Source of the DNA: Actinomycetota bacterium
GTDB taxonomy: Bacteria > Actinomycetota > Acidimicrobiia > Acidimicrobiales > CADCSY01
Assembly (NCBI GenBank): GCA_016781135.1
Contig: JADDQY010000035.1
Coordinates: 17,764-81,763 of the forward strand
Direction: 5' to 3'
Length of the DNA stretch: 64,000 bases
Under the pieces are notes generated by a model. It was not told the DNA's origin. It worked only from the letters and a program-made list of their open reading frames with translations, and did not search any database. How positions within the stretch are numbered: the stretch's first letter is position 1; each line of letters begins with the position of its first letter. A program made the position numbers and the translations under genes. Shown here piece by piece: positions 1 to 64,000 of this stretch.

Positions 1-187
1 CCACGGCCCACGCGGCGACGGCGTCGTCGTCGCAGACCACGGCCGCGTGCAAGGGTGCCGCCGCCGCCACCACCACCGTCGCCATGTGCCGGGCCAGAGA
101 CTCCCGAGCGGGACCGTCGAGCGCCGGGGCCAGTCGCAGCTTGGCTCGGGCGAAGGCCTTGACCGGGACCAGCACCGCCGCAGCCAT
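1..187 (-). CDS. cofC: CofC/FbiD-like 2-phospho-L-lactate guanylyltransferase, N-terminal fragment running off the window
   Basis: Not in the ORF track because there is no stop in the window. Manual minus-strand translation from ATG 187..185 gives MAAAVLVPVKAFARAKLRLAPALDGPARESLARHMATVVVAAAAPLHAAVVCDDD. VPVKxFxxAKxRL is the CofC/FbiD N-terminal signature. It is divergent from gpsA, as fbiD and gpsA are neighbours in mycobacteria. Confidence 0.5.
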   Translation of the reverse strand, partial: MAAAVLVPVKAFARAKLRLAPALDGPARESLARHMATVVVAAAAPLHAAVVCDDDAVAAWAV

Positions 188-196
188 GTGGCGGGC

Positions 197-202
197 ATTC
201 TA
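197..202 (-). promoter_or_regulatory. candidate -10 hexamer TAGAAT for cofC
   Basis: Minus-strand TAGAAT lies 9 nt upstream of the ATG at 187, in the 70-nt divergent region. Confidence 0.3.
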
Positions 203-245
203 CGACGGGAGCGATGCCGGCCTCCTCCGCCTTCCGCCCCCTGTC

Positions 246-251
246 TAAGGT
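246..251 (+). promoter_or_regulatory. candidate -10 hexamer TAAGGT; gpsA would be leaderless
   Basis: A TANNNT hexamer is followed by exactly 6 nt (CGGACG) and then the GTG start at 258. The same TANNNT-N6-start geometry recurs at fur, rex and acs. Confidence 0.35.
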
Positions 252-257
252 CGGACG

Positions 258-1286
258 GTGGTGCGGGTGGCGGTCATCGGGGCGGGTGCCTGGGGCACCA
301 CCTTCGCTGCCCTGCGGTGCGCCAACGGACCGACGGTGCTGTGGGCCCGGCGGGCGACCCTGGCCGCCGAGATCGACAAGGCTCACGTCAACCCCGCATA
401 CCTTCCCGGCGTCGTGCTCCCAACCGGGCTGCGGGCCACCGCCAGTCTCGCCGAGGCGGTCGGCGACGTCGACGCCCTCGCGGTGGCGGTCCCCACCCAC
501 GGCGTGCGCACCGTGCTCGAGGCGCTTGCCGCCGACCTCGCTTCCGGCGTCCCCGTCGTCAGCCTGGCCAAGGGGCTCGAGCAGGGGTCCCGGAAACGGA
601 TGACCGAGGTGATCGCCGAGGTTCTCCCAGGCCATCCCGTCGGCGCCCTCACCGGCCCCAACCTCGCCGGTGAGATCCTCGCCGACCGGCCCGCCGCCTC
701 GGTCCTGGCCATGGCCGACCAGACCACGGCGAGCGTCCTGCAGAGGGCGTTCAGCACCGAGAGCTTCCGGGTCTACACCAACGACGACGTCGTCGGCTGC
801 GAGGTCGCCGGAGCCCTCAAGAACGTCGTCGCCATCGCCGCCGGCATGGCCGACGGGATGGACCTCGGCGACAACGCCCGGGCCGCCCTGGTCACCCGGG
901 GCCTGGCCGAGCTGACCCGCTTGGCCGTCGCCCTCGGCGGCGACCCCCGTACCTGCGCCGGCCTGGCCGGCCTCGGAGACCTGGTCGCCACCTGCAGCAG
1001 CACCAGGAGCCGGAACCACCAGCTGGGCGTGGAGCTCGGCCGAGGTCGAGCGCTGGCCGCCATCGTCGCCGACCTCCGCAGCGTCGTCGAAGGCGTCCGC
1101 ACCGCCCCGGTGGCGTGCGAGCTCGGCGCCGAGCTCGGCGTGGAGGTCCCCATCGCCGAGCAGACGGCGGCGGTGTGCCGGGGTGAGCGCTCGGCCGCCG
1201 ACGCCCTGGCTGCCCTGATGCACCGTCGCCCCCGCCCCGAGCTCCACGGCCTGTCGCCCACACCCGTCCCGCCGCCGGCACACTGA
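258..1286 (+). CDS. gpsA: NAD(P)H-dependent glycerol-3-phosphate dehydrogenase
   Basis: 342 aa. N-terminal Rossmann motif VAVIGAGAWGT. Contains the GpsA-typical segments LAKGLE, GPNLAGEI and GALKNVVAIAAG. Confidence 0.9.
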   Translation: MVRVAVIGAGAWGTTFAALRCANGPTVLWARRATLAAEIDKAHVNPAYLPGVVLPTGLRATASLAEAVGDVDALAVAVPTHGVRTVLEALAADLASGVPVVSLAKGLEQGSRKRMTEVIAEVLPGHPVGALTGPNLAGEILADRPAASVLAMADQTTASVLQRAFSTESFRVYTNDDVVGCEVAGALKNVVAIAAGMADGMDLGDNARAALVTRGLAELTRLAVALGGDPRTCAGLAGLGDLVATCSSTRSRNHQLGVELGRGRALAAIVADLRSVVEGVRTAPVACELGAELGVEVPIAEQTAAVCRGERSAADALAALMHRRPRPELHGLSPTPVPPPAH

Positions 1287-1291
1287 AGACG

Positions 1292-1702
1292 ATGCGCGTG
1301 GCATTGGGCAGCGACGAGCACACCCCCTTGGTCGACGAGGTTCGGCGCCGCCTCGTCGAGCTCGGCCACGAGGTCGCGGTGGTGGCCGACGGCGACCCCT
1401 GGCCGGAGGTCGGGCGTGCAGTGGGTGAGGCCGTGGTGGCGGGCACGGCGGCGCTGGGGGTCGTGTGCTGCTGGACGGGAACCGGCGTTTCGATCGCCGC
1501 CAACAAGGTCCCCGGGGTTCGAGCGGCGCTGTGCACCGACGCCGAGACGGCCCGGGGGGCGCGGCGCTGGAACGACGCCAACGTCTTGGCCCTCGGCCTG
1601 CGCCTGACCTCACCCGAAGTGGCCGGGGAGATGCTCCAGGCCTTCTTCACCACCGAGGTCGACGACCAGGAGGTGGAGACCTTGCGGCGGCTTCCGGAGT
1701 GA
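1292..1702 (+). CDS. rpiB: ribose-5-phosphate isomerase B (RpiB/LacA/LacB family)
   Basis: 136 aa. MRVALGSDEHT start and CCWTGTGVSIAANKVPGVRAA active-site region. Begins 5 nt after the gpsA stop. Confidence 0.85.
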   Translation: MRVALGSDEHTPLVDEVRRRLVELGHEVAVVADGDPWPEVGRAVGEAVVAGTAALGVVCCWTGTGVSIAANKVPGVRAALCTDAETARGARRWNDANVLALGLRLTSPEVAGEMLQAFFTTEVDDQEVETLRRLPE

Positions 1703-1749
1703 AGCAACATCCACCGGGCGCCGCTGTCACGTAAAGGGCTTGGCAACGG

Positions 1750-1755
1750 TAGAAT
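1750..1755 (+). promoter_or_regulatory. candidate -10 hexamer TAGAAT upstream of the sigma factor gene
   Basis: Lies in an A/T-richer patch of an otherwise GC-rich intergenic region. No convincing -35 element was found. Confidence 0.25.
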
Positions 1756-1772
1756 TCGGACACGAGAGAATG

Positions 1773-1790
1773 GCCTTCATGCGTGAAGGC
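1773..1790 (+). promoter_or_regulatory. perfect 7-bp inverted repeat GCCTTCA-TGCG-TGAAGGC in the sigma factor leader
   Basis: Read directly from the sequence. Sits 42 nt upstream of GTG 1832 and downstream of the TAGAAT. Could be an RNA hairpin or a dimeric regulator site. Confidence 0.35.
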
Positions 1791-1831
1791 AGCCGGAGAT
1801 CGGCCGGCGCTCCACCGGGGGGGGAGTACGT

Positions 1832-2764
1832 GTGGCCAGAGAGCCAACGGTCAGGGTCGATGACGACGACCTTGTCCAGCTCTACCTGAACGACATCGGC
1901 AAGTACCCGCTGCTCACCAAGGACGACGAGTTCCGTCTCGGCGAGGCGGTGCAGGCCGGCGAGGCCGCCGCCGCTCAGCTGACGAGCGACCGCCAGATCG
2001 ATCCCGAGCGGCGAGCCGAGCTCGAGGACCTGGTCCGAGCCGGCACCGAGGCGGCAATCCACTTCGTGAACTGCAACCTGCGCCTGGTCGTCTCCATCGC
2101 CAAGCGCTACTCCACCGCTGGGCTCCCGCTGCTCGACGTGGTGCAAGAGGGCAACTTCGGCCTCATGCACGCGGTCGAGAAGTTCGATCCCCACAAGGGG
2201 TTCAAGTTCTCCACCTACGCCACGTGGTGGATCCGCCAGGCGATCGGTCGGGGCATCGCCAACACCGGCAAGGCCATCCGCCTCCCGGTCCACGCCGGCG
2301 ACCAGCTCTTCGCCCTGCGGATGGAGAGCGTGGCGTTCGAGGTGCGCTGCGGGCGGGCGCCACGTGCGGGGGAGCTGGCCGAGGCGCTCAACCTGCCCTT
2401 GCGCAAGGTCGAGGAGCTGCTGCCCTACCTGCAGGACCCGGTGTCGCTGTCGGAACCGCTGAAAGACGGCGAGCGCGAGCTGGGCGATCTGGTCGAGGAC
2501 ACCTCGTCGCAAACTCCCGACCAGCAGGTGTTCGCCTCGATGCTGCCCGCGCAGGTGGCCGAGCTGCTGTCGAGCCTCGACGCCCGGGAGCGAGAGGTCC
2601 TCTGCCTGCGCTACGGCCTCGACCGAGGCCGTCCCCGCACCCTCGAGGAGGTCTCGCAGCGCTTCGGTCTCACCCGGGAGGGCATCCGCCAGATCGAGGC
2701 CAAGGCGGTGCTGAAGCTCCGGCGCCGGTTCAACCGGGGCGAGCGGGACCTCCTCACCGCCTGA
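1832..2764 (+). CDS. RNA polymerase sigma factor, sigma-70 family (group 1/2-like, no long region 1.1)
   Basis: 310 aa. LYLNDIGKYPLLTKDDE (region 1.2), NLRLVVSIAKRY and FSTYATWWIRQAI (region 2), and a region 4 HTH LEEVSQRFGLTREGIRQIE. A G8-containing SD (GGGGGGGGAG) lies 5 nt upstream. Confidence 0.85.
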   Translation: MAREPTVRVDDDDLVQLYLNDIGKYPLLTKDDEFRLGEAVQAGEAAAAQLTSDRQIDPERRAELEDLVRAGTEAAIHFVNCNLRLVVSIAKRYSTAGLPLLDVVQEGNFGLMHAVEKFDPHKGFKFSTYATWWIRQAIGRGIANTGKAIRLPVHAGDQLFALRMESVAFEVRCGRAPRAGELAEALNLPLRKVEELLPYLQDPVSLSEPLKDGERELGDLVEDTSSQTPDQQVFASMLPAQVAELLSSLDAREREVLCLRYGLDRGRPRTLEEVSQRFGLTREGIRQIEAKAVLKLRRRFNRGERDLLTA

Positions 2765-2813
2765 TCAACCAGGCCGGCGCCCACTGGACCGGCTGCCGAG
2801 GGGAGGCGAAGCG

Positions 2814-3614
2814 GTGGAGCCGGGCCTGCTTCGCGACCTCCTCACGGCGTTGGTGGGATTGCTCGCCGGTGTCCTCTCCGGCGCCTTCGGGGTTGGCGGC
2901 GCGACCATCTCCACACCCGGCATCCGCCTGCTCGGGGTGGCCCCGCTGATGGCCGTGGGCACCACTCTCCCGGCGATCCTGCCCAGCGCGGTCAGCGGTG
3001 GTCTGCGCTATCGGGACGAGGGCCTGGTCGATTGGCGGGCGGTCGTCTGGACGGTTCCCGTCGGGGTGGCGGCATCGTTGGCCGGTGCTGCCGCCGCAGG
3101 GCTGGTGCCCGGCGAAGGCCACGTGCTCCAGCTCCTCACCGCCGCGCTGCTGGGGCTCAGCGCCTGGCGCATGGTGAGCAACGTCGGCCGCCCGAACGCC
3201 GCCAACGTCGGCGCCGACCCCGACTCGGAGGAGCCGCTCACCAGGGAGCCTTCGCCCCTCGGCCTGGGCGCGGTGGGCTTGGTCGCCGGTGGGCTCTCGG
3301 GCCTCCTCGGCATCGGCGGGGGCGTGGTCATGGTCCCCGCGTTCAACCACATCGGGTTGTCGGTGCGCACCTCGGTGGCCACGTCGTTGGTGTGCGTAGG
3401 AGCCCTCGCCGTGCCGGGCACGATCGCCCATGCCGCGCTCGGCAACATCGACTGGAGGACGGCGCTGGTGCTCGCCGTCACCGTGGTACCGGGTGCCCGC
3501 CTCGGGGCGACGGCATCGCTGCGGCTGCGCGACCGGCACCTCACCCAGGTGGTGGCGGCCTTCCTCGGCGTGGTCGCCCTCGTCTACGCCGCCGGGGAGC
3601 TGGCGGCCCTGTAA
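2814..3614 (+). CDS. TauE/SafE (DUF81) family anion exporter, membrane protein
   Basis: 266 aa and polytopic. Duplicated G-rich motifs GAFGVGGATISTP and GLLGIGGGVVMVP. SD GGGGAGG upstream. Confidence 0.8.
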   Translation: MEPGLLRDLLTALVGLLAGVLSGAFGVGGATISTPGIRLLGVAPLMAVGTTLPAILPSAVSGGLRYRDEGLVDWRAVVWTVPVGVAASLAGAAAAGLVPGEGHVLQLLTAALLGLSAWRMVSNVGRPNAANVGADPDSEEPLTREPSPLGLGAVGLVAGGLSGLLGIGGGVVMVPAFNHIGLSVRTSVATSLVCVGALAVPGTIAHAALGNIDWRTALVLAVTVVPGARLGATASLRLRDRHLTQVVAAFLGVVALVYAAGELAAL

Positions 3615-3618
3615 GGCA

Positions 3619-4305
3619 TCATTCCCGGCCTTCGATCAACTGCCTGGCCCGGGCGAAGACGGCGTCGAACATCTCCTCGGTGAGGGTGCCGGTGAACGTG
3701 TTCTGCTGGCTGGGGTGGTAGGAGCAGAGCAACGTCCGGCCGTCAGGCAACTTGACCTCGACGCCGTGGCCGAAGCGGGGCCGGGGCCGGACCCCTACCA
3801 AGGCGGCCACCACCTGGGCGGCGAAGGCGCCGAGGGCGACGACCACCTGCACGTCGGTGAGCAGGGCCCACTCTCGGGCCAGGTACGGCACGCAGGTGTC
3901 GCGCTCAACCGGCGTGGGGCGGTTGCCGGGCGGAGCGCAGCGCACGGCGGCGACGACGTAGGCACGGCTGAGGTGGAGGCCGTCGTGGCGGTGCACGCTG
4001 TTGGGCTGGCTGGCGAACCCGGCCCGGTGCAGGGCGCGAAAGACCCAGTCGCCGGAACGGTCGCCGGTGAAGATCCGGCCAGTGCGGTTGCCGCCGTGGG
4101 CGGCCGGGGCCAGGCCCACCACCAGCAGCCGGGCGTCCGGGTCGCCGAAGCCGGGGATGGGGCGGCCCCAGTAGTCGTGGTCGATGTACGCCGCCCGCTT
4201 GCGCACCGCCACCTCCTCCCGCCACTCGACCAGGCGAGGACAGGCACGACAATCGATCACGTCGGCGTTGACCTGGGCCAGCGAGTCCCTCGCCGCGGTG
4301 AGCAT
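3619..4305 (-). CDS. uracil-DNA glycosylase, family 4/5 (UdgB-like, Fe-S type)
   Basis: C-terminal 228 aa of the 412-aa track ORF. The start is moved to ATG 4305..4303 (MLTAARD). Motif GLAPAAHGGNRTGRIFTGD and N-terminal CRACPRL. The upstream part of the track ORF is antisense to the next gene. Confidence 0.8.
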   Translation of the reverse strand: MLTAARDSLAQVNADVIDCRACPRLVEWREEVAVRKRAAYIDHDYWGRPIPGFGDPDARLLVVGLAPAAHGGNRTGRIFTGDRSGDWVFRALHRAGFASQPNSVHRHDGLHLSRAYVVAAVRCAPPGNRPTPVERDTCVPYLAREWALLTDVQVVVALGAFAAQVVAALVGVRPRPRFGHGVEVKLPDGRTLLCSYHPSQQNTFTGTLTEEMFDAVFARARQLIEGRE

Positions 4306-4374
4306 CGAGGACCACGGTAGGTTGGCCCGATCGCCGCTCGCACCCGCAAGCCCAAACCGCCTCCGCCGACGGTC

Positions 4375-4998
4375 GTGGTGCTGGTTCGCCACGGCCAAAC
4401 GCCCACCACCGGCGACCTGCTCCCCGGTCGGGCGCCCGGGCTGCACCTGGCCGACGCCGGTGTGGCCCAGGCCGAGGCGGTGGCCGAGCGCGTCGCCGGC
4501 CTGAAGCGGGTCGACGAGGTGGTGGTGTCCCCCTTGGAGCGCACCCGCGAGACGGCTCGGCCCATCGCCCGCGCTCGGGGGCTCAAGGCGAAGGTCGACC
4601 GCGGCCTGCTCGAGTGCGACTTCGGCGAGTGGACCGGGCGCTCCCTCAAGGAGCTGAGACGCCTGCCGGAGTGGGCCACGGTGCAGCGCTACCCCAGTGG
4701 CTTCCGCTTTCCGGGGGGGGAGTCGTTTCGGGAGATGCAGCTCCGCATCACCGCCGCCCTGGCCCGACTGGTCGAGCGCCATCCCGGTGGTGTGGTGGTG
4801 GCGGTGTCGCATGCCGACCCGATCAAAGCCGCCGTCGCCGATGCGTTGGGCACTCACCTCGACCTGTTCCAGCGGATCGTCGTGTCGCCCTGCTCGGCCA
4901 CGGTCATCAGCTACGGCGCCGCAGGACCATCGGTGCTCGCCGTGAACTCCGTCGCCGGCGGGCTGCCGGGGCCGGCCGACGAACGCCGCCGCCGCTGA
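4375..4998 (+). CDS. histidine phosphatase family protein (MSMEG_4193-type putative phosphomutase)
   Basis: 207 aa. LVRHGQT catalytic RHG, SPLERTRETA, and SHADPIK. First gene of the conserved actinobacterial trio. Confidence 0.8.
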   Translation: MVLVRHGQTPTTGDLLPGRAPGLHLADAGVAQAEAVAERVAGLKRVDEVVVSPLERTRETARPIARARGLKAKVDRGLLECDFGEWTGRSLKELRRLPEWATVQRYPSGFRFPGGESFREMQLRITAALARLVERHPGGVVVAVSHADPIKAAVADALGTHLDLFQRIVVSPCSATVISYGAAGPSVLAVNSVAGGLPGPADERRRR

Positions 4999-5513
4999 TG
5001 GGCGCCTCGTTCGAGCTGCCCGAGGTCGACCGGTTCACCTCGACGGCGGTCGGACCTCCGGGAGCTCGAGTGTTCTATCTCCAGGCGGTGACCGGAACCG
5101 AGGTCGTGACGCTTCGCTTGGAGAAGGCTCAGGTGGCGGCGCTCGCCGGTTACCTGGCCGAACTGCTCTCCGACCTCCCGACGCCGTCACCCGAGGAGAT
5201 CCCACGCGAACTCGAGCCGGTCGAGCCCCTGGTGGCCGAATGGGTGGTCGGTCAGCTCGGCGTGGCCTTCGACGAGGCCCGCGACCGCATGGTGATCCGC
5301 GCCGACGAGGTCGTGCCCGACGACGCCGACGACGAGGTGGCGGCCGGCGAGGGGAGCGCCCGCTTCGCCCTCACCCGGCCCCAGGTTGCGGCCTTCGTCG
5401 TCCATGCCGCCTCGCTGGTGTCCGCCGGTCGGCCTCCGTGCCCGCTGTGCCGGCGACCACTCGATCCCGAGGGACACGTGTGCATCAAGACCAACGGGCA
5501 CAAGCCGCGCTGA
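4998..5513 (+). CDS. DUF3090 family protein
   Basis: 171 aa from ATG 4998, a TGATG overlap with the upstream stop. C-terminal zinc-ribbon-like CPLCRRPLDPEGHVCIKTNGH. Second trio member. Confidence 0.75.
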   Translation: MGASFELPEVDRFTSTAVGPPGARVFYLQAVTGTEVVTLRLEKAQVAALAGYLAELLSDLPTPSPEEIPRELEPVEPLVAEWVVGQLGVAFDEARDRMVIRADEVVPDDADDEVAAGEGSARFALTRPQVAAFVVHAASLVSAGRPPCPLCRRPLDPEGHVCIKTNGHKPR

Positions 5514-6193
5514 AGCTCCTGGCCGAGGGCGACGTCGAGCTCAAGGGACGGATGCCCTGGAGCACGAACCAGACCTTTCTGGTCGAGGTGGCTCATGGCG
5601 ACGACGCCATGCTCGGGGTCTACAAGCCCGGGCGGGGTGAACGGCCGTTGTGGGACTTTCCCGGAGGCCTCTACCGCCGGGAGGTGGCGGCGTGGGTGCT
5701 CTCTGAGCTGCTCGGGTGGGGCATCGTGCCCGAGACGGTGTTGCGCGACGGCCCGTTGGGGGAGGGCTCGGTGCAGCGGTTCGTCAGCGCGGACTTCTCC
5801 CAGCACTACTTCACCCTCTACGAGGACCCGACGCACCACGACGCGCTTCGGAGGATCTGTGTGTTCGATCTCCTGGCCAACAACACCGACCGCAAGGGCG
5901 GGCACTGCCTGCTGGGGGAGGACGGCCGGCTGTGGGCGATCGACAACGGGCTCTGCTTCCACCCTCACCCCAAGGTGCGGACCGTGATCTGGGAGTTCGG
6001 GGGGGAACCGGTCCCCGACCCGCTGCTCGGCGACGTCGACGCCCTGTTGGGCCGGCTCCCCGGCGGGTTGGTGGCGCTGCTCGCCGGTGACGAGGTCGAC
6101 GGCGTGCGCCAGCGGGCGGAGTGGCTCTTGCGCCGAGGGCGCTTTCCCGCACCCGATCCCCTCGGGCGCTGCTACCCCTGGCCGCTGGTATGA
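5480..6193 (+). CDS. SCO1664 family protein (PI3/4-kinase-like fold)
   Basis: Conserved body GRMPWSTNQTFLV, GVYKPGRGERPLWDFP, NNTDRKGGHCL and WAIDNGLCFH. Start uncertain: GTG 5480 is proposed and overlaps the DUF3090 end. Confidence 0.7.
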   Translation: MHQDQRAQAALKLLAEGDVELKGRMPWSTNQTFLVEVAHGDDAMLGVYKPGRGERPLWDFPGGLYRREVAAWVLSELLGWGIVPETVLRDGPLGEGSVQRFVSADFSQHYFTLYEDPTHHDALRRICVFDLLANNTDRKGGHCLLGEDGRLWAIDNGLCFHPHPKVRTVIWEFGGEPVPDPLLGDVDALLGRLPGGLVALLAGDEVDGVRQRAEWLLRRGRFPAPDPLGRCYPWPLV

Positions 6194-7176
6194 CCGTGTC
6201 GAGCGTGGCCGAGGCCCTCACCGCCGGCGACCTCGACGAGCTGTCGCGCTGGGTGGACCGGTTCTGCGAGGTGCGTGACTGGGACAGTCTGACCGCGCTG
6301 CGCGACGCCAGCCGAGATGCGTTCGCCCGGCGTGGTCACCAGCTGTGGCCCATCGCCAGCCAGGCCGAGTACCGCCTGGCCCTGGAGGCGCCGGCGGGGT
6401 GGGCGGGCCGCGTGCTGGTCGATGGCGCCGGGCGATTCGCCCTCGGCCCGCTCCCCGAGGTGGTGGCGTCGACCCACACGTGGGAGGAGCTGGCCGCCCA
6501 TGTGGCGCCCACGCCTGCGGCGGCGCTCGCCGCCCACGAGCGGGTGCTGCGGGGCGAGCGCATCGACGACGACGCGCGCATCGACGCGGGGGTGCTCGAG
6601 CTGCCCCTTGCCTTGCAGTCCTGGGAACCCCAGTACGCGCTGGCCACCTACGAGAGCCATGGAGCCCTGTTCCCGGCTCCTCGGGCCTCGGCGCTGGTCC
6701 GCCGCGAGCTGCCGAGCCCGGGGGCGACCGTTGACGACCCCGAGGTGAGCGGGGCGCTGCGAGCCCTCGTCGAGCGCTGGGTGATCGAGTCGAACGGTGA
6801 GGTGGGGGTGGTGGCGGTGGAGGCGACGGCAGAAGCGGCGGTGGGCGCGCTCGGGCACCGGGAGGTGGGCTGGGCCGAGATCGAGCCCGCCGAGGCCCTG
6901 GCGGCGATGGCGTGGGCCGGCGCCAGCGGGGGAGCGCACGGCCGGCGGCTCGGGGCCGCCACCGGTCGCTTCGGCGCGTGGTGGGCTCTCGCTGCCCTCG
7001 CCGGCATGCTCGATGACTGGCCAGCGGTCCCCGAGGACCTCGGCGACGTTGCCTCAGCCCTGCGCTGGGCCCGGTGGCACCCGCTCGCCCCGGCCCTCGG
7101 CTGGTCCCTCCACCTCGCCGTCGAGGACCCTCACACCCAGCTGGCGTGGGCCATCGCCGCCACCGACCACACCTGA
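6190..7176 (+). CDS. hypothetical protein, translationally coupled to the SCO1664-family gene
   Basis: 328 aa from ATG 6190, an ATGA overlap with stop 6191..6193. High GC3. No family recognised. Trp/Ala-rich and apparently soluble. Confidence 0.6.
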   Translation: MTVSSVAEALTAGDLDELSRWVDRFCEVRDWDSLTALRDASRDAFARRGHQLWPIASQAEYRLALEAPAGWAGRVLVDGAGRFALGPLPEVVASTHTWEELAAHVAPTPAAALAAHERVLRGERIDDDARIDAGVLELPLALQSWEPQYALATYESHGALFPAPRASALVRRELPSPGATVDDPEVSGALRALVERWVIESNGEVGVVAVEATAEAAVGALGHREVGWAEIEPAEALAAMAWAGASGGAHGRRLGAATGRFGAWWALAALAGMLDDWPAVPEDLGDVASALRWARWHPLAPALGWSLHLAVEDPHTQLAWAIAATDHT

Positions 7177-7242
7177 CCCAGGCACGCCGCACCACGACGC
7201 GAGCGAGCCCCCGAAGAAGGTGGCGAGGAGCACCGCTACCTT

Positions 7243-7263
7243 CCCTCGAACCCGGTTCGAGGG
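7243..7263. terminator. perfect 9-bp hairpin CCCTCGAAC-CCG-GTTCGAGGG between convergent genes
   Basis: Read directly. Lies 8 nt beyond the fur stop and 67 nt beyond the stop of the plus-strand gene. No T-tract, as is usual for high-GC terminators. Confidence 0.45.
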
Positions 7264-7270
7264 CGAAACC

Positions 7271-7831
7271 CTACGCACACGCCTCGCAGACCCCGATCAG
7301 GTCGAGGCGGTGGTGCTCGGAGGTGAAGCCGGTGCGATCGGAGACCTCGGAGATGGCCCGGGCGACGCTGCGCTCGATTTGGGGCGAGGCGGTGAAGTCC
7401 TCGACCACCCCGCAGGACGAGCAGATCAGGTGGTGGTGGTGCTCGGTGAGGTCCTCGGCCAGCTCGTGGCGGGCGAAATCGTCGGTGGTGACGACCCGGC
7501 GCACCACCCCGGCCTGCTCGAGCACCGCCAGGTTGCGGTAGACCGAGCTCTGGGCCAGCGCCGGCTGCAGGCTCAAGATGTCGGGAATCGACAGCGGGTG
7601 ACGAGACTCGGCGAGCAGGTCGACGAGGGTTCGGCGCTGGGTGGTGAAGCGCTGGCCGACGGCGTCGAGGCGGTCGGCGGCCGTCACGTGGAGATCGGTC
7701 ACGATCGCGCTCGCTCGCTTGGCGCCAGCCCGGTTGGTGGAGCGCCTCGTGGAGGCCGGGTCCTCGCCCGCCCTCCCCACGCCACCCTTGCCCGGGTCGG
7801 CGTTGGAAGAGGCGCGTCGGAGATCAGGCAT
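7271..7831 (-). CDS. Fur family transcriptional regulator (metal specificity unknown)
   Basis: Winged-helix QRRTLVDLL...SVYRNLAVLEQAG, then HHHHLICSSCG and a C-terminal CEAC structural Zn site. ATG 7831 is preferred: hand-counted GC3 is about 84% and the promoter geometry is leaderless. The alternative is GTG 7702. Confidence 0.8.
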   Translation of the reverse strand: MPDLRRASSNADPGKGGVGRAGEDPASTRRSTNRAGAKRASAIVTDLHVTAADRLDAVGQRFTTQRRTLVDLLAESRHPLSIPDILSLQPALAQSSVYRNLAVLEQAGVVRRVVTTDDFARHELAEDLTEHHHHLICSSCGVVEDFTASPQIERSVARAISEVSDRTGFTSEHHRLDLIGVCEACA

Positions 7832-7837
7832 GCGGTC

Positions 7838-7870
7838 ACGCTACCAGTCCTCCTGAGAATCAGTGAGAAC
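7838..7870 (-). promoter_or_regulatory. candidate leaderless fur promoter (-10 TAGCGT) with upstream TTCTCA direct repeat / CTGA-N3-TCAG palindrome
   Basis: Minus strand reads TTCTCACTGATTCTCAGGAGGACTGG-TAGCGT-GACCGC-ATG. The -10 lies 6 nt from the ATG. A/T-richer repeats overlap the -35 region, as expected for an autoregulated Fur-type box. Confidence 0.3.
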
Positions 7871-8033
7871 CGGCCGCGCCCGCTCCCGTTCTCCGTGAGC
7901 CTGGGGAGCGGAGACGGGTCTTCGCTCGCAGGCGTTCGCCGGCGCCCCTCGGCCTCCGGCGGGCCTGTCGTCGCCCGGCTCCCGGGGAGGGGTCGCACGC
8001 CCGTGGGCTGGGTCGCGACCCCGGGGGGCGGGA

Positions 8034-8768
8034 CTACGTCGTCGCCGTCTCCGGCGCCGTCGCCCCCTCGACCCTGTCGAGGCGCTGGCGGTAGAGGGCG
8101 GACATGGTGTCGTTGGCGGCCAGGATCGCCGGCAGCGCGTCGACGACCGCCGGCCACGACCGGCCGGGGATGGCGCTGTGGAGCTCTCCGTCGGCCAGCC
8201 CGGTGCTCATGCGGTTCCCGGCGCAGCCCAGGCTGAGGGCGGCCTCGCCGGTCTGCACGGCGAGCGGGAGCACGGCACAACCCGGCCGTCCCGTGGTCGG
8301 GACCGTCATGGGGGCCACCCCCGCCCGCAGCGCTGCTTCGTGGAGCAGCATCACCTGCGCCGGGGTCCCCGCCACCAGCACGACATCGGGAGCGAACGGC
8401 GCGTCGGCAGCCGGCGCGTAGGCGACGAACGCCGGGGCCTGCCACACGGTGGGGATCGAGGGCACCTCGGCAGGGTCGATGTAGCCAGCACCGGCCATCA
8501 CCGCCACGGTCTCGCCCAGCTCCGCCGCCCGGTCCTCGGGCAGGGGGATGCCGTGCACGTGGGCACCGATGACGCAGTGGTAGTGGTCGCCGGGCACGGT
8601 GTAGAAGGTCTGGCCTTGCCGCGCCTGGCGCCAGAAGGCGCAGCTGGCAGCGACCGGCCCGCCCGACCACGCCGGTACGCCCTCGGGCCGCTCGTCGAGG
8701 AAGCCGATGGCGACGGGGGAGCCGTCGAGGCCCAGTGCCGATTGGAGGTCGAACGGGCTGGTCGACAT
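8034..8768 (-). CDS. DUF169 domain protein
   Basis: 244 aa. Family recognised from overall pattern (PVAIGFL...CAFW...FYT...HYHC). SD GAAGGAG lies 4 nt upstream of the ATG. Confidence 0.7.
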   Translation of the reverse strand: MSTSPFDLQSALGLDGSPVAIGFLDERPEGVPAWSGGPVAASCAFWRQARQGQTFYTVPGDHYHCVIGAHVHGIPLPEDRAAELGETVAVMAGAGYIDPAEVPSIPTVWQAPAFVAYAPAADAPFAPDVVLVAGTPAQVMLLHEAALRAGVAPMTVPTTGRPGCAVLPLAVQTGEAALSLGCAGNRMSTGLADGELHSAIPGRSWPAVVDALPAILAANDTMSALYRQRLDRVEGATAPETATT

Positions 8769-8854
8769 GTTGCTCCTTCCGGTCGTCGCCCGGACAGCGG
8801 CAATGTACCGTCTCCCGAGCCCGCGCAGGAGGACCGCTCGATAGCCTCCGAGGA

Positions 8855-9730
8855 GTGGGCGCAGCCGGCGATGCCGCTCCCGGCCCCGAGGGGGTCGCCG
8901 TGCTCGCCGGGATGCGGGTGGGCGTCACCGCCGATCGGCGCTGGAAGGAGCAGGCCGACCTGTTGCGCCGCCGGGGTGCCGAGGTGCTCCACGGCCCCAC
9001 CCTGGTCACCGTCGACCTGTCCCTCGACGAGCCCCTCCGACAGGCCACCGCGGCGCTGGTCGACCAGCCACCCGACCTGGTCGTCGTCACCACCGGCTTC
9101 GGCTTGCGCCTGTGGCTCGAAGCCGCCGCCGCGTGGGGACTGGACGGCCAGCTCGAGGCGGCGCTGGGTGCCGGTGCCATCGTCGCCCGGGGCGCGAAGG
9201 CGGCGTCGGTGGTGCGAGGTGCTGGACTCCAGGTGTCGTGGCGGGCGCCGAGGGAGACCATGGACGAGGTCGTCGATCACGTCGCCGATGCTCACCCCCG
9301 GTGCCGGAGGGTGGCCCTGCAGCTGTTCGGTCCGGAGGTGCACCCGTCGACGGCGGCGCTGCGGGCCCTGGCCGGCGAGCTGGTGGAGGTTCCGGTCTAC
9401 CGGTGGCGCCTGCCCGACGACCCGGGGCCGGCTCAGCGGCTGGTCGAGGCCGCCGTCGCCGGCGAGCTCGAAGCCGTCACCTTCACCAGCCAGCCCTCGG
9501 TCCACCACCTGCTGCGCATCGCCGAGTCGATCGGGCAGGCGGACGCTCTGAGGGCCAGCTTCAACGGAGGCGTGCTGGCCGCCTGCGTGGGCCCGGTGTG
9601 CGCCGAGGCCGCCCGGGAGGAGGGCATCGAGCGCCCGGTGTGGCCCGAGCCGCCGCGCCTGGTGGCCATGGTCCGTCAGCTGACCGCGCTCCTCGAAGCC
9701 TCCCGAGCCCCGGAGCGCTCTGGCTCGTGA
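8855..9730 (+). CDS. uroporphyrinogen-III synthase (HemD)-like protein, stand-alone
   Basis: HemD-like LAGMRVGVTADRR, VVVTTGFG and AVTFTSQPSV. Start GTG 8855 (TAGCCT -10 is 7 nt upstream) or ATG 8912. Confidence 0.7.
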   Translation: MGAAGDAAPGPEGVAVLAGMRVGVTADRRWKEQADLLRRRGAEVLHGPTLVTVDLSLDEPLRQATAALVDQPPDLVVVTTGFGLRLWLEAAAAWGLDGQLEAALGAGAIVARGAKAASVVRGAGLQVSWRAPRETMDEVVDHVADAHPRCRRVALQLFGPEVHPSTAALRALAGELVEVPVYRWRLPDDPGPAQRLVEAAVAGELEAVTFTSQPSVHHLLRIAESIGQADALRASFNGGVLAACVGPVCAEAAREEGIERPVWPEPPRLVAMVRQLTALLEASRAPERSGS

Positions 9731-9732
9731 GA

Positions 9733-9761
9733 TTGTGAAGGCGAGCACATCGTCCTACGAT
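9733..9761 (+). promoter_or_regulatory. candidate rex promoter (TTGTGA-17-TACGAT) overlapped by a Rex-operator-like site TTGTGAAGGCGAGCACAT
   Basis: 11 of 14 matches to the Rex consensus TTGTGAA-N4-TTCACAA. The -10 TACGAT lies 6 nt before GTG 9768, which implies a leaderless transcript. Confidence 0.45.
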
Positions 9762-9767
9762 GGCCGG

Positions 9768-10529
9768 GTGACGGCCCGACGCCCCCGCCGCCGCATCCCC
9801 GAGGCGACCGTAGCCCGGTTGCCGGTCTACTTGCGCAGCTTGCTCGAGCTCACCGGCACCGACACCGCCACCATCTCCTCGGAACGGCTGGCGGAGATGG
9901 CCGGGGTCAACGCCGCCAAGGTCCGCAAGGACCTCTCCTACCTCGGGTCCTACGGAACGCGGGGAGTCGGCTACGACGTCGAGTACCTGCTGTTCCAGAT
10001 GAGCCGCGAGCTCGGGTGCACCCAGGACTGGCCGGTCATCATCGTCGGCGTGGGCAACCTCGGCCATGCCCTGGCCAACTACCGGGGCTTCGCCGACCGC
10101 GGGTTCCCCGTCGGGGCCCTGGTCGACGCCGACCCGGCCAAGGTGGGGGAGCGGGTGGGCGGCCTGGTGATCCGCGGCATCGAGGAGCTGCCCACCATCG
10201 CGGCCGAGCTGGGCACCTGCATCGGGATCGTGGCCACTCCCGCTCAGGTCGCCCAGGAGGTGGCTGACCGGCTCGTCGCCGCCGGGGTCAGCTCGATCCT
10301 CAACTTCGCTCCCGCCGTGGTCAACGTCCCTCCCGACGTCTCCCTGCGCAAGGTCGATCTCGCCATCGAGCTGCAGATCCTGAGCTTCTACCAGCAGCGG
10401 CGGGCGCCGCTGGCGGCCAAGGTCGCTCTGCCCCCGTCCCCGTCGGTGCCGGCGCCGGCCACCGGAGACGTCCGGGCGCCCGGCGTGGTGCCGGCGGCCC
10501 TGGCGGCCACCGGCGAGACGTCGAGCTGA
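9768..10529 (+). CDS. rex: redox-sensing transcriptional repressor Rex
   Basis: IPEATVARLPVYLRSL, NAAKVRKDLSYLGSYGTRGVGY, and Rossmann VGVGNLGHALANY. The track start is 9735, but GTG 9768 is preferred on promoter geometry. Confidence 0.85.
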   Translation: MTARRPRRRIPEATVARLPVYLRSLLELTGTDTATISSERLAEMAGVNAAKVRKDLSYLGSYGTRGVGYDVEYLLFQMSRELGCTQDWPVIIVGVGNLGHALANYRGFADRGFPVGALVDADPAKVGERVGGLVIRGIEELPTIAAELGTCIGIVATPAQVAQEVADRLVAAGVSSILNFAPAVVNVPPDVSLRKVDLAIELQILSFYQQRRAPLAAKVALPPSPSVPAPATGDVRAPGVVPAALAATGETSS

Positions 10530-10655
10530 ACGCCGTCCTCTCGTGGGTGTCGATCCCTGCTCCATCCCCTTGACTTGGCAGCGGGACGCCGGTTCGGGGA
10601 TGCTGGGCCGGCACGGCCCGGCCTGCGAAGCCGGAGGAAGGAAGCGCGTGGCCAC

Positions 10656-11906
10656 GTGTCGGTGATCGTCGTCGGGCTCAACCACCGGTGTGTCCCGCTT
10701 CCTCTCCTCGAGCGGATGACCGTCTCGCGCCAGCAGATCCCCAAGGCGCTCCACGACCTGCGCGGCCGAGACGACGTGACCGAGGCGGTGGTGCTGTCCA
10801 CCTGCAACCGCACCGAGATCTACGCCCACGCCGAGCGGTTCCACGGCGCCGTGGGCGACATCCGCGACTTCCTCTCGGAGCTGAGCTCGTTGCCGCCGGA
10901 GGACTTCGCCGACCATCTGTACCAGTTCCACGACGCCGGCGCGGTGGCGCACCTGTTCACCGTGGCTGCCGGGGTCGACTCCGCCGTGCTCGGGGAGAGC
11001 GAGATCCTCAGCCAGGTCAAGGGGGCCTGGGAGGTCGCCAGCGCCGAGGGGGCCACCGGCCCGGTGCTCAACATGTTGTTCCGCCACGCCCTCGAGGTGG
11101 GCAAGCGGGTGCGCAGCGAAACCGCCATCTCCCGCCACATCACCTCGGTGTCGCAGGCCGCCGTCGCTCTCGCCGAGGAACGGCTGGGGTCGCTCGAGGG
11201 TCGGCGGGTGCTCGTCCTCGGCGCCGGCGACACCGGCGGGGGGATGGTGGCGTCGCTCGCCGAGGCCGGGGTCCGTGACGTGCTGGTGGCCAACCGCACC
11301 TGGGAGCGGGCCGAAGCCCTGGCCCAGCGGGTCGGAGGCAGGGCCGTTCGCCTGGTCGACGTGCCCGCCACCCTCGCCGAGGCCGACCTGCTGCTCACCT
11401 CCACCGGGGCGGCGTCGGTCCTGGTCGACCACGGCGATCTCGAGCCGGTGGTCGCCGCCCGAGGCGGTCGGCCGCTGCTCATCGTCGACGTGGCCGTGCC
11501 CCGTGACGTCGATCCCGGCGCCGCCGACCTGCCCGGCGTGACCCTCCTCGACATGGACGACCTGCGGGCCTTCGCCGAACGGGGCCTGTCGGAGCGCCGC
11601 CGGGAGGTGACGAGGGCCCGCGACCTGATCGACGACGAGGTGTCCCGCTACCGGGAGGCCCTCACCACCCGTCAGGTCGCCCCGTTGGTCACGGCCCTGC
11701 GGGCGCGGGTCGACGAGCTGCGGGCCGCCGAGGTCGACCGCCAGGGCCGGCGCCTCGACCCGGCCCAGCGCGACGCCGTCGATGCCGTCACCCGGGCCGT
11801 CGTGGCCAAGCTGTTGCACCAGCCCACGGTGCGGCTCAAGGACGCGGCCGGCAGCCTGCGGGGCGAGCGCCTGGCCGAGGCCCTGCGCGACCTGTTCGAC
11901 CTGTAG
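10656..11906 (+). CDS. hemA: glutamyl-tRNA reductase
   Basis: VSVIVVGLNHR start (GTG 10656), STCNRTEIYA active-site Cys, GAGDTGG NADPH site. The 5' part of the track ORF is discounted. Confidence 0.9.
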   Translation: MSVIVVGLNHRCVPLPLLERMTVSRQQIPKALHDLRGRDDVTEAVVLSTCNRTEIYAHAERFHGAVGDIRDFLSELSSLPPEDFADHLYQFHDAGAVAHLFTVAAGVDSAVLGESEILSQVKGAWEVASAEGATGPVLNMLFRHALEVGKRVRSETAISRHITSVSQAAVALAEERLGSLEGRRVLVLGAGDTGGGMVASLAEAGVRDVLVANRTWERAEALAQRVGGRAVRLVDVPATLAEADLLLTSTGAASVLVDHGDLEPVVAARGGRPLLIVDVAVPRDVDPGAADLPGVTLLDMDDLRAFAERGLSERRREVTRARDLIDDEVSRYREALTTRQVAPLVTALRARVDELRAAEVDRQGRRLDPAQRDAVDAVTRAVVAKLLHQPTVRLKDAAGSLRGERLAEALRDLFDL

Positions 11907-11957
11907 GGGCCGGACGGGGACCGCCTGGCTTCCTTTCGGGCATCGGCGCCTCCTACC

Positions 11958-12905
11958 GTGGGCTCGGTGGGCGGTCGCATCGCCATCGCCACCCGCGGGA
12001 GCCCGCTGGCCCGCTGGCAAGCCGGCCACGTCGCCGCCCTGCTCCGAGCGGTCCACGCCGGCCTCGGCGTCGACCTGGTCGTCGTCGAGACCTTCGGTGA
12101 CCGGGCCCTCGATCGCCACATCTGGGAGCTGGGGGGCCAGGGAGCGTTCGTCAAGGAGGTGCAGGCGGCCGTGCTCGACGGGCGGGCCGACGTGGCCGTG
12201 CACTCGGCGAAGGACCTTCCGTCGAACCCGGCGCTGGCCACGCCGGGCCTGGTGATCGCTGCCGTCCCCGAGCGGGGCGACCCTCGCGACGCGCTCGTGG
12301 GCCGGGCGCTCGAGCAGGTCCCACCCGGAGGCGTGATCGCCACCGGCTCCACCCGGAGACGGGCGCAGCTCGCCGACGTGCGCCCCGACCTCACCTTCAT
12401 CGGGCTCCGGGGCAACATCGACACCCGCCTGGCCGCAGCCCCGCGCTTCTCGGCGATCGTGGTCGCCGCCACCGCCCTCGCCCGCCTCGACCACCACGGG
12501 TACGCCGCCGAGGTGCTGTCGCCCGAGACCATGGTGCCCCAGGTCGGCCAGGGGGCGTTGGCGGTCGAGTGCCGGGTCGACGACCCCGCCACCCGGGCGC
12601 TGCTGGCGCCGGTCGACCACCTTCCCACTCACCGGGCCCTCGCCGCCGAGCGAGGGTTCCTGGCCACGCTCGGAGGTGGCTGCGAGCTCCCGGCTGGGGC
12701 CTACGCCGTCGAGGGCGCCGACGGCCAGCTGTGGATGCGAGCGGTGCTGGCCACCCTCGACGGTCGCCAGGTGTTGCGCGACCAGGTCGTGGTCCCTGCC
12801 GCCGACGACCCCGCCCAGGCCGGCCGGCACCTGGGCGAGCGCCTCTTGTCGTCGGGCGGCGGCCATCTCCTGCTCGCCGAGCTGGGGCGAGCACCAGCGC
12901 CGTGA
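11958..12905 (+). CDS. hemC: hydroxymethylbilane synthase (porphobilinogen deaminase)
   Basis: 315 aa. IATRGSPLARWQA, HSAKDLP, RGNIDTRL and GGCELP. Confidence 0.9.
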   Translation: MGSVGGRIAIATRGSPLARWQAGHVAALLRAVHAGLGVDLVVVETFGDRALDRHIWELGGQGAFVKEVQAAVLDGRADVAVHSAKDLPSNPALATPGLVIAAVPERGDPRDALVGRALEQVPPGGVIATGSTRRRAQLADVRPDLTFIGLRGNIDTRLAAAPRFSAIVVAATALARLDHHGYAAEVLSPETMVPQVGQGALAVECRVDDPATRALLAPVDHLPTHRALAAERGFLATLGGGCELPAGAYAVEGADGQLWMRAVLATLDGRQVLRDQVVVPAADDPAQAGRHLGERLLSSGGGHLLLAELGRAPAP

Positions 12906-12945
12906 CGGCCGCAGTGAGCCGGACGACGACCGGGCGAGAGCGACG

Positions 12946-14463
12946 ATGACCGTCTACCTCGTTGGGGCCGGGCCAGGGGACCCGGGGCTGCTCACCGTGC
13001 GGGGGGCCGAGGTGCTGGCCGGCGCCGACGTGGTGGTGCACGACCGGCTGTCGGTCGCCTCGCTGCTCGAGCTCGCCCCTCCCTCGGCCGAGCGCATCGG
13101 GGTGGGCAAGACCCCCCGGGGCCCGAGCACGTCCCAGGAGGAGATCAACGCCCTGCTGGTGGCCAAGGGAAGCGCCGGGCTCGAGGTCGTGCGCCTGAAG
13201 GGCGGTGACCCCTTCGTGTTCGCTCGGGGCGCGGAGGAAGCGGCGGCGCTGGCGGCGGCAGGCGTCGCCTTCGAGGTGGTGCCCGGGGTCACCTCGGCCG
13301 TGGCCGTGCCCGCCTACGCCGGGGTGCCCCTCACCGCTCGGGGGCTGGCGACCTCGTTCACCGTGGTCACCGGCCACGGTGACGGGCTCGGGGCCACGCC
13401 CACCGACTGGGAGGCGGTGGCCCAGGTCGGAGGGACGGTCGTGGTGCTCATGGGCGTGGCCACCAGGGGCGAGATCGCCCGGCGCCTGCTGTCCGGAGGT
13501 CTGGCGCCGTCCACCCCCGTGGCCTCGGTGCGCTGGGGTACCCGACCCGAGCAACGCACGGTGCGCACGACGCTCGCTGCGCTCGGCGACGCCGACCTCG
13601 AGCCACCGGCGGTGATCGTCATCGGCGACGTCGCCGCCCTCGACCTGGCGTGGTACGAGCGGCTGGCCCTGTTCGGCCGGACCGTGGTGATCACCCGGCC
13701 CCGGCACCAGACGGCGGCCCTCACCCGGCGCCTCCAACGGCTCGGCGCGGCCACGATCGCGCTCCCCACCATCGAGATCGACGAGCCCGCCGATGGAGGA
13801 GCGGCGTTGCGGGCCGCGGCTGCGTCGGTTGGGTCCTACGACTGGGTGGTGTTCACCTCGGCCAACGCCGTCGAGCGCTTCCTCCCCCTGCTGCGCGACG
13901 CGCGGGCCTTCGGTCCGGCGCGGGTTGCGGCCATCGGCCCGGGTACCGCCCAAGCGCTGGCCGAGGCCCGAGTGGTGGCCGACGTGGTACCCGAGCGCTT
14001 CGTCGCCGAGGGGCTGCTCGATGCCCTACCGCCACCGCCACCGCCCGCCTCGGCCGGTCGGGGGCGGGGCCGGGTGCTCCTGCCTCGGGCCGCGGTCGCC
14101 CGTGACGTGCTGCCCGACGGGTTGCGGGCGGCGGGCTGGGACGTCGACGTGGTCGAGGCCTACCGCACACGTCCCGCCCGCCCACCGCCCGAGGCGCTGG
14201 CCGCGGTGGCTCGCGCCGACGCCATCGCCTTCACCTCCTCGTCGACGGTCACCAGCTTCGTCGAGGTGGCCGGCCCCGACGCCGTGCCGCCGGTGGTGGT
14301 CTGCATCGGTCCCGTCACCGCCGCCAGCGCTCGCCGCCTCGGGCTCACCGTCGCCGTCGAGGCCGCTGTGCACACCCTCGACGGGCTGGTCGACGCGCTG
14401 GTGGCGGCGCTGGCGCCCACACGCCAGGCAACGGTCGTCGGCCGGGAGGAGGCGTCGCCGTAG
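12946..14463 (+). CDS. bifunctional uroporphyrinogen-III C-methyltransferase / uroporphyrinogen-III synthase
   Basis: 505 aa from ATG 12946. N-terminal CobA domain VYLVGAGPGDPGLLT, RLKGGDPFVF. C-terminal HemD domain VVITRPRHQ...VVFTSANAV...IAFTSSSTV. Confidence 0.85.
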   Translation: MTVYLVGAGPGDPGLLTVRGAEVLAGADVVVHDRLSVASLLELAPPSAERIGVGKTPRGPSTSQEEINALLVAKGSAGLEVVRLKGGDPFVFARGAEEAAALAAAGVAFEVVPGVTSAVAVPAYAGVPLTARGLATSFTVVTGHGDGLGATPTDWEAVAQVGGTVVVLMGVATRGEIARRLLSGGLAPSTPVASVRWGTRPEQRTVRTTLAALGDADLEPPAVIVIGDVAALDLAWYERLALFGRTVVITRPRHQTAALTRRLQRLGAATIALPTIEIDEPADGGAALRAAAASVGSYDWVVFTSANAVERFLPLLRDARAFGPARVAAIGPGTAQALAEARVVADVVPERFVAEGLLDALPPPPPPASAGRGRGRVLLPRAAVARDVLPDGLRAAGWDVDVVEAYRTRPARPPPEALAAVARADAIAFTSSSTVTSFVEVAGPDAVPPVVVCIGPVTAASARRLGLTVAVEAAVHTLDGLVDALVAALAPTRQATVVGREEASP

Positions 14464-14472
14464 GCTGGCCGG

Positions 14473-15450
14473 GTGAGCTACCCGGCCCGACGCCCCCGCC
14501 GGCTGCGGCGCACGCCGGCGCTGCGGCGCCTGGTCGCCGAGTCCCGCCTGTCGGTCGACGACCTGGTGGCGCCGTTGTTCGTGCGGGAGGGCATCGACGA
14601 GCCGCAGCCGGTCCCGTCGCTTCCCGGGGTCGTGCAGCACACGCGAGAGTCGTTGCGCAAGGAGGTCGCTCGCCTCGCCGACCTCGGCCTGCCCGCGGTG
14701 ATGCTCTTCGGTGTCCCCGAGGCCAAGGACCCCGAGGGCACCGGCGCGTGGGATCCCGAGGGCGTCGCCCAGGCGGCGCTGCGCGACCTGCGCCACGAGG
14801 TGGGTGACGCCGTGGTGCTGATGGCCGACCTGTGCCTCGACGAGTACACCGACCACGGCCACTGCGGGGTGGTAGCGGGCGACGGCACCGTCGACAACGA
14901 CGCCACCCTCGAGCGCTACGCCCGCGTGGCCCGGGCTCAAGCCGAGGCCGGAGCCGACGTCGTCGCCCCCAGCGGGATGATGGACGGCCAGGTGGCCGCC
15001 GTGCGCCGGGCCCTGGACGAGGCCGGCCGCCCCGAGGTGGCCATCCTGGCCTACGCGGCGAAGTACTCCTCGGCCCTGTACGGGCCGTTCCGGGACGCCG
15101 TGGGCGTGAGCATTGCCGGCGGCGGGGACCGGCGCTCCTATCAGCAGGACCTCCGCAACCGGCGTGAGGCCCTGGTCGAGGTGGCTCTCGACGTGGAGGA
15201 GGGCGCCGACGTGGTGATGGTCAAGCCGGCGCTGGCGTGCCTCGACGTCATCGCTGCGGTGAGGTCCTCGGTGGACATCCCGGTCGCCGCGTACCACGTG
15301 TCGGGTGAGTACGCCATGGTCAAGGCGGCCGACGAGCGGGGCTGGATCGACGGGCGGGCGGTCGCCGTGGAACAGCTGGCAGCGGTGAAGCGGGCCGGGG
15401 CCGACGTGATCGTCACCTACTTCGCCGCCGAGGTCGCCGAGTCGCTGTGA
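14473..15450 (+). CDS. hemB: porphobilinogen synthase (delta-aminolevulinate dehydratase)
   Basis: 325 aa. RRLRRTPALRRLV, PLFV, VAPSGMMDGQV and VMVKPA (Schiff-base Lys region). Confidence 0.9.
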   Translation: MSYPARRPRRLRRTPALRRLVAESRLSVDDLVAPLFVREGIDEPQPVPSLPGVVQHTRESLRKEVARLADLGLPAVMLFGVPEAKDPEGTGAWDPEGVAQAALRDLRHEVGDAVVLMADLCLDEYTDHGHCGVVAGDGTVDNDATLERYARVARAQAEAGADVVAPSGMMDGQVAAVRRALDEAGRPEVAILAYAAKYSSALYGPFRDAVGVSIAGGGDRRSYQQDLRNRREALVEVALDVEEGADVVMVKPALACLDVIAAVRSSVDIPVAAYHVSGEYAMVKAADERGWIDGRAVAVEQLAAVKRAGADVIVTYFAAEVAESL

Positions 15451-16796
15451 GCGACGCCACCACCAACGCCGGTCTGTTCGAGCGGGCGCAACGGCGCATC
15501 CCCGGCGGGGTCAACTCGCCGGTGCGGGCGTTCCACTCGGTCGGCGGCACCCCGTACTTCGTGGGTCGGGCCGAGGGCGCATGGGTGTGGGACGTGGAGG
15601 GACGGCGCTACCTCGACTACGTGCAGAGCTATGGCGCGTCGATCCTCGGTCACGCCCATCCGAAGGTGGTGGAGTCGGTGAGGGAGGCCGCTCGCGCCGG
15701 CACCACCTACGGTGCGCCCACCGAGGGCGAGGTGCTCCTGGCCGAGCAGCTGTGCGAACGGGTCCCCGGCCTGGACATGGTCCGCCTGGTCTCGAGCGGC
15801 ACCGAAGCGACGATGTCGGCCGTCCGCCTGGCCCGGGGTGCCACCGGGCGCACCAAGGTGGTGAAGTTCGCCGGCTGCTACCACGGCCACAGTGACGCCC
15901 TGCTGGCCGCCGGGGGCAGCGGGGTGGCCGACCAGGGCCTCGCCGATTCCGCCGGCGTGACCGCGGGTGCGGTCGCCGACACCGTGGTCGCTCCCTACAA
16001 CCGGGTCCCCGAGCTCGACGCCGACGTCGCCGTGGTCGTGGTCGAGCCGGTCGCCGCCAACATGGGCCTGGTACCGCCGGTTCCGGGGTTCCTCGAGGGC
16101 CTACGGGCGGCGTGCGACGCCGCCGGCGCGCTGTTGTGCTTCGACGAGGTCATCACCGGCTTTCGCGTCGGGCTGGGTGGAGCGAGCCGTCGCTTCGGGG
16201 TGCAGCCCGACCTGTGGTGCTTCGGCAAGGTGATCGGAGGCGGCCTGCCGCTCGGTGCCTTCGGCGGCCGCCAGGTGGTGATGGAGCAGCTGGCGCCGCT
16301 CGGGCCCGTGTACCAGGCCGGCACGTTGTCGGGGAACCCCCTCGCCACCGCCGCCGGCCTGGCCGTGCTCGGCGAGCTCGACGCCGCCGCCTACACCATG
16401 CTCGACGGGCGGGCGGGCGAGCTGGCGGCCATGCTGGAGGCGGTGGTCGCCGACGCCGGCCTGCCCGTGCAGGTGCCCCGGCTCGGTCCCCTGGTGGGCC
16501 TGTTCTTCTCCGAGTCGCCGGTCGCCGACTACGACGAGGCCCGGGTGGCCGCCGAGAACGGCATCTACCGCCGTTTCTTCCGGGCGATGCTCGACCGGGG
16601 GGTGGCGCTCGCTCCGGGCCCCTACGAGGCCGTGTTCCCGAGCCTGGCCCACGGGCGCGACGACCTCGAGCGCACGGCCGACCTCGCCGCCGCCGCCGCC
16701 GCCGAGGTCGGGGGTGGGGACGGGCCCGAGGGGGAAGGGCTGCGACGATGGAAACCGCTCCAGCCCTCTCCCGGCGCGCTCCAGCCACGGCCATGA
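15447..16796 (+). CDS. hemL: glutamate-1-semialdehyde 2,1-aminomutase
   Basis: 449 aa. IPGGVNSPVRAF, SGTEATMSAVRLARG, FDEVITGFR and CFGKVIGGGLP (PLP Lys). GTGA-type overlap with hemB. The C-terminal roughly 30 aa is a low-complexity tail. Confidence 0.9.
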   Translation: MSDATTNAGLFERAQRRIPGGVNSPVRAFHSVGGTPYFVGRAEGAWVWDVEGRRYLDYVQSYGASILGHAHPKVVESVREAARAGTTYGAPTEGEVLLAEQLCERVPGLDMVRLVSSGTEATMSAVRLARGATGRTKVVKFAGCYHGHSDALLAAGGSGVADQGLADSAGVTAGAVADTVVAPYNRVPELDADVAVVVVEPVAANMGLVPPVPGFLEGLRAACDAAGALLCFDEVITGFRVGLGGASRRFGVQPDLWCFGKVIGGGLPLGAFGGRQVVMEQLAPLGPVYQAGTLSGNPLATAAGLAVLGELDAAAYTMLDGRAGELAAMLEAVVADAGLPVQVPRLGPLVGLFFSESPVADYDEARVAAENGIYRRFFRAMLDRGVALAPGPYEAVFPSLAHGRDDLERTADLAAAAAAEVGGGDGPEGEGLRRWKPLQPSPGALQPRP

Positions 16797-18334
16797 TCAC
16801 CCGCACCCGCCTCGGGAGCCTTGCCGCCGCCGTCGATGCCGCCACCGACGACCTCGTGGCCCGCCGGGCGCCGGCACGCCTGTGGGCCGGCGACCACACC
16901 CTCTGGCAGGAAGATCCCACCGAGGTGGCCGACCGCCTCGGGTGGCTGCCCGTGGTCGCCGAGATGCTGGCGCAGGTCCCTGAACTCGAGGCGTTCGCCG
17001 CCAGGGCCGCAGCCGACGGGCTGCGCCACGCCGTGCTGCTCGGCATGGGCGGCTCCAGCCTGTTCCCGGAGGTGCTGTGGCGGACCTTCCGTGCCGCTCG
17101 GGGGTCGCTCGACCTGCGGGTGCTCGACACGACCGATCCCGCAGCGGTGGCGCGGGTCGCCGATGAGCTCGACCTCGACGCCTGCCTGTTCGTCGCCGCC
17201 TCCAAGTCGGGCACGACCATCGAGACCGTCAGCCAGCTGGCGCACTTCTGGGCCCTCACCGGCGAGGACGGCCGCCGCTTCGTCGCCGTCACCGACCCCG
17301 GCACCGAGCTCGCTGACCTCGGACGGGAGCGAGGGTTTCGGGCGGTGTTCGAGAACCGGCCCGACATCGGCGGCCGCTACTCCGCCCTGTCGTACTTCGG
17401 CCTGGTGCCCGCCGCGCTGCTCGGCGTCGATGTGGCCGGCCTGCTCGACCGGGCGATGGCGGCCGCCGCCGTTACCGGTCCCGACGTCGACCCCGCCAGC
17501 AACCCGGCGCTGCGGCTGGCCGCCATCATCGGCGCCGGCGTCCGACTGCGCCGGGACAAGCTCACCCTCGAGCTGCCCTACGAGATCGGGACCTTCGGCT
17601 TGTGGCTGGAGCAGCTCGTCGCCGAGTCCACGGGCAAGGGAGGCACCGGCGTCGTCCCCGTGGCCGGTGAGTTCCTCGCCGGCCCTGATCGCTACGGCGA
17701 CGACCGGCTCTTCGTGTTGACGGGGTACCGTCCGGGGCTCGAGGAGCTGGTCGAGGCCGGGCACCCCGTGGTCGAGCTGGGCTACCGCCGCCCGCTCGAC
17801 CTCGGTGGGCTGGTGCTGCTCTGGGAGCAGGCCGTGGCCCTGGCGGGGGCGGTGCTCGGCATCAACCCCTTCGACCAACCCGACGTCGCCGCCGCCAAGG
17901 AGGCCACCAGCCGTGTCCTGGCGGCGGGGCTCCCCGACATCCCGACGGTTCCGCTGGCCGAGCTCCTCGACCAGGTCGGCGCCGGTGACTACGTCGCCAT
18001 CCAGGCCTACGTCGACCCCGACGACACCGAGCTGCTCGGCGGCCTTCAGGCGGCCCGCCTGAAGCTGCGCGACCGCCTCCGGGTGGCCACCACGCTCGGC
18101 ATCGGGCCCCGCTTCTTGCACTCCACCGGCCAGCTCCACAAGGGCGGGCCGCCCTCGGGGGTGTTCGTCCAGGTGGTGGGTGACGACCCCGTCGACCTCG
18201 ACATCCCCGGCAAGCCCTTCGGCTTCTCGACGCTGAAGCGGGCCCAGGCGGCGGGCGATCTCCTCGCGCTCCAGCAGCGAGGTCTGCGGGCGGGACGGGT
18301 CGCCGTCGGCGACCTGCTGGCGGTGGCGACGTGA
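16793..18334 (+). CDS. pgi: glucose-6-phosphate isomerase
   Basis: LLGMGGSSL, ASKSGTTIET and GGRYSALS. Start is ATG 16793 (ATGA overlap with the hemL stop) or ATG 16748. Confidence 0.85.
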   Translation: MITRTRLGSLAAAVDAATDDLVARRAPARLWAGDHTLWQEDPTEVADRLGWLPVVAEMLAQVPELEAFAARAAADGLRHAVLLGMGGSSLFPEVLWRTFRAARGSLDLRVLDTTDPAAVARVADELDLDACLFVAASKSGTTIETVSQLAHFWALTGEDGRRFVAVTDPGTELADLGRERGFRAVFENRPDIGGRYSALSYFGLVPAALLGVDVAGLLDRAMAAAAVTGPDVDPASNPALRLAAIIGAGVRLRRDKLTLELPYEIGTFGLWLEQLVAESTGKGGTGVVPVAGEFLAGPDRYGDDRLFVLTGYRPGLEELVEAGHPVVELGYRRPLDLGGLVLLWEQAVALAGAVLGINPFDQPDVAAAKEATSRVLAAGLPDIPTVPLAELLDQVGAGDYVAIQAYVDPDDTELLGGLQAARLKLRDRLRVATTLGIGPRFLHSTGQLHKGGPPSGVFVQVVGDDPVDLDIPGKPFGFSTLKRAQAAGDLLALQQRGLRAGRVAVGDLLAVAT

Positions 18335-19254
18335 AGCTGGGCATGGTGGGCCTCGGCCGCATGGGGGCGAACATGTCGACGCGACTCGAGCGGGCCGGCC
18401 ACGAGGTGGTCGGCTACGACCGCAACCCGGAGGTCTCGCAGGTCGCCAGCATCGCCGAGCTGGTCGAACGCCTGGGCGAGGGGAGCCGGGCGGTGTGGAC
18501 GATGGTCCCCTCCGGCGATCCCACCGAGGCCGCCATCGCCGAGATCGCCGACCACCTGGGTGAGGGCGACGTCGTCGTCGACGGGGCCAACTCGAACTAC
18601 CACGACTCCATCCGCCGGGCTGGCGACCTGGCGGCGCGAGGCATCGGCTTCGTCGACGCCGGCGTGAGCGGGGGCGTGTGGGGCCTCGAGGAGGGCTATT
18701 GCCTCATGGTGGGGGGCGCCCCCGAGCACGTCGCCGCCCTACAGCCGGTGTTCGACGCCCTGGCCCCCGAGGAGGGCGGCTTCGTCCACGCCGGCCCGAG
18801 CGGCGCCGGGCACTACACCAAGATGGTCCACAACGGCATCGAGTACGGCCTCATGCACGCCTACGCCGAGGGCTACGAGCTGCTCGCCGCCGCCGAGCTC
18901 GAGATCGACGTCGACGGCGCCGTGGAGGCCTGGCGCCACGGCAGCGTGGTGCGCTCGTGGCTGCTCGACTTGCTGTGCCTCGCCCTCGACGGCGACCCGG
19001 CCTTGGCGTCGATCGCCGGCCGCGCCCACGACTCCGGCGAGGGGCGCTGGACGGTCAACGAGGCCGTCCGCCTGGCCGTCCCGCTCCCGGTCATCTCCGC
19101 GGCACTGTTCGCCCGGTTCTCCTCCCGCCAGCTCGACTCGCCGGCCATGAAGGTCGTGGCCGCGCTGCGCAAGCAGTTCGGGGGCCACACCACCGAGTCG
19201 GTCGAGCAGCGCCCGCACGAGGCAGGGGACGAAGAGCGCAACCGGGAGGCGTGA
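18331..19254 (+). CDS. gnd: 6-phosphogluconate dehydrogenase, decarboxylating (short Gnd/YqeC type)
   Basis: 307 aa. [16 protein letters not shown] and [20 protein letters not shown] overlap with pgi. Confidence 0.85.
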
Positions 19255-19258
19255 GCTC

Positions 19259-20641
19259 GTGCACTGCGACGCTCTGGTGCTGTTCGGCGCCACCGGCGAT
19301 CTCGCCCGCAAGAAGCTCTTCCCCGCGGTCTATGGCCTGGCCCGACGCTCGTTGCTCGACGGCATCCCGGTCGTGGGGGTGGCGTCGTCTCCGTGGGACG
19401 ACGACCAGCTGGCGGCCTACGCCCGTCGGTCGGTGGCCGAAAGGGTCGGCACGGTGGACGAGGAGGTGTTCGCGTCGCTGGCCGCCTCGCTGTGCTACAT
19501 CGCCGGCGACTACCGCCACCACGAGGTCTACGACGTGTTGGCGGCCCGGCTGGCCGGCTACGAGCTGCCGCTGATCTACCTCGCCATCCCCCCCGAGCTG
19601 TTCGACGACGTCATCAGCGGGCTGGCGCGGGTCGGACTGAACCAGCGGGCCCGCCTCGTGGTCGAGAAGCCCTTCGGTCGCGACAGCGCGTCTGCCGCCG
19701 CGCTGGCCGCGTGCGTGGCCTCGGCCTTTCCGGAGGAGCGGGTGTACCGCATCGACCACTTCCTGGGGAAGGAGTCAGTCGAGAACCTCCTGGTGTTCCG
19801 CTTCGCCAACTCCCTCCTCGAACCGGTCTGGAACCGGGGCTACGTCCACAGCGTCCAGGTCACCTTGGCCGAGCCGTTCGGGATCGAGGGGCGGGGCTCG
19901 TTCTACGAGAGCGTGGGGGCGTTGCGCGACGTGGTGCAGAACCACCTCCTCCAAGTGGTCACGCTGGTGGCCATGGAGCCCCCGGTGGCGGCCGACGCCG
20001 ACGCCCTCCGGGACGAGAAGGTCAAGGTGCTGCGGGCCATGCGCCCGCTCGACCCCGACCGGGTGGTGCGGGGCCAGTACCTCGGCTACCGCGACGAGCC
20101 CGGCGTCGACCCGGCGTCGGAGGTGGAGACCTACGTTGCCGCCTGCTTCGAGATCGACTCGTGGCGGTGGGCGGGGGTGCCGTTCCTGGTCCGGTCGGGC
20201 AAGCGCATGGCCACCGCCACCCTGGAGTGCGTGGTGCGCTTCCAGGCGCCGCCTCGTCTGCTGTTCGCCCCCTCCGGAGGCACCCAGCCCGAGCCCGACC
20301 TATTGGTGTTCCGCCTGGGCGGCGACGAGGGCGTCACCTTCCAGTTGTCGGCCAAGGCGCCCGGCGACGAGCTCGAGACGCGCCAGGTCGAGCTGGACGT
20401 GTCCTTCGACCGGGTGTTCGGCCCCCGCCAGGAGGCCTACGAGCGCCTCCTGGAGGACGCCATGGAGGGCGACCGGCGCCGCTTCGCCCGGGCCGACAGC
20501 CTCGCCGAGGCCTGGCGGGTGGTGCAGCCGGTGCTGGACCGGCCCGGCCCCGTGCACCCGTACCCGCCCGGCTCGTGGGGACCTCCTGAGGCGGCTGAGC
20601 TCGCCGGGCCTCTCGGCGGGTGGCACGAGTGCAGGTCCTGA
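19259..20641 (+). CDS. zwf: glucose-6-phosphate 1-dehydrogenase
   Basis: 460 aa. [23 protein letters not shown] and [10 protein letters not shown]. Confidence 0.9.
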
Positions 20642-20642
20642 G

Positions 20643-21134
20643 GTGGCGGCCGTGCTCGCCGTCGACCTCGGCGGGACCTCGATGCGGGTCGCTCGGGCCG
20701 AGGCCGGCGGCGTGCTCAGCCACCGTCGAGAGGTGCCCACCCCTCCGACCCCCGGTGCCGCCCCGCTGGTGGCCCTCATGGAGGAGGTGCTGGCCGCCGG
20801 AGCTGTCGATGCCGCTGTGGTCGGGGTGCCCGGCCGGGTGGACTACGGGGCGGGGCGCCTAGAGCACGCGCCGAACCTCCCGCTGGAGTGGCGCGACGAG
20901 CTCTGCGAGGAGGCGCTGCGCTCCCGGATCGGCCTCGAGGCCGAGGAGCCCGGCATCGAGCACGAGGTCGGCGACGTTGCAGCGGCCCGCCGCGTCGTGC
21001 CCGCCCCCGACGGTGGCCATCCGGGCTGGGTCGTTCCCCGCCGGGATCACGTCTTCCCGCTGCCGCCGGCGGGCTGTGGTGACGTGGTCCCGGTACCAGG
21101 GCCCCCAGCCTGGCCCTTCGCCGCTCACCGTTGA
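20643..21134 (+). pseudogene. ROK-family (glucokinase-like) remnant: intact N-terminal ~95 aa, non-ROK continuation
   Basis: GTG 20643 lies 1 nt after the zwf stop. VLAVDLGGTSMRVA (ATP-binding phosphate-1 motif) and VGVPGRVD are ROK-like. After the palindrome GGCCTCGAGGCC (20931..20942) the similarity is lost and hand-counted GC3 drops from about 90% to about 78%. The ROK signature, zinc motif and NDAN segment are absent. Confidence 0.45.
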
Positions 21135-21174
21135 GCGTTAGCCCCGCTTGCTCGTTCCGGGTAGGGATCGGGGC

Positions 21175-21828
21175 ATGTCCCAGCGACCCCCGGTTGGCGA
21201 GGTCGACGTCGTCGACGACGTGGCCGGCGCCTTCGCCGCCCTGGTGGCCGCCGAGGCGCCGTCGACGGTCGCCCTGTCCGGCGGGAGCACCGCCCGGCGG
21301 TGCTACCAGGCGTTGGCGGCCAGGGACATCGACTGGCGAGGTGTGACCGTGCTGTTCGGCGACGAGCGGTGGGTGCCGGTCGGCTCGCCCGACTCCAACG
21401 AGGGGATGGCCCGGGAGGTGCTGCTCGACCACGTGGACCCGGGAGCGGTCCGGTCGATGCGGGAGGCCGGCGCCAGCCTCGAGGCGGCCGCCGATGCCTA
21501 CCACCGCCTGGTGGGCGAGGTGGCGCCGATCGACCTCGTGCACCTGGGGCTGGGTGACGACGGGCACACCGCCTCGCTGTTCCCCGGGTCGCCCGCCCTC
21601 GACGTCGACGACCGCCTGGTGGTGGCCACCGGCGATGACGCCCACCCCCATCCCCGGCTCACGCTGACCTATCCGGGGATCACCCGGGCCGGTGTAGCGG
21701 TGGTCACGGTCAGCGGTGCCGCCAAGGCCGACGCGTGGCAGCGGCTGTGCCGGGGCGACGACGTCCCCGCCGCTCGCGTTCGGGCTCCGCGGGTGCTGTG
21801 GCTCGTCGACCCGGCGGCCGCTGGCTGA
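21175..21828 (+). CDS. pgl: 6-phosphogluconolactonase
   Basis: ALSGGSTAR, FGDERWVP and GLGDDGHTASLFPG. ATG 21175 is preferred over the track's TTG 21148. Confidence 0.85.
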   Translation: MSQRPPVGEVDVVDDVAGAFAALVAAEAPSTVALSGGSTARRCYQALAARDIDWRGVTVLFGDERWVPVGSPDSNEGMAREVLLDHVDPGAVRSMREAGASLEAAADAYHRLVGEVAPIDLVHLGLGDDGHTASLFPGSPALDVDDRLVVATGDDAHPHPRLTLTYPGITRAGVAVVTVSGAAKADAWQRLCRGDDVPAARVRAPRVLWLVDPAAAG

Positions 21829-21842
21829 CGCAGCCGCCCTGT

Positions 21843-23081
21843 CTAGGGCGAGCGCTCCGGTACCAGGCGGGCGAGGGCGGCGACCGCTCGGTACGCCGTC
21901 TCGGCGGGGCCGAGCTCGTCGGGGCGCAGCAGGTTGGCCATGATGCGCAGCACCCACTCCATGAGCGACCGGGAGTGCATCCCCACCCGGGTGAGCTCGC
22001 GCATCAGCACCGGCCGGCCGATGATGGCGGCGAAGCCCCGGGCCACCTTGAAGTACAGGCCGAACTCCCGCCGCAGCATCTCCGGGTAGCGCTGCAGGGC
22101 GAGACCGTCGCCGCTCGTGAGCGCCTCGCTGACCACCCCGGCGGCCATGCGGCCGGTCTCGTAGGCGTAGTCGATGCCCTCGCCGTTGAACGGGTTGACC
22201 GACCCGGCGGCGTCGCCCACCGCGAGCCACGTCGGCCCTGCCTTGGGCCCGACCGACCCCGCCATGGGCAGGCGTCCGCCGGTGGGCTGGCCGACCTGGG
22301 TCTCGGGGCTGATCCCCCAGCGTGCCGGCGCGGTGGCGGCGAACTCGGCCATGAGGTGCGAGGTGTTGACCTGCCTCCAGTGACGGAAGGTCGACAGCAG
22401 CCCGATCCCGACGTTGATGGTCCCGTCGCCCAGCGGGAAGATCCAGCCGTAGCCGGGGAGCGAGGCACCGTTGCGGTCGCGCACGTCCAGGGCGCTCTCG
22501 ATCCACGGATCGTCGTGTCGCGGGCTGCGCCAGTAGCCGCGGATGGCCATGCCGAGGGGATACGAGCGGTTCCGGGAGGTGCCCAGCGCCCGGCCGAAGC
22601 GGGAGTTGGCCCCGTCGGCGACCACCACGTAGCGGGCCCGCAGCTCCTCGGGCTCGGCCGAGGCGCCCCGGCGCACCACCGCCCCGGCCACCAGGCCGCG
22701 CTCGAGGACCGGGCCCAGCACCTCGCTGCCCTGCAGCAGGGTGGCGCCGGCCTTGACCGCGTGCTCGGCCACCAGCTGGTCGAGGTGGCGGCGCCGCACG
22801 ACGTAACCGTGGGAGGGGAAGTGGGGGTGGTCCGGCCACGGCAGCTCGAGGGTGACGCCGTGCGCCACCGCCCGCAGGCCGACGAAGCGATGGTGGCCGG
22901 CCGCCACCTGGTCCTCGAGGCCCATGTCGGCCAGCTGGCGCACGGCCCGCGGGGTGAGCCCGTCACCGCAGGTCTTGTCGCGGGGGAAGGTCTTGCGCTC
23001 GACGACCACCACGTCGTGGCCGGCCTGGGCGAGCCAGTAGGCGGTGGCGGCGCCGGCGGGACCACCGCCGACCACCACCAC
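21843..23081 (-). CDS. geranylgeranyl reductase family FAD oxidoreductase (MenJ-like menaquinone/isoprenoid reductase candidate)
   Basis: VVVVGGGPAGAATA, CGDGLTPRA, ADGANS and GDAAGSVNPFNGEGI. Start placed at GTG 23081; the region immediately upstream overlaps the cytochrome c stop at 23099..23101. The N-terminal 180 aa of the track ORF is an off-frame artefact. Confidence 0.8.
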   Translation of the reverse strand: MVVVGGGPAGAATAYWLAQAGHDVVVVERKTFPRDKTCGDGLTPRAVRQLADMGLEDQVAAGHHRFVGLRAVAHGVTLELPWPDHPHFPSHGYVVRRRHLDQLVAEHAVKAGATLLQGSEVLGPVLERGLVAGAVVRRGASAEPEELRARYVVVADGANSRFGRALGTSRNRSYPLGMAIRGYWRSPRHDDPWIESALDVRDRNGASLPGYGWIFPLGDGTINVGIGLLSTFRHWRQVNTSHLMAEFAATAPARWGISPETQVGQPTGGRLPMAGSVGPKAGPTWLAVGDAAGSVNPFNGEGIDYAYETGRMAAGVVSEALTSGDGLALQRYPEMLRREFGLYFKVARGFAAIIGRPVLMRELTRVGMHSRSLMEWVLRIMANLLRPDELGPAETAYRAVAALARLVPERSP

Positions 23082-23098
23082 CTCGGCGCGGGTGGAGG

Positions 23099-23872
23099 TC
23101 AGCCTCCGCTCCCGGCCTCCGAGGAGTCGTCGCCACCGGCGCTCTGGGCCTCCTCCGCCGGGGCCTCGCCGGCGGGGACCCCGCCCTCGCCGCCCGCCAG
23201 GGCCGACTCCGCCTCGCCGCCGAGGATCTCGCGCTCGTAGCGCACCACGGCAAGGATCTCCTCCTCGGTGAGCAGGTCGCCGAAGGGGGGCATGGGGCCA
23301 CCTGAGGTCTGCGACGAGATGTGCTGGCCGCCCGGTCGGTCGGGGTTGCCGTACGGGGTGCCCGCGGGCGGTGAGCCGTTCACGACCCAGTCGATGTGCT
23401 GGGCGGGGTCGGGGAAGGTGGCGAGCACCTCCCCGGCGCTGAGCGGGCGGCCGACGCCGCCGCCGCCGTCGGCTCCGTGGCAGCTGGCGCACGAGGCGGC
23501 GTAGATGGACTGGCCTTGGAGCAGCACCGGGTCGGTGATGCCCTTCTCGGGCACCACGAGAGACCCGGCGTAGACGACCGCCCAGATCGGCAGCAGGGCG
23601 AGCACGGGCACGGCCCACGCCGGGATCTTGGGGCGCCCGAGCGCGGCGGCGACGTAGGGAGGGGGCGGGGGGGGTGGCGGGGGAGGCCCGGTGGGCGCTA
23701 CCGGAGCTGCCGGAGCAGCGGCCGCCGGGGCCGCCGCCGGGGCGGCGGAGGGAACTGCGGGGCTGGCCGACGAGGGGGGGGGAGCAGCGTCACCGTCACC
23801 GCCACCGCTGAGGCCGAGGGCGGCACGACGCTCCCGCGAGCGCTGCAGGAGGTGCTCGGGGACCTCGGTCAC
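23099..23872 (-). CDS. membrane-anchored monoheme class I cytochrome c with a long cytoplasmic N-terminal tail
   Basis: 257 aa. One CxxCH (CASCHG) and distal Met in GGPMPPFG. One TM (IPAWAVPVLALLPIWAVVYAG). N-terminal MTEVPEHLLQR motif, an Ala/Pro linker with 10 consecutive Pro, and an acidic Gly/Glu tail. SD GGAGGTG upstream of the GTG. Confidence 0.8.
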   Translation of the reverse strand: MTEVPEHLLQRSRERRAALGLSGGGDGDAAPPPSSASPAVPSAAPAAAPAAAAPAAPVAPTGPPPPPPPPPPYVAAALGRPKIPAWAVPVLALLPIWAVVYAGSLVVPEKGITDPVLLQGQSIYAASCASCHGADGGGGVGRPLSAGEVLATFPDPAQHIDWVVNGSPPAGTPYGNPDRPGGQHISSQTSGGPMPPFGDLLTEEEILAVVRYEREILGGEAESALAGGEGGVPAGEAPAEEAQSAGGDDSSEAGSGG

Positions 23873-24111
23873 GTCTCACCTCCAGCGTCGGGTCGGTACC
23901 TCGGACGGCAGCGGCCGCCCGCCTGACGGTCGCCAGCCTACGTTGATCGCTCGGCCAGAGAGCAAGTCGCCGACGTCCCCGATTCCGGGCCTGCGATGTG
24001 CCGGGCGCCTCGGGTCGGTGGTAGACCTGACGGCCATCGCCGAGGAGGGGGAGGACCTGGGGAGTGGGTAGGCGTGCGGCTGGGTCGATACGCTTTCCCG
24101 GCACCACGGCG

Positions 24112-24132
24112 TACAATGTGAGAACTTTCACT
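24112..24132 (+). promoter_or_regulatory. candidate bc-operon promoter -10 TACAAT overlapped by the Rex-operator-like site TGTGAGAACTTTCACT
   Basis: TACAAT at 24112..24117. ATGTGAGAACTTTCACTA matches 11 of 14 positions of TTGTGAA-N4-TTCACAA. Lies in the lowest-GC patch of the 297-nt divergent region. Confidence 0.45.
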
Positions 24133-24169
24133 AGTCGGGGATCGGCATGAGCGGGGAGGAGGTCACCGG

Positions 24170-24610
24170 TTGGTTGCGTTCGGCGTGTCCTTGGCGGTGA
24201 CCTTCGGTTCCATCGCCGCCGGTCTGTCGCGGATGAAGCGCCGGCCACTCGACACCCCCCTCACCTGGGGCGAAGCGATGTTGGCGGCCACGTTCGTGTT
24301 CTTCGTGCTGTTCATGGCCTATGGGGTGGTGCCCCACCAGTGGCTCACCTGGGCCGACAACGAGCTCAACTGGCGGCCCGACCGCTTGCTGGCCGGCCCC
24401 GGCGCCGTGTTCACCAAGTTGCCGTTCGACCTCACCTACCTGGTGCTCCGCGACGTCGTGGTCAGCGCCATCTACGGCGCCTTCCTCGTCGCCCAGGTCG
24501 TGGTGTGGAAGCTGTGGCAGACCCGGGGCAAGGCAGGTGCCACTGGCCAGCCCGAGCTCGAGACCTCTCCGTTCGGTCGTCCCCTCGTCAAGCTCGTGAA
24601 GAAGGCCTGA
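24170..24610 (+). CDS. small integral membrane protein, first gene of the Rieske/cytochrome b6 operon
   Basis: 146 aa with about 3 predicted TM helices. TTG start with a strong SD GGGGAGGAGG 8 nt upstream. Its stop lies 3 nt before the ferredoxin ATG. No family recognised. Confidence 0.6.
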   Translation: MVAFGVSLAVTFGSIAAGLSRMKRRPLDTPLTWGEAMLAATFVFFVLFMAYGVVPHQWLTWADNELNWRPDRLLAGPGAVFTKLPFDLTYLVLRDVVVSAIYGAFLVAQVVVWKLWQTRGKAGATGQPELETSPFGRPLVKLVKKA

Positions 24611-24613
24611 CCT

Positions 24614-25027
24614 ATGCCCAAGACTGATGCCAACCCGCCCATGCCGACCTTCTCAGGCGACTACGTCCTTCAGGAGATCGCGCCCGACGCGCTGTCGAAG
24701 TCGGTGAAGCCCAAGCAGTTCCTCCACATCGACCAGTCCGAGTGCATCATGTGCGAGGGCTGCGTCGACATCTGCCCGTGGAAGTGCATCCACATGCTCT
24801 CCACCGAGGCCATCACCGACGCCACCAACACGACGGCCCCGGGCATCGATCCCGACGACCACGTCATCTTCGTGGTCGACGAGGACATCTGCACCCGCTG
24901 CGCCCTATGTGTCGACCGGTGTCCCACCGGGGTCATCGTCCTCGGCAAGGCCGGAGTGGCGGCTCGCGACGGCGACCAGCACCAGCGCGACAACAACCAC
25001 GGCTACGGCTACGGGATGCGCTTCTAG
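24614..25027 (+). CDS. 2x[4Fe-4S] ferredoxin-type protein
   Basis: 137 aa. Two complete motifs, [12 protein letters not shown] and [12 protein letters not shown]. No signal peptide or TM. Its stop lies 1 nt before the cytochrome b ATG. Confidence 0.85.
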
Positions 25028-25028
25028 C

Positions 25029-25811
25029 ATGGCCAGGACCGTCCAGGGCCACGGGGGAGGGCTGGCCGAGAAGGTCGGCAAGCGGCTCGAGACCATGCAG
25101 AGCTCCCAGGCCTGGAACTCGATCTTCCGGCCGGGTTCGATCTTCCGCAAGGGCTACACCGACAGCCCCCGGAACCGGTCCTACGTGATCATGAACTCGG
25201 TGCTGTACCACCTGCACCCGGTCAAGGTGAAGCGCCACGCGGTCAAGGTCAGCTACACCCTGTGCCTCGGCGGCCTCTCGTTCTTCCTGTTCATCGTGCT
25301 CACCGTCACCGGCATCTTCTTGATGTTCTTCTACCGCCCCACCGCCGCCCAGGCGTGGGACGACATCCAGTCCCTGCACACGTCGGTGACGTTCGGGCTG
25401 CTCGTGCGCAACATGCATCGGTGGGGAGCCCACTTGATGGTGCTGAGCGTGTTCCTGCACATGGCCAGGGTCTTCTACCACGGCGCCTACAAGCCGCCCC
25501 GGGAGTTCAACTGGGTGATCGGGGTGATCCTGCTCACCCTCACCCTGCTGCTCTCGTTCACCGGCTACCTGCTGCCCTGGGACCAGCTGGCTCTGTGGGC
25601 GGTGACCGTGGGCACCAACATGATGGGCTACACCCCGGTGTTCGGCGATCAGGTCCGCTTCGTGCTGCTCGGCGGGGTGGAGATCGGCACCGACACCTTG
25701 CTGCGCTGGTATGTGCTCCACGTCCTGATGCTGCCGTTCGTCCTCGTGATCTTCCTCGCCGTGCACTTCTGGCGGGTGCGCAAGGACGGCGGCATCTCCG
25801 GGCCACTGTAG
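25029..25811 (+). CDS. cytochrome b6-type (split, N-terminal four-helix) cytochrome b
   Basis: 260 aa from ATG 25029. Helix B His pair [15 protein letters not shown] (13 residues between). Helix D His pair [16 protein letters not shown] (14 between, b6-like). LCLGG Cys at the position of the heme ci-binding Cys of b6 and Bacillus QcrB. Confidence 0.9.
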
Positions 25812-25839
25812 GGCGACGGCAGAGGGAGGCGACACGACC

Positions 25840-26619
25840 ATGACCGAGATCCCCGAGCACCTGCTCAAGCGGGCACAGGAGGCCAAGGCCAAGGCGGCAG
25901 CCAAGAAGGGCGGGGGCCCGCCGTCCGGGGGCGCCGACGGCGGTGGCGCGGCCGGCGGCGACGATGCCGGGAAGATCCCCGCCCACCTCCTGGCCCGCTC
26001 CGAGGCGGCCCGGGGAGCGTCCGAGGGAGGTGGGGTGGCCACCGCCGAGCGTCCCGCCGGCGGCGCCGTCGCCACCATGCCCGGTGCCGGCGCCCAGGCG
26101 CCGCCGTTGGCCACCGGCCCCGAGGGGCACACCCAGCGCCTCCTCACCGTGGTCAAGGCCGGCTCCATCCAGGACGTCAAGGCCAAGCCGGTCGACAAGG
26201 TCCACACCTGGCCCCACCTGCTCGTCGGCGAGTTCGTCGCCTGCCTGGCGATGACCGCCTTCCTCCTGGTCTTCTCCGCCGTGGTCAACGCGCCGCTGCT
26301 CAGCCTGGCCAACTTCAACCTCACGCCCAACCCCTCGAAGGCGCCCTGGTACTTCCTCGGCCTCCAGGAGCTGCTGACCATGTTCCACCCCATGGTCGCC
26401 GGCGTGACCATCCCCGGCATGGGCATCTTCGGCCTGATGCTCGCTCCCTACACCGATCGCAACCCGTCGGCCCGACCGGAGGACCGCAAGTTCGCCATCG
26501 CCCTGTTCACGCTCTTCGTCATGTTCTGGGCGGTGCTGGTCATCATCGGCTCGTTCTTCCGGGGCCCCGGGTTCAACTTCACCTTCCCCTGGAACGATGG
26601 CGTCTTCTTCGACCTGTAG
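25840..26619 (+). CDS. cytochrome b C-terminal domain protein (subunit IV / PetD-like) with ~110-aa N-terminal extension
   Basis: 259 aa. PSKAPWYFLGLQELL (a PEWY-type Qo motif variant) and 3 TM. The N-terminus carries MTEIPEHLLKR plus a second copy, IPAHLLARS. Confidence 0.85.
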   Translation: MTEIPEHLLKRAQEAKAKAAAKKGGGPPSGGADGGGAAGGDDAGKIPAHLLARSEAARGASEGGGVATAERPAGGAVATMPGAGAQAPPLATGPEGHTQRLLTVVKAGSIQDVKAKPVDKVHTWPHLLVGEFVACLAMTAFLLVFSAVVNAPLLSLANFNLTPNPSKAPWYFLGLQELLTMFHPMVAGVTIPGMGIFGLMLAPYTDRNPSARPEDRKFAIALFTLFVMFWAVLVIIGSFFRGPGFNFTFPWNDGVFFDL

Positions 26620-26634
26620 ACCGAGCGAGGTGCT

Positions 26635-27480
26635 GTGATGGAAGGCACGACCGTCCTCACCATCGCCATCCCCGTGTTGGTGGCGCTGGCCGCGCTGGTG
26701 CTGTTCACCACCTCGCGTCGCCGCGACACCGCCCGGGCACGGGCCGGCGAAGCCGGCCAGGATCAGGTCGAGGGAGCGCGCCGGCCCACTGGGCGCGAGG
26801 TTGAGCGCCAGGCGGTGCTGGCCCGCACCTCCACTGGGACCGAGCTGACCCGGGTGGAGGACGCCCCTCCCGCTCCGTACATCCCGCCTGACGAGGAGGC
26901 CATCGGCGTCACACGCCGTCAGTTCTTCAACCGCAGCATCGTCGGGCTCATGGGTTTCTCGCTCTCGGGCTTCGGCGCCGCCTGCATCGCCTTTCTCTGG
27001 CCCACGCTGTCGGGCGGCTTCGGTTCGAAGATCAACGTGGGCAGCATCGACGACGTCCTCTCCACCATCCGCGACACCCGCGAGCCGTTCTACGTCCCTG
27101 AAGGGCGCTTCTACATCAACCCCTTCCCGCCCGACGCGGTGCAGGCTGCCTCCGGGGTCTACGGGCCGAGCGTGCAGGCGGGCATGCAAGCGGGGGTGGT
27201 GGCGCTCTACCAGAAGTGCCCGCACCTGGGCTGCCGAGTGCCCTGGTGCATCACCTCACAATGGTTCGAGTGCCCCTGCCACGGGTCGCAGTACAACCGG
27301 GTGGGCGAGAAGAAGGCCGGCCCCGCCCCCCGCGGCATGGACCAGTTCCCGGTCACCCTCAGCGGCGGCGTGATCACCGTCGACACCGGGCTGGTGGTCG
27401 ACGGCCCGCCCATCGGCACCAACACCACCGGCCAGGAAGCCGAGGGCCCGCACTGCGTCGGCGGGTCGTCGGAGCACTGA
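26635..27480 (+). CDS. Rieske [2Fe-2S] iron-sulfur subunit
   Basis: 281 aa. CPHLGC and CPCHGSQY boxes. An N-terminal TM followed by an internal twin-arginine motif TRRQFF and a second TM. Confidence 0.9.
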
Positions 27481-27484
27481 ACGC

Positions 27485-28681
27485 ATGACCGTCGCCGCAA
27501 CGGTGCAGCAGTCGATCGCCATCGTCGTCGCCTTGGCGATCGTGGTCGGCTGGGGCCTGTACCTGCTGGCCAACGTCCGCCGGGCCAAGCCCGAGGTCGG
27601 CTCCGAGCTCGAGCTGGCGCCCAACCGCAAGCCCTATCTCGACGACGATGCGCTGGAAGGCCCACGCCTGGAGCGGGCCCTCACCTGGGGGTTGATCACG
27701 CTGGCGATCTGCGGTGTGGGCCTCCCGCTGTACTGGCTGGCCGAGCCCGGTCGCCAGGCCGGGGCCGTCGAGGACTTCAACGAGCGCCTCGGCGGCGTGT
27801 TCTTCATCCACGACCAGCCCATCGGCGGGGGGGCGCTGTTCTCGCCCACCGCCGACGGTGGCTTCAACTGCGCCGGCTGCCACGGCGGCATGCAGGGGCT
27901 GGGGGCGACCGTGCCCTACACGCTCACCGACCCCGTGACGGGCGACCTGCGCCAGGTGCAGTGGTCGGCCCCCTCGCTCAACGACGTCACGCTGCGCATG
28001 ACCGACGAGCAGATCCGCAAGGTGCTGGTGTACGGGCGGCCCCACTCGCCGATGCCCGCCTGGGGCCTCGAGGGCGGCGGCCCGCTCAACGACCAACAGC
28101 TCGACAACCTGATCCTGTACCTCCACCGCATCGCCATCACGCCGGAGGAGGCCCGCAAGCAGAACACCGACAAGGCCGAGGCCGAGCTCGAGCGCCTGCG
28201 AGCCGAGGGCCAAGGTGAGGCCACGCTGGGCCAGGCCCTGTTCAACGTCAACTGCGCGCGGTGCCATACCGAGGGCTGGTCCTACGGCCAGCCCGAGCTC
28301 CCCGGCGGCGGCTACTTCGGGCCCAGCCTGTACAACTCGGTGGAGCAGTTCCCGGCGGCCGAGGACCACGTGGAGTTCGTGGCCGACGGTGCCGAGATCG
28401 GCGAGCAGTACGGCATCGGCGGGTTCAGCGACGGCAACATGCCGTACTTCGGGCAGGTCCTCACTCCCGAGCAGGTCCAGGCCATCGTCGACTACGAGCG
28501 GGGCTTGGCTGACAGCGTGGAGCGCCAGCAGGAGGCCGACGCCACCGCGCCGCCGGTACCGGGTGAGGCACCGCCGGCGGCCGGCGGGACGCCGAGCGAG
28601 AACGACGGCGACCCGCCGCGGCCCGAGGAGGGCGAGGGGCCGGGGCCACCAGGTGGGCCGTCCCCGGGCGGGGAGGCGTGA
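27485..28681 (+). CDS. membrane-anchored diheme cytochrome c
   Basis: 398 aa. An N-terminal TM and two CxxCH motifs (CAGCHG, CARCHT). Pro/Glu/Gly-rich C-terminal tail. Confidence 0.85.
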   Translation: MTVAATVQQSIAIVVALAIVVGWGLYLLANVRRAKPEVGSELELAPNRKPYLDDDALEGPRLERALTWGLITLAICGVGLPLYWLAEPGRQAGAVEDFNERLGGVFFIHDQPIGGGALFSPTADGGFNCAGCHGGMQGLGATVPYTLTDPVTGDLRQVQWSAPSLNDVTLRMTDEQIRKVLVYGRPHSPMPAWGLEGGGPLNDQQLDNLILYLHRIAITPEEARKQNTDKAEAELERLRAEGQGEATLGQALFNVNCARCHTEGWSYGQPELPGGGYFGPSLYNSVEQFPAAEDHVEFVADGAEIGEQYGIGGFSDGNMPYFGQVLTPEQVQAIVDYERGLADSVERQQEADATAPPVPGEAPPAAGGTPSENDGDPPRPEEGEGPGPPGGPSPGGEA

Positions 28682-29487
28682 TGGCGTCCCTGGCCGCCAC
28701 GGTCGCTCTCAGCGTCACCTGGGACCCCACCATCCGCGGCGTCCTCGTCGTGCTGGTGGCGGTCCTGGTCCTCATGGGATCGGCGTACGTGCTGCTCGCC
28801 ACCAACCTCGGCGTCCGCCTCGGGTTCCTGGTCGCAGCGGCGGCTTTCTGGGGCTGGATGACGATCATGGGACTGGCGTGGTGGGCCTACGGGATCGGTC
28901 TGCAGGGTCCGTCGCCCACGTGGAGCGTCGTCGAGGTGCTCACCAGCACCCGACCTGACGACACCTCACAGGCGGCGCTCGTCGAAGCTCGCGACCTGTC
29001 GAAATGGACTGAGCTACCCGAGGGCGACGTCATCCGCGGTGAGGCCCAGGCGTCGGCCGACGCCGCCCTCGCCGGTGAGGAGAGCGGGGTCGCCGTGTTC
29101 GAGGCCACCTCTGACTACGTCACCACGGACGCCTACGCCATGGGGGGGAAGGACCCCGACAACCTCTTGTCGCGGCTGCCGGGGCCGACCCCACCCCAGT
29201 ACGCGATCATCCAAGTGCAGCGTGTGGTGCCGGTCGTGACCCTCGAAACGGGCCAGACGTGCCCGCCGGACGCCAGGTGCATCGAGTTCGGGGAGACCCC
29301 GCCCAAGGCCGAGGCCCAGCCCGGAGCCCCGGAGATCTCGGTGATCATGGCCCGCGACCTCGGCGCCCGCCGGCTCCCGCCGGCACTCATCACCATCGCC
29401 TCGGCCATCCTTCTCGGGGTCACCTGCAACGCCCTGCACCGCCGGGACAAGGTCGCCTCCGAGCACCGCTCACAAGCGAAGGTCTGA
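28678..29487 (+). CDS. integral membrane protein coupled to the diheme cytochrome c gene
   Basis: 269 aa. GTGATG overlap with the upstream stop. Three N-terminal TM, a roughly 150-aa extracytoplasmic domain and a C-terminal TM. No family recognised. Confidence 0.6.
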   Translation: MMASLAATVALSVTWDPTIRGVLVVLVAVLVLMGSAYVLLATNLGVRLGFLVAAAAFWGWMTIMGLAWWAYGIGLQGPSPTWSVVEVLTSTRPDDTSQAALVEARDLSKWTELPEGDVIRGEAQASADAALAGEESGVAVFEATSDYVTTDAYAMGGKDPDNLLSRLPGPTPPQYAIIQVQRVVPVVTLETGQTCPPDARCIEFGETPPKAEAQPGAPEISVIMARDLGARRLPPALITIASAILLGVTCNALHRRDKVASEHRSQAKV

Positions 29488-29560
29488 GGCCGCCGACGCG
29501 GCCACGAGGAACCCGGCCAGACGGGCGTGCTGGGGCGTGGGCGGTTAGTGTTGGGCCCCC

Positions 29561-30058
29561 ATGGATCAGTACCTGCCCCTGGTGGTGATGTTCGTGCTGG
29601 CCGTGGGCTTCGTGGTGCTGAGCATCGGCACCTCGAGGCTCCTGGCTCCCCGGCGGCCGACGCTGGCCAAGCAGGCGCCCTACGAGTGCGGGATCGTCCC
29701 GACTCGTGGACCGGCCCGGCGCTTTCCCGTGCGCTTCTACCTGGTGGCCATGATCTTCATCGTGTTCGACATCGAGATCATCTTCTTGTTCCCATGGGCC
29801 GTGCTGCACCGCCAACTCGGCCTCTACGGTCTGCTGGCGGTCGTGGTGTTCATCGTCCCGTTCTTCTTGTCGTTCCTGTGGGAGGTTGCCGAGGGCGGGC
29901 TCGACTGGGGCCCGATCGCACACCAACGGCCGCTCGGGCTGGCCAACGAGCCCGGCCGCACGACCACCTCGACCGTTCGCCTCGTCGGCCTCGACGGGCG
30001 TGAGCCGGTAGGGGCAGGGGTGGCGACGGGCGAGCAACGAGGCGGGGAGGCGAGCTGA
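29561..30058 (+). CDS. nuoA: NADH-quinone oxidoreductase subunit A (with ~45-aa C-terminal extension)
   Basis: [27 protein letters not shown]. Confidence 0.9.
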
Positions 30059-30621
30059 TGGGCCGGGGCGAGGGTCTCGGCGGGCTCCAGCACAACTTCC
30101 TCACCGGCAACCTCGAGGCCGCCGTCAAGTGGGCCCGGCGCAACAGCATGTGGCCCGCCACCTTCGGCCTGGCCTGCTGCGCGATCGAGATGATGGCCAC
30201 GGGTGCGTCGCACTTCGACCTCAGCCGCTTCGGGATGGAGGTGTTTCGGGCGTCGCCTCGTCAGGCCGACCTCATGATCGTGGCCGGGAGGGTGAGCCAG
30301 AAGATGGCGCCGGTGCTGCGCCAGGTCTACGACCAGATGGTGGAGCCCAAGTGGGTCCTGTCCATGGGGGTGTGTGCTTCCAGCGGAGGGATGTTCAACA
30401 ACTACGCCCTCGTCCAGGGCATCGACCAGGTGGTGCCGGTCGACGTCTACGCACCAGGGTGCCCGCCCAACCCCCAGACGTTGCTGCACTCGATCCTCAC
30501 GCTCCACGAGCTGGTCCGCACCGGCCAGATCCTGCGCCGTCCAGGGACCGGCGCCGGCATCCGAGTCGACGAGCAGGGGGGGGGCGAGCGGGTCCCGGTC
30601 CACGTCGCCACCCCGAGGTAG
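30058..30621 (+). CDS. nuoB: NADH-quinone oxidoreductase subunit B
   Basis: [19 protein letters not shown] and PGCPP (cluster N2 ligands). TGATG overlap with nuoA. Confidence 0.92.
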
Positions 30622-30632
30622 CGGCAACCTCG

Positions 30633-31121
30633 ATGGCCGATGTGGAGCTGCGCCACGGCGTTCCCGAGACCCGGGCCCTCGGCCAGGTCGTCCTCCACCC
30701 CCCCCGGGGCGCCTATCGGGACGTGGTCGCCGGGCTGCGCCAGGAGGGGTTCACCATGTGCGTCGACGTCACCGCCGTCGACTACCTCACCCATCCGGGC
30801 CGATCAGGGCTACCCCCGGGGGTGGCACCGGAACGCTTCGAGGTTGTGGTCACACTCCTGTCGTTCGAGCGGCGGGAGCGGCTGCGGCTACGGGTGCAGG
30901 TGCCCGAGCACGATCCCGTGCTGGACTCGCTGTACGACCTTCACCCCAGCAGCGAGGCTCCGGAGCGGGAGGTGTTCGACATGTTCGGCGTCGCCTTCGA
31001 AGGGCACCCCGACCTGACCCGCATCCTCATGCCCGAGGACTGGGAGGGCCACCCCCTGCGCAAGGACTACTCGGTCGGCCGCATCCCGGTGCAGTTCAAG
31101 GCCGCTGGAGCGCCCCGGTGA
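30633..31121 (+). CDS. nuoC: NADH-quinone oxidoreductase subunit C
   Basis: 162 aa from ATG 30633. EREVFDMFGVAFEGHPDLTRIL and EGHPLRKDY. Confidence 0.9.
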   Translation: MADVELRHGVPETRALGQVVLHPPRGAYRDVVAGLRQEGFTMCVDVTAVDYLTHPGRSGLPPGVAPERFEVVVTLLSFERRERLRLRVQVPEHDPVLDSLYDLHPSSEAPEREVFDMFGVAFEGHPDLTRILMPEDWEGHPLRKDYSVGRIPVQFKAAGAPR

Positions 31122-31128
31122 GGCGGCG

Positions 31129-32460
31129 ATGACCAGCACCGAGCGGGTGTACCCGGGGGCGATCACCTCCGAGGGGGCGCAGGAGCTGGCGGCGCGCGGC
31201 GCGTCCACGGCTGCGGAGCTCCTGCGGGAACAGGGCTCGGTTTTGCGCCTGTCCGAGGTGGCGGCCGCCGAGCAGGCGGACCGGGCCGGTCCCGAGGACG
31301 AGACCATGATCATCAACATGGGCCCGCAGCATCCGAGCACCCATGGCGTGCTGCGCGTGATGCTCGAGCTCGAGGGCGAGACGGTGCTGCGCACCAAGCC
31401 AATCATGGGCTACCTGCACACGGGGATGGAGAAGACCGGCGAGGACCTGACCTACCTGCAGGGCGCCACCAACGTCACCCGGATGGACTACGCCAGCCCG
31501 TTCTTCAACGAGCTGGTCTTCTCGCTCGCCACCGAGGCCCTGCTCGAGGTCGACATCCCGCCCCGGGCCACCTGGATCCGGATGCTGATGTGCGAGCTCA
31601 ACCGGATCTCGTCGCACTTCCTGTTCCTCGCCACCAACGGGATGGACCTGGGTGCCATCTCGATGATCCTCTATGGCTGGCGTGAGCGGGACATGGTGCT
31701 GCAGTTCTTCGAGAAGACGACCGGCTTGCGGATGAACCACAACTACGTCCGCCCCGGAGGGGTTGCCGTCGACCTGCCCGATGGCTGGCGCGATGACGTG
31801 CTGCGCCTCCTCGACGCCCTGCCGTCGCGGCTCGAGGAGTACGACGACCTGATGACCGGCCAGCCCATCTGGCGGGGCCGGACCCAGGGGATCGGCCTGC
31901 TCACCCCGGAGGAGGCGGTGGCGCTCGGCGCCACCGGGCCCATCCTGCGCTCCACCGGCGTTCCCTGGGACCTGCGCCGCGACCTGCCCTACCTCGCCTA
32001 CGACCAGGTCGACTTCAACGTGGTGGTGGGCAGCTACGGGGACGTGTTCGACCGCTACGCCATCCGCCTCAACGAGATCCGAGAGTCGATCGACATCGTC
32101 CGCCAGATCGTCGACCGCATGCCCGGAGGCGACTACCGCGTGCAGGACAGGAAGATCACCCCCCCGCCTCGGGCTCGGATCGACGAGTCGATGGAGGCGC
32201 TGATCCACCACTTCAAGATCTTCACGGAGGGCTTCCGGGTGCCCGAGGGCGAGGTCTACGTGGCGGTGGAGTCCCCCCGGGGTGAGTTGGGCTGCTACCT
32301 GGTGTCCGACGGGAGCGGCAAGCCCTACCGCCTCCACATCCGGGGCCCGTCGTTCTACAACCTGCAGACGCTGCCCCACATGATGCGCGGCGGTCTCATC
32401 CCTGACGCCGTGGCCGTCATCTCCTCGGTGGATCCGATCATGGGCGAGGTCGACCGGTGA
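31129..32460 (+). CDS. nuoD: NADH-quinone oxidoreductase subunit D
   Basis: 443 aa. NMGPQHPSTHGVLR, VTRMDYASPF and a C-terminal VDPIMGEVDR. Confidence 0.93.
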   Translation: MTSTERVYPGAITSEGAQELAARGASTAAELLREQGSVLRLSEVAAAEQADRAGPEDETMIINMGPQHPSTHGVLRVMLELEGETVLRTKPIMGYLHTGMEKTGEDLTYLQGATNVTRMDYASPFFNELVFSLATEALLEVDIPPRATWIRMLMCELNRISSHFLFLATNGMDLGAISMILYGWRERDMVLQFFEKTTGLRMNHNYVRPGGVAVDLPDGWRDDVLRLLDALPSRLEEYDDLMTGQPIWRGRTQGIGLLTPEEAVALGATGPILRSTGVPWDLRRDLPYLAYDQVDFNVVVGSYGDVFDRYAIRLNEIRESIDIVRQIVDRMPGGDYRVQDRKITPPPRARIDESMEALIHHFKIFTEGFRVPEGEVYVAVESPRGELGCYLVSDGSGKPYRLHIRGPSFYNLQTLPHMMRGGLIPDAVAVISSVDPIMGEVDR

Positions 32461-33053
32461 GCCGCCTCAGCCCCGATAACGAGGAGCTGGCCCGCACCAT
32501 CATCGGGCGCTATCCCCGCAGCCGCTCGGCGCTCATCCCGTTGCTGCACGTGGCTCAGGAGCAGGAGGGGTGGGTGAGCCGCGACGCCATGGCCCATATC
32601 GCCGAGCTGCTCGGGATCACCCCTGCCGAGGTCCTGGGGACCTGCAGCTTCTACGGGATGTTCAAGCTCGAGCCCGTCGGGCGTTACGTCGTCGGGGTGT
32701 GCACCAACATCTCCTGCCTGCTGCTCGGCGGCGAGGAGCTGCTCGAGCACTGCGAAGCCCGCCTCGGGGTCAAGGCCGGCGCCACCACCGACGACGGGAT
32801 GTTCACGCTGGAAGACGTGGAGTGCATCGCTGCGTGCACCGACGCACCCTGCCTCCAGGTCAACTACCGCTACTTCCTCAACATCACTCACGATCAGGTT
32901 GACGCCCTGTTCGACGACCTGCGGGCCGGCCGGCGCACCGACGAGGTGCCCGTTCACGGCACGCTGACCCGCGTGCGCCAGCACGTCGCCCCGGAGCGGT
33001 GGTCGGGCCACGGCGCCGAGGGCCTCCCTCTCCCGCCCGGCCAGGCGCGCTGA
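32457..33053 (+). CDS. nuoE: NADH-quinone oxidoreductase subunit E
   Basis: 198 aa. 2Fe-2S ligands in VGVCTNISC and CIAACTDAPC. GTGA overlap with nuoD. Confidence 0.9.
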   Translation: MSRLSPDNEELARTIIGRYPRSRSALIPLLHVAQEQEGWVSRDAMAHIAELLGITPAEVLGTCSFYGMFKLEPVGRYVVGVCTNISCLLLGGEELLEHCEARLGVKAGATTDDGMFTLEDVECIAACTDAPCLQVNYRYFLNITHDQVDALFDDLRAGRRTDEVPVHGTLTRVRQHVAPERWSGHGAEGLPLPPGQAR

Positions 33054-34396
33054 TGGCGGTCAGCGACGCCGCCCCCATCATTTCCACCCGCCTTGCCCGC
33101 CCCGACGGCCACACCTTGGCCGGCTACGAGGCGACGAGGGGCTACACCGCCCTGCGCAAGGCGCTGGGCATGGGCCCCGACGCGGTGCTGGAAGAGGTCA
33201 AGGCGGCCAACCTCCAGGGCCGGGGCGGCGCCGGCTTCCCCGCCGGGGCGAAGTGGTCGTTCCTGCCCAAGGACGTCTTTCCCCGCTACTTCGTGGTCAA
33301 CGGCGACGAGAGTGAGCCCGGCACCTCGAAGGACCGTCCGCTCATGGAGCGCGACCCCCACCAGCTCATCGAGGGGCTGCTCATCTCCTGCTTCGCGGTG
33401 CGGGCGGCCCAGGCCTTCATCTACGTGCGGGGCGAGATGGCGCTGGCCCAAGAGCGTCTCGCCACCGCCCTGAACGAGGCCTACGCCGCCGGCTACGTGG
33501 GTCGCGACATCATGGGGTCGGGCTGGTCGCTCGACATCGTGTTGCACTGGGGGGCGGGCGCCTACATCGTCGGCGAGGAGACCGCCCTCATCGAGAGCCT
33601 CGAGGGCCAGCGGGGCATGCCCCGGCTCAAGCCGCCGTTCTTCCCGGCAGCCAAGGGCCTGTACCTGCAGCCAACCGTGGTCAACAACGTCGAGACGCTG
33701 TCGAACATCCCCTGGATCGTCACCCACGGCGGCGCCGCCTTTGCCGCCCTCGGCACCGAGAAGGCGGCGGGCACCCGGCTGTTCGCCCTGTCGGGTCACG
33801 TGCGCCGCCCCGGGGTCTACGAGGTCGAGATGGGCACCACCACCTTCCGAGACCTGGTGGAGGCCCCGGTGTACGGCGGCGGCATCCGTCACGGCAACAA
33901 GCTCAAGGCGTTCATCCCCGGGGGGGCGTCGGCGCCGTGGTTCTACCCCGAGCAGCTCGACTTGGCGCTGGACGCCAGCGTGGTCGGCCCCGCCGGGTCC
34001 ATGCTCGGCTCGGGCGCGGTGGTGATCATGGACGACACCACCTGCGCGGTGCGGGCGGCGTGGCGGCTGGTCCGGTTCTTCGCCCACGAGTCGTGTGGCA
34101 AGTGCACCCCCTGCCGGGAGGGGGGGGCGTGGCTGGAGAAGATCCTGCGCCGCATCCTCGACGGCCACGGCCGGGAGGACGACATCGAGCTCCTGCTCGA
34201 CGTGGGCGACAACATCAGCCCGGGACCCTTCCCCCACCCGCCGCTCGACGGCGTAGCGGCCGTACCGTTCCCGTTCAAGCAGACCACGATCTGCCCCCTC
34301 GGGCCCTCGGCGGTGTCGCCCATCCACTCCTCGATCCTGCGTTTTCGAGACGAGTACCTGATCCACATCAAAGACGGCAGGTGCCACCTTGGCTGA
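33053..34396 (+). CDS. nuoF: NADH-quinone oxidoreductase subunit F
   Basis: 447 aa from ATG 33053 (TGATG overlap). GRGGAGFP (FMN), GAGAYIVGEETALIESLEG, and ESCGKCTPCREG (cluster N3). Confidence 0.93.
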   Translation: MAVSDAAPIISTRLARPDGHTLAGYEATRGYTALRKALGMGPDAVLEEVKAANLQGRGGAGFPAGAKWSFLPKDVFPRYFVVNGDESEPGTSKDRPLMERDPHQLIEGLLISCFAVRAAQAFIYVRGEMALAQERLATALNEAYAAGYVGRDIMGSGWSLDIVLHWGAGAYIVGEETALIESLEGQRGMPRLKPPFFPAAKGLYLQPTVVNNVETLSNIPWIVTHGGAAFAALGTEKAAGTRLFALSGHVRRPGVYEVEMGTTTFRDLVEAPVYGGGIRHGNKLKAFIPGGASAPWFYPEQLDLALDASVVGPAGSMLGSGAVVIMDDTTCAVRAAWRLVRFFAHESCGKCTPCREGGAWLEKILRRILDGHGREDDIELLLDVGDNISPGPFPHPPLDGVAAVPFPFKQTTICPLGPSAVSPIHSSILRFRDEYLIHIKDGRCHLG

Positions 34397-37295
34397 GCAG
34401 ACCGAGCAGGCGACCAAAACCACGGTCACCGTGGTCCTCGACGGGCGGGAGATCGAGGCCAATCCCGGCGAGCTGGTGATCGCCGCCGCCGAGCGCAACG
34501 GCGTCTACATCCCCCGCTTCTGCTACCACCCTCGGATGCGCCCGGTGGGCATGTGCCGCATGTGCATCGTCGAGATCGACTCGGGTCGGGGGCCCGCCCT
34601 GCAGCCGTCGTGCATGCTGCCCGTCGCCGAGGGGATGAAGGTCGACACCCAGTCGGCCCTCACCAAGAAGGCCCAGGACGGGGTGCTCGAGTTCCTCCTC
34701 ATCAACCATCCCCTCGACTGCCCGGTGTGCGACAAGGGCGGGGAGTGCCCCCTCCAGGACCAGACGCTGGCCTTCGGTCCCGGGGAGACCCGCTTCGTCG
34801 AGGAGAAGCGCCACTTCGAGAAGCCCATCCCGATCAGCGAGCTGGTCTACCTCGACCGCGAGCGCTGCGTCCTGTGCGACCGCTGCACCCGCTTCGCCAA
34901 GGAGGTGGCCGGCGACCCGTTGATCTCCTTCATCGACCGAGGGAACCACACCCAGGTCAACACCTTCCCCGACGACCCCTTCTCCTCCTACTTCAGCGGC
35001 AACACCGTGCAGTTGTGCCCCGTGGGGGCGCTGCTGGCCCGGCCCTACCGCTTCCGGGCCCGGCCCTGGGACCTCGACCAGGTCGAGTCCACGTGCACCG
35101 CCTGTGCCTTTGGGTGCCGAGTGGCGCTGCAGTCGTCGGCCAACCGTCTGGTACGCAAGCTCGGCGTCGACGTCGACCCGGTCAACCAGGGATGGACGTG
35201 CGACAAGGGCCGTTTCGACTTCGAGGCGGTCAACAGCGACGACCGCCTGGGCACCCCGCTGGTGCGCTCCACCGCCGGGCCGGTCAACGGGAACGGGGGC
35301 AGCCCGGTCGACCTCGCGCCAACGTCGTGGTCCGAGGCGTGGGACCGCGTCATCGAGGGCATCGGGCGGGCCCGCCTGCGACCCGGTCCTGAGTCGATCG
35401 CCGTGCTCGGTGGGGCTCGCCTCACCAACGAGGACGCCTACGCCTGGTCGAAGCTCGCCCGCAGCGTGCTCGCCACCGACTCGGTCGATGCCCAGTTGGG
35501 CGACGGGCTGCCCGCCGAGGTCGTGGTCGGCCTGCCCCGGGCCTCGATCGACGCCGCCTGTGCCGCCGAGACCGTCCTTCTGCTGGCGCCCGATCTGAAG
35601 GAGGAGCTGCCAGTGCTCTACCTGCGCCTGCGCCAAGCGGTGGTGGACGGGGGCCTCAACCTCGTCGAGGTCAGCCCGGTGGCGACCGGGATGACCCCCT
35701 ACGCCACGGTGTCGGTGCGCTACCGGCCGGGCGAGGCCGCCGAGGTGGTGCGAGCGCTGGTCTCGGGTGACGGCGGTGTCGGCGCCGGCGGTCAGTCCGA
35801 TGCCATGCGCCGGGCGGGCGAGCTGCTGCGCAAGGGCTCGTTGGTGTGCGTGCTCGGCCGCCCGTCGCTGGCCGAGCGGGCCCAGCCGATCGCCGCCGCC
35901 GCCGCCGCCGTGCTCGACGCGTTGCCAGCCACGACGTTCCTGTCGGCGCTGCGTCGGGCCAACGTCCACGGTGCCCTCGACATGGGCTTGGCGCCGGGCA
36001 TCCTCCCGGGAAGGGTGTCGCTCGACGAGGGCCGACGCTGGTTCGCCGAGGCCTGGCCGGCGGTCCCCGCCAGCCGGGGCCTCGACGCCGAGGGCATTAT
36101 CGCCGCCGCCGCCGAGGGCCGGGTGGCGTGCCTGATCCTCCTCGGCGCCGACCCGCTGGCCGACTTCCCCGACCGCTCGCTCGCCCGGCGGGCCCTCGCC
36201 GGGGCCGGCTTCGTGATCGCCGTCGACTCCTTCCTCACCGCCTCGTCCCGCCGGGCCGACGTGGTACTGCCGGCTGCGACCTACGGCGAGAAGGGGGGCA
36301 CGACCACGAACATCGAGGGCCGGGTCAGCCGGCTCCACCAGAAGATCACCGCGCCGGGGACGGCCCGCCCCGACTGGATGATCGCCGCCGAGCTGGCCTG
36401 GCGGCTGGGAGGCGACCTCGGCTTCGGGTCGGAGGACGAGGTCTGGGACGAGATCGAGCGCCTGGCACCCTCGCACCACGGACTCACCCGAGCCCGCCTG
36501 GCCTCGGCCGAGGGGTTCGACGGGCTGCTCGCCGGCGGGGTGGCCGAGGTCGGCGATCACGACGCCCCTCCCACCATGTCCGGAGCCGATGCCCCTGGCA
36601 TCCAGGGCCCGCTGGGCCACACCAAGGACGACAGCCTGGCCACGACCGGGATGGGCCATGACGTCCACCCCGATCCCCAGGCAGGGGCGGAGCCGGCGGG
36701 GGCGCCGGCGGGGGTGGCCAGGGCCGAGGCGGCGGCTGGCGCCGGCGGATCGGGCTACGCCGATGGCGACACGCCGGGGGAGGTGGAGCGCGACGCTGAC
36801 GCCGTGGAGCGGTCGGTGGAGGCCGAGGGCAGTGGCCGCTCGGGTGCCTTCCGGCCCTCGGGGGGTGGCGGCGATCGGGGCTCCACCCCCCAGCGCCCGT
36901 CCCCGCTGCGCTGGTCGTTGGTCGAGCCGCCGCCCTCGCCCCCGCCGCTCGACCGCTACTCGCTGCGCCTGGTGTCGGCCCGAAAGCTCTACGACGACGG
37001 GACCCTGGTCCAGAACTCGCCCTCGCTGGTGCCGCTGGCCCCCGGGGCTCGCATCCGCGTCAACCCCGCCGACCTGTCGCCCCTCGGGGTGGTCGCGGGC
37101 AGCAAGCTCCAGGTGAGCAGCAGCCAGGGTCGGGTGGTGCTGGAGGCGGCGCCCGACCCCGCCGTGCCCCAGGGCAGCGCCGTGGTCGCCTTCAACCAGC
37201 CCGGACCAGGAGCCGCCGATCTCATCGACTCGACCCAGCCGGTCACCGAGGTGCGCATCGAGACGCTCAGCGGGGCGTCGGGACCTACGCCATGA
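34389..37295 (+). CDS. nuoG: NADH-quinone oxidoreductase subunit G (968 aa, with low-complexity insertion)
   Basis: N-terminal 2Fe-2S/4Fe-4S motifs CYHPRMRPVGMCRMC, HPLDCPVCDKGGECPLQ and CVLCDRCTRF. Molybdopterin-like body. A roughly 130-aa Ala/Gly/Glu/Pro-rich insertion at about 36550..36950. Confidence 0.9.
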   Translation: MAEQTEQATKTTVTVVLDGREIEANPGELVIAAAERNGVYIPRFCYHPRMRPVGMCRMCIVEIDSGRGPALQPSCMLPVAEGMKVDTQSALTKKAQDGVLEFLLINHPLDCPVCDKGGECPLQDQTLAFGPGETRFVEEKRHFEKPIPISELVYLDRERCVLCDRCTRFAKEVAGDPLISFIDRGNHTQVNTFPDDPFSSYFSGNTVQLCPVGALLARPYRFRARPWDLDQVESTCTACAFGCRVALQSSANRLVRKLGVDVDPVNQGWTCDKGRFDFEAVNSDDRLGTPLVRSTAGPVNGNGGSPVDLAPTSWSEAWDRVIEGIGRARLRPGPESIAVLGGARLTNEDAYAWSKLARSVLATDSVDAQLGDGLPAEVVVGLPRASIDAACAAETVLLLAPDLKEELPVLYLRLRQAVVDGGLNLVEVSPVATGMTPYATVSVRYRPGEAAEVVRALVSGDGGVGAGGQSDAMRRAGELLRKGSLVCVLGRPSLAERAQPIAAAAAAVLDALPATTFLSALRRANVHGALDMGLAPGILPGRVSLDEGRRWFAEAWPAVPASRGLDAEGIIAAAAEGRVACLILLGADPLADFPDRSLARRALAGAGFVIAVDSFLTASSRRADVVLPAATYGEKGGTTTNIEGRVSRLHQKITAPGTARPDWMIAAELAWRLGGDLGFGSEDEVWDEIERLAPSHHGLTRARLASAEGFDGLLAGGVAEVGDHDAPPTMSGADAPGIQGPLGHTKDDSLATTGMGHDVHPDPQAGAEPAGAPAGVARAEAAAGAGGSGYADGDTPGEVERDADAVERSVEAEGSGRSGAFRPSGGGGDRGSTPQRPSPLRWSLVEPPPSPPPLDRYSLRLVSARKLYDDGTLVQNSPSLVPLAPGARIRVNPADLSPLGVVAGSKLQVSSSQGRVVLEAAPDPAVPQGSAVVAFNQPGPGAADLIDSTQPVTEVRIETLSGASGPTP

Positions 37296-38494
37296 GCGGC
37301 GACCCGCTGTTCGCCGGGGGCGTCGACTGGGTCGTCGTGGCCTTCGTAGTGGTCAAGGCGCTGATCGGGTTCACGATCGTCATGGTCGGCGTCATCTTCA
37401 TGATCTGGTTCGAGCGCAAGGTCATCGCCGACATGCAGAACCGGATCGGTCCCAACCGGGCCGGTCGTTGGGGCCTGGCCCAGACCCTGGCCGACGGCAT
37501 CAAGCTGATCTTCAAGGAGGACCTGTGGCCTGACAAGGCCGACAAGCCGGTGTTCCGCCTCGCCCCCTACCTCTCGGTGGCTCCGGCGTTCCTCACCTTC
37601 ACCATCGTGCCCATCGGCGGGGTGTTCAGCGGCGGCAACGACGGAGCCGTCGAGCTGTTCGGCCGGCGCACCTGGCTCCAGGTGGCCGACCCCCCGGTGG
37701 GGGTGCTGTTCCTGCTGGCCATGTCTTCGATCGCCGTCTACGGCATCATGCTGGCCGGTTGGTCATCGGGCTCGAAGTACCCGCTGCTCGGTTCGGTACG
37801 GGCGTCGGCTCAAATGGTGAGCTACGAGGCCGCGCTCGGGCTGTCGGTGGTGGCGGTGGTGCTCCTCAGCGGCTCGCTGTCGACCCATGACATCGTCGCC
37901 GCCCAGGCGGGAAGCATCCTCGACTGGAACGTCATCGCCACCGCTGGCGTGCCCTTCGCCATCTTCTGCGTGGCCGCCACGGCCGAGCTCAACCGCCCCC
38001 CGTTCGACCTGGTGGAGGCCGAGCAGGAGCTGGTGGGCGGGTTCCACACCGAGTACTCCTCGATCCGCTTCGGCATGTTCTACCTGGCCGAGTTCATGAA
38101 CACCATCACCATGTCGGCCATCATCGTGACGCTGTTCCTCGGGGGACCGGCCGGGCCGGTGTTGTTCGGGCCGCCCCTCATCTGGGGGATCCTCTGGTTC
38201 ACGCTCAAGGTGCTGGTGTTCCTGTTCACCTTCGTGTGGCTGCGGGCCACGCTGCCCCGCTACCGCTACGACCAGCTCATGGACCTCGGGTGGAAGCGCC
38301 TGATCCCCCTGGCGCTGGGATGGCTGCTGGTGATCGGCGCTCAGCGCATCGGCCTCGACCGGGGCTGGGACCGCTTCGTCACCGGTGCCGCCAGCCTGGT
38401 CGTGCTCACGCTGGCGGCCGTGGCGCTGTTCGGGGCGATCAGGGTGGCCGAGCGCCGTCGCCAGAGCGACCAGTTCGGCGAGGTCGTGGCGTGA
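37292..38494 (+). CDS. nuoH: NADH-quinone oxidoreductase subunit H
   Basis: 400 aa. ERKVIADMQNRIGPNR, GWSSGSKYPLLG, RPPFDLVEAEQELVGG, and YRYDQLM. ATGA overlap with nuoG. Confidence 0.93.
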   Translation: MSGDPLFAGGVDWVVVAFVVVKALIGFTIVMVGVIFMIWFERKVIADMQNRIGPNRAGRWGLAQTLADGIKLIFKEDLWPDKADKPVFRLAPYLSVAPAFLTFTIVPIGGVFSGGNDGAVELFGRRTWLQVADPPVGVLFLLAMSSIAVYGIMLAGWSSGSKYPLLGSVRASAQMVSYEAALGLSVVAVVLLSGSLSTHDIVAAQAGSILDWNVIATAGVPFAIFCVAATAELNRPPFDLVEAEQELVGGFHTEYSSIRFGMFYLAEFMNTITMSAIIVTLFLGGPAGPVLFGPPLIWGILWFTLKVLVFLFTFVWLRATLPRYRYDQLMDLGWKRLIPLALGWLLVIGAQRIGLDRGWDRFVTGAASLVVLTLAAVALFGAIRVAERRRQSDQFGEVVA

Positions 38495-38739
38495 TGCTTC
38501 GTCCTCGTGCGCTCGCTTGGCGGTTTCGGCCTCGCTCGCGCGCGGCGCTCGCTCCGTTCGGCCGGCCCGTCGGCGCTGCGGTGGACGGGCGAAGCCTGTT
38601 GACCTGCGCCGTGGCCACGCCTGGCGGCCTCCGCCCGCTGGGGCACCAGCCACATCCAGGTTGCCTGCAGCGGCGGTCGTGGCCGGTGGCCGTGCCCCCT
38701 CGCGGCCGGTGGGTCGATGCCGGGAAGGGGCAGGCCTGA
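38494..38739 (+). CDS. candidate relay small ORF (81 codons) bridging nuoH and nuoI
   Basis: ATG 38494 overlaps the nuoH TGA (38492..38494). The frame is open to TGA 38737..38739, which overlaps the nuoI ATG (38739). The product is Arg/Pro-rich and hand-counted GC3 is about 79%. Coding status is unproven. Confidence 0.3.
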   Translation: MLRPRALAWRFRPRSRAALAPFGRPVGAAVDGRSLLTCAVATPGGLRPLGHQPHPGCLQRRSWPVAVPPRGRWVDAGKGQA

Positions 38740-39443
38740 TGGGCTACTTCGACGGGTTCCTCGTCACGCTCAAGCAGATCTTCTCCGACCGGGTCACGTC
38801 GGAGTACCCGAAGGAGAAGCGGCCCAAGCCGCTGCGCCACCACGGTCGCCACGTCCTCAACCGCTACGAGGACGGCATGGAGAAGTGCATCGGCTGCGAG
38901 CTGTGCGCCGGCGTGTGCCCGGCTCGGTGCATCTACGTACGCGGCGCCGACAACCCCCCCGAGGCGCCGGTCTCCCCCGGGGAGCGTTGGGGGTTCGTCT
39001 ACGAGATCAACTACCTGCGCTGCATCCACTGCGACCTGTGCGTCGAGGCGTGCCCCACCGAGGCCATCACCGAGTCGAAGCTGTTCGAGTTCTCCTTCAC
39101 CAACCGTGAGGACGCGATCTACACCCGCTCCGAGCTCCTGGTCGGGGACGACGGCAAGCCCAAGAAGCTCCCGTGGGAGGACTGGCGTGGCGGCGACGAC
39201 GACCACACCTCGGCGTGGATGCGGGCCACCTCACCAAACGGGCAGGCCGCCTACGAGGGAAGGGTGCAGTGGTCGGGCGAGCTCGGCTACGGCGTGCGGG
39301 CGCCCGAGGCGGGCCAGTCCGGCGACCCGGAGCTGGCCCCGCCAACCGACGTGGAGGCCACCGCGAAGGGACCGCTCTACGCCGGCTCCGACACGGCTCC
39401 GGGTGAGCGCGCGAGCGACCACCGCCACGTCGAGGCCAGCTGA
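38739..39443 (+). CDS. nuoI: NADH-quinone oxidoreductase subunit I (with ~90-aa C-terminal extension)
   Basis: 234 aa from ATG 38739. CIGCELCAGVCP and CIHCDLCVEACP. SD GGGAAGGGG upstream. The 5' part of the track ORF is discounted. Confidence 0.9.
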   Translation: MGYFDGFLVTLKQIFSDRVTSEYPKEKRPKPLRHHGRHVLNRYEDGMEKCIGCELCAGVCPARCIYVRGADNPPEAPVSPGERWGFVYEINYLRCIHCDLCVEACPTEAITESKLFEFSFTNREDAIYTRSELLVGDDGKPKKLPWEDWRGGDDDHTSAWMRATSPNGQAAYEGRVQWSGELGYGVRAPEAGQSGDPELAPPTDVEATAKGPLYAGSDTAPGERASDHRHVEAS

Positions 39444-40018
39444 TGGTCGACACGATCGTCTTCGCCGTCGCCGCCGTGGTGATCCTCGCCGGAGCCGTCG
39501 GCGTGGTGCTCTCGCGCAACCCGGTGCACTCGGCGCTGATGCTGGTCATGACCCTGTTCGGGATGGCGGTGCTGTTCGTCGCCCAGGACGCGCACTTCCT
39601 GGCCGCGGTGCAGGTCATCGTCTACGCCGGGGCGATCGTCGTGCTGTTCTTGTTCGTGATCATGCTGCTCGGCGTCGACACCGCCGAGAACCTGTCCACC
39701 GAGCCCCTCGCCGGGCAGCGCCCCGCTGCCGGGCTGGTGGCCCTGGCCAGCGTGGGCCTGCTGGCCGTGCTGGCGGTTCGGGCGGTGCAGGTGAGCACCG
39801 GGTCCCGCTCGGTCAGCGCCCCCCTCGAGGGCGAGCCCTCCAACATCGCCACCCTCGCCGAGGTGCTGTTCACCGACTACGTGTTCGCCTTCGAGGTCAC
39901 CTCGGTGCTGCTGGTGATCGCCGTGGTCGGTGCCGTGGTGATGGCTCGCAGGCCCCGCCCCGACCCCGAAGGCGACGAGCTCGGCGTGGAGCGCCACGCC
40001 GAGGCCGAGCTGGCGTGA
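39443..40018 (+). CDS. nuoJ: NADH-quinone oxidoreductase subunit J
   Basis: 191 aa. [12 protein letters not shown] and [25 protein letters not shown] overlap with nuoI. Confidence 0.9.
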
Positions 40019-40025
40019 GGCGACG

Positions 40026-40331
40026 GTGACCGTCGACGAGACCTGGTACTTGGTGCTCTCGGCGCTGCTGTTCACGATCGGCGCCGCCGGGCTGCTGGTG
40101 CGGCGCAACCCCCTCGTGATGTTCATGTGCGTCGAGCTGATGCTCAACGCCGTGAACCTGACCTTCGTCACGTTCTCCAACGTGTTGAACGACGTCTCCG
40201 GCCAGGTGGTGGTCTTCTTCGTGCTCGTGGTGGCGGCTGCCGAGGTCGTCGTCGGCCTGGGCATCATCGTGGCCATCCTGCGCCGGCGCCCCGACGCCAC
40301 CGCCGACGACGTCTCGATGCTCCGAGGCTGA
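40026..40331 (+). CDS. nuoK: NADH-quinone oxidoreductase subunit K
   Basis: 101 aa. [31 protein letters not shown]. Confidence 0.9.
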
Positions 40332-40520
40332 GCGTTCGGCGCGGCCTGGACCTGCCATGCGGCTCAACCTGCGGCTGTCCCGCCTTGCCCAGGGAGTTCT
40401 TCGACATGTTCACCGACGCCCCCGATCGACCCGACCTGCGGCTCGGGCGATTCCCGGCACGCCCGGATATGCCGAGTTCACCGCGCCGGGCAGTGAGCCG
40501 AAGCCGGTGATGGGTGACTG

Positions 40521-41284
40521 ATGAGCGTCGTTCCTCCGGCCCCTGATCCACCCACCGAGGGGTGGTGGCTCGACCCCGACAACCCCCGCCTCATCCGCTA
40601 CCACGACGGGCAGCGCTGGACCGACCACGTGGGCCGCTCCAGCTCACCCCGCCCCGGCCTGCCCGCCCACCAGGCGTTCTTCCCGCTCGGCGCCGGTCCC
40701 GAGGGCATCCCCACCGGCTCGCCCTTGGCGCCCGGCAGCGGTCGCTACCTGTCGAAGTACGCGGTGGGGCCTCGGTTGCCTGATCATCGTCGGGCTGCTG
40801 GTGGGCGCCTACGGCATCGGCGCGTACCAGGCGGGCGCTCTCAGCTTGGCCGCGGCGGCGCCGATGATCGTCGTCGGTGGGCTGTTGTTCTTCGGCCCCA
40901 TGGTCGTCGCCTTCGTCTCTGCCTGGCGAGCCGGTATCCGCCCTCCCGGGTTCTCACGCAACGCCAGCTTCTTCGAGATCCAGATCGGGGTCATGATCTT
41001 CGGGTCCCTGATGAGCGCCGTGCTGTGGGAAGTGTCCGAGGCCCTGAGATCGGGCAGCGGTCCGGCACTGGCGGTGAGAGGGGTGTCGATCCTCGTCGGT
41101 TCCATCGCCGTCGGGATCTACGCCATTCCCACGGTCTGGTCGGCGGTTCGCAACCCCGCACCACCTGCGGGGATGGGACCGCTGGCTGTGGGCAGTCGGT
41201 GCCCTGGCAATGTCGCTGTTGTTCATCCTGTGGGTGACGGGCGCGCTTCCCCAGGGGCGACAAGTACGACTGGTGCCACGCTGA
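40521..41284 (+). pseudogene. DUF2510-domain membrane protein gene, apparently disrupted by two +1 frame changes
   Basis: In frame 0 from ATG 40521, GWWLDPDNPRLIRYHDGQRWTDHV is a DUF2510-type motif. GC3 collapses after about 40770, where frame +1 takes over (LGCLIIVGLLVGAYGIG..., 4 TM-like helices). After about 41160 a further +1 frame carries WDRWLWAVGALAMSLLFILWVTGALPQG and ends at TGA 41282..41284. Confidence 0.5.
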
Positions 41285-41484
41285 TGGCCCAGGTGGTGCT
41301 GTGGGCCCTGCCCGGCGAATGGGAGCAGGTGGAGCTGTTCGCCCCGGACCTCGACGACCGGATCGCCACCCGAGTCCGGTCCAACGCCGCCGACTCAGGG
41401 TCAGACCAGGCAACGCCTCCTCCATCCTCCCCTGAGCGCCCGGTGCCGGCAGCGGCCCTCCACCGGCGAGCGGCGCTGCGGTAG
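41284..41484 (+). CDS. small hypothetical ORF (66 aa) preceding nuoL
   Basis: ATG 41284 overlaps TGA 41282..41284. Product MAQVVLWALPGEWEQVELFAPDLDDRIATRV.... Hand-counted GC3 about 83%. Ends 12 nt before nuoL. Confidence 0.3.
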   Translation: MAQVVLWALPGEWEQVELFAPDLDDRIATRVRSNAADSGSDQATPPPSSPERPVPAAALHRRAALR

Positions 41485-41496
41485 GGTCGGCCCGAG

Positions 41497-43449
41497 ATGC
41501 TGAGCGCCGTGTGGCTGATCCCCGCGTTGCCCCTCGCCGGGTTCCTCATCTTGTTGTTCTGGGGGCGCAAGCTGGGCGAGCCGGGGGCCGGCTGGCTGGC
41601 CACGAGCATGGTGGCCGGCTCGTTCCTCGCCGGCCTGGTCACCTTCGCCGGTCTGCTCGGCCAGGACGAGCACCACCGCCAGTTCGTGTTCACCCTGTTC
41701 GAGTGGTTGCCGTCGGGTGGCCTGTCGGTCGACATGGGCCTGCTGGTCGACCCCCTGTCGATCACCATGGTGCTGTTCGTCACCGGCGTGGGGTCGCTCA
41801 TCCACCTCTACTCCATCGGCTACATGCACGGCGATCCCCGGTTCCACACCTTCTTCCTCTACCTGAACCTGTTCGCCTTCTCGATGCTGATGCTGGTGCT
41901 GGGCGACAACCTGCTGGTCACCTTCCTCGGCTGGGAGGGGGTGGGGGCCTGTTCGTACTTCCTGGTGTCGTTCTGGTTCGAGCGGCGCTCGGCGGCGGTG
42001 GCCGGCAAGAAGGCGTTCGTCACCAACCGGGTGGGCGACTTGGGCTTCATGGTCGCCATGTTCCTCACCTTCGCCTCCCTCGGGACCCTCAGCTACGCCG
42101 GGGAAGGGGGCGTGCTCGAGAACGTCGCCAGCCTCTCCGGGACCACGGCCCTGGCCATCGCCCTACTGCTGTTCGTGGGGGCAGCGGGCAAGTCCGCTCA
42201 GCTCCCGCTCTACGTCTGGCTGCCCGACGCCATGGAAGGTCCGACCCCGGTGTCGGCCCTCATCCACGCCGCCACCATGGTCACCGCCGGCGTCTACCTG
42301 ATGGTCCGGATGAACCCGTTGCTCGACGTGGCCCACGGGGCCCTCACCGTCATCGCCGTGGTCGGCGCCGCCACCGCCCTGTTCGCCGCCACGTGCGCCG
42401 TGGCCCAGCGCGACATCAAGAGGGTGCTCGCGTACTCGACCGTCTCCCAGCTCGGCTACATGTTCCTCGCCGTGGGGGTCGGCGCCTACGTGGCCGCCAT
42501 CTTCCACATGATCACCCACGCCTTCTTCAAGGCCCTGCTGTTCCTCGGCGCCGGCTCGGTCATCCACGGGATGCACGACGAGCAGGACATGCGGCGCATG
42601 GGCGCGCTGCGCAAGCTCATGCCGGTGACGGCGGCCACGTTCATCGTCGGGTGGCTCGCCATCGCCGGCGTGCCCCCGTTCTCGGGCTTCTGGTCGAAGG
42701 ACGAGATCCTGGCGGCGGCGTGGGACTCGAGCCCGGTGCTGTGGGCCGTGGGCGTGGTCACCGCCCTGCTGACCGCCTACTACATGAGCCGCCAGGTCTT
42801 CCTCGTGTTCTACGGCGAGGCCCGGTGGAGCGAGGCGGCGCGCGGGAGGTCGGCCGAGGGTGCTCTGACCACGCCCGACCACGAGCCCGCTGCTGCCGGC
42901 CACGCGCCGAGCACTCCCCACGAGTCCCCGGGGCTGATGACCGGGCCCTTGGTGGTGCTGGCCGTGCTGGCGGCCGTTGGCGGCGTCCTCAACCTCCCGG
43001 GCGTGTTCACCCTCGAGCACTTCCTCGAGCCGGTGTTCGAAGATCGGCTGCACGAGCTGTCGATCGGGACCGGGATTCAACTGACGCTCGCCGCCGTCAC
43101 CGCAGTCGGCGCCGCCATGGGGATCCTCGTGGCCCGCGCCATCTACCTGCGCGGTGCCGCCCCCGCCGAGCGCTTCGAGCCCGAGCTGCTGCGGCGGGCC
43201 TGGCGTTACGACGAGGCCCTGGCGGGGTTCTTCGGCGGCCCCGCCCGTGCCTTCGCCAACTTCACCTCCCGGGTGCTCGACGGCCGGGCGATCGACGGCG
43301 CGGTCAACGGCGTGGCCGGCCTGGTGCGAGCGAGTGGGAGCCGGCTGCGGGTTGTCCAGACCGGGTACGTGCGGAACTACGCCCTGGGCCTCGCCGCCGG
43401 AGCGGTGGCGCTCCTCGGGTTCTTCCTGTTGCGAACGGGTCTGGTCTAG
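41497..43449 (+). CDS. nuoL: NADH-quinone oxidoreductase subunit L
   Basis: 650 aa. GWEGVGACSYFLVSFW, GKSAQLPLYVWLPDAMEGPTPVSALIHAATMV and VLAYSTVSQLGYM. Confidence 0.93.
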   Translation: MLSAVWLIPALPLAGFLILLFWGRKLGEPGAGWLATSMVAGSFLAGLVTFAGLLGQDEHHRQFVFTLFEWLPSGGLSVDMGLLVDPLSITMVLFVTGVGSLIHLYSIGYMHGDPRFHTFFLYLNLFAFSMLMLVLGDNLLVTFLGWEGVGACSYFLVSFWFERRSAAVAGKKAFVTNRVGDLGFMVAMFLTFASLGTLSYAGEGGVLENVASLSGTTALAIALLLFVGAAGKSAQLPLYVWLPDAMEGPTPVSALIHAATMVTAGVYLMVRMNPLLDVAHGALTVIAVVGAATALFAATCAVAQRDIKRVLAYSTVSQLGYMFLAVGVGAYVAAIFHMITHAFFKALLFLGAGSVIHGMHDEQDMRRMGALRKLMPVTAATFIVGWLAIAGVPPFSGFWSKDEILAAAWDSSPVLWAVGVVTALLTAYYMSRQVFLVFYGEARWSEAARGRSAEGALTTPDHEPAAAGHAPSTPHESPGLMTGPLVVLAVLAAVGGVLNLPGVFTLEHFLEPVFEDRLHELSIGTGIQLTLAAVTAVGAAMGILVARAIYLRGAAPAERFEPELLRRAWRYDEALAGFFGGPARAFANFTSRVLDGRAIDGAVNGVAGLVRASGSRLRVVQTGYVRNYALGLAAGAVALLGFFLLRTGLV

Positions 43450-43451
43450 GG

Positions 43452-44981
43452 ATGGAGGACCTCCCGCTTCTGAGCGCGCTGGTCGTCGCGCCCGCGGCTG
43501 GCGCCGGGACCGTGGCCCTGATGCCGAGGGACCGGCCCAACGCCACCCGCACGGTCGCGGTGCTCACCACCTTGGTGGTGGCGGTGCTGAGCGTCCTGGT
43601 GCTGGTCGCCTTCGACACCACCGACGCCGGGTTCCAGTTCACCGAGCGCTACCCCTGGATCGACGACTTCGGCATCGCCTGGTACCTGGGCGTCGACGGC
43701 ATCTCGCTGTTCCTCGTCGTGCTCACCGGTCTGCTGTTCCCGATCGCGGTGATCGGCGTCCGCCCTCACCACGACCCCAAGGCGTACCTCGCCTGGTTGC
43801 TGCTGCTCGAAGCCGGCTGCCTGGGGGTGTTCGTCGCTCTCGACCTGTTCGTGTTCTTCGTGATGTTCGAGATCGTGCTCGTGCCCATGTACTTCCTCAT
43901 CGGCGGGTGGGGCTACGGGGAGCGGGTCTACGCCGCGCTCAAGTTCTTCCTGTTCACGATGCTGGGTTCGGCGTTCATGCTGGTCGGGATCCTCGCCGTG
44001 GCGTTCCTCCACGAACGGGCCACCGGCGTGCTCACCTTCGACTTGGTGGTGCTGGCCGAGGCCCAGGGCGCCATCGCCGCGACCACTGCCCGCTGGCTGT
44101 TCCTGGCCTTCGCCATCGCCTTCGCCGTGAAGGTGCCGGTGTTCCCGCTCCACACCTGGTTACCCGACGCCCACACCCAGGCCCCCACCGCCGGCTCGGT
44201 GATCCTGGCCGGAGTCATGCTCAAGCTCGGCACCTACGGGTTCCTGCGCTTCGGGCTCTACCTGTTCCCCGAGGCTGCTGCCTACTTCGCCCCGGCGCTG
44301 GTCACCCTCGGGGTCGTGGGCATCATCTACGGCGCGGTCGTCGCCGCCATGCAGCGCGACCTCAAGCGCCTGGTGGCCTACTCCTCGGTGGCCCACCTGG
44401 GCTTCATCGTGCTCGGCACCTTCGCCTTCACCACTCCGGCCCTCTCCGGGGGCGTCATGCAGATGGTGAACCACGGCATCTCCACCGGCGCCCTGTTCCT
44501 CCTCGTGGGCATGATCTCCGACCGGCGCCACACCCGCGAGATCTCCAAGCTCAACGGGCTGCAGAAAGCCGCGCCGTTGCTCGCCGGTGTGTTCACCGTG
44601 GTCATGCTCTCCTCCATCGGTCTCCCCGGGCTCAACAACTTCGTCGGGGAGTTCCTGGTGCTCATCGGGAGCTTCCCCACCCGTCGGTGGTGGACGGTGG
44701 TGGCCACCGTCGGGGTGATCCTCGCTGCCGTGTACCTCCTGTGGGCCTACCAACGGGTGTTCCACGGCGTCCCCGACGACGAGAACGCCTCGACGCCCGA
44801 CATGACTCGCCGCGAGCTGGCGGTCATGGCCCCGCTGCTGGCGGCCATGGTGTTCCTCGGCGTCTACCCCAAGCCGGTGCTCGACCGCATCGAGCCCGCC
44901 GTCGACCGGCTCATCGCCCACGTAGAGGACAGCTCCGGCTTCAGCCAACCCCAGATCGTGGCCGAGGGGCGGAGCGAATGA
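43452..44981 (+). CDS. nuoM: NADH-quinone oxidoreductase subunit M
   Basis: 509 aa from ATG 43452. FEIVLVPMYFLIGGWG, KVPVFPLHTWLPDAHTQAPTAGSVILAGV and LVAYSSVAHLG. The track ORF 41511..44981 is a frame fusion artefact upstream. Confidence 0.92.
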   Translation: MEDLPLLSALVVAPAAGAGTVALMPRDRPNATRTVAVLTTLVVAVLSVLVLVAFDTTDAGFQFTERYPWIDDFGIAWYLGVDGISLFLVVLTGLLFPIAVIGVRPHHDPKAYLAWLLLLEAGCLGVFVALDLFVFFVMFEIVLVPMYFLIGGWGYGERVYAALKFFLFTMLGSAFMLVGILAVAFLHERATGVLTFDLVVLAEAQGAIAATTARWLFLAFAIAFAVKVPVFPLHTWLPDAHTQAPTAGSVILAGVMLKLGTYGFLRFGLYLFPEAAAYFAPALVTLGVVGIIYGAVVAAMQRDLKRLVAYSSVAHLGFIVLGTFAFTTPALSGGVMQMVNHGISTGALFLLVGMISDRRHTREISKLNGLQKAAPLLAGVFTVVMLSSIGLPGLNNFVGEFLVLIGSFPTRRWWTVVATVGVILAAVYLLWAYQRVFHGVPDDENASTPDMTRRELAVMAPLLAAMVFLGVYPKPVLDRIEPAVDRLIAHVEDSSGFSQPQIVAEGRSE

Positions 44982-45000
44982 GGACGCATCGCTGCGGGGG

Positions 45001-46542
45001 GTGCCCGTGATCGCCCAGCTCGAGCCCGTCGCCACCCCGGGGATCGACTGGTTCGCCATCTCCCCGCTGCTGGTGCTGGTGGGCGCCGCCCTGTTCCTGC
45101 TCACCGCCGCCGCCCTCACCACCACCACCCCGCCGAAGGGTTTCTACGCCCTGTTCACGGTGGTCAGTGCCGTGGTGGCCATCGCGTGCTCGGCGCTGCT
45201 GTGGGAACGGGTCACCGACCCGACCGAGGGCGCCTTCGCCGCCATCGCCGGCGCCGTCACCATCGACGGCTTCAGCGTGTTCTTCGCCGTGGTGATCTCG
45301 GTGGCCATCGCCCTCGGTGCCCTCTCTGCCGACGACTACCTGCGACGGGAGGGCCTCGACGGGCCCGAGCTGTACGTGCTCATGCTGCTGTCGGGGGCGG
45401 GCGGGGTGGTCATGGCCATGGCCAACGACCTCATCGTCGTGTTCCTCGGGCTCGAGACGCTCTCCATCGCCTTGTACGTGATGGCCGGGTTCCACCTGCG
45501 GCGCCTCGAGTCGCAGGAGTCGGCCATCAAGTACTTCGTGCTCGGGTCGTTCTCCTCGGCGTTCCTGCTGTACGGGATCGCCCTGGTCTACGGGGCCACC
45601 GGTTCGACCAACTTCAGCCAGATCGCCCGTTTCCTGTCCGGCAACGTGCTGATCGCCAACGGCTTGCTCTTCGCCGGCTTCGCCTTGTTGCTGGTCGGGC
45701 TGGGGTTCAAGGTGGCCGCCGTCCCCTTCCACGTGTGGACTCCCGACGTCTACCAGGGGGCGCCGACCCCCGTCACCGGGTTCATGGCCTCGGCAGCCAA
45801 AGCGGCGGGCTTCGCCGCCCTGCTCCGGGTCTTCATGTCGACCTTCGAGCTCTACCGGGTCGACTGGAGGCCGATCATGTGGGTCCTCGCCGTGCTCACC
45901 CTGGTGGTGGGCTCGTTCCTGGCCATCGTGCAGAACGACGTGAAGCGCATGCTCGCCTACAGCTCGATCAGCCACGCCGGGTTCGTGCTCGTCGGTGTCC
46001 AGGCGGCGAGCGACCGGGGGGTCGCCGGTGCGCTGTTCTACCTGCTCGCCTACACCTTCATGGTGGTGGGCAGCTTCGGCGTCGTCGCCCTGGTCGGTGG
46101 TCGCGGCGACGCCGCCCACGACCTGTCGTCCTACCGCGCTCTGTCGGCTCGCCGCCCGGTGCTGGCCCTCGTCTTCACCGTGTTGCTGTTGGCCCAGGCC
46201 GGCGTCCCCCTCACCTCGGGTTTCCTGGCCAAGTTCTACGTCATCGGCGCTGCCGTGGAGTCCAACAGCTACGCCTTGGCCCTGGTCGCCATGGTCTCGG
46301 CGGTGGTGTCGGCGTTCGTCTACCTGCGCATCACGGTCGCCATGTACATGTCAGACGCCGACGCCATGGACGGCGCGCCGGCCGGCGAGCCCTCTCCACC
46401 TGCCGGCGTTCGGGTGCCGCCGGCCGCTGCCCTCGGCCTGGCCGTGGCGGTCGCCTTCACCATCGCCGTGGGGCTGCTCCCCTCGGCCGTGGTCGACTTC
46501 ACCCGTGACGCCGTCCCCGTCCTCGTCAGCGTCGGCCCCTAG
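45001..46542 (+). CDS. nuoN: NADH-quinone oxidoreductase subunit N
   Basis: 513 aa. LETLSIALYVMAG, FKVAAVPFHVWTPDVYQGAPTPVTGF and MLAYSSISHAGF. Confidence 0.92.
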   Translation: MPVIAQLEPVATPGIDWFAISPLLVLVGAALFLLTAAALTTTTPPKGFYALFTVVSAVVAIACSALLWERVTDPTEGAFAAIAGAVTIDGFSVFFAVVISVAIALGALSADDYLRREGLDGPELYVLMLLSGAGGVVMAMANDLIVVFLGLETLSIALYVMAGFHLRRLESQESAIKYFVLGSFSSAFLLYGIALVYGATGSTNFSQIARFLSGNVLIANGLLFAGFALLLVGLGFKVAAVPFHVWTPDVYQGAPTPVTGFMASAAKAAGFAALLRVFMSTFELYRVDWRPIMWVLAVLTLVVGSFLAIVQNDVKRMLAYSSISHAGFVLVGVQAASDRGVAGALFYLLAYTFMVVGSFGVVALVGGRGDAAHDLSSYRALSARRPVLALVFTVLLLAQAGVPLTSGFLAKFYVIGAAVESNSYALALVAMVSAVVSAFVYLRITVAMYMSDADAMDGAPAGEPSPPAGVRVPPAAALGLAVAVAFTIAVGLLPSAVVDFTRDAVPVLVSVGP

Positions 46543-46572
46543 CCGCCCGACGCCAGGTCGTGCTCCTTTCCT

Positions 46573-46602
46573 TTGGCCAGATCTGAAGGCGATCACTAGG
46601 CT
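46573..46602 (+). promoter_or_regulatory. candidate promoter of the second nuo operon (TTGGCC-18-TAGGCT) with an embedded Rex-like site TCTGAAGGCGATCACT
   Basis: Lies in the low-GC 68-nt spacer. The -10 ends 8 nt before GTG 46611, so the transcript would be near-leaderless. The operator-like element (46582..46597) shares the core TGAAGGCGAnCAC with the rex promoter site. Confidence 0.35.
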
Positions 46603-46610
46603 GCGCGAGA

Positions 46611-46976
46611 GTGTCTGAGTTCCTGCGTGCCTACCTGACCGTGGCCGTGTTCGCCGGAGCCGCCGGCCTGCTGGTGCTGGCGTTGTCGACGGTGGGACGA
46701 CTCCTTCGCCCGTCCCGCCCCACTCGTGAGAAGGCCATCTCCTATGAGAGCGGCGTCGACCCGGTCGGGCCGGGGTTCGGCCAGAGCCAAGTCCGCTACT
46801 ACATCTTCGCCCTGCTGTTCGTGCTGTTCGACGTGGAGGCGGTCTACATCTTCCCCTGGGCGCTCCGGCTGGAGGAGTACGGTGGCTTCGGGCTGGTGGA
46901 AATGGCCATCTTCATCGTCATACTCGCTCTCGGACTGGTGTACGCCTGGCGGAAGGGAGTGCTGCGGTGGGTCTGA
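46611..46976 (+). CDS. nuoA2: NADH-quinone oxidoreductase subunit A, second copy
   Basis: 121 aa. [30 protein letters not shown]. Confidence 0.9.
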
Positions 46977-47467
46977 TCGAGCGGGGGAAGCTGCCCAAGC
47001 CCCTGAGCCACCTTCTCGGGCTCAGCCGTAGCTACTCGCTGTGGGTCTACCAGTGGGGGCTGGCCTGCTGCGCCATCGAGATGGGAGCGTGCTTCGGCTC
47101 GCCCCGCTACGACGTGATGCGCCTCGGCGTGATCCCGTTCCCCGTCAGCCCTCGCCAAGCCGACCTGGTCGTGGTCTCGGGCACGGTCACCGACAAGCTG
47201 GCTCCGGCCCTCCGCCGCCTCTACGAGCAGATGCCCGAGCCCAAGTACGTCATCTCCATGGGCAGCTGCGCGAACTCCGGTGGGCCCTACTGGGACTCCT
47301 ACTCGGTCACCAAAGGCGTCGACCAGATCATTCCCGTCGACGTGTACGTGCCCGGATGCCCGCCTCGGCCCGAAGCCCTGCTGGAGGGCATCGTGATGCT
47401 CCAGCAGCGCATCCGCGACGAGGACATGGCCGAGCGCTGGAAGGGAGACCCGATTGTCGTCGGCTGA
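46967..47467 (+). CDS. nuoB2: NADH-quinone oxidoreductase subunit B, second copy
   Basis: 166 aa. [24 protein letters not shown]. Confidence 0.9.
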
Positions 47468-48614
47468 GCCGGGGGCCGGGGACGATCCAGCCCGACGTCC
47501 CTCGCTGCCGGCGGAGGAGGTCACCGACCCGACGCTGCGGGCCGAGGTCGACAACCCGGCTGACGCCAACGTCCCGACCGGCGCTGAGGCTGCCCCGGGC
47601 GGAGGGACGAGCGCGGCCGACGCACCGCCGCTGCCCGCTGCCGGCGCCCCGGCTGAGCTCTCGAGCGAACAGACGCCCCCGCAGGGACAGCAGCGGGGTG
47701 CCGCCGGGCCGGACCAGGGGTTGGCCGACGTGGCCGGCGGCGACGCCGGGTCGCCGGAGAGCAGCGGCCACACCGGCACGGACCCGCCGGTGCCGGCTGC
47801 CCCGGCGAACCCGCCACCGGTCCAAGGGGGAGCCACCGTCCCGGAGCAGCCTCCGGCGACGCCTCGGGCCGTGGCCGCCGAGGGGGCGCTCGCCCGCCAG
47901 GCCAAGGCCGAGCAGGCTGACCAGGCGGCCGAGGCCGCCGCCGGCGCCGGGCTCGGGGAGGAACCGGATCCGGGGCTCGACCAGCCCCGCCGCGACCTGG
48001 TCGAGCGCCTCGGCACCGCCCTCGATGGCGGGGTGCTCGACGTGCACATCGTCCCCGGCGTCGATGTGTGGGTGCGGGTGGGCATCGACCACTGGCACCG
48101 GGCCTTCGAGGTGTGCCGCCACCACCTCGGGCTCACCTACTTCGACTTCCTCTCGGCCATCGACTGGCTGCCCTCGCCCTTCGGGCGGAGCGAGGACACC
48201 GGTACCGACGAGGACGCTGGCGCCGACGACCGGGCCGCCGGCCCCGGAGGCCCCGGCGAGCTCGAGCACGGGGTGACCGGGGGGAGCACCCGCTTCCAGC
48301 TGCTGGCCCGGCTGGTGTCGCCCACCAGCCACCTCGGGTTGACCCTCAAGGCCGACGTCGACGACGTCGAGCTCCGGGCGCCGACGGTCTCGGATCTCTA
48401 CCCCGGGGCCGACTGGCACGAGCGCGAGACGTGGGAGATGTACGGCATCGACTTCGTCGGGCACCCCAACCTCGTGCACCTCTACCTCCCGGGCGCGTTC
48501 GAGGGCCACCCGCTGCGCAAGGACTTCCCCCTCCTGGCCCGTGAGGTCAAGCCCTGGCCCGGGCTGGTCGACGTCGAGGCCATGCCCGGCGAAGCCGAAG
48601 CAGCGTCATCGTGA
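47454..48614 (+). CDS. nuoC2: NADH-quinone oxidoreductase subunit C, second copy, with ~185-aa disordered N-terminal extension
   Basis: 386 aa. The C-terminal domain has [18 protein letters not shown] and [10 protein letters not shown]. The N-terminus is Pro/Ala/Gly/Glu-rich but keeps high GC3. The TTG 47454 start is uncertain. Confidence 0.8.
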
Positions 48615-48630
48615 GGGCCACGCCGTGAGC

Positions 48631-49797
48631 ATGCTCACCGAACACCAGCAGCGGGCCTATATCGGCGGCCAGGCCGCCGAGGCCCGGGTCAACCTCGAGC
48701 TCGAGACCGACGGGATGACCCTCAACATCGGGCCCCAGCACCCGGCGACCCACGGCACGCTGCGCATCATCACCCGCCTCGACGGCGAGCAGGTGATCTC
48801 CGCCGAGCCGGTGATGGGCTACATGCACCGGGGCTACGAGAAGCTCACCGAGGTCCGTACGTACCCCCAGATCAACACCCTGATCAACCGCATCGACTGG
48901 CTCAGCAGCTTCGCCAACGAGGTGCCGTTCATCCTCGCCGCCGAGCGGCTCATGGAGATCGAGGCGCCACCCCGGGCGCAGTGGATCCGCACGATTTTCT
49001 TCGAGCTCAGCCGGATCGCCAACATCACCCTGTTCCTGGGCGAGATGGGCGTGCAGCTGGGCGCGATCACCGCGGTCTTCTACGCCTTCCGCGATCGGGA
49101 GCACGTGCTCAACCAGATCGAGGCGGCGACCGGGGGCCGCTTCCACCCGAACTACGACCGCATCGGGGGGCTGAAGGAAGACCTGCCCAAGGGGTGGGTG
49201 GCCGAGACCAAGTCGGTGATGGCCAAGGTGCGCGACTTCTGCGACGAGATGGAGACCTTGGTCGGCACCAACGAGATCTTCGAGACCCGCACCCGGGGCA
49301 TCGGGGTCATCCCCGTCGAGGTGGCCCTCGGCTACGGGCTGTCGGGGGCGAACATCCGGGCCTCCGGCCTCGACTGGGACCTGCGTCGCGACAGCGACAC
49401 CCCTCTGGCCTGGAAGGAGGTCGACTGGAAGGTCTGGACCCACCCCGACGGCGACAGCTTCGCCCGCTACTGGGTCCGCCTCCAAGAGACCCGGGAGGCG
49501 ACGCTGATCGTCGACCAGCTGCTCGACGGCCTGCCGGCGGGGCCGATCATGGCCAAGGTGCCCCGCATCATCAAGGTGCCGCCGGGGGAGGCGTGGGTCG
49601 CCACCGAGAACCCGCTCGGCGAGATGGGCTACTACCTCGTCAGCAAGGGCGACCTGGGCCCGTTCCGGGTCAAGATCCGCACGCCCTCGTTCAACAACAT
49701 CTCGATCGTCCCCTGGGTGCTCAAGGGCGTCTACGTTCCCGACGTGATCACCATCCTGGCCAGCCTCTACTTCATCCTCGGCGACATCGACCGATGA
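48631..49797 (+). CDS. nuoD2: NADH-quinone oxidoreductase subunit D, second copy
   Basis: 388 aa from ATG 48631 (or GTG 48625). NIGPQHPATHGTLR, INRIDWLSSF and a C-terminal [10 protein letters not shown]. Confidence 0.9.
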   Translation: MLTEHQQRAYIGGQAAEARVNLELETDGMTLNIGPQHPATHGTLRIITRLDGEQVISAEPVMGYMHRGYEKLTEVRTYPQINTLINRIDWLSSFANEVPFILAAERLMEIEAPPRAQWIRTIFFELSRIANITLFLGEMGVQLGAITAVFYAFRDREHVLNQIEAATGGRFHPNYDRIGGLKEDLPKGWVAETKSVMAKVRDFCDEMETLVGTNEIFETRTRGIGVIPVEVALGYGLSGANIRASGLDWDLRRDSDTPLAWKEVDWKVWTHPDGDSFARYWVRLQETREATLIVDQLLDGLPAGPIMAKVPRIIKVPPGEAWVATENPLGEMGYYLVSKGDLGPFRVKIRTPSFNNISIVPWVLKGVYVPDVITILASLYFILGDIDR

Positions 49798-49967
49798 GAG
49801 AAAACAGCGCGCCGAAGGCGCACGTTTGGCCTTTCTCGGCGGTCGAGCGGAACGGGGCAGCTGGACGGATGGCACCAAGGGGAGGGGCCCGCCCCGAGCG
49901 CCAGCGAGGGGTGAGAGGGGTCCCGCGTGATGACAGGACCCGTCCAGCGGTGGGGGTGGCAACGTGA
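49794..49967 (+). CDS. candidate relay small ORF (57 codons) bridging nuoD2 and nuoH2
   Basis: ATG 49794 forms an ATGA overlap with the nuoD2 stop (49795..49797). The frame is open to TGA 49965..49967, a GTGA overlap with the nuoH2 GTG at 49964. Product [57 protein letters not shown]. Confidence 0.3.
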
Positions 49968-50995
49968 CGCTCGCGCTGGAGCTCGCCTACTGGCAGCAGC
50001 TCGCCATCAAGGTCCTCGCCATCCTCGTCATCGTGCCCACGGCCACGGCCATCATCGTCCAGACCTTCCTCTTCAAGATGATGGCCCACATGCAGAGCCG
50101 GCTCGGCCCGATGGAGGCCGGCCCCCACGGCACCCTCCAGCTCATGGCCGACGGGGCCAAGTTCGTGCAGAAGGAGCTGCTGGCCCCGGCTCGGGCCGAC
50201 CGGCGGGTGTTCACCCTGGCCCCCGTGGTGGTGCTGCTGTCCACCTTCTTGTTGTTCGTGGTCATCCCCGCTGGTCCGGGCATCGTGGCCGAGAACCTCG
50301 ACCTCGGCATCTTCTTCGCCCTGGCGGTGTCGTCGATCTCGGTCCTCGGCGTGCTCATGGCCGGTTGGGCCTCGGCCAACAAGTACGCCCTCATGGGCGG
50401 GCTGCGGGCGGCCGGTCAGCTCATCGCCTACGAGCTGCCCCTGGTCCTGGCTGTGGTGGGGGTGGTCATCCAGGCAGGCGATCTCAGCCTGCAGGGCATC
50501 GTGCGGGCCCAGGCCGAGGGGGAGATCTTCGGCTTCGGGCTGATCGGTCTGCCGTTCGTGCTCACTCAGTTCCTCGGCTTCGCCCTGTTCCTGATCGCGA
50601 CCCAGGCCGAGCTCACTCAGCCTCCCTTCGACATGCCGGTGGCAGAGTCGGAGCTGGTGGCCGGCTTCCAGGTGGAGTACAGCGGCTTGCAGTTCCTCTA
50701 CTTCTACCTCGGCGAGTTCGGCGCCGCCTTCGCCTTCTCGGCGCTGGCCGCCACCATGTTCCTCGGCGGCTGGTGGGTCCCGGGGCTCGATCTCGAAGGC
50801 GGCCTGCTGGCGAACGTCGTGGGTCCGGTGGTGCTGTTCGCCAAGACGATGGCGGTCGCCTTCGTCATCTTCTGGATCCGCTTCACCTACCCTCGTCTGC
50901 GCGAGGACCAGCTCCAGAGCTTCGCCTGGAAGTACCTCATCCCCCTGTCGCTCGTGAACATCCTGGTGACAGGGGCGTTCAAGGTCATCTTCTAA
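49964..50995 (+). CDS. nuoH2: NADH-quinone oxidoreductase subunit H, second copy
   Basis: 343 aa. [20 protein letters not shown] and [16 protein letters not shown]. Confidence 0.9.
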
Positions 50996-51018
50996 CCGCT
51001 CGAGAGGAGGAACAGCCC

Positions 51019-51495
51019 ATGCCCGAGCTCCCCGGTCTGATGAAGGGCCTCAACGTGACCCTGCGCACCATGTTGCGCCCGGCGGTCACCACCCAGTACC
51101 CCCACGTGAAGGAGGCTCCTCCCAGCCGGGCGCGGGGGGTGATCGCCCTCAAGGAGGAGAACTGCACGGTGTGCATGCTCTGCGCCCGGCAGTGCCCGGT
51201 CTGGTGCATCTACATCGAGGGCCACAAGACCAAGGCGCCGCCACGGCGGGCCGGGGGCAAGCCCCGCACGGTGCAGTTGCTCGACCGCTTCGACATCGAC
51301 TACTCGCTGTGCATGTACTGCGGGATCTGCGTGGAGGTGTGCCCCTTCGACGCCCTGTTCTGGAGCCCCGAGTACGAGTACTCCGAGCCCCACATCGCCG
51401 ACCTGCTCCATGACAAGGACCGCCTGGGCCAGTGGATGGAGGCCGTCCCCGAACCGGAGCCGCTCGAGGCCGGCGCCGTGGCCAAGAAGAAGTAG
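51019..51495 (+). CDS. nuoI2: NADH-quinone oxidoreductase subunit I, second copy
   Basis: 158 aa from ATG 51019. SD GAGAGGAGG upstream. [12 protein letters not shown] and [12 protein letters not shown]. Confidence 0.9.
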
Positions 51496-51615
51496 AGCGG
51501 GTGCCGACCGGGCCTGGGCGACGCCGCCGACGACTGGCCGCGCCCCCGAAAGCGTGCAAAGGTTCGACGTGCAGCACGGGACCCTTGCACGAGAGGTAGA
51601 TCGGCGGTCTCATCC

Positions 51616-52134
51616 TTGATTGCCCAGAACATCGCCTTCACCATCCTCGCCGCGGTGGCCACGCTGGCCGCCGTGCGAGTGGTGACCACCCGCAACGTCG
51701 TCCACGCCGCCCTCTACCTGGTGATGGTGCTGGCCAGCGTGGGTGCGCTCTACGTGCTGCTGGTCGCCGAGTTCGTGGCCGCGGTGCAGATCCTGATCTA
51801 CATCGGCGCCATCGTCGTACTGTTCTTGTTCGGGATCATGCTCACCCGGGCCACGATCGGCGCCGACGCCGGCCTCGACAACGACCAGCGGTGGATCGCG
51901 GCGGTCACCGGGCTGTTCCTGCTCGGAGTGCTCACCTTCGTGCTGGTCGACGCCTTCGGCGACGACCGCCTGCCCAGTCTCGAGAACATGAGCCGTGAGG
52001 CGCTCACGGCCGAGCGAGGCACCGGCGCCGTGGGCGACGCCATCTTCTCCACCTATCTCGTCCCCTTCGAGGTGGTCTCGGTGCTCCTGCTCGCCGCCCT
52101 GGTCGGCGCCATCGTCCTGGCACGGAGGGAGTGA
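51616..52134 (+). CDS. nuoJ2: NADH-quinone oxidoreductase subunit J, second copy
   Basis: 172 aa. [36 protein letters not shown] start inferred by alignment with nuoJ. Confidence 0.85.
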   Translation: MIAQNIAFTILAAVATLAAVRVVTTRNVVHAALYLVMVLASVGALYVLLVAEFVAAVQILIYIGAIVVLFLFGIMLTRATIGADAGLDNDQRWIAAVTGLFLLGVLTFVLVDAFGDDRLPSLENMSREALTAERGTGAVGDAIFSTYLVPFEVVSVLLLAALVGAIVLARRE

Positions 52135-52214
52135 TGTCGTCGTTCGCTGCGCTCTCGTGCCTGACCGCCGACGTCCGACGGCCGCTGGCCACGCCGGTCG
52201 GGGAAGGAACCTGA
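52134..52214 (+). CDS. candidate relay small ORF (26 codons) bridging nuoJ2 and nuoK2
   Basis: ATG 52134 overlaps the nuoJ2 TGA (52132..52134). TGA 52212..52214 overlaps the nuoK2 ATG (52214). Product MSSFAALSCLTADVRRPLATPVGEGT. Confidence 0.3.
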   Translation: MSSFAALSCLTADVRRPLATPVGEGT

Positions 52215-52522
52215 TGCTGGTCAACCAGTTCCTGCTGCTCGGGGCCGTGCTGTTCTGCGTCGGGGTCTACGGCGTGCTCGCCCGGCGCAACGGCGTGCTC
52301 GTGCTCATGTCCATCGAGCTCATCCTCAACGCCGTCAACATCAACCTGCTGGCCCTGGGGTCGCTCCAGGGGCCGCAGGCGGCGGTGGTCGGGCAGGTCT
52401 TCGCCCTGTTCGTGATCACCATCGCCGCCGCCGAGGTGGGCGTTGGCCTGGCCATCGTGCTGCTCATCTACCGCAACCGCCACTCGGTCGACCTCGACGA
52501 GGTCGACCTCATGAAGGGGTAG
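52214..52522 (+). CDS. nuoK2: NADH-quinone oxidoreductase subunit K, second copy
   Basis: 102 aa from ATG 52214. RRNGVLVLMSIELILNAVNINL, AAAEVGVGLAI. Confidence 0.9.
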   Translation: MLVNQFLLLGAVLFCVGVYGVLARRNGVLVLMSIELILNAVNINLLALGSLQGPQAAVVGQVFALFVITIAAAEVGVGLAIVLLIYRNRHSVDLDEVDLMKG

Positions 52523-52531
52523 CGGCAGGCG

Positions 52532-54718
52532 GTGCTCGAGAACGCCTGGATCATCCCTGCGATCACGTTCGCCTCGTTCTGGCTGATCCTGTTCCTCGGC
52601 AAGCGCCTTCCCAAGCACGGTGCCGAGATCGGCATCGCCGCCGTGGGAGCCGCCTTCGTGCTTTCGTGCGTCGCCGTTGCCCAGTGGATCGACCGCCCGG
52701 CGACCGAGATGGTCACGGCGGCCACCGGCGCCGGGGAGGAGCACGGCGGGGCCGGCGAGGAGCACGGCGCCGAGCCCGAAGAACACGGCGGAGCCGGCGA
52801 GGAGCACGGCGCCAAGCCCGAACAGGAGGCAGGCCACGCCCTCGGCCAGGTCCGGATCCTCGCTGCCGAGGCGGACGGCGAGCACGGGGAGGAGGCCGAG
52901 CACGAGGTTGAGCCCATCCGGGCCGCGGTGGAGCGCAACGTCACGTGGTTCTCGATCGGCGGCATCGACGTCACCGTGGGCACCGCCGTCGACGGCCTGA
53001 CCGTGGTGATGTTGTTCACGGTCACGATGATCTCGCTGCTGGTGCACGTCTTTTCGACCAACTACATGCACGGTGACGTTCGTTTCACCTACTTCTTCGC
53101 CGCCCTGTCGCTGTTCACCACCGGGATGCTGCTGCTGGTGGTCTCGAGCAGCACCCTCCAGGCCCTCTTCGGCTGGGAGCTCATGGCCGTGTGCAGCTTC
53201 ATGCTGATCGGCCACTGGTGGGAGAAGAAGGAGAACTCCAACGCCGCCATGAAGGCGTTCCTCACCACCCGGACGGGAGACGTCGGGCTGCTGGTGGGCA
53301 TCGTCACGTTGTTCTTTGCCGCTGGCCAGACCTTCGACATCGCCCGGATCAACGAGGCGGCGTTGAGCCGAGGAGTGCCCCAGACCGCGCTGGTGGTGGG
53401 CGCGGCCGCCTTGCTCATCGGGGTGATCGGCAAGTCGGCCCAGTTCCCGCTGCACACCTGGCTCCCCGACGCCATGGCCGGCCCCACCCCGGTGTCGGCC
53501 CTGATCCACGCCGCCACCATGGTGGTGGCCGGCGTCTACCTCGTGGCTCGCCTCTACGGGGTGTTCTGGTCGGCGTTCGACATCGGAGCAGGCGGCGCCA
53601 ACCCCGTCGCCATCGTCGGCGGCATCACCATCCTCATCGCCGCCGCCCTGGCCTTCGTGCAGCGCGACATCAAGAAGGTGCTCGCCTACTCCACGGTGAG
53701 CCAGCTGGGGTACATGGTCATGGCGCTGGGGGTGGGGGCGTGGACGGCGGGCATCTTCCACCTCTTCACCCATGCCTTCTTCAAGGGACTCCTCTTCCTC
53801 GGCGCCGGTTCGGTGAGCCACGCCGTCCACAGCTTCGACATGAAGGCCGACATGGGCGGGTTGCGCAAGTACATGCCGACGACCTTCGCCACCTTTCTGA
53901 TCGGCTCGCTGGCCCTGGCCGGGCTGCCGCCGCTCGCCGGGTTCTGGTCCAAGGACGAGATCCTCCTCGGTGCCGCCGAGAACGGCTACCGGTTCTTCGA
54001 GGTCCTCGGCCTCGTGGGCGCGTTCATGACCGCCGCCTACATGACCCGCTGCGTCTACCTCACGTTCTTCGGGGAATACCGGGGCCACGGGCATCCTCAC
54101 GAGTCGCCGCCGGCGATCACCGTGCCTCTGGCGGTGCTGGCGGTGTTCTCGGTCGGAGCCGGCTTTCTCAACGCCCCCGGGTTCGAGCTGTTCGGCACGC
54201 TCACCGAGAACCGGGTGTACCTCCGGGCCGGCGTGCCCCATCACCCGTTCGAGGTGTTCCCAGCGGTGGTGTCGACCGTGGTGGTGCTGGCGGCGCTGGC
54301 CCTCGGCTACCTGCTGTTCTTCCAGCGGCGCCTTCCCCGTGGGGTCACCAGCCGCAACCCTGCCGCCCGGGCCGGCTACGGCCTGCTCGTCAACAAGTAC
54401 TACCTCGACCACCTCTACACCGGGGTCATCGTCGGGTCGGTCAAGGGGGCCATTGCCCGAGGCGCGTACTGGATCAACCAGAAGGTGATCGACGGGGTGG
54501 TCAACGGGATCGGGATCGCCTCCAAGCGCGCCGGCGGCTGGGTCTACCGCCACGTCGACCAGGAGGTGGTCGACGGTGCGGTGAACGGCGCCGGGTTCGG
54601 CGCCGAGGGCTTCGGGGGCATCCTGCGCACGATCCAGACGGGCCGGGTGCAGCAGTACGGTGCCCTGCTGTTCGGCGCCACCGCGGTGCTGGCGCTCGGC
54701 CTGGTCATCTTCGTCTAA
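52532..54718 (+). CDS. nuoL2: NADH-quinone oxidoreductase subunit L, second copy (728 aa, His/Glu-rich loop insertion)
   Basis: GKSAQFPLHTWLPDAMAGPTPVSALIHAATMV and VLAYSTVSQLGYM. A roughly 65-aa acidic EEHG-repeat insertion lies between TM2 and TM3. Confidence 0.9.
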   Translation: MLENAWIIPAITFASFWLILFLGKRLPKHGAEIGIAAVGAAFVLSCVAVAQWIDRPATEMVTAATGAGEEHGGAGEEHGAEPEEHGGAGEEHGAKPEQEAGHALGQVRILAAEADGEHGEEAEHEVEPIRAAVERNVTWFSIGGIDVTVGTAVDGLTVVMLFTVTMISLLVHVFSTNYMHGDVRFTYFFAALSLFTTGMLLLVVSSSTLQALFGWELMAVCSFMLIGHWWEKKENSNAAMKAFLTTRTGDVGLLVGIVTLFFAAGQTFDIARINEAALSRGVPQTALVVGAAALLIGVIGKSAQFPLHTWLPDAMAGPTPVSALIHAATMVVAGVYLVARLYGVFWSAFDIGAGGANPVAIVGGITILIAAALAFVQRDIKKVLAYSTVSQLGYMVMALGVGAWTAGIFHLFTHAFFKGLLFLGAGSVSHAVHSFDMKADMGGLRKYMPTTFATFLIGSLALAGLPPLAGFWSKDEILLGAAENGYRFFEVLGLVGAFMTAAYMTRCVYLTFFGEYRGHGHPHESPPAITVPLAVLAVFSVGAGFLNAPGFELFGTLTENRVYLRAGVPHHPFEVFPAVVSTVVVLAALALGYLLFFQRRLPRGVTSRNPAARAGYGLLVNKYYLDHLYTGVIVGSVKGAIARGAYWINQKVIDGVVNGIGIASKRAGGWVYRHVDQEVVDGAVNGAGFGAEGFGGILRTIQTGRVQQYGALLFGATAVLALGLVIFV
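52730..52831 (+). repeat. in-frame tandem repeat encoding (G)AGEEHG(A/G)xPE units in nuoL2
   Basis: Two adjacent 42-nt units (52748..52789 and 52790..52831) differ at a few positions. They are preceded by a partial unit. Translation: GAGEEHGGAGEEHGAEPEEHGGAGEEHGAKPEQE. Confidence 0.8.
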
Positions 54719-54746
54719 CCGTCGAACGGGGGAGTGGGAAACGCAC

Positions 54747-56273
54747 ATGGACGCCCTGGATGACCTGGCGCTGACCGCGGCGGTGTTCCTTCCCCTTGTG
54801 GGAGCGGTGGTGATGCTGCTCACTCCCCGCCGGCAGGAGACCGTCCACAAGGTGATCGCCTTGCTCACCACCCTGGCGACCTTCGCCGTCGGGGTCTACG
54901 TGCTCGTGCGGTTCGACTACCGCCGGGCCGACCTGTTGCAGTTCAACGTGAACGCGTCGTGGATCGACGTCATCAACAGCCGGTACATCCTCGGCGTCGA
55001 CGGCATCTCCCTGCCGCTTCTGATCCTGTCGATGTTCGTGTGCGTGCTGGTGGTGATCTACAGCTGGAACCACTTCCCCGAGCCCCACAACCCCAAGGCG
55101 TTCCTCCTCCTCGTCCTGGTGCTGGAGACAGGGATGAACGGGACCTTCGTGGCCCAGGACCTGATCCTGTTCTTCGTGTTCTTCGAGGTCGTGCTGTTGC
55201 CGATGTACTTCATGATCGGGGTGTGGGGCGGTGAGCAGCGCCAGTACGCCGCCATCAAGTTCTTCCTGTTCACCCTGTTCGGATCGGCGCTCATGATCCT
55301 CAGCTTCCTGGCCCTGTTCTTCCGCGGTGGTCAGACCTTCGCCATCCAAGAGCTCATTGCCGTGGCGTCCGACACCATCCCCCGCTCGACCCAGCTGCTG
55401 ATCTTCGGCGGCCTGTTCATGGGTTTCGCCATCAAGGTCCCGATGTTCCCGTTCCACACCTGGCTGCCTGACGCCCACACCCAGGCCCCGACCCAGGGCT
55501 CGGTGATCCTCGCCGCCATCCTGCTGAAGCTCGGCACCTACGGGTTCGTGCGCATCGCCATCCCCATCCTCCCCGAGGCTGCCCGGGTGTGGGCCCCGTG
55601 GATCGGTGGCCTCGCCGTCATCGGCATCATCTACGGCGCTCTCGGATGCCTGGCCCAGAGCGACATGAAGCGGCTCATCGCCTTCTCGTCGGTGGCCCAC
55701 ATGGGCTACGTCATGCTTGGCATCGCCACCCTCACCGACTTCGGGATCAACGCCGCCGTCTTCGGGATGGTCGCCCACGGCCTCATCACCGGGATGCTCT
55801 TCTTCGTGGCCGGATCGGTGAAGGACCGGTTCCACACGCTCGAGCTCTCCCGCCTCGGTGGCCTGCTGATCCAGGCGCCGCGCATGGGCTGGATCCTCGG
55901 CTTCTGCGCCATGGCCTCGCTCGGCCTGCCCGGCCTCGCCGGGTTCTGGGGCGAGTTCCCGGCGATCCTCGCCGCCTACAACCCCGCTCCAGGGCTGTCC
56001 CGGGAGCTGTTCCGGGTGTACATGGTGGTCGCCGCCATCGGCACCGTCTTCGCCGCCGGCTACCTGCTGTGGATGCTCCAGCGAGCCGCCTTCGGCACCC
56101 CCACCAAGGAGTTCGCCGGCCACCCCATCCCCGACATGCGCTGGCCCGAGTACCTGGCCTGGACGCCGATGCTCCTGCTCATCGTGGTGCTGGGCATCTT
56201 CCCCAACCTGTTGTTCGGGTTGACCAACCGCGCCGTCGACACTGCACTCGCTGCCTTCGGCGGGGGTGGCTGA
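54747..56273 (+). CDS. nuoM2: NADH-quinone oxidoreductase subunit M, second copy
   Basis: 508 aa from ATG 54747. FEVVLLPMYFMIGVWG, KVPMFPFHTWLPDAHTQAPTQGSVILAAI and LIAFSSVAHMG. Confidence 0.9.
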   Translation: MDALDDLALTAAVFLPLVGAVVMLLTPRRQETVHKVIALLTTLATFAVGVYVLVRFDYRRADLLQFNVNASWIDVINSRYILGVDGISLPLLILSMFVCVLVVIYSWNHFPEPHNPKAFLLLVLVLETGMNGTFVAQDLILFFVFFEVVLLPMYFMIGVWGGEQRQYAAIKFFLFTLFGSALMILSFLALFFRGGQTFAIQELIAVASDTIPRSTQLLIFGGLFMGFAIKVPMFPFHTWLPDAHTQAPTQGSVILAAILLKLGTYGFVRIAIPILPEAARVWAPWIGGLAVIGIIYGALGCLAQSDMKRLIAFSSVAHMGYVMLGIATLTDFGINAAVFGMVAHGLITGMLFFVAGSVKDRFHTLELSRLGGLLIQAPRMGWILGFCAMASLGLPGLAGFWGEFPAILAAYNPAPGLSRELFRVYMVVAAIGTVFAAGYLLWMLQRAAFGTPTKEFAGHPIPDMRWPEYLAWTPMLLLIVVLGIFPNLLFGLTNRAVDTALAAFGGGG

Positions 56274-56314
56274 TGACTCGTTTTCTCCCGCCTGATCCGG
56301 CCGAGGGTGACTGA
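56273..56314 (+). CDS. candidate relay mini-ORF (13 codons) between nuoM2 and nuoN2
   Basis: ATG 56273 overlaps the nuoM2 TGA (56271..56273). Product MTRFLPPDPAEGD. TGA 56312..56314 lies 1 nt before the in-frame nuoN2 GTG at 56316 and inside the alternative start at 56307. Confidence 0.25.
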   Translation: MTRFLPPDPAEGD

Positions 56315-57821
56315 GGTGGAGCCCGTGTTCAGCGCGCCCACGGTCGACTTCCACGCCTTTGGACCGGAGATCGTCCTCGTGGTCGTGCTGGGCGTGCTGT
56401 TGCTGGTCGACCTCGTCTTCGAAGAGCGTGCTCGCTGGGCCTCCTCGACCATCGCCGGGATCGGGCTGCTCGCCGCCCTGGTGCCGGTCCTCACCCTGGC
56501 CATCGACGGCGGCGACCGGACCCTGTTCGGGGGGGCCTACGTCGTCGACAACTTCGCCCTGGTGCTCAAGGGCTTGTTCCTGGTGGCGGGGTACGTCACC
56601 GTGCTCATCAGCACCGACTACATCGGCGACGGCGACTACTACGAGGGCGAGTACTACTTCATGCTGCTGTCGTCGTTGCTGGGCATGACCGTCATGGCGT
56701 CCGCCCGCGACCTGCTGAGCATCTTCGTGGCCCTCGAGCTGCTGTCGATTCCCGCCTACCTGCTGGCCGGATGGCGCAAGCGCGATCTACGGGGCAACGA
56801 GGCCTCGCTGAAGTACTACCTGCTCGGGGTGTTCGCCTCGGCGGTGATGCTCTACGGGATGTCACTGGTGTTCGGTGTGGCCGGCTCCACGCTGCTGTCC
56901 GATGTCGGCGCCGCCGTGTCCAGAGGGCCTCGCTCGGCGCCGGTCATCACCGTGGGGATCGTGTTCATCGTCGTCGGCTTCGCCTTCAAGGTCTCGGCGG
57001 TGCCGTTCCACACCTGGGCCCCCGACACCTACGAAGGCGCCCCCACCCCGATCACGGCCTTCTTGTCGGTGGCCTCCAAAGCCGCCGGCTTCGTGGCCCT
57101 GGTGCAGTTGGTGTTCATCGGCTTCCTCGGTCGTGACGACGTGTGGGCCCCCATGTTCTGGGTGCTCGCCGCTGTCACCATGACCGTCGGCAACCTCATC
57201 GCCCTGCGCCAGACCAACGTCGTGCGCCTCCTCGCCTACTCCTCGGTGGCCCAGGCCGGGTTCATCCTGGCCCCCTTCGCCGTCGCTGCCGACATCCCCG
57301 CTGCCCGGGGTGGCGTGGGCTCGGCCACCGGCGCGGTCGTCACCTACCTGTTGATCTACTCGGCCATGAACCTGGGAGCTTTCGCCGTGGTCATGGCCGT
57401 CGCCCGCAAGACCCGCTCCGGGGAGATCGCGTCCTACGGCGGGCTGTTCCAGTACGCGCCGGGGCTGACCGTGCTCATGACCATCTTCTTGTTCGCCCTG
57501 GCCGGGATCCCGCCCCTCGCCGGGTGGTACGCCAAGTTCGTGGTGTTCAAGTCGCTGCTCGACGCCGGGACGGCAGCCGCCATCGCCCTCGCCGTGGTCG
57601 GCGTGGTCAACTCGGTGATCGGGCTCTTCTACTACGCCTCGGTGGCTCGGGAGATGTGGATGAGCCCGGTGCCCGACGGTCAGGAGGTCACGCCCGTCCG
57701 GGTCCCCGCCGCCTTGGGTGCCAGCCTGGCCCTGTGCGCGGCGGCGACACTCGCCATCGGCGTCGTTCCCAACCTCGTCGCCCGCCTCGGAAACCTGGCC
57801 CTGTTCGGGGCGCTCCCGTAA
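56307..57821 (+). CDS. nuoN2: NADH-quinone oxidoreductase subunit N, second copy
   Basis: 504 aa. LELLSIPAYLLAG, FKVSAVPFHTWAPDTYEGAPTPITAF, LLAYSSVAQAGF. Start GTG 56307 or GTG 56316. Confidence 0.9.
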   Translation: MTEVEPVFSAPTVDFHAFGPEIVLVVVLGVLLLVDLVFEERARWASSTIAGIGLLAALVPVLTLAIDGGDRTLFGGAYVVDNFALVLKGLFLVAGYVTVLISTDYIGDGDYYEGEYYFMLLSSLLGMTVMASARDLLSIFVALELLSIPAYLLAGWRKRDLRGNEASLKYYLLGVFASAVMLYGMSLVFGVAGSTLLSDVGAAVSRGPRSAPVITVGIVFIVVGFAFKVSAVPFHTWAPDTYEGAPTPITAFLSVASKAAGFVALVQLVFIGFLGRDDVWAPMFWVLAAVTMTVGNLIALRQTNVVRLLAYSSVAQAGFILAPFAVAADIPAARGGVGSATGAVVTYLLIYSAMNLGAFAVVMAVARKTRSGEIASYGGLFQYAPGLTVLMTIFLFALAGIPPLAGWYAKFVVFKSLLDAGTAAAIALAVVGVVNSVIGLFYYASVAREMWMSPVPDGQEVTPVRVPAALGASLALCAAATLAIGVVPNLVARLGNLALFGALP

Positions 57822-57854
57822 CCGCTCGCTCACCGCTCGTCCACCATCGGAACC

Positions 57855-59045
57855 GTGGTCGGCGACGTGATCAATCGCCAGGGGCCACTGCGGTTCGACG
57901 AGTTCCTGGAGTTGGCGCTGTACGGTCCCGACGGCTTCTACGCCCGTGGCCGCGGCGCCGGGCGCCGGGGTGACTTCCTCACCAGTCCCGAGGTGGGCCC
58001 GCTGTTCGGGGCGGTGGTGGCCCGGGCCCTCGACGTCGAGTGGCGGGGACAGGGGCAGCCCGACCCCTTCGTGGTGGTGGAAGCCGGCGCCGGGCGAGGG
58101 CAGCTGGCCCGCAGCCTGCTTGACGCCAACCCCGCCTGCGCCGGCTCCCTGCGCTACGTCTGCGTCGAGCGGTCGCCCACGTTGCGGGCGGCGGCCACGG
58201 CCGTCCTCCACCCCGAGCCGGCGACGATGCTCCTCGGGCCCGTCGTCGGCGCCGACGAGGAGCTTCGGGTCCTTCCCGGTCGAGGCCCGCTGGTGGCCGT
58301 GGTCGAGGAGCTGCCGGCGACGGTCGGTGTGCACGCCGTGCTGGCCAACGAGCTGCTCGACAACCTCCCGTTCCGGCTGCTCCAGCGACACGAGCACGGG
58401 TGGGGCGAGGTGTTCGTCGGCATGAACGCGGACGGCGCGCTGGGTGAGCTTCTCGTTGACGCCGCCCCCGGCGTCGCCGCCGAAGCCGATCGCCTTGCCC
58501 CCGACGCTCCCTCCGGCGCCCGGATCCCGCTGCAGCACGCGGCGGTCAACTGGCTGAGGCGGGCCCTCGCCCTGGTCGTGCGGGGGCGGGTGGTGGTCAT
58601 CGACTACGCCGACACCACCGCCGGCCTCGCCCTTCGCCCGTGGCACCATTGGACCCGTACCTATCGGGCCCACGGCCGGGGCGGGGCGCCCCTCGACACC
58701 CCTGGGAGCCAGGACGTGACCTGCGAGGTGGCGGTCGACCAGCTGGCGGCGGCCGTCGGCCGGCCCGACGGCGATCGGTCCCAGGCGGAGTGGCTCGCCT
58801 CCCACGGGATCGACGAGCTGGTGGCTGCCGCCCGCTCCACCTGGCACGAGCGGGCCCACCTGGGCGACCTGGCAGCGCTGGCGGCCCGGAGCAGGGTCGG
58901 GGAGGCCGAGGCCCTGTGCGACCCCGGCGGCCTGGGCACCTTCCGGGTCCTCGAGTGGCTCCTCCCCCGTGGTGGTGGTGGGGCCGCCGGCATCTCCGCC
59001 GGCGTCGGCCACCAGGACCGGAGTGGGGCGGAGGGGGATCGGTGA
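57855..59045 (+). CDS. MidA/NDUFAF7-like SAM-dependent methyltransferase (DUF185 family)
   Basis: 396 aa. LRFDEFLELALYGPDGFY, GDFLTSPEVGPLFG and VVEAGAGRGQLA (SAM motif I). Begins 33 nt after nuoN2. Confidence 0.7.
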   Translation: MVGDVINRQGPLRFDEFLELALYGPDGFYARGRGAGRRGDFLTSPEVGPLFGAVVARALDVEWRGQGQPDPFVVVEAGAGRGQLARSLLDANPACAGSLRYVCVERSPTLRAAATAVLHPEPATMLLGPVVGADEELRVLPGRGPLVAVVEELPATVGVHAVLANELLDNLPFRLLQRHEHGWGEVFVGMNADGALGELLVDAAPGVAAEADRLAPDAPSGARIPLQHAAVNWLRRALALVVRGRVVVIDYADTTAGLALRPWHHWTRTYRAHGRGGAPLDTPGSQDVTCEVAVDQLAAAVGRPDGDRSQAEWLASHGIDELVAAARSTWHERAHLGDLAALAARSRVGEAEALCDPGGLGTFRVLEWLLPRGGGGAAGISAGVGHQDRSGAEGDR

Positions 59046-60487
59046 GCACCCGAGGAGCGGGAGCACTGGTGTTCGCCACCTCGGCGGCGGTGCTGGTGCT
59101 CGAGATCCTCGCCGGGCGGATGGTGGCCCCCTACGTGGGGGTGTCGATCGAGACCTTCACCGGGGTGATCGGCACCGTGCTGGCCGGCATCGCGCTCGGG
59201 GCCGCCGCCGGCGGTCGCCTGGCGGACCGCCGGTCGCCGCGGCTGCTGGTCGGCCCGGCCGTCGTCGCCGGAGGGGTGCTGGCCCTGATGTCGGTGCCAG
59301 TGGTGTCGCTGCTGGGGCCGGCGGTGGCGGGCGGGGGACCGCTCGCCATCGTGGTGCTGGCGGCCGGCGCCTTCTTCGCCCCCGCCGCCGTCCTGAGCGC
59401 GGTCAGCCCGATGGCGGCCAAGCTGCGCCTGGCCAGCCTGGCCGAGACCGGGTCGGTGGTGGGGGGCCTGTCGGCCGCGGGCACGGCCGGGGCACTGTTC
59501 GGCACGTTCCTCACCGGCTTCGTGCTGGTGGTCGCCGTGCCCACCCGGCCGCTGGTGATCGCCCTCGGTGTCGCCCTCATCCTCGCCGGCGGGCTGCTGT
59601 GCTGGCGGCTGGCAGGCCGTCTGCCGAGCGGGGGGGCGGTCGCGACCGTGCTGGTCGCAGCCAGCGCTGCCTCGCTCTCACCGAGCCCGTGTCAGGTCCA
59701 CACCACCTACTACTGCGCCCAGGTCCAGGTCGACCCCAGCCGTTCGACCGGCCGGGTGCTGCTGCTCGACAACCTTCGCCACAGCTACGTCGACCTGGCC
59801 GACCCGACCCATCTGGAGTTCCGCTACGTCCGGCTCCTGGCCGACGTGGTCGGGGCCGAGCACCCCCCGGGGCGACCGGTCGACGCCCTCCATCTCGGCG
59901 GGGGCGGCTTCACGTTTCCTCGGTACCTCGATGCCACCCGGCCTGGCTCGACCAGCCTGGTGCTCGAGCTCGACCCCGGCCTGGTCGCGCTCGCCGCCGA
60001 CGAGCTCGGCCTGCGCACCGACGCTGACCTGCGTGTGGAGGTGGGCGACGCCCGGACGGCACTGGCCGAGCTGGCCACCGACGCCTTCGACGTGGTCGTC
60101 GGCGACGCCTTCGGCGGCCTGTCGGTGCCCTGGCACCTGGCCACCGTGGAGGTGGCCGAGGAGCTGGCCCGGGTCCTGCGTCCCGAAGGGGTCTACGCGG
60201 TCAACGTGATCGACGGGGGACCCGACCGCCTCGTGCGAGCCGAGGCCGCCACCCTCGGCGACGTGTTCGAGCACGTGGCGGTCATCGCTCCGCCCTCCGG
60301 TACGGGCGACACCCCCGCCAACCACGTCCTCGTGGCGTCACAGGAGCCCCTCGCCCTCGGTCCCGACGACGTCGGCGTCGGCGACGGCGTGGTGCTCACC
60401 GGGCCCGACGTCGACGCCTTCGTCGCCGGGGCCCGACCTCTCACTGACGACTTCGCCCCCGCCGACCAGCTCCTCACCCGCCGGTGA
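59042..60487 (+). CDS. fused polytopic membrane domain / spermidine synthase-like methyltransferase
   Basis: 481 aa from GTG 59042, a GTGA overlap with the midA-like stop. About 7 N-terminal TM helices. The C-terminal domain has HLGGGGFTFPRY, LELDPGLV, VVGDAFGG and VLRPEGVYAVN. Confidence 0.7.
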   Translation: MSTRGAGALVFATSAAVLVLEILAGRMVAPYVGVSIETFTGVIGTVLAGIALGAAAGGRLADRRSPRLLVGPAVVAGGVLALMSVPVVSLLGPAVAGGGPLAIVVLAAGAFFAPAAVLSAVSPMAAKLRLASLAETGSVVGGLSAAGTAGALFGTFLTGFVLVVAVPTRPLVIALGVALILAGGLLCWRLAGRLPSGGAVATVLVAASAASLSPSPCQVHTTYYCAQVQVDPSRSTGRVLLLDNLRHSYVDLADPTHLEFRYVRLLADVVGAEHPPGRPVDALHLGGGGFTFPRYLDATRPGSTSLVLELDPGLVALAADELGLRTDADLRVEVGDARTALAELATDAFDVVVGDAFGGLSVPWHLATVEVAEELARVLRPEGVYAVNVIDGGPDRLVRAEAATLGDVFEHVAVIAPPSGTGDTPANHVLVASQEPLALGPDDVGVGDGVVLTGPDVDAFVAGARPLTDDFAPADQLLTRR

Positions 60488-60547
60488 CCCTGCCCGGCTC
60501 TGGCCGGGCCTGGCGCCGCCTCCGTGGCCGTGCCCGAGCCTGCCACC

Positions 60548-60553
60548 TAACCT
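60548..60553 (+). promoter_or_regulatory. candidate -10 hexamer TAACCT; acs would be leaderless
   Basis: TAACCT-CGGTGC-ATG, with exactly 6 nt to ATG 60560. A CCCGGC-TCTG-GCCGGG hairpin sits upstream, after the preceding gene. Confidence 0.35.
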
Positions 60554-60559
60554 CGGTGC

Positions 60560-62533
<1,974 letters not shown>

Positions 62534-62575
62534 GGCGCGGCGAAACGCGGGCGCTTCCTCGTCGCCTGCCCCTCC

Positions 62576-64000
<1,425 letters not shown>

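Follow-up and report, generated by a model that had tools for sequence, protein, structure and literature searches.

Two tandem nuo clusters in an Acidimicrobiales bacterium, the second without nuoE, nuoF and nuoG and with an altered quinone site

The window analysed here, a stretch of 64,000 nt from an Acidimicrobiales bacterium to whose positions all coordinates refer, carries two nuo clusters in tandem on the forward strand (Table 1): a 14-gene nuoA–N (nuo1, 29561–46542) and, 68 nt from the nuoN1 stop to the nuoA2 start, an 11-gene nuoABCDHIJKLMN (nuo2, 46611–57821). NCBIfam models name every product of both clusters, and nuoE, nuoF and nuoG are absent from the nuo2 gene set, confirming both the twin arrangement and the missing genes described in an earlier note on this DNA. 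That note took nuo1 for a complete 14-gene operon; all 14 genes are there, but a 1166-nt insertion interrupts the series between nuoK1 and nuoL1. Its first ORF (40521 to about 40800) encodes a DUF2510 domain (PF10708, E = 3.8e-8), its second (40801–41484) is a membrane ORF, and the GC3 coding signal changes frame near 40780. The nuoK1–nuoL1 gap measures 3–161 nt in 19 of 19 related loci, none of which has the insertion. The true start of nuoD2 is a GTG; its product, 390 aa long, matches database protein P0001 exactly.

Table 1 Positions of the nuo clusters and associated features in the window
Feature	Position	Strand	Basis or remark
rex	9735–10529	+	NF003992, 338 bits vs cut-off 226; heads rex-hemA-hemC-hemD
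Rex-operator-like palindrome ATGTGAGAACTTTCACTA	24116–24133	+	37 nt ahead of first gene of the b6c–nuo1 array
Small membrane protein, opens respiratory array	24170–24610	+	counterparts of 162–171 aa in loci L087 and L088
2x[4Fe-4S] NuoI-like ferredoxin	24614–25027	+	Pfam Fer4 families
Cytochrome b6-like	25029–25811	+	Pfam PF00033
Subunit IV-like	25840–26619	+	Pfam PF00032
Rieske	26635–27480	+	Pfam PF00355
Dihaem cytochrome c	27485–28681	+	Pfam PF13442
Conserved membrane protein, no family named	28678–29487	+	translation; order matched in L088
nuo1, first part (nuoA1–K1)	29561–40331	+	NCBIfam Nuo models
nuo1 A–D	A 29561–30058, B 30058–30621, C 30633–31121, D 31129–32460	+	NCBIfam
nuo1 E–H	E 32457–33053, F 33053–34396, G 34389–37295, H 37292–38494	+	NCBIfam
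nuo1 I–K	I 38739–39443, J 39443–40018, K 40026–40331	+	NCBIfam
1166-nt insertion nuoK1/nuoL1	40332–41496	+	two ORFs in different frames
nuo1, second part (nuoL1, M1, N1)	41497–46542	+	NCBIfam
nuo1 L–N	L 41497–43449, M 43452–44981, N 45001–46542	+	NCBIfam
nuo2 promoter-like region	46573–46602	+	TTGGCC 46573–46578; TAGGCT 46597–46602
nuo2 A–D	A 46611–46976, B 46967–47467, C 47454–48614, D 48625–49797	+	NCBIfam
nuo2 H–K	H 49964–50995, I 51019–51495, J 51616–52134, K 52214–52522	+	NCBIfam
nuo2 L–N	L 52532–54718, M 54747–56273, N 56307–57821	+	NCBIfam
NDUFAF7/MidA-family SAM methyltransferase	57855–59045	+	PF02636, 112 bits vs cut-off 23.3

The twin arrangement is of an already known kind, since the pairing has been published for Streptomyces and for ‘Ca. 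Actinomarinales’, where a full nuo lies beside an 11-gene cluster without nuoE, nuoF and nuoG, both being retained despite tiny genomes of ~1 Mb (Lopez-Perez et al. 2020, PMC7771536). As in the window, Actinomarinales NuoD2 (P0121/P0272, 55% identical) has Trp at position 87 and the operon is followed by a PF02636 methyltransferase gene, whereas heliorhodopsin and iron-uptake genes separate the two clusters there; the Trp site, the methyltransferase link and the promoter/operator are not reported in that paper.

Across Acidimicrobiia (80 genome loci), identity is 79–92% for NuoD2 and 75–93% for NuoB2, and all 11 nuo2 reading frames of the window are intact, with GC3 of 0.84–0.94 where computed. 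Strong conservation across families already contradicts the idea of a nuo2 duplicate that is silent or decaying, which we hold to be extremely improbable: a conserved promoter element (below) and retention of the cluster in ~1 Mb genomes also speak against it, and nothing was found in its support, although the Rex-like operator in the window is degenerate. The reading of nuo2 as an intact set of complex-I-like genes that lacks the NADH module is supported, with nearly all tested pump residues of NuoL, M, N, K and A kept. Paralogous nuo1 and nuo2 products are 33–46% identical, the lowest being NuoC and NuoI (33%), the subunits that face the N-module in complex I structures. NuoD1 groups with canonical long NuoD, and NuoD2 with short-type NuoD, whose named members near it come from Chloroflexota and archaea; genes for the N-module are missing from the single Chloroflexota operon that was inspected. 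NuoD2 shares a clade with the examined Actinomycetes relatives (NJ bootstrap 129/200), orphan nuoD2-like genes that we take to correspond to Streptomyces nuoD2, in keeping with the earlier note's mention of partial second nuo clusters in actinobacteria such as Streptomyces. These orphans have the NRHDW and HRG motifs and the short form of the window NuoD2; unlike it, they carry Glu at position 139 and lie near fol/pan/nad genes and not in an 11-gene array. Judged from these comparisons, nuo2 is an old actinobacterial lineage and not a recent copy of nuo1, and we found no description of its age and strong conservation in the literature.

The earlier claim that all Q-module motifs are retained in nuo2 stands for the Fe–S ligands (the N2 ligands CC...C...C in NuoB2, both 4Fe-4S motifs in NuoI2) and for HPATHG in NuoD2, but not for the quinone site, where alignment to T. 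thermophilus Nqo4 places Trp92 (48898–48900) in the position of the quinone-ligating Tyr87 and Gln144 (49054–49056) in that of Asp139; the other site residues are His39/His43, Arg69 (codon 48829–48831) and Glu140. Trp occupies position 87 in all aligned NuoD2 relatives, the Actinomycetes orphans included, Gln occupies position 139 in every NuoD2 orthologue captured by the search pattern, an acidic residue always lies one turn earlier, at position 135, and GYMHRGYEK occurs in 80 of 80 orthologues. The canonical motifs GYLHTGMEK, TRMDY and NGMDLG are found in NuoD1, and 54 of 62 aligned non-actinobacterial NuoD of both short and long types, with taxa known for only a few, keep Tyr87, most also keeping Asp139. 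We found no literature description of such a Trp/Gln site. Elsewhere in nuo2, D79 and E81 of NuoA2, E36 and E72 of NuoK2 and the key Lys/Glu/His residues of NuoL2, NuoM2 and NuoN2 are kept, the sole exception being H305Q in NuoN2, while NuoH2 lacks E36, R37 and E216, the first two positions being hydrophobic in nearly all relatives.

Such a site could mean that Nuo2 is not a forward quinone reductase and either serves another acceptor or runs in reverse, menaquinol and proton-motive force driving ferredoxin reduction. Of the three canonical proton donors, two are lost in all relatives examined, the NuoH2 residues are missing as well, and Trp arose independently at this NuoD position in NuoCD of methanogen lineages. 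We nevertheless consider this unlikely, given that Nuo2 keeps His43, the acidic residue at position 135, the Q-tunnel subunits and, save for H305Q, every pump residue in L, M, N and K. Tyr-to-Trp mutants of Yarrowia, moreover, reportedly still reduce short-chain quinones and keep coupled activity, which would make the Trp site compatible with quinone reduction. Degli Esposti’s review, citing Yarrowia work, gives for this exchange only a severe drop in decylubiquinone activity together with resistance to inhibitors.

Arg69 itself is the position that the NDUFAF7 family methylates in mitochondria (NuoD1 has Thr), and the gene starting 33 nt past nuoN2 encodes a member of this family, with PDB matches to 4f3n, 1zkd and 5ztz (‘NDUFAF7 homolog’). 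An NDUFAF7/MidA-family gene lies 3' of nuoN2 in 40 of 51 genomes, and at three loci of Actinomycetes (in Knoellia, in Kineosporia and in a genome of 7.3 Mb) a PF02636 gene and an orphan nuoD2-like gene are less than 3 kb apart, so that, with Actinomarinales, the link is seen in three actinobacterial lineages; we found no description of it in the literature. In the bovine enzyme, GLLHRGTEK is dimethylated at Arg85, ~7 Å from N2; Thermus has Thr there, and the modification occurs in Paracoccus, whereas E. coli lacks it. Mitochondrial and Paracoccus complex I thus share the methyltransferase family and the Arg-Gly context of the NuoD homologue; they differ in being full NADH-dependent enzymes with Tyr at the quinone site, whereas the window methyltransferase is linked to the paralogue without an N-module and the methylation here is putative.

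The literature agrees with the earlier note that the electron donor of 11-subunit enzymes is unresolved. Of the donors suggested there, F420H2 would make Nuo2 an Fpo-like F420H2:menaquinone oxidoreductase, an idea already published for the second Actinomarinales cluster (PMC7771536) and one that suits the F420 said to be widespread in Actinobacteria, the core subunits homologous to those of archaeal Fpo and the short NuoD2, which aligns end to end with FpoD in one stretch. Yet every nuo2 subunit falls far under the NCBIfam Fpo cut-offs (score/cut-off D 319/600, H 247/475, L 392/1050, I 53/180) and comes no nearer to Fpo than the nuo1 subunits do; the FpoD model even scores NuoD1 above NuoD2. 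Nuo2 also lacks FpoF and FpoO, and an FpoF/FrhB-like gene, which the earlier note had likewise not seen, was not found among the scanned window ORFs or the recurrent nuo2 neighbours. Since the note’s F420 argument rested on a cofC gene opening the window that was not confirmed (the first complete gene is gpsA, 258–1286, and one frame of the 5' fragment scanned against Pfam gave zero matches), it is not supported, and we rate an Fpo-like enzyme as quite unlikely.

The second suggested donor, ferredoxin, drew on the gene at 24614–25027, which does lie in a bc-type cluster. Its homologues are 75–91% identical with a fixed length of 137 aa across Acidimicrobiia, the cytochrome b gene always comes next (L087, L088), and the cluster of membrane protein, ferredoxin, b6, subunit IV, Rieske and cytochrome c precedes nuo1 in other Acidimicrobiia, L088 having the window’s gene order followed by nuoA1. 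Because of this fixed length and conserved place, 22 kb from nuo2, the window’s only ferredoxin is more simply read as a subunit of a Rieske/cytochrome b6-type complex, and it loses its force as an argument for the donor. Clustering of upstream and intervening ORFs from 50 loci revealed no ferredoxin, other redox or FpoF-like gene recurring beside nuo2; where the clusters are spaced apart in relatives, the genes between them are unrelated.

Upstream of nuo2, the −10-like TAGGCT ends 8 nt ahead of the nuoA2 GTG, and TAnnnT occurs 5–24 nt upstream of nuoA2 in 67 of 69 loci (controls: nuoD2 0/80, nuoH2 1/78, nuoN2 0/51), suggesting, as our best guess, that nuo2 is transcribed from its own promoter. 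The promoter spacer holds a Rex-like operator in many relatives (at −29 to −41 of nuoA2 in 18 of 69 loci, with 0.0105 expected per 420 nt) and, in the window, the degenerate palindrome TCTGAAGGCGATCAC (46582–46596, 4 mismatches to consensus). The literature yielded no description of this conserved −10 and operator. Window-wide, Rex-operator-like matches number 3 against 0.19 expected; one (9733–9750) overlaps the start of rex, which stands in the same hem gene order as in Streptomyces and likely encodes the regulator, and for the one at ATGTGAGAACTTTCACTA a site occupies the same position in L088 (1 mismatch) and L087.

A Rex-type operator suggests NADH/NAD+ control, as would be fitting for an NADH-linked enzyme too, and operators ahead of both the b6c–nuo1 array and, in relatives, nuoA2 fit joint control. 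They are among the grounds for a serious rival, in which Nuo2 is an NADH-dependent isozyme that completes its Q and P modules with the one NuoEFG module encoded in nuo1, giving two forms of complex I that differ in their quinone sites. In 37 of 65 informative loci nuo1 precedes nuo2 at a distance of 68 nt to 7 kb, streamlined Actinomarinales retain both clusters, and Syntrophobacter fumaroxidans offers a published precedent with one nuoEFG and two sets of the other genes. It is somewhat unlikely in our view: NuoC and NuoI are the least conserved paralogue pairs, NuoD2 belongs with short-type NuoD, including that of the inspected Chloroflexota operon, and in 28 loci nuo1 is not within the available 3–10 kb upstream.

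Our tentative preference, held somewhat short of even confidence, is that Nuo2 is a separately transcribed, functional proton pump of old lineage that passes electrons from a ferredoxin-type donor to menaquinone. Without a dedicated NADH module, Nuo2 would take up single electrons at NuoI2, delivered by a soluble protein of low potential that is most likely of the ferredoxin type, and hand them on by way of the NuoI2 clusters and then N2 to menaquinone, at a site remodelled by Trp92 in place of Tyr, Gln144 and Glu140 in place of Asp and a hydrophobic NuoH loop, with His43 kept; L2, M2 and N2 would pump protons, and the co-encoded methyltransferase may dimethylate Arg69, near N2, during assembly. 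Candidate docking elements are the NuoI2 C-terminal tail (51400–51492), acidic, then Lys-rich, ending in KKK and conserved in relatives, and the ~180-aa Pro/Ala/Glu-rich N-terminal extension of NuoC2 ahead of its 30-kDa domain (PF00329 spans residues 214–362 only), with which the closest relatives align from residue 1 and which elsewhere varies in length. Points against this reading are the lack of a recurrent redox neighbour, the b6c membership of the sole window ferredoxin, the Rex-type operator and also its degenerate form in the window, the presence of nuo1 with its NuoEFG no more than 7 kb away at 37 of the 65 loci and the keeping of both clusters by Actinomarinales despite tiny genomes.

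Among known 11-subunit enzymes, those of Bacillota (Bacillus cereus group, Desulfitobacterium) share the order nuoABCDHIJKLMN and the extended NuoC N-terminus, a feature described as exclusive to Bacillaceae, although they occur in organisms without any nuoEFG. The best-scoring models for NuoA2 and NuoD2 are PRK07756 and PRK12322, which we take to be Bacillus-type, but both subunits fall under the equivalog cut-offs. Cyanobacterial and plastid NDH-1 has the same 11 core subunits without an N-module; ferredoxin donates at NdhI, the basic tail of NdhS being thought to catch it, and plastoquinone is the acceptor. It differs in that Tyr and Asp are retained in NdhH, along with a ~25-aa segment absent from NuoD2; no Ndh-specific subunit genes were seen, and nuo2 scores under the Ndh cut-offs. 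NuoL2 carries a His/Glu-rich loop insert (52703–52936) that varies in length among orthologues.

The window has a G+C content of ~70%, and its respiratory genes, delimited by six-frame translation and GC3, form an array on one strand that contains two complex I operons in tandem. All 14 products of the first operon, nuo1, were named as NuoA-N by NCBIfam and Pfam models, including the NADH-oxidizing N-module (NuoE, NuoF and NuoG), as were all 11 products of the second, nuo2 (nuoABCDHIJKLMN), in which nuoE, nuoF and nuoG are absent (suffixes 1 and 2 mark the paralogues). The nuoN1 stop and the nuoA2 GTG are 68 nt apart, NuoB2 keeps the ligands of cluster N2 (equivalents of C63, C64, C129 and C158), NuoI2 carries two CxxCxxCxxxCP motifs with the ligands for both NuoI clusters, and NuoD2 contains HPATHG. 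The core of an earlier note made from the sequence alone, a complete nuo followed 68 nt later by an 11-gene nuo without the N-module, is thus confirmed with the same coordinates.

Positions of the features discussed (L087 and L088, other Acidimicrobiia loci; L081, L083, L084 and L085, Actinomycetes loci; L090, a Chloroflexota locus; all others in the window)
Feature	Position	Strand	Remark
rex	9733-10529 (with the Rex-like site at its start)		heads a rex-hemA-hemC-(cobA/hemD)-hemB-hemL array
Rieske/cytochrome b cluster	window 24116-29487; L088 9449-14921; L087 9441-11458
Ferredoxin, NuoI-like 2x[4Fe-4S]	24614-25027		137 aa always; 75-91% identity across Acidimicrobiia
Cytochrome b gene	25029-25811
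nuo1	29561-46542		nuoA-N
nuoG1	34389-37295		968 aa
11-nt near-repeats	40324-34 and 41496-506		one at each edge of the K1-L1 insertion
K1-L1 insertion	40332-41496	+	1166 nt, foreign, between nuoK1 and nuoL1
DUF2510 N-terminal ORF in insertion	40521-~40800		frame differs from neighbouring membrane ORF
Membrane ORF in insertion	40801-41484		frame differs from DUF2510 ORF
TTGGCC	46573-78		counterpart of TTGGC
TAGGCT	46597-602		counterpart of TAnnnT
nuo2	46611-57821		nuoABCDHIJKLMN
NuoL2 loop insert	52703-52936		residues 58-135
PF02636 (NDUFAF7/MidA) methyltransferase gene	57855-59045		starts 33 nt after nuoN2
Acetyl-CoA synthetase gene	60560-62533	+	downstream of nuo array
Membrane H+-pyrophosphatase gene	62576-63976	-	downstream of nuo array; cut by window end
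Solitary nuoD-like loci	L083 9058-11179; L081 7065-11191; L084 7022-11212; L085 10001-11143		class Actinomycetes
Short-type nuo operon	L090 8851-19781		BCDHIJK-(64 aa)-LMN; no nuoA called at start

A NuoD2 scan of one genome per species returned 80 loci, from Acidimicrobiia or unclassified Actinomycetota only, with NuoD2 identities of 79-92%, and mapping the window proteins onto them recovered the complete nuo2 order in all 80. All tested charged pump residues of NuoL, NuoM, NuoN, NuoK and NuoA (compared, as for NuoH, by E. coli MG1655 numbering) are kept in nuo2 except N H305Q; that nuo2 is decaying is hardly credible. Of the 65 loci with sufficient upstream sequence, 37 have nuo1 (L1-M1-N1) ahead of nuoA2, at a distance of 68-749 nt in 15 of these and of 1.8-7 kb, with unrelated genes inside, in the other 22, and no nuo1 was seen within 3-10 kb upstream of nuo2 in 28. 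Full and truncated nuo clusters have already been published for ‘Ca. Actinomarinales’, another Acidimicrobiia order, in which heliorhodopsin and iron genes separate the two (PMC7771536), whereas the window has a 68-nt gap only; we recovered this arrangement in locus L089, where NuoD2 shares 55% identity with the window protein. Since publications describe eleven-subunit enzymes in many phyla, the actinobacteria among them, the twin arrangement is of an already known kind, and what the earlier note observed, correctly, is an arrangement described before. The window nevertheless shows it cleanly and compactly, in a lineage that has relatives in culture (Aquihabitans and Ilumatobacter). The strict definition of the eleven-subunit class requires a genome without any N-module (PMC4758237), and here nuoE1, nuoF1 and nuoG1 lie inside the window, 10-14 kb upstream of nuo2, which places Nuo2 outside the class so defined.

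Evolutionarily, paralogous subunits of nuo1 and nuo2 are 33-46% identical, with the minimum at NuoC and NuoI, and the two NuoD are of different types: NuoD1 is canonical and long, and NuoD2 is without a ~25-residue segment (PPPR...SMEALIHHFK..TEGF) and aligns in one stretch with short forms (named Chloroflexota and archaeal ones, and Bacillus-type and Fpo models), so that a recent duplication of nuo1 is rejected. Among 1.84 billion cluster representatives, the next full-length relatives of NuoD2 were only 55% and 49% identical, followed by ~40%. The earlier note had proposed a NuoD2 phylogeny, and in the neighbour-joining tree that we built NuoD2 falls with actinobacterial NuoD2, apart from NuoD1, which clusters with long canonical NuoD; Acidimicrobiia NuoD2 and the Actinomarinales form a clade in 197/200 replicates, joined by NuoD-like proteins of class Actinomycetes in 129/200. 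This clade, the short form, an HRG motif and Trp at position 87 assign NuoD2 to an actinobacterial Nuo2 lineage, and 115 of the 119 relatives of P0245, an orphan NuoD2-like protein of Actinomycetes, carry NRHDW. Membership of Fpo or cyanobacterial NDH-1 was rejected on curated cut-offs, which nuo2 missed (score/cut-off) for FpoD (319/600), FpoH (247/475), FpoL (392/1050), FpoK (105/145), FpoI (53/180), FpoC (43/220) and FpoJ (37/110), and for the equivalogs NdhH (335/583), NdhI (66/302) and NdhJ (57/175). In Actinomycetes (Knoellia, Kineosporia and Dermatophilaceae-like MAGs) the Trp87-type nuoD-like gene, which we take to be the nuoD2 of Streptomyces, is solitary, with no other nuo gene within 10 kb, and occupies a conserved position flanked by folE-folP-folBK-DUF3180 on one side and panC/nadB/nadC on the other; some of its products (P0245 and P0251, another orphan) have degenerate HPxxHG motifs.

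The earlier note had all Q-module motifs retained in nuo2, which holds for the Fe-S ligands of NuoB2 and NuoI2 and for HPATHG, and fails at quinone-site Tyr87 and Asp139, both of which are replaced. NuoD1 has a canonical site (HPSTHG, TRMDY and NGMDLG, with His38, Tyr87 and Asp139), and its orthologue in L088 has identical His38/Arg85-region and Tyr87 motifs. In NuoD2, whose alignment to Thermus thermophilus Nqo4 is unambiguous, His34 and His38 are kept as His39 and His43, Tyr87 is replaced by Trp92 (NRIDWLS), Asp139 by Gln144, and Thr135 corresponds to Glu140, an acidic residue one turn before position 139, so that only His remains of the His38/Tyr87/Asp139 triad. Every NuoD2 orthologue captured by the pattern combines Gln at 139 with an acidic residue (Asp or Glu) at 135, and all aligned NuoD2 relatives have Trp at 87; among the other NuoD in the alignment, short and long, Tyr87 is present in 54/62 and Asp139 in most, and Trp has also arisen independently in the NuoCD of two methanogen lineages. 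NuoH2, in turn, has hydrophobic residues at the E. coli E36 and R37 positions and Val at E216. A review by Degli Esposti noted Tyr87-to-Trp in NuoD of piericidin-producing Streptomyces and cites Yarrowia, where a Tyr-to-Trp mutation makes the enzyme resistant to inhibitors and reduces its activity with decylubiquinone. Natural variants of this Tyr are rare, and in the literature we found neither a description of the conserved Trp site for nuo2 nor a statement that Trp marks the entire actinobacterial NuoD2 clade. A reverse or non-quinone function of Nuo2 appears quite improbable.

Directly downstream of nuo2 lies a gene for a PF02636 methyltransferase (112 bits against a cut-off of 23.3), with 4f3n (1e-19), 1zkd (4e-17) and the NDUFAF7 homologue 5ztz (3e-13) as PDB relatives. 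A PF02636 gene follows nuoN2 in 40/51 Acidimicrobiales loci and in Actinomarinales. The solitary nuoD-like gene has one nearby in three of four Actinomycetes contexts, overlapping it in Knoellia and ~2 kb away in Kineosporia and a 7.3-Mb genome, with none near it in the fourth; these proteins are 38-39% identical to that of the window. In the 49-kDa subunit, NDUFAF7 dimethylates Arg85 symmetrically (motif GLLHRGTEK); this residue lies ~7 Å from cluster N2, Thermus has Thr in its place, and the modification is present in Paracoccus and absent in E. coli. NuoD2 has Arg69-Gly at the NDUFS2 Arg85 position, 23 residues before Trp92, which equals the bovine Arg85-Tyr108 spacing; the motif GYMHRGYEK occurs in 80/80 NuoD2 orthologues, and NuoD1 reads GYLHTGMEK. 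Because the target position is Arg in NuoD2 and Thr in NuoD1, we infer that the methyltransferase would modify NuoD2 rather than NuoD1. This link between a headless paralogue and an NDUFAF7-type methyltransferase, which we did not find described in the literature, predicts dimethyl-arginine at NuoD2 Arg69 and, if true, would open to bacterial genetics a modification whose study has otherwise relied on mitochondria.

Pattern scans and folding of the 68-nt gap found no terminator, no E. coli-type promoter and no fold better than that of shuffled sequences. Comparison across loci, though, revealed a TAnnnT hexamer that precedes the nuoA2 start by 5-24 nt in 67/69 loci, often with TTGGC ahead of it near -40, and this hexamer is all but lacking before the internal genes nuoD2 (0/80), nuoH2 (1/78) and nuoN2 (0/51). 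Given this conserved -10 element, a single 25-gene operon of nuo1 and nuo2 is disfavoured, and nuo2 most likely has a promoter of its own, possibly redox-controlled. At a fixed position between the two elements, 18/69 loci carry a palindrome, GTGAA-N4-TTCAC (background expectation 0.0105 per 420 nt), which we take to be the Rex operator consensus TTGTGAA-N4-TTCACAA of Streptomyces work. The window copy before nuoA2, TCTGAAGGCGATCAC, is degenerate, with four mismatches to that consensus, and a better match (three mismatches) is located 37 nt upstream of the gene that opens the array in which the Rieske/cytochrome b cluster runs into nuo1, at a position conserved in L087 and L088. A further Rex-like site overlaps the start of the window's rex gene, in a layout identical to that of L088. 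The probable own promoter of nuo2 and its putative Rex-type operator, not found described in the literature, predict nuo2 induction at rising NADH/NAD+.

The electron donor of eleven-subunit complex-I-like enzymes has been an acknowledged open question since at least 2011, and for Nuo2 we tentatively favour a separately transcribed, N-module-less pump in which a soluble ferredoxin-type carrier would deliver electrons to NuoI2 and menaquinone would be reduced at the remodelled NuoD2 quinone site. This reading is favoured by the relatedness of the lineage to short-type NuoD enzymes, including at least one encoded in an operon without an N-module, by the low conservation of the N-module-facing subunits, and by the separability of nuo2 from nuo1 in relatives. 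Its main rival, that Nuo2 borrows NuoEFG from nuo1, draws on the proximity of the two operons, the Rex-type operators and published precedent, and we regard it as a serious, if somewhat less probable, alternative. Dependence on F420H2 was suggested for the truncated Actinomarinales cluster, ‘like other actinobacteria’, with reference to the Streptomyces avermitilis genome (PMC7771536), and was likewise a candidate in the earlier note. It appears very improbable here: all Fpo cut-offs were missed, no FpoF (FrhB-like) input subunit was found among the scanned window ORFs or recurrent nuo2 neighbours, as that note had also observed, and the cofC gene with which the window was said to open was not confirmed, the 5' fragment of the window having no family match in the single frame scanned and gpsA being the first complete gene. 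A donor module beside nuo2 was rejected as well, as clustering of all ORFs with GC3 support, taken in 28 loci without nuo1 from the sequence preceding nuoA2 and in 22 loci from the nuo1-nuo2 interval, returned only unrelated housekeeping genes as recurrent.

The other donor candidate of the earlier note, a ferredoxin, is indeed encoded in the Rieske/cytochrome b cluster, although nothing specific links it to nuo2; most simply, it is a subunit of the Rieske/cytochrome b complex. The gene order, conserved in Acidimicrobiia (membrane protein, ferredoxin, cytochrome b6-like, subunit IV-like, Rieske, dihaem cytochrome c, second membrane protein), leads directly into nuoA1 in L088. The cluster is unusual, with a split b6/subunit IV, a NuoI-like ferredoxin, a dihaem cytochrome c and two membrane proteins without assigned function. 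The usual actinobacterial QcrCAB was rejected (26 bits on the QcrC model, whose cut-off is 200).

Beyond the tentative ferredoxin-fed pump, the actinobacterial Nuo2 lineage might not be ‘complex I minus its head’ at all and might form an enzyme class of its own, a reading that we consider improbable. Its quinone site would have been rebuilt through Trp for Tyr87, a hydrophobic NuoH loop and Asp139 loss, the N2 environment would be tuned by an NDUFAF7-type arginine methyltransferase dedicated to it, and electrons would be exchanged with ferredoxin rather than simply fed from NADH to menaquinone; reverse operation, or cooperation with the upstream ferredoxin-bearing Rieske/cytochrome b6-type complex, would be possible. 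If true, this would place a ‘mitochondrial’ NDUFAF7-type assembly step in Gram-positive bacteria. The interest of the window lies in the Trp quinone site, the methyltransferase link and the putative own promoter with its Rex-type operator, together with the donor question.

Further features of the lineage are an N-terminal extension of NuoC2, rich in Pro, Ala and Glu and variable in length, and a conserved C-terminal tail of NuoI2 (DLLHDK.RLGEWMETVP..EAG..KK), for which the Lys-rich tail of Methanothrix FpoI serves as an analogy; a literature search on the latter tail found nothing. The NuoL2 loop insert, a His/Glu-rich repeat (GAGEEHG...) between helices two and three, ranges among orthologues from absent to ~80 residues longer, is acidic and His-rich throughout, and may bind metal. 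NuoG1 has a ~150-aa low-complexity Ala/Gly/Pro/Glu-rich insertion (residues ~700-850) between its molybdopterin-like domain and C-terminal Molydop_binding domain. The K1-L1 insertion is absent from 19/19 related loci, where the K-L gap is 3-161 nt, and could be a frameshifted inserted gene or a source of polar effects on nuoLMN1. Finally, the Chloroflexota operon is followed by a class I methyltransferase gene (Methyltransf_11/25, not PF02636), a gene of similar kind directly precedes the PF02636 gene in L081 and L084, and an H+-pyrophosphatase gene adjoins the nuo genes in the Chloroflexota locus, too.

Follow-up and report, generated by a model that had tools for sequence, protein, structure and literature searches.

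How can the synthesis of two neighbouring complex I subunits stay coupled when extra DNA separates their genes? Complex I requires its subunits in matched quantities, and stop/start overlaps normally link their genes into a chain. In the window (the whole 64-kb stretch of DNA that was analysed, from a species of the Acidimicrobiales), the 1-4 nt overlaps that an initial annotation of the sequence had listed for nuoA/B, nuoD/E, nuoE/F, nuoG/H and nuoI/J are all present. Between nuoH and nuoI, the stop-to-start gap is 244 nt; the length of 245 nt originally given for this spacer is instead the spacing of the TGATG motifs at its two ends. Gaps of ~20 nt nearly abolish termination-reinitiation coupling (Huber et al. 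2023, PMC10666635), and because of this strong distance dependence (Huber et al. 2019, PMC6728339; Huber et al. 2023, PMC10666635) a bare gap of 244 nt is incompatible with coupling.

The spacer is not bare in this sense, but is bridged by an open frame of 81 codons (hereafter sORF; Table 1) with a TGATG overlap at each end, for which the coordinates and the peptide in the initial annotation are exact. The sORF is co-oriented with both genes and overlaps each of them by 1 or 4 nt: the A of the nuoH stop codon is also the first base of ATG 38494-38496, an in-frame GTG overlaps the same stop codon as GTGA, and the A of the sORF stop codon is the first base of the nuoI ATG. The C-terminus of NuoH can be aligned with those of its relatives (...QFGEVVA* here versus ...EFGELSTATERVG* in the close relative L001). 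A Shine-Dalgarno (SD)-like motif lies inside the upstream ORF in front of both restart codons. With an assumed anti-SD sequence, since the window contains no 16S rRNA gene, the predicted duplexes reach -8.4 kcal/mol for GAGGT before the sORF ATG and -9.3 kcal/mol for GGGAAGGGG before the nuoI ATG (background mean -4.5, sd 3.0), values to be read against the 13% of random sites that reach -8. GAGGT occupies the position of the SD sequence of the ancestral nuoH/nuoI overlap and is similar to the junction of a second close relative, L002 (...GCGAGGTGGTGTAGTG), while GGGAAGGGG resembles the SD sequences of relatives with overlapping junctions, e.g. GGAGAGGGTGGGCTGATG in L001. Both copies of the junction have retained an overlap together with an SD-like motif.

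Table 1. Features of the nuoH-nuoI junction and further candidate bridging frames in the window.
Feature	Position	Strand	Basis and remarks
nuoH, 400 aa, upstream gene of the proposed relay	37292..38494	+	ORF and translation; called as NADHdh (PF00146) in contig L081, which is identical
SD-like GAGGT	38480..38484	+	Sequence; precedes the sORF ATG by ~10 nt
First stop/start overlap, GTGATG	38491..38496	+	nuoH TGA 38492-38494 overlapping GTG 38491 and ATG 38494
Bridging sORF, 81 codons and TGA	38494..38739	+	Translation; spans the 244-nt spacer 38495-38738
SD-like GGGAAGGGG	38722..38730	+	Sequence; 8 nt upstream of the nuoI ATG
Second stop/start overlap, TGATG	38737..38741	+	sORF TGA 38737-38739 and nuoI ATG 38739
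nuoI, 234 aa, downstream gene	38739..39443	+	Begins with MGYFDGF, a start shared with relatives
Second bridging sORF, 57 codons, nuoD2-nuoH2	49794..49967	+	ATGA overlap at start, GTGA at end
Third bridging sORF, 26 codons, nuoJ2-nuoK2	52134..52214	+	TGATG at both ends
Fourth bridging sORF, 13 codons, nuoM2-nuoN2	56273..56314	+	TGATG at start
Candidate mini-relay, 4 codons, over the 7-nt nuoC/nuoD gap	31118..31132	+	Chain search; GTGA...ATGA
Similar candidate, J/K	40015-40029		Chain search
Similar candidate, M/N	44978-45010		Chain search
Similar candidate, C2/D2	48611-48628		Chain search

The spacer is a species-level insertion into an ancestral 1-nt TGATG overlap between nuoH and nuoI. A -1 overlap is found in 86 of the 152 nuoH-nuoI junctions surveyed, including those of the two closest relatives (L001 and L002, with 87% and 86% protein identity), both of which lack the spacer, and by the chain rule 129/153 junctions are directly coupled. 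The junction survey of relatives thus agrees with the earlier description of the spacer as inserted. Four conspecific metagenome-assembled genomes (MAGs), assembled independently, carry it at identical length, so that an assembly artefact is excluded. An exact-protein look-up returned only strains that are 99.8-100% identical to the window species, and scans of genomes and metagenome contigs revealed no carrier of intermediate distance, the nearest sequences having 86-87% NuoI identity; the phase comparison of the 244-nt spacer covers strains that are 99.8% identical. Apart from the conspecific copies at the same site, searches of the 64-kb window and of 1.2 Mb of related loci gave no further copy of the spacer, and Tandem Repeats Finder detected no tandem repeats at 38300-38900. 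In two of the relatives, L056 and L150, the spacers are plain tandem duplications of the nuoH-nuoI junction. This origin was rejected for the spacer studied here because its local alignment to the 300 nt at the nuoH 3' end and the nuoI 5' end scores at the level of shuffled controls (118/300 and 168/300 shuffles reach the score). Only the last ~20 nt of the spacer resemble a nuoH end, and an old, decayed junction duplication may be its source.

Although the sORF is open, it lacks a protein-coding signature. Its G+C content at the three codon positions is 0.81/0.69/0.79, compared with ~0.67/0.46/0.93 for genes; the third-position value equals that counted by hand in the initial annotation and is below the 0.89-0.96 of the nuo genes. 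The codon-usage log-likelihood ratio (LLR) is -0.36 per codon, whereas the mean for genes is +0.70 and their lowest value +0.13. The spacer consists of 77% G+C and only 6% A, and the encoded peptide is rich in Arg, Pro, Gly, Ala and Trp, as is typical of non-coding high-GC DNA. The 81-residue peptide has no Pfam match, the sORF is not called by gene callers and it was not found in any other surveyed species. Between strains, 3/7 credible substitutions in 7.2 kb fall within the 244-nt spacer, which makes it the fastest-evolving stretch of the locus, outpacing the flanking genes. The three substitutions in strain L084 introduce no new stop codon, but two of them cause non-conservative amino acid replacements (P>H and P>R). 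Codon usage, peptide conservation and family matches thus all speak against a small protein-coding gene, in line with the initial suggestion that translating the frame may matter more than its peptide. A functional protein of 81 residues, e.g. an accessory subunit of complex I, would fit the co-orientation of the sORF, its tight linkage to two complex I genes and a frame that is intact in four assemblies, but with non-coding-like composition, restriction to a single species among those surveyed and strain-level replacements, this explanation is close to refuted.

Other ways of reading the same DNA were also rejected. An N-terminally extended NuoI is possible as an open frame (starts at 38709, 38679, 38661, 38517 and 38385), but it was dismissed because it has the worst codon score (-0.78) and because NuoI of relatives starts at MGY. 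A programmed -1 frameshift from NuoH into the sORF was discarded because the sequence GAG GTC GTG GCG TGA contains no slippery heptamer. On the minus strand, frames are open, but with GC3 values of 0.71-0.80 they have no coding signature of antisense genes.

How surprising is such a bridge? Openness alone says little: 48% of composition-matched shuffles leave an 80-codon frame without a stop, and as A makes up so little of the spacer, five of its six frames are free of stop codons. When the flanking genes are fixed and the spacer is shuffled, a bridging chain arises in 4.5% of cases, and when both overlaps are kept and the phase is randomised, in 22%. With a probability of 0.045-0.22 the single locus is only borderline, and taken alone the nuoH-nuoI bridge is compatible with chance and statistically unremarkable. 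The outcome of a shuffling simulation, suggested in the initial annotation as a null, is therefore divided: it does not single out this locus, but it does support the recurrence of the architecture within the window.

The bridging frames that had been noted at 49794, 52134 and 56273 are real (Table 1); in the last of them, the stop codon either precedes GTG 56316 by 1 nt or overlaps GTG 56307. In the two nuo operons of the window, 4/8 spacers with a length of 20 nt or more carry a bridge, compared with 0.64 expected (p ~4e-4), which bears out the rough estimate that a four-fold recurrence is unlikely by chance. The spacers K/orfX (469 nt), I2/J2 (120 nt), H2/I2 (23 nt) and L2/M2 (28 nt) are unbridged, and H2/I2 has a strong SD sequence (GAGAGGAGGAA, -14.8 kcal/mol) without a relay. 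The chain search also yielded four very short candidates, each of which is weak evidence if taken singly, given the short distances involved. All three bridging frames of the second operon are retained in L165, its closest relative. There, the nuoD2-nuoH2 spacer measures 199 nt and differs by +33 nt, a multiple of three; the bridging is kept and the peptide has drifted. A bridging frame at this junction is also present in L173 (28 nt), but absent in L167/168, L170 and L176; the spacers of L167, L170 and L176, which represent three related lineages, are long. The nuoD2-nuoH2 spacer additionally contains a conserved 33-pair hairpin with five compensatory pairs. L165 retains the nuoJ2-nuoK2 sORF (79 nt) and L173 has an unrelated one (55 nt), while in the other relatives the two genes overlap directly; the nuoM2-nuoN2 sORF is likewise kept in L165.

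The same pattern emerges at the nuoH-nuoI junctions of relatives. When only real gaps of at least 8 nt are counted and a junction is scored as bridged if a single ORF overlaps or abuts both genes, 15 of the 18 separated junctions are bridged. Full shuffles predict 1.0 (p 7e-22), a model that keeps both ends and randomises the phase predicts 3.6 (p 2e-10) and a model in which in-frame insertions hide as N-terminal extensions predicts 5.4 (p 8e-8); even against a flat probability of 0.5 the excess persists (p = 0.006). As the bridged spacers differ in length and encode unrelated peptides, they represent independent events. The spacer shared by L039 and L048 is only ~62% identical between them, compared with 92% in nuoI, but both copies have a length of 56 nt with an open frame, and their ends hold position, with ATGA versus GTGA at the start and TAG versus TAA at the end. 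In addition, one repeat element is read in different frames in L113 (H/I) and L102 (J/K), and the H/I spacer of L004 matches the D2/H2 spacer of L176 (77% over 137 nt, E 5e-21). These data show that the bridging architecture recurs non-randomly and is strongly enriched as a class, in the window, as had been supposed, as well as at independently separated junctions. The comparison of orthologous junctions that was proposed along with the relay shows, in L039/L048, an architecture that is kept while the sequence drifts. Since the peptides are unrelated between lineages, the act of translation appears to be what is kept.

Taken together, we consider it somewhat more probable than not, judging from sequence data, that the sORF is a termination-reinitiation relay which couples nuoI to nuoH across the inserted spacer. 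The sORF would most likely be translated, and nuoI expression would depend on it. In this model, 244 nt of GC-rich, A-poor DNA would have been inserted into the nuoH/nuoI TGATG overlap in the lineage of this Acidimicrobiales species. A ribosome that terminates nuoH translation at UGA 38492-38494 would re-initiate at the overlapping AUG or GUG, aided by the retained GAGG, and would then read the 81 codons, thereby unfolding the highly stable GC-rich RNA and keeping ribosomes on this region. Translation of the sORF would terminate at UGA 38737-38739 and re-initiation would take place at the overlapping nuoI AUG, aided by GGGAAGGGG. The junction would thus act as two ordinary overlapping junctions in series, which would keep NuoI synthesis coupled to NuoH despite the insertion, and the peptide would be a by-product. 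The derived insertion, the unconserved peptide and the enrichment of bridging all favour the relay as originally proposed, whereas the borderline probability at the locus itself, the SD-like motif of nuoI and the unbridged D2/H2 spacers weaken it. Two serial re-initiation steps would also be expected to lose ribosomes, and both TGATG ends could be inherited mechanically via a junction or target-site duplication.

The main competitor of the relay builds on this last point. The bridge may be a neutral by-product, with TGATG ends derived from a junction or target-site duplication, a frame that is open by composition, and nuoI translated from its own SD sequence, so that the sORF would be useless, translated or not. 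The duplications in L056 and L150 create both ends automatically, the openness and bridging frequencies of shuffled spacers fit, the SD-like motif before nuoI makes de novo initiation possible, junctions such as H2/I2 manage with a strong SD sequence and without a relay, and the long D2/H2 spacers of L167, L170 and L176 remain unbridged. Nevertheless, even the most generous neutral models predict only 3.6-9 bridged junctions versus the 15/18 observed (p 2e-10 to 0.006); they also conflict with the excess in the window (p 4e-4) and with the preservation of length, start and stop in L039/L048, where ~38% of the spacer bases have changed. As the class-wide excess and the constancy in L039/L048 show, the neutral explanation fits the single locus but not the class, and we regard it as rather unlikely, while giving it serious weight.

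Two further explanations are far less probable than a neutral origin. The sORF could be a relic of a former nuoH frame that ran to the TGATG of nuoI until an upstream frameshift produced an earlier stop codon, in which case GTG and ATG would be incidental. The sORF is indeed in the -1 frame of nuoH, which is open from 38236, the codons directly ahead of the second TGATG (GGGAAGGGGCAGGCCTGATGGGCTAC) look like the end of nuoH in L001 (GGAGAGGGTGGGCTGATGGGCTAC) and the NuoH C-terminal tail varies in length among relatives. However, the tails of the closest relatives are longer by 0-6 residues and not by 81, NuoH of L001 and L002 ends as it does here although the spacer is absent, codon usage in the stretch is unbiased (GC3 0.79, LLR -0.36) and its similarity to the nuoH 3' end does not exceed that of shuffled controls. 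A relic would explain the phase at the end, but would predict bridging in only about one third of events, which makes it quite improbable. Slightly less probable still is that the gap exists because of a non-coding element (structured RNA, internal promoter, processing or stabiliser site, decayed mobile repeat) and that the frame is secondary. Repeats do occur in other junction spacers of the clade, such as those shared by L004 and L176 and by L113 and L102, and the hairpin in the nuoD2-nuoH2 spacer provides a precedent. Against this, no Rfam match reaches the gathering score anywhere in the window, the fold of the spacer is no more stable than that of shuffled sequences (MFE z = -0.64), the spacer has no promoter-like or terminator-like site, and neither its rapid evolution between strains nor the lack of tandem repeats and second copies, in the window and in 1.2 Mb of related loci, is in line with a known structured RNA, a cis-regulatory element or a mobile repeat.

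If the relay is real, its significance extends beyond this junction. Where the chain of overlaps has been broken by inserted DNA, here and at 15 junctions of relatives, a throw-away frame almost always restores two overlaps, which would explain how insertions are tolerated inside essential operons. We tentatively propose that stop/start overlaps in operons for multi-subunit complexes of Acidimicrobiia, and perhaps of high-GC Actinomycetota, may be recurrent targets of small insertions, namely tandem junction duplications and mobile repeats similar to mycobacterial interspersed repetitive units (MIRUs), and that insertions may survive essentially only if they are 'translationally transparent', i.e. 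if they provide an open frame in the linking phase. If this was true, relay ORFs would be a general, selectable class of translated, non-peptide-coding sequence, and nuo operons would offer independent natural replicates, from 8 to 245 nt, for determining the distance and efficiency of ribosome relay. A real relay would likewise supply natural constructs for the distance limits of termination-reinitiation, and ORFs with an irrelevant product would matter for small-ORF annotation and for the reading of Ribo-seq data in high-GC bacteria.

The closest parallels to the proposed relay come from other Actinomycetota. The unit size of MIRU elements is 40-100 bp. The 244-nt unit described here is much longer and its host belongs to the Acidimicrobiia, but in both cases extra DNA lies between the genes of an operon and the ends of an ORF overlap the flanking genes; related loci also show dispersed repeats at nuo junctions. 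The spacer differs, however, from dispersed multi-copy elements in that neither the window nor 1.2 Mb of related loci contains a second copy, and from elements of variable copy number in that it contains no tandem units and has equal length in four assemblies. According to PMC12548453, small ORFs of MIRU elements were originally reported from the region between senX3 and regX3 (Supply et al. 1997) and are interpreted as a way for the inserted DNA to be maintained while expression is hardly affected. In Mycobacterium tuberculosis, PPE2 requires the upstream ORF uPPE2, which overlaps it at AUGA, as a relay (Kipkorir et al. 2024, PMC11260477); PPE2 expression depends on uPPE2 translation and on the tight overlap, and relay is the authors' own word. 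The sORF resembles uPPE2 as a short, out-of-frame ORF whose stop codon overlaps the start of the downstream gene. Yet uPPE2 is located in a 5' leader, has its own SD sequence, is under riboswitch control and receives no ribosomes from the termination of a preceding gene. In addition, PPE2 lacks an SD sequence whereas nuoI has one, and the mycobacterial relay has been shown experimentally while that of nuoH-nuoI is deduced from sequence.

A related principle is used in bicistronic design, where a short ORF ending on the target start codon delivers ribosomes and removes structure effects. There too, the short ORF only delivers ribosomes and unfolds the mRNA and its peptide is irrelevant, but these constructs are engineered and short and occupy the 5' end of the transcript, in contrast to a natural bridge between cistrons. 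Such synthetic leader-cistron or 'bicistronic design' cassettes are mentioned in PMC12548453. Natural overlapping gene pairs (Huber et al. 2019, PMC6728339; 2023, PMC10666635) share the -1 (TGATG) and -4 (NTGA) overlaps and the link to heteromeric complexes, in whose subunits overlaps are over-represented (PMC10666635). These pairs consist of two real genes, whereas a non-coding-like frame is interposed between nuoH and nuoI, and coupling would thus need two successive re-initiation events. The relay principle is already known from the MIRU ORFs and from uPPE2 in M. tuberculosis, to which nuoH-nuoI adds a probable example; as the principle is documented in mycobacteria, the gain lies in breadth and quantification rather than in a new mechanism.

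The window has a G+C content of 71% and is identical in sequence to contig JAGELD010000011.1 of assembly GCA_017884145.1; the sequences closest to it in public collections come from Acidimicrobiales MAGs. In the first of its two complex I operons, nuoH and nuoI are separated by a spacer that is spanned by one short open reading frame (sORF), tied to both the nuoH stop and the nuoI start (see table). This doubly overlapping bridging frame had been described in the initial annotation, and re-reading the sequence confirmed it, together with the peptide, its GC3 of 0.79 and the overlaps of 1-4 nt at neighbouring junctions. Four separate assemblies of the species agree on the length of the spacer, which is therefore not an assembly error.

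Coordinates of the features discussed (window positions unless a related locus, L, is named)
Feature	Position	Remark
First complex I operon	~29.5-46.5 kb	complete nuoA-N
nuoG low-complexity stretch	36600-36900	local G+C up to 0.79-0.83
nuoH	37292-38494	stop TGA 38492-38494
Alternative in-frame GTG	38491	overlaps nuoH stop as GTGA
sORF start ATG	38494	A shared with nuoH TGA
nuoH-nuoI spacer	38495-38738	244 nt
sORF end TGA	38737-38739	81 sense codons upstream; its A also opens the nuoI ATG at 38739
Region between nuoK and nuoL	40332-41484	469-nt unbridged spacer, then 227-aa ORF (40801-41484)
Sequence missing from L082	40739-41040	~300 bp
Second complex I-like operon	46611-57821	11 genes: nuoA2 B2 C2 D2 H2 I2 J2 K2 L2 M2 N2
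nuoD2-nuoH2 spacer core	49868-49962	copies: L165:3604-3698, L167:3791-3890, L170:3826-3922, L176:3803-3902
nuoI2-nuoJ2 spacer	51496-51619	120 nt
L056 nuoH/nuoI spacer	3939-4001	junction duplication
L150 nuoH/nuoI spacer	1652-1705	junction duplication
L004 nuoH/nuoI spacer	3811-4000	repeat shared with L176
L176 nuoD2/nuoH2 spacer	3640-3780	repeat shared with L004
L113 nuoH/nuoI spacer	1141-1246	repeat shared with L102
L102 nuoJ/nuoK spacer	2079-2157	repeat shared with L113

Both genes were located in 152 related loci drawn from genome and metagenome collections. In 86 of these 152 loci, the stop of nuoH and the start of nuoI share a single base. L001 and L002, the closest relatives (86-87% protein identity), are among them. 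In most of the remaining loci, NuoI has a slightly extended N-terminus whose start codon once more lies on the nuoH stop. When a junction is counted as directly coupled if a start codon falls between -3 and +3 nt relative to the final base of the stop, 129/153 junctions qualify. Because overlap or direct coupling predominates among relatives, overlap is the ancestral state, and the sequence comparison identifies the 244 nt as an insertion within the lineage of the window's species. At each end of this insertion, an SD-like motif precedes TGATG, which resembles the ancestral junction.

There is no evidence that the sORF is a gene in its own right. Its GC1/2/3 values are 0.81/0.69/0.79 versus ~0.67/0.46/0.93 in the nuo genes of the window, and a coding-type GC pattern is absent from every spacer frame on both strands. 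The codon-usage log-likelihood is -0.36 per codon, and genuine 81-codon gene segments score +0.70 on average and +0.13 at minimum. A Pfam search of the sORF returned no match, and gene callers left it unannotated. In the conspecific strain L084, seven credible differences were found in 7.2 kb, three of which lie inside the spacer and introduce one synonymous change, Pro>His and Pro>Arg, and no new stop; the spacer is therefore changing faster than the flanking sequence, with no visible constraint on the peptide. The open frame itself must be seen against an extreme base composition (96 G, 91 C, 42 T and 15 A), which explains why five of the six spacer frames are stop-free, a number of open frames that is reached or exceeded in just 6.8% of shuffles. 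The skew may stem from the donor DNA or from selection against stops. As a structured or regulatory element, the spacer gave no match in Rfam, no extra fold stability relative to shuffles (z = -0.64) and no promoter-like or terminator-like site in a scan. As a repeat, it contains no tandem units, a search of the window and of 1.2 Mb of related loci revealed no further copy, and its similarity to the nuoH 3' end and the nuoI 5' end stays within the range of shuffled controls.

Whether chance suffices depends on the scale at which it is considered. At the nuoH-nuoI locus by itself, the statistics are unremarkable to borderline: the 80 codons stay open in 48% of trials when the interior is shuffled with ATG and TGA fixed, and a bridging chain arises in 4.5% of trials when the spacer is fully shuffled between fixed flanking genes and in 22% when two bases are retained per end and the phase is randomised. 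As a class, separated nuoH-nuoI junctions (truly apart by 8 nt or more, window included, n = 18) are bridged non-randomly: in 15/18, a single ORF spans the gap and overlaps or abuts the stop of nuoH at one end and the start of nuoI at the other (gaps of 10, 13, 16, 28, 35, 40, 52, 55, 56 (twice), 61, 103, 106, 187-190 and 244 nt). Only 1.0 bridged junction is expected after full shuffling (p = 7e-22), 3.6 when both ends are kept and the phase is random (p = 2e-10), and 5.4 when in-frame insertions hidden as N-terminal extensions are also allowed for (p = 8e-8); a flat probability of 0.5 per event still yields p = 0.006 for 14/17 bridged. The bridging peptides are mutually unrelated, and the bridged junctions are independent events except for L039 and L048. 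The 56-nt spacer common to these two loci is ~62% identical, versus 92% in nuoI DNA, and retains its length, the open frame, an overlapping start (ATGA versus GTGA) and an abutting stop (TAG versus TAA). The unbridged junctions are L010, L027 and L131, and L027 carries a strong GAGGAGG motif.

In two of the bridged cases, L056 and L150, the spacer plainly arose by tandem duplication of the nuoH/nuoI junction: the mini-ORF opens with a duplicated NuoI N-terminus (MGYFQGFAVT... and MGIV..., respectively) and closes on a duplicated nuoH stop. These cases are direct evidence of one way in which bridging frames with overlaps at both ends originate. Short, GC-rich repeats are also shared between different complex I junctions of different genomes: one links L004 with L176 (137 nt, 77%, E 5e-21), and another links L113 with L102, where the frames differ and both still bridge. 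This sequence sharing suggests that MIRU-like mobile elements target stop/start junctions in Acidimicrobiia.

The three further bridging frames reported in the initial annotation (D2/H2, J2/K2 and M2/N2) are all real, and its expectation that a fourfold recurrence is unlikely by chance was borne out: across both nuo operons, eight spacers measure 20 nt or more, and four of these are bridged versus 0.64 expected (p ~4e-4). K/orfX (469 nt), I2/J2 (120 nt), H2/I2 (23 nt, carrying GAGAGGAGGAA) and L2/M2 (28 nt) are unbridged. The evidence from second-operon relatives is mixed but informative. The closest of them, L165 (98% NuoK2), retains all three relays, with a D2/H2 spacer extended by 33 nt, a multiple of three, and a diverged peptide; in L173, the relays present at D2/H2 and J2/K2 are short. 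In L167/168, L170 and L176, D2/H2 spacers of 193-277 nt have no bridging frame and AGGAG precedes the ATG instead. As relatives differ in this way, a relay appears to be one of two ways to serve a separated junction, a strong independent ribosome-binding site being the other.

The D2/H2 spacer core is conserved in five lineages (75-96% identity), with or without a bridging ORF, and is predicted to form a long hairpin of 33 pairs with compensatory changes in five; candidate identities are a REP-like element and a structured RNA. The I2/J2 spacer, 82% conserved in L165, contains an open frame that closes in a TTGA overlap with the nuoJ2 TTG start and has its first start codon roughly halfway through, a 'half relay' not fed from the nuoI2 stop. 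The second operon is devoid of nuoE, F and G, its NuoC2 has an apparent N-terminal extension of ~200 residues without a family match, and relatives conserve both this operon and the Methyltransf_28 gene that follows it. In the first operon, the Gly/Ala/Pro/Glu-rich low-complexity stretch of nuoG (968 aa) looks like a lineage-specific insertion within the gene. The 227-aa ORF preceding nuoL has no Pfam match. In the conspecific strain L082, ~100 bp of non-aligning sequence takes the place of the missing ~300 bp, which deletes the start of this ORF and leaves a 66-aa call. The ORF may not be a genuine or an essential gene.

The sequence data show the anatomy of the junction, the derived state of the spacer, the non-coding character of its frame and the non-random recurrence of the architecture. 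The best-supported reading is the termination-reinitiation relay proposed in the initial annotation, in which we infer translation of the sORF and the dependence of nuoI on it. Ribosomes ending nuoH would re-initiate at the overlapping AUG or GUG, read across the insertion, terminate on the nuoI start and re-initiate there. Translation would also hold open, and cover with ribosomes, a very GC-rich RNA (predicted MFE of -156 kcal/mol for 281 nt). Overall, the relay is partly supported: for the class of bridged junctions the support is good (15/18 junctions, 4/8 spacers), but at this single locus it is unproven and statistically borderline (4.5-22% of shuffles).

Published coupling and uPPE2-type experiments make this logic plausible. 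Termination-reinitiation coupling collapses once the gap reaches ~20 nt, and genes for subunits of heteromeric complexes are enriched in overlaps (PMC10666635). M. tuberculosis offers an example of a short ORF that overlaps the downstream gene at AUGA and is indispensable as a relay to it (PMC11260477), and the arrangement described here is similar to this uPPE2 relay as well as to engineered leader-cistron cassettes. The closest precedent is provided by the small ORFs of MIRUs, which lie between mycobacterial operon genes and are coupled to the adjacent gene, a coupling interpreted as allowing insertion with little effect on expression (PMC12548453). The spacer resembles them in its putative working; unlike MIRUs, it has neither a multi-copy distribution, as judged from the window and 1.2 Mb of related loci, nor tandem units. 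The arrangement is thus not novel in principle, and the present case comes from another class of Actinomycetota. A possible novelty is the quantitative evidence presented here that almost all independent insertions into a single junction are bridged.

Follow-up and report, generated by a model that had tools for sequence, protein, structure and literature searches.

What occupies the interval between nuoD2 and nuoH2 in the second nuo operon of this DNA, and why does an open reading frame run through it from the end of one gene to the start of the next? The operon lies in the 64-kb stretch analysed here (the window), has the order nuoA,B,C,D,H,I,J,K,L... and is without nuoE, nuoF and nuoG. As 14-subunit operons, including the first operon of the window, place these three genes between nuoD and nuoH, the original prediction was that the interval is a translatable scar of a nuoEFG deletion, an RNA processing or attenuation site, or both.

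Anatomy of the nuoD2–nuoH2 junction

The junction comprises the following features:

48625..49797, plus strand: nuoD2, encoding NuoD, the 49-kDa subunit, in the 11-subunit complex I operon (Pfam PF00346, E = 4e-76)
49794..49797, plus strand: ATGA overlap of the nuoD2 stop TGA with the ATG (49794-49796) of the bridging ORF, read from the sequence
49794..49967, plus strand: bridging (relay) ORF of 57 codons plus the stop TGA at 49965-49967, from translation; the peptide ends in AVGVAT
49798..49963, plus strand: intercistronic insert of 166 nt, found solely in the clade of the window
49802..49827, plus strand: hairpin AAAC-A-GC-GCGCC-GAA-GGCGC-AC-GTTT, read from the sequence, of no excess stability
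49884..49913, plus strand: central conserved block GGGGCCCGCCCCGAGCGCCAGCGAGGGGTG; the copy in genome L001 carries one 1-nt indel, and variants occur in L166 and L161
49918..49941, plus strand: inverted repeat GGGTCC (49918-23)-N12-GGACCC (49936-41), from the repeat search (pair I11)
49929..49963, plus strand: distal unit GATGACAGGACCCG...CAAC, homologous to the entire 28-nt spacer of L002, L167 and L168
49952..49959, plus strand: Shine-Dalgarno-like G-rich motif GGGGGTGG, 4-7 nt 5' of the nuoH2 GTG, read from the sequence
49964..49967, plus strand: GTGA overlap of the nuoH2 start GTG (49964) with the stop TGA of the bridging ORF, read from the sequence
49964..50995, plus strand: nuoH2, encoding NuoH of 343 aa (Pfam PF00146, E = 3e-99)

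The two genes flanking the spacer are readily recognised, with the Pfam domain Complex1_49kDa upstream and NADHdh downstream. The likely start of nuoD2 is GTG 48625, giving a protein of 390 aa (389-390 aa in relatives, beginning ...SMLTEHQQ), and its 3' end reads ...GAC CGA TGA with the stop at 49795-49797. Homologs of nuoH2 encode 343-346 aa at 82-91% identity, and an earlier nuoH2 start is impossible because TGA 49931-49933 shuts its frame upstream.

The structural description that came with the original prediction holds throughout. ATG 49794 does form an ATGA with the nuoD2 stop, and the frame runs open for 57 codons to TGA 49965-49967, where it meets the nuoH2 GTG in a GTGA, so that the 4-nt same-strand NTGA overlap expected of a coupled gene pair is present both at 49794-49797 and at 49964-49967. 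The spacer measures 166 nt and begins with a distinctive stretch (GAGAGAAAACA) rich in purines and A, local GC around the spacer being 0.60-0.62 vs 0.71 window-wide. Both inverted repeats lie where they had been placed, the hairpin with its arms AAAC (49802-05) and GCGCC (49809-13), the loop GAA, and the arms GGCGC (49817-21) and GTTT (49824-27). Just before nuoH2, the predicted Shine-Dalgarno-like motif could, by pairing with the anti-Shine-Dalgarno sequence, give ribosomes an independent start on this gene; a G/A-rich stretch is found 5-13 nt 5' of the nuoH start in every variant of the clade.

Phase and openness of the frame among relatives

Taken by itself the frame of the window proves little, and its non-randomness becomes visible only by comparison with relatives. 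When the spacer is shuffled by mononucleotides, with length and ends fixed, the frame stays open in 31% of cases; the same frame is in any case already open from 48981, as is typical for high-GC DNA. GC at the three codon positions of the ORF is flat (0.72/0.67/0.69) vs a GC3 of 0.94-0.96 in the flanking nuoD2 and nuoH2, and the 57-aa peptide has no homolog among 5.8 billion proteins and no match in Pfam. All of this, together with the Shine-Dalgarno-like motif 5' of the GTG, is what would be expected if the frame were a neutral by-product, that is, if the insert were junk or acted only as RNA and stayed open through the rarity of stops at 71% GC, with nuoH2 translated from its own Shine-Dalgarno-like site and the ATGA surviving as a fossil nuoH start. 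We consider this alternative unlikely, and what counts against it comes from the relatives.

Close relatives were gathered through a NuoH protein search followed by retrieval of their contigs, and a metagenome scan gave the closest relative at 83% NuoD identity. Within the clade the spacers are 28, 46, 166, 178 (two different sequences), 193, 199 and 208 nt long, and every one of these seven lengths is 1 mod 3. A single ORF of 11-71 codons crosses each of the eight spacer variants from end to end; its start codon is always part of an ATGA overlap with the nuoD stop, and its own stop forms (A/G)TGA with the nuoH start; the one exception to the latter is the L161 group, whose ORF runs 9 nt beyond that start. 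The variants are phylogenetically related and so represent few independent events, but placed on the tree their lengths need at least six independent net changes (-132, about -150, +165, 12, 9 and others), all of them multiples of three, for which the chance is (1/3)^6, or about 0.001, under a uniform null. A neutral frame would not be expected to keep its phase through large deletions and a 165-nt insertion. Nor is such a rule general to the operon, since the H-I spacers of the same genomes (1, 14, 16, 23 and 37 nt) do not follow it; these have ordinary Shine-Dalgarno sequences, and in the window a TAA stop.

The comparison between the window and L001 is instructive at a finer scale. The two spacers differ by indels of -3, +9, -1, +1 and +6, of which the -1 and +1 cancel each other, and this compensated frameshift alters 10 residues. 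The block GACAGGACCCG, invariant as DNA, encodes D-R-T-R-P in the window and L001 and (V/M/G)-T-G-P in L002, L161, L166, L167, L170 and L171. Because conserved blocks of DNA are thus read in different frames across genomes, selection would seem to act on translatability and phase and not on the peptide. In these relatives the frame stays open and in phase, and the peptide is free to change.

The pattern reaches beyond the clade. Counting as long those spacers of at least 15 nt, there are 40 unique long spacers at nuoD-nuoH junctions, of which 24 are bridged exactly; in 3 the ORF stops no more than 12 nt from the nuoH start, in 6 it is in frame with nuoH, and in one (L065) it ends early. Six have no restart codon on the nuoD stop, and all six have a TAG stop. 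Among the 34 that do have a restart codon, 27 are bridged and not one ORF enters nuoH out of frame, which again is not what a neutral frame would give. The tandem arrays found in some relatives are of the same kind: L018, L050, L041, L038 and L068 carry one to three 47-nt units (two in L041, three in L038 and L068), and in L038 and L068 each unit is a 16-codon ORF with ATGA at both ends. Bridging recurs in unrelated spacers at this junction, and the part of the original prediction that had the spacer kept translatable, with a frame conserved in relatives, is borne out both by the clade (8/8 variants) and by this wider family.

RNA signals, the peptide and the origin of the insert

A second alternative, which we find improbable, places the function in the RNA. 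Here the hairpin after the nuoD stop, with its T-containing tail, would terminate or attenuate transcription in part, serve as a processing site or stabilise the 3' end, and would thereby separate expression of nuoABCD from that of nuoHIJKLMN, a role that is compatible with translation of the ORF. In its favour is the hairpin core block CAGCGCGCCGAAGGCGC (49805-49821, 17 nt), which is identical in the window, L001, L166 and L170 and differs by one change in L172, while identity over the rest of the spacer is 50-78%. Moreover, CTTTC or TTTTT comes after the block in every genome that carries it, and the hairpin begins 5 nt 3' of the nuoD2 stop, the position of ribosome termination structures (PMC7518266).

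The folding analyses, however, do not support an RNA unit. Among the carriers the stem is invariant, so that covariation is absent, and stability is that of shuffled sequence, with z = -1.2 for the whole spacer of the window and about 0 for each of its hairpins, and z from -1.2 to +0.9 for the spacer and individual hairpins folded in five genomes. The lowest-energy fold predicted for the window sequence does not use the 49802-49827 hairpin, and the GGGTCC-N12-GGACCC repeat likewise shows no excess stability and no compensatory changes that keep it paired in L167 and L168. A promoter and terminator scan of 49300-50400 returned no sigma-70-like promoter and no plus-strand terminator; the hairpin at 49807-49823 scored as a terminator on the minus strand only, its plus-strand tail GTTTGGCCTTTCTC being below threshold. 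As the spacer is without any TA dinucleotide, no TANNNT -10 box is possible there. Scanning 49000-50600 with the Rfam 15 covariance models at E up to 10 gave no match inside the spacer, the best matches in that region scoring 11-17 bits vs gathering scores of 37-55. Finally, L161 and L171 keep the bridge without CAGCGCGCCGAAGGCGC, L002 and L167 are without the block altogether, and an RNA unit leaves the mod-3 rule unexplained.

The same block is the one argument for a functional small protein, for instance an accessory subunit of the 11-subunit complex or a factor in its assembly, since it translates as S-A/T-P-K-A in every genome that carries it and gives five clade members an N-terminal S-A-P-K-A in a common frame. 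Against this, the N-terminus of the window peptide has no counterpart in L161 and L171, the product has a high content of Arg, Gly, Pro and Ala, its length ranges over 11-71 codons, the compensated frameshift changes ten residues between the window and L001, and genomes differ in the frame, one of two, in which they read the DNA block that is most conserved. With its flat GC3, no homolog or Pfam match and an unconserved peptide, the ORF does not have the marks of a protein-coding small gene, and we regard a protein function as highly improbable.

As to where the spacer came from, nuoH follows nuoD directly at all 163 Acidimicrobiia nuoD-nuoH junctions. In a first census of 150 junctions the commonest state was a 4-nt overlap with nuoH (60 junctions), with a 1-nt overlap in 25. 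The nearest outgroups (L173, L003, L086 and L064) have a 4-nt nuoD/nuoH overlap, in which the nuoH start codon itself occupies the place of the ATGA at 49794..49797 of the window. Because these outgroups overlap in this way, the spacer is a clade-specific insertion into a formerly overlapping junction, not a scar of nuoEFG. The scar, for which the argument is positional only, can be given practically no credence and is refuted as far as sequence comparison allows: the spacer is confined to one young clade, no relative has nuoE, nuoF or nuoG at the D-H site, the window's own NuoE, NuoF and NuoG score at most 20 bits against the spacer by tblastn at a very permissive E-value cut-off, equal to the control proteins NuoD1 and NuoH1, and for other spacers at the junction an origin as dispersed elements or by duplication of the 3' end of nuoD can be demonstrated.

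Further copies of the window-type insert did not turn up in the 64-kb window or across 1.16 Mb of related nuo-centred loci. The search of the window and 173 loci matched the homologous junctions of L001, L161, L166, L170, L172 and L002, together with a 17-nt part of GGGGCCCGCCCCGAGCGCCAGCGAGGGGTG that recurs between nuoD and nuoH in the distant L029. The spacer has no tandem repeat by TRF. At 49898-49917 the repeat search also picked up a weak 20-nt resemblance to the 3' end of nuoD (family D2). In L002, L167 and L168 the whole spacer reads ATGA-CAGGACCCGTGCGGCGGGGGTCC..-GTGA, and the internal ATGA of the window at 49930-33, whose TGA is the one that shuts the nuoH2 frame, has the look of a former junction. 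With the 20-nt resemblance and this internal ATGA taken together, it is plausible, though not demonstrable, that the spacer of the window was built from decayed junction duplications.

Other insert types have a dispersed distribution in relatives. Those of L171, L030 and L136 end in a duplicated copy of the junction, and a hairpin-rich element is common to the D-H junction of L171 and the H-I junctions of L030 and L136, that is, to different nuo junctions in different genomes; another dispersed insert type is found at H1-I1 in the window and at J-K in L001. Bridges similar to the one described here occur in the window at J2-K2 and H1-I1, and that at J2-K2 is conserved as a 19-codon bridge in L167, L168, L170 and L171. 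(The base rate of bridging was approached with a home-made GC3 gene finder, which is noisy, with poor starts, nuoI2 missed and one real gene counted as a bridge, and can be read only qualitatively.) It is tempting, if tentative, to suppose that the Acidimicrobiia possess families of small intercistronic elements, GC-rich and with hairpins, that insert at, and excise from, NTGA or TGATG junctions, duplicating the junction, and that are "translationally transparent" in having a stop-free frame of the right phase, with D2-H2, J2-K2 and H1-I1 as three instances. Such elements would do in the Acidimicrobiia what MIRUs do in the mycobacteria, which belong to another actinobacterial class, and would provide a natural case of selection for translatability and phase alone.

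A proposed ribosome relay and its relation to known systems

The reading we favour, with a probability of about 0.62, is that a lineage-specific insert carries a termination-reinitiation relay ORF that would pass ribosomes from nuoD to nuoH. In the ancestor the two genes would have shared a four-base NTGA overlap and been translationally coupled. The former restart codon has survived on the stop of nuoD, and it now opens the 57-codon ORF across the insert. A ribosome finishing NuoD would re-initiate at the overlapping ATG and pass through the GC-rich, hairpin-prone insert, keeping the RNA unfolded and covered, then stop on the nuoH GTG and re-initiate there, assisted by the G-rich motif at 49952-49959. 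In this way neighbouring subunits of complex I would still be made in a coupled fashion and in roughly equal molar amounts despite the insertion, and the relay peptide would be a by-product.

This proposal is built on the anatomy of the junction, the polarity of the insertion, and the finding that phase and openness are conserved and the peptide is not. That ribosomes re-initiate at both overlaps, and that the benefit lies in coupling or in protection from polarity, is what we infer from them; for translation of the ORF itself, the evidence is the evolutionary conservation of phase. Several observations count against a relay. The Shine-Dalgarno-like motif of nuoH2 could support independent translation, the six lineages with a TAG stop do without bridging, as does L065, and the conservation of phase could in part come with the inserted elements themselves and not from host selection, given the duplicated junctions of L171, L030 and L136.

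If the relay operates, it would show how multi-subunit operons such as that of complex I tolerate insertions at coupled junctions while retaining balanced synthesis. For annotation, frames of this sort would be neither protein genes nor free non-coding DNA, with a length held to one residue mod 3. The signature seen in the clade, a conserved phase with a non-conserved peptide, can be searched for genome-wide, and the nuoD-nuoH junction offers a ready natural set of variants from 28 to 208 nt.

Leader peptides coupled to a rep gene, as in tap-repA of plasmid R1, are one kind of short ORF to which the relay may be compared, and the mycobacterial uORFs that end in NUGA overlaps are another. NUGA overlaps, those of uORFs included, are common in Mycobacterium tuberculosis, often without a Shine-Dalgarno sequence (bioRxiv 10.1101/2022.06.01.494293), and as in the proposed relay a short ORF with an irrelevant product ends on the start of a real gene and promotes or permits its translation (bioRxiv 10.1101/2022.06.01.494293, PMC12548453). 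NUGA uORFs and rep leader peptides, however, are located in 5' leaders and started de novo, whereas the ORF of the window lies between two cistrons and would be started by re-initiation, and no regulatory input such as stalling or antisense RNA is apparent in it.

With the ribosome termination structure (RTS; Chemla et al. 2020, PMC7518266) the junction shares a hairpin about 5 nt after a stop codon and a gene pair more than 25 nt apart. A stable hairpin right after the stop is reported to inhibit re-initiation by scanning ribosomes (PMC7518266), which, if applicable here, would work against coupling. The RTS is proposed to insulate against such scanning, whereas the restart codon of the window overlaps the stop so that scanning would be unneeded, and the window hairpin, unlike an RTS, has no excess stability.

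Closer to the proposed mechanism is termination-reinitiation coupling at ATGA and TGATG (Huber et al. 2019, 2023; PMC6728339, PMC10666635), in which four-base overlaps join the genes of heteromeric complex subunits, among which overlaps are enriched (PMC10666635); the ancestral nuoD/nuoH pair is exactly of this kind. Termination-reinitiation requires overlaps or very short distances and is nearly abolished by about 20 nt (PMC10666635). The window differs in having two overlaps in series, linked by a non-conserved 57-codon ORF, and coupling would here span 166 nt, far above that direct limit.

Short ORFs can bring ribosomes to a downstream gene, and MIRUs do so with -4 spacing (PMC12548453). 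The 166-nt insert differs from a MIRU (Supply et al. 1997, summarised in PMC12548453) in that it is not a tandem variable-copy unit and has no second copy in the loci searched, and its host belongs to the class Acidimicrobiia. In architecture, as MIRUs have been described, the two are alike: each is a short insert between co-oriented operon genes of a high-GC actinobacterium, with an ORF that is, or in the window would be, coupled to the flanking gene at -4 spacing, in the window overlapping both the flanking stop and the flanking start, and the MIRU insert is of little effect on expression. The likeness extends to the relatives of the window, in which 47-nt ATGA-ended units stand singly or in tandem arrays of up to three and an element is shared by two nuo junctions.

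The nuoD2-nuoH2 spacer and its reading frame

Two complex I operons lie in tandem within the window (71% GC; the host is an Acidimicrobiia bacterium, and the nearest relatives are Actinomycetota and Acidimicrobiales MAGs). At the nuoD2-nuoH2 junction of the second operon we find what appears to be a relay ORF between two cistrons, coupled to each neighbour by a stop/start overlap.

Operons and nuoD2-nuoH2 features of the window
From ~29561: first nuo operon, 14 subunits including nuoE, nuoF and nuoG; nuoA to nuoI confirmed
From 46611: second nuo operon, 11 subunits (nuoA, B, C, D, H, I, J, K, L etc.), without E, F and G
49798-49963: 166-nt spacer between the nuoD2 stop TGA 49795-49797 and the nuoH2 GTG 49964
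49952-59: SD-like motif GGGGGTGG, G-rich, directly upstream of the nuoH2 GTG

What the original prediction stated about this sequence was correct throughout on re-reading: ATG 49794 lies on the nuoD2 stop in an ATGA overlap, 57 codons follow without a stop, and TGA 49965-49967 forms GTGA with the nuoH2 start. The two structures named there, a hairpin (49802-49827) and an inverted repeat (49918-23 and 49936-41), are both present. No earlier nuoH2 start is possible, because TGA 49931-33 closes that frame upstream.

Judged alone, the D2-H2 sequence says very little. The bridging frame is without coding composition, with GC of 0.72/0.67/0.69 at codon positions 1/2/3; GC3 of the flanking genes is 0.955 (nuoD2) and 0.942 (nuoH2). 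Its peptide, in which Arg, Gly, Pro and Ala are abundant, has no match in Pfam and no homolog among 5.8 billion proteins. The frame is already open upstream, from 48981, and stays open in 31% of composition-matched shuffles with length and ends fixed. An Rfam search gave no match inside the spacer, folding of the whole spacer and of single hairpins was no better than for shuffles (z -1.2 to +0.9), and a consensus scan of the region detected neither a promoter nor a + strand terminator; the first hairpin scored as a terminator on the minus strand only. The spacer lacks the dinucleotide TA, and therefore no actinobacterial TANNNT -10 box is possible inside it.

Origin of the spacer and conservation of phase

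We gathered 160 related loci via NuoD and 13 closer ones via NuoH. A first census of 150 junctions, the window among them, gave a 4-nt NTGA overlap in 60, a 1-nt TGATG overlap in 25, a gap of 0-14 nt in 31 and a longer gap in 34. In a NuoD+NuoH tree the spacer-bearing close relatives of the window all fall in one clade, and the successive outgroups L173, L003, L086 and L064 have a direct 4-nt nuoD/nuoH overlap. The original prediction suggested a nuoEFG deletion scar kept translatable, an RNA processing or attenuation site, or both. The scar has to be abandoned, since nuoH directly follows nuoD in 163 of 163 scorable junctions, the outgroups overlap, and the spacer resembles the window's own NuoE, NuoF and NuoG no better than control proteins. 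These comparisons argue that the spacer is an insertion rather than a scar, and that the ATG on the nuoD2 stop is a fossil of the ancestral nuoH start codon, because the outgroup junctions overlap directly.

Clade members, whose NuoD+NuoH share 88-92% identity with those of the window, carry eight spacer sequence variants.

Spacer variants in the clade
L002, L167, L168: 28 nt, bridging ORF of 11 codons
L172: 46 nt, 17 codons
Window: 166 nt, 57 codons
L001: 178 nt, 61 codons
L170: 178 nt, sequence unlike L001, 61 codons
L171: 193 nt, 66 codons
L161-165: 199 nt, 70 codons
L166: 208 nt, 71 codons

Every one of these lengths is 1 mod 3. The bridging ORF opens in ATGA on the nuoD stop in all variants and closes in (A/G)TGA on the nuoH start in all but that of L161-165, where an A-to-G change destroyed the terminal stop and the ORF ends 9 nt further on. 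The long form is taken as ancestral because it is found in all three subclades of the tree; on that reading, the L172 spacer would have lost 132 nt compared with L170, the 28-nt form would result from a deletion of ~150 nt, and the L171 spacer would have arisen when 165 nt were newly inserted into that 28-nt form. Differences among the long forms amount to 9-42 nt. In this small sample of related clade members there are at least six independent net length changes, each a multiple of three (p ~0.001 under a uniform null). Between the window and L001 the indels are -3, +9, -1, +1 and +6, where the -1 alters the reading of ten residues until the +1 brings the frame back into phase. Even the most conserved DNA block, GACAGGACCCG, reads D-R-T-R-P in the window and L001, and T-G-P, after V, M or G, in the other variants. 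Control H-I spacers of the same genomes (1, 14, 16, 23 and 37 nt) follow no mod-3 rule and have an ordinary SD; in the window, H2-I2 has 23 nt, a GGAGG SD, a TAA stop and no bridge.

A length constrained mod 3 with residues left free looks like the signature of a frame translated for translation's sake. The kept-translatable half of the original prediction thus holds, all clade spacers being 1 mod 3 with the bridging frame in all eight variants, although the inserted elements may themselves bring part of the phase rule with them.

Inserts and bridges at other junctions

A final census covered 163 junctions (81 unique), with 40 unique spacers of at least 15 nt.

Frame from the nuoD stop in the 40 unique spacers
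Exact bridge: 24
ORF ending no more than 12 nt from the nuoH start: 3
Continuous with the nuoH frame, extending NuoH N-terminally from the old start codon: 6
ORF stops early: 1
ORF entering nuoH out of frame: 0
No restart codon, nuoD stop TAG not TGA: 6

Several separate origins of these spacers are apparent from their sequences. That of L105 is a tandem duplication of the junction, repeating the locus's own nuoD 3' end at 83% identity, and nuoD 3' end copies also lie within the L076 and L085 spacers. Single copies of a 47-nt unit lie in L018, L050 and L122; L041 has two copies, and L038 and L068 have three each. The tandem arrays come from sponge-associated and other Acidimicrobiales. Intact, the unit is a 16-codon ORF with ATGA at each end and GGGAG/GGAG 8-9 nt ahead of the next ATG, and in L142 three decayed units have merged into one 48-codon bridge. 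Over its first 130 nt from the 5' end, the L171 spacer is 77% and 74% identical to nuoH-nuoI junction sequence of L030 and L136 respectively. This element, which we regard as dispersed because it is found at both D-H and H-I, consists of three short palindromic hairpins (GCAAGC-GGA-GCTTGC, GCCGGC-GGA-GCCGGC and GCCGCC-TGC-GGCGGC), and a bridging ORF crosses it at each of the three sites. In L030 and L136 the ORF runs from the nuoH stop and ends 8 nt inside nuoI and 3 nt before it, respectively. At its 3' end each of the three inserts carries a degenerate repeat of the junction or gene end that precedes it, in L136 a copy of the NuoH C-terminus.

Repeated elements in relatives
47-nt unit arrays: L038 5165-5301; L068 5165-5301; L041 3339-3428; L142 3665-3803
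~130-nt element: L171 1308-1440 (nuoD-nuoH); L030 6279-6408 and L136 4785-4904 (nuoH-nuoI)

Near-perfect palindromes with stems of ~20 bp occupy the nuoD-nuoH spacers of L098 (3671-3755), L117 (2509-2596; GGCACCGGGATCACGGCTGTACAGCCGTGATCCCGGTGCC) and L134 (3671-3782), and are still spanned from the nuoD stop, exactly in L098, with an end no more than 6 nt from the nuoH start in L117, and by an ORF chain in L134. Seven long spacers are unbridged (L006, L015, L030, L065, L128, L136, L140); their nuoD stops offer no usable restart, nuoD ending in TAG in six and in TTGA in L065. All seven carry a TCAC-TAGTGT/TAGTCT/TAGGCT-CC motif ~25-50 nt upstream of nuoH, whose agreement with TANNNT makes it a candidate -10 box of an internal promoter; such spacers may be another answer to the same insertion problem. 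In L029 (5164-5620, a long-read MAG) the ~100-nt spacer has a 17-nt exact match (CGAGCGCCAGCGAGGGG... region) to the window spacer with NuoD only 81% identical, and nuoH is seemingly split over two frames at ~5550-5610, probably through assembly errors.

Other junctions of the window
47454-48614: nuoC2, 386 aa
52131 (GTG) or 52134 (ATG) to TGA 52212-52214: J2-K2 bridging ORF, 27 codons, TGATG with the nuoK2 ATG 52214
38494-38739: H1-I1 bridging ORF of the 14-subunit operon, 81 codons, TGATG at each end
51496-51615: I2-J2 spacer, 120 nt, no bridge; stop TAG, no overlapping restart codon

The J2-K2 spacer is 79 nt, after the nuoJ2 stop TGA 52132-52134. At this junction a 19-codon bridge (55 nt) is kept in L167, L168, L170 and L171 despite sequence divergence, L001 has a 61-codon ORF ending 2 nt short of nuoK, and L166 and L173 have merely 9 nt with an SD. 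The H1-I1 ORF, the other bridging frame pointed to in the original prediction, is flat in GC1/2/3 (0.80/0.70/0.78), without coding signature. A 43-nt block in it (38523-38565) matches a stretch of the L001 nuoJ-nuoK spacer (7399-7441) at 93% identity and is read in one frame in both (FRPxSxAALAPFGR), which suggests a dispersed element. An imperfect hairpin, GTGCAAAGG...CCCTTGCAC, lies in the I2-J2 spacer, and nuoJ2 apparently starts at TTG 51616 with no obvious SD; in relatives this junction has just 0-6 nt, or an overlap.

NuoC2 has a Complex1_30kDa domain only at residues 214-362, preceded by an extension of ~200 residues without Pfam match, and NuoC of relatives is likewise 382-618 aa. A five-codon mini-ORF (48611-48628), with an NTGA overlap at each end, joins the nuoC2 stop 48612-48614 to GTG 48625 and could be there by chance. 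The long ORF from 48541 over-extends nuoD2, since the 390-aa product of GTG 48625 agrees with relatives.

Proposed relay translation and known systems

We propose from the arrangement of the overlaps that a ribosome done with NuoD would re-initiate at ATG 49794, read the whole insert, stop on the nuoH GTG and start again at that codon. Alternatively, nuoH2 may be translated independently of the relay, as it has its own SD-like site. The relay is in keeping with what is known of coupling. Termination-reinitiation requires an overlap or very short gap, ~20 nt nearly abolishing it, and stop/start overlaps are overrepresented in genes for subunits of heteromeric complexes (PMC10666635; see also PMC6728339). 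Delivery of ribosomes to the downstream gene is a possible sole role of short ORFs (PMC12548453), and in Mycobacterium tuberculosis NUGA overlaps are abundant, including at uORFs often without SD, and are linked to less Rho-dependent termination (bioRxiv 10.1101/2022.06.01.494293).

Relay translation could preserve coupling, could cover 166 nt of RNA that would otherwise be bare and so guard it against folding or polarity, or could keep ribosomes from running over the nuoH start out of frame. We favour the first two, because the ORFs always reach the nuoH start, never stopping early (one spacer of the 40 apart). The conserved hairpin block just after the nuoD stop may also act at the RNA level; it should not hinder the overlapping restart, as its 5' arm would already lie under the ribosome that terminates there.

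Insertion of MIRUs takes place at start codons and couples the ORF inside them at -4 spacing (PMC12548453). We call the window-type insert a functional analogue only and not a MIRU-like mobile element, because no second copy was detected in the 64-kb window or in 1.16 Mb of related loci. The 47-nt unit arrays of L038, L068, L041 and L142 resemble MIRU-VNTR loci.
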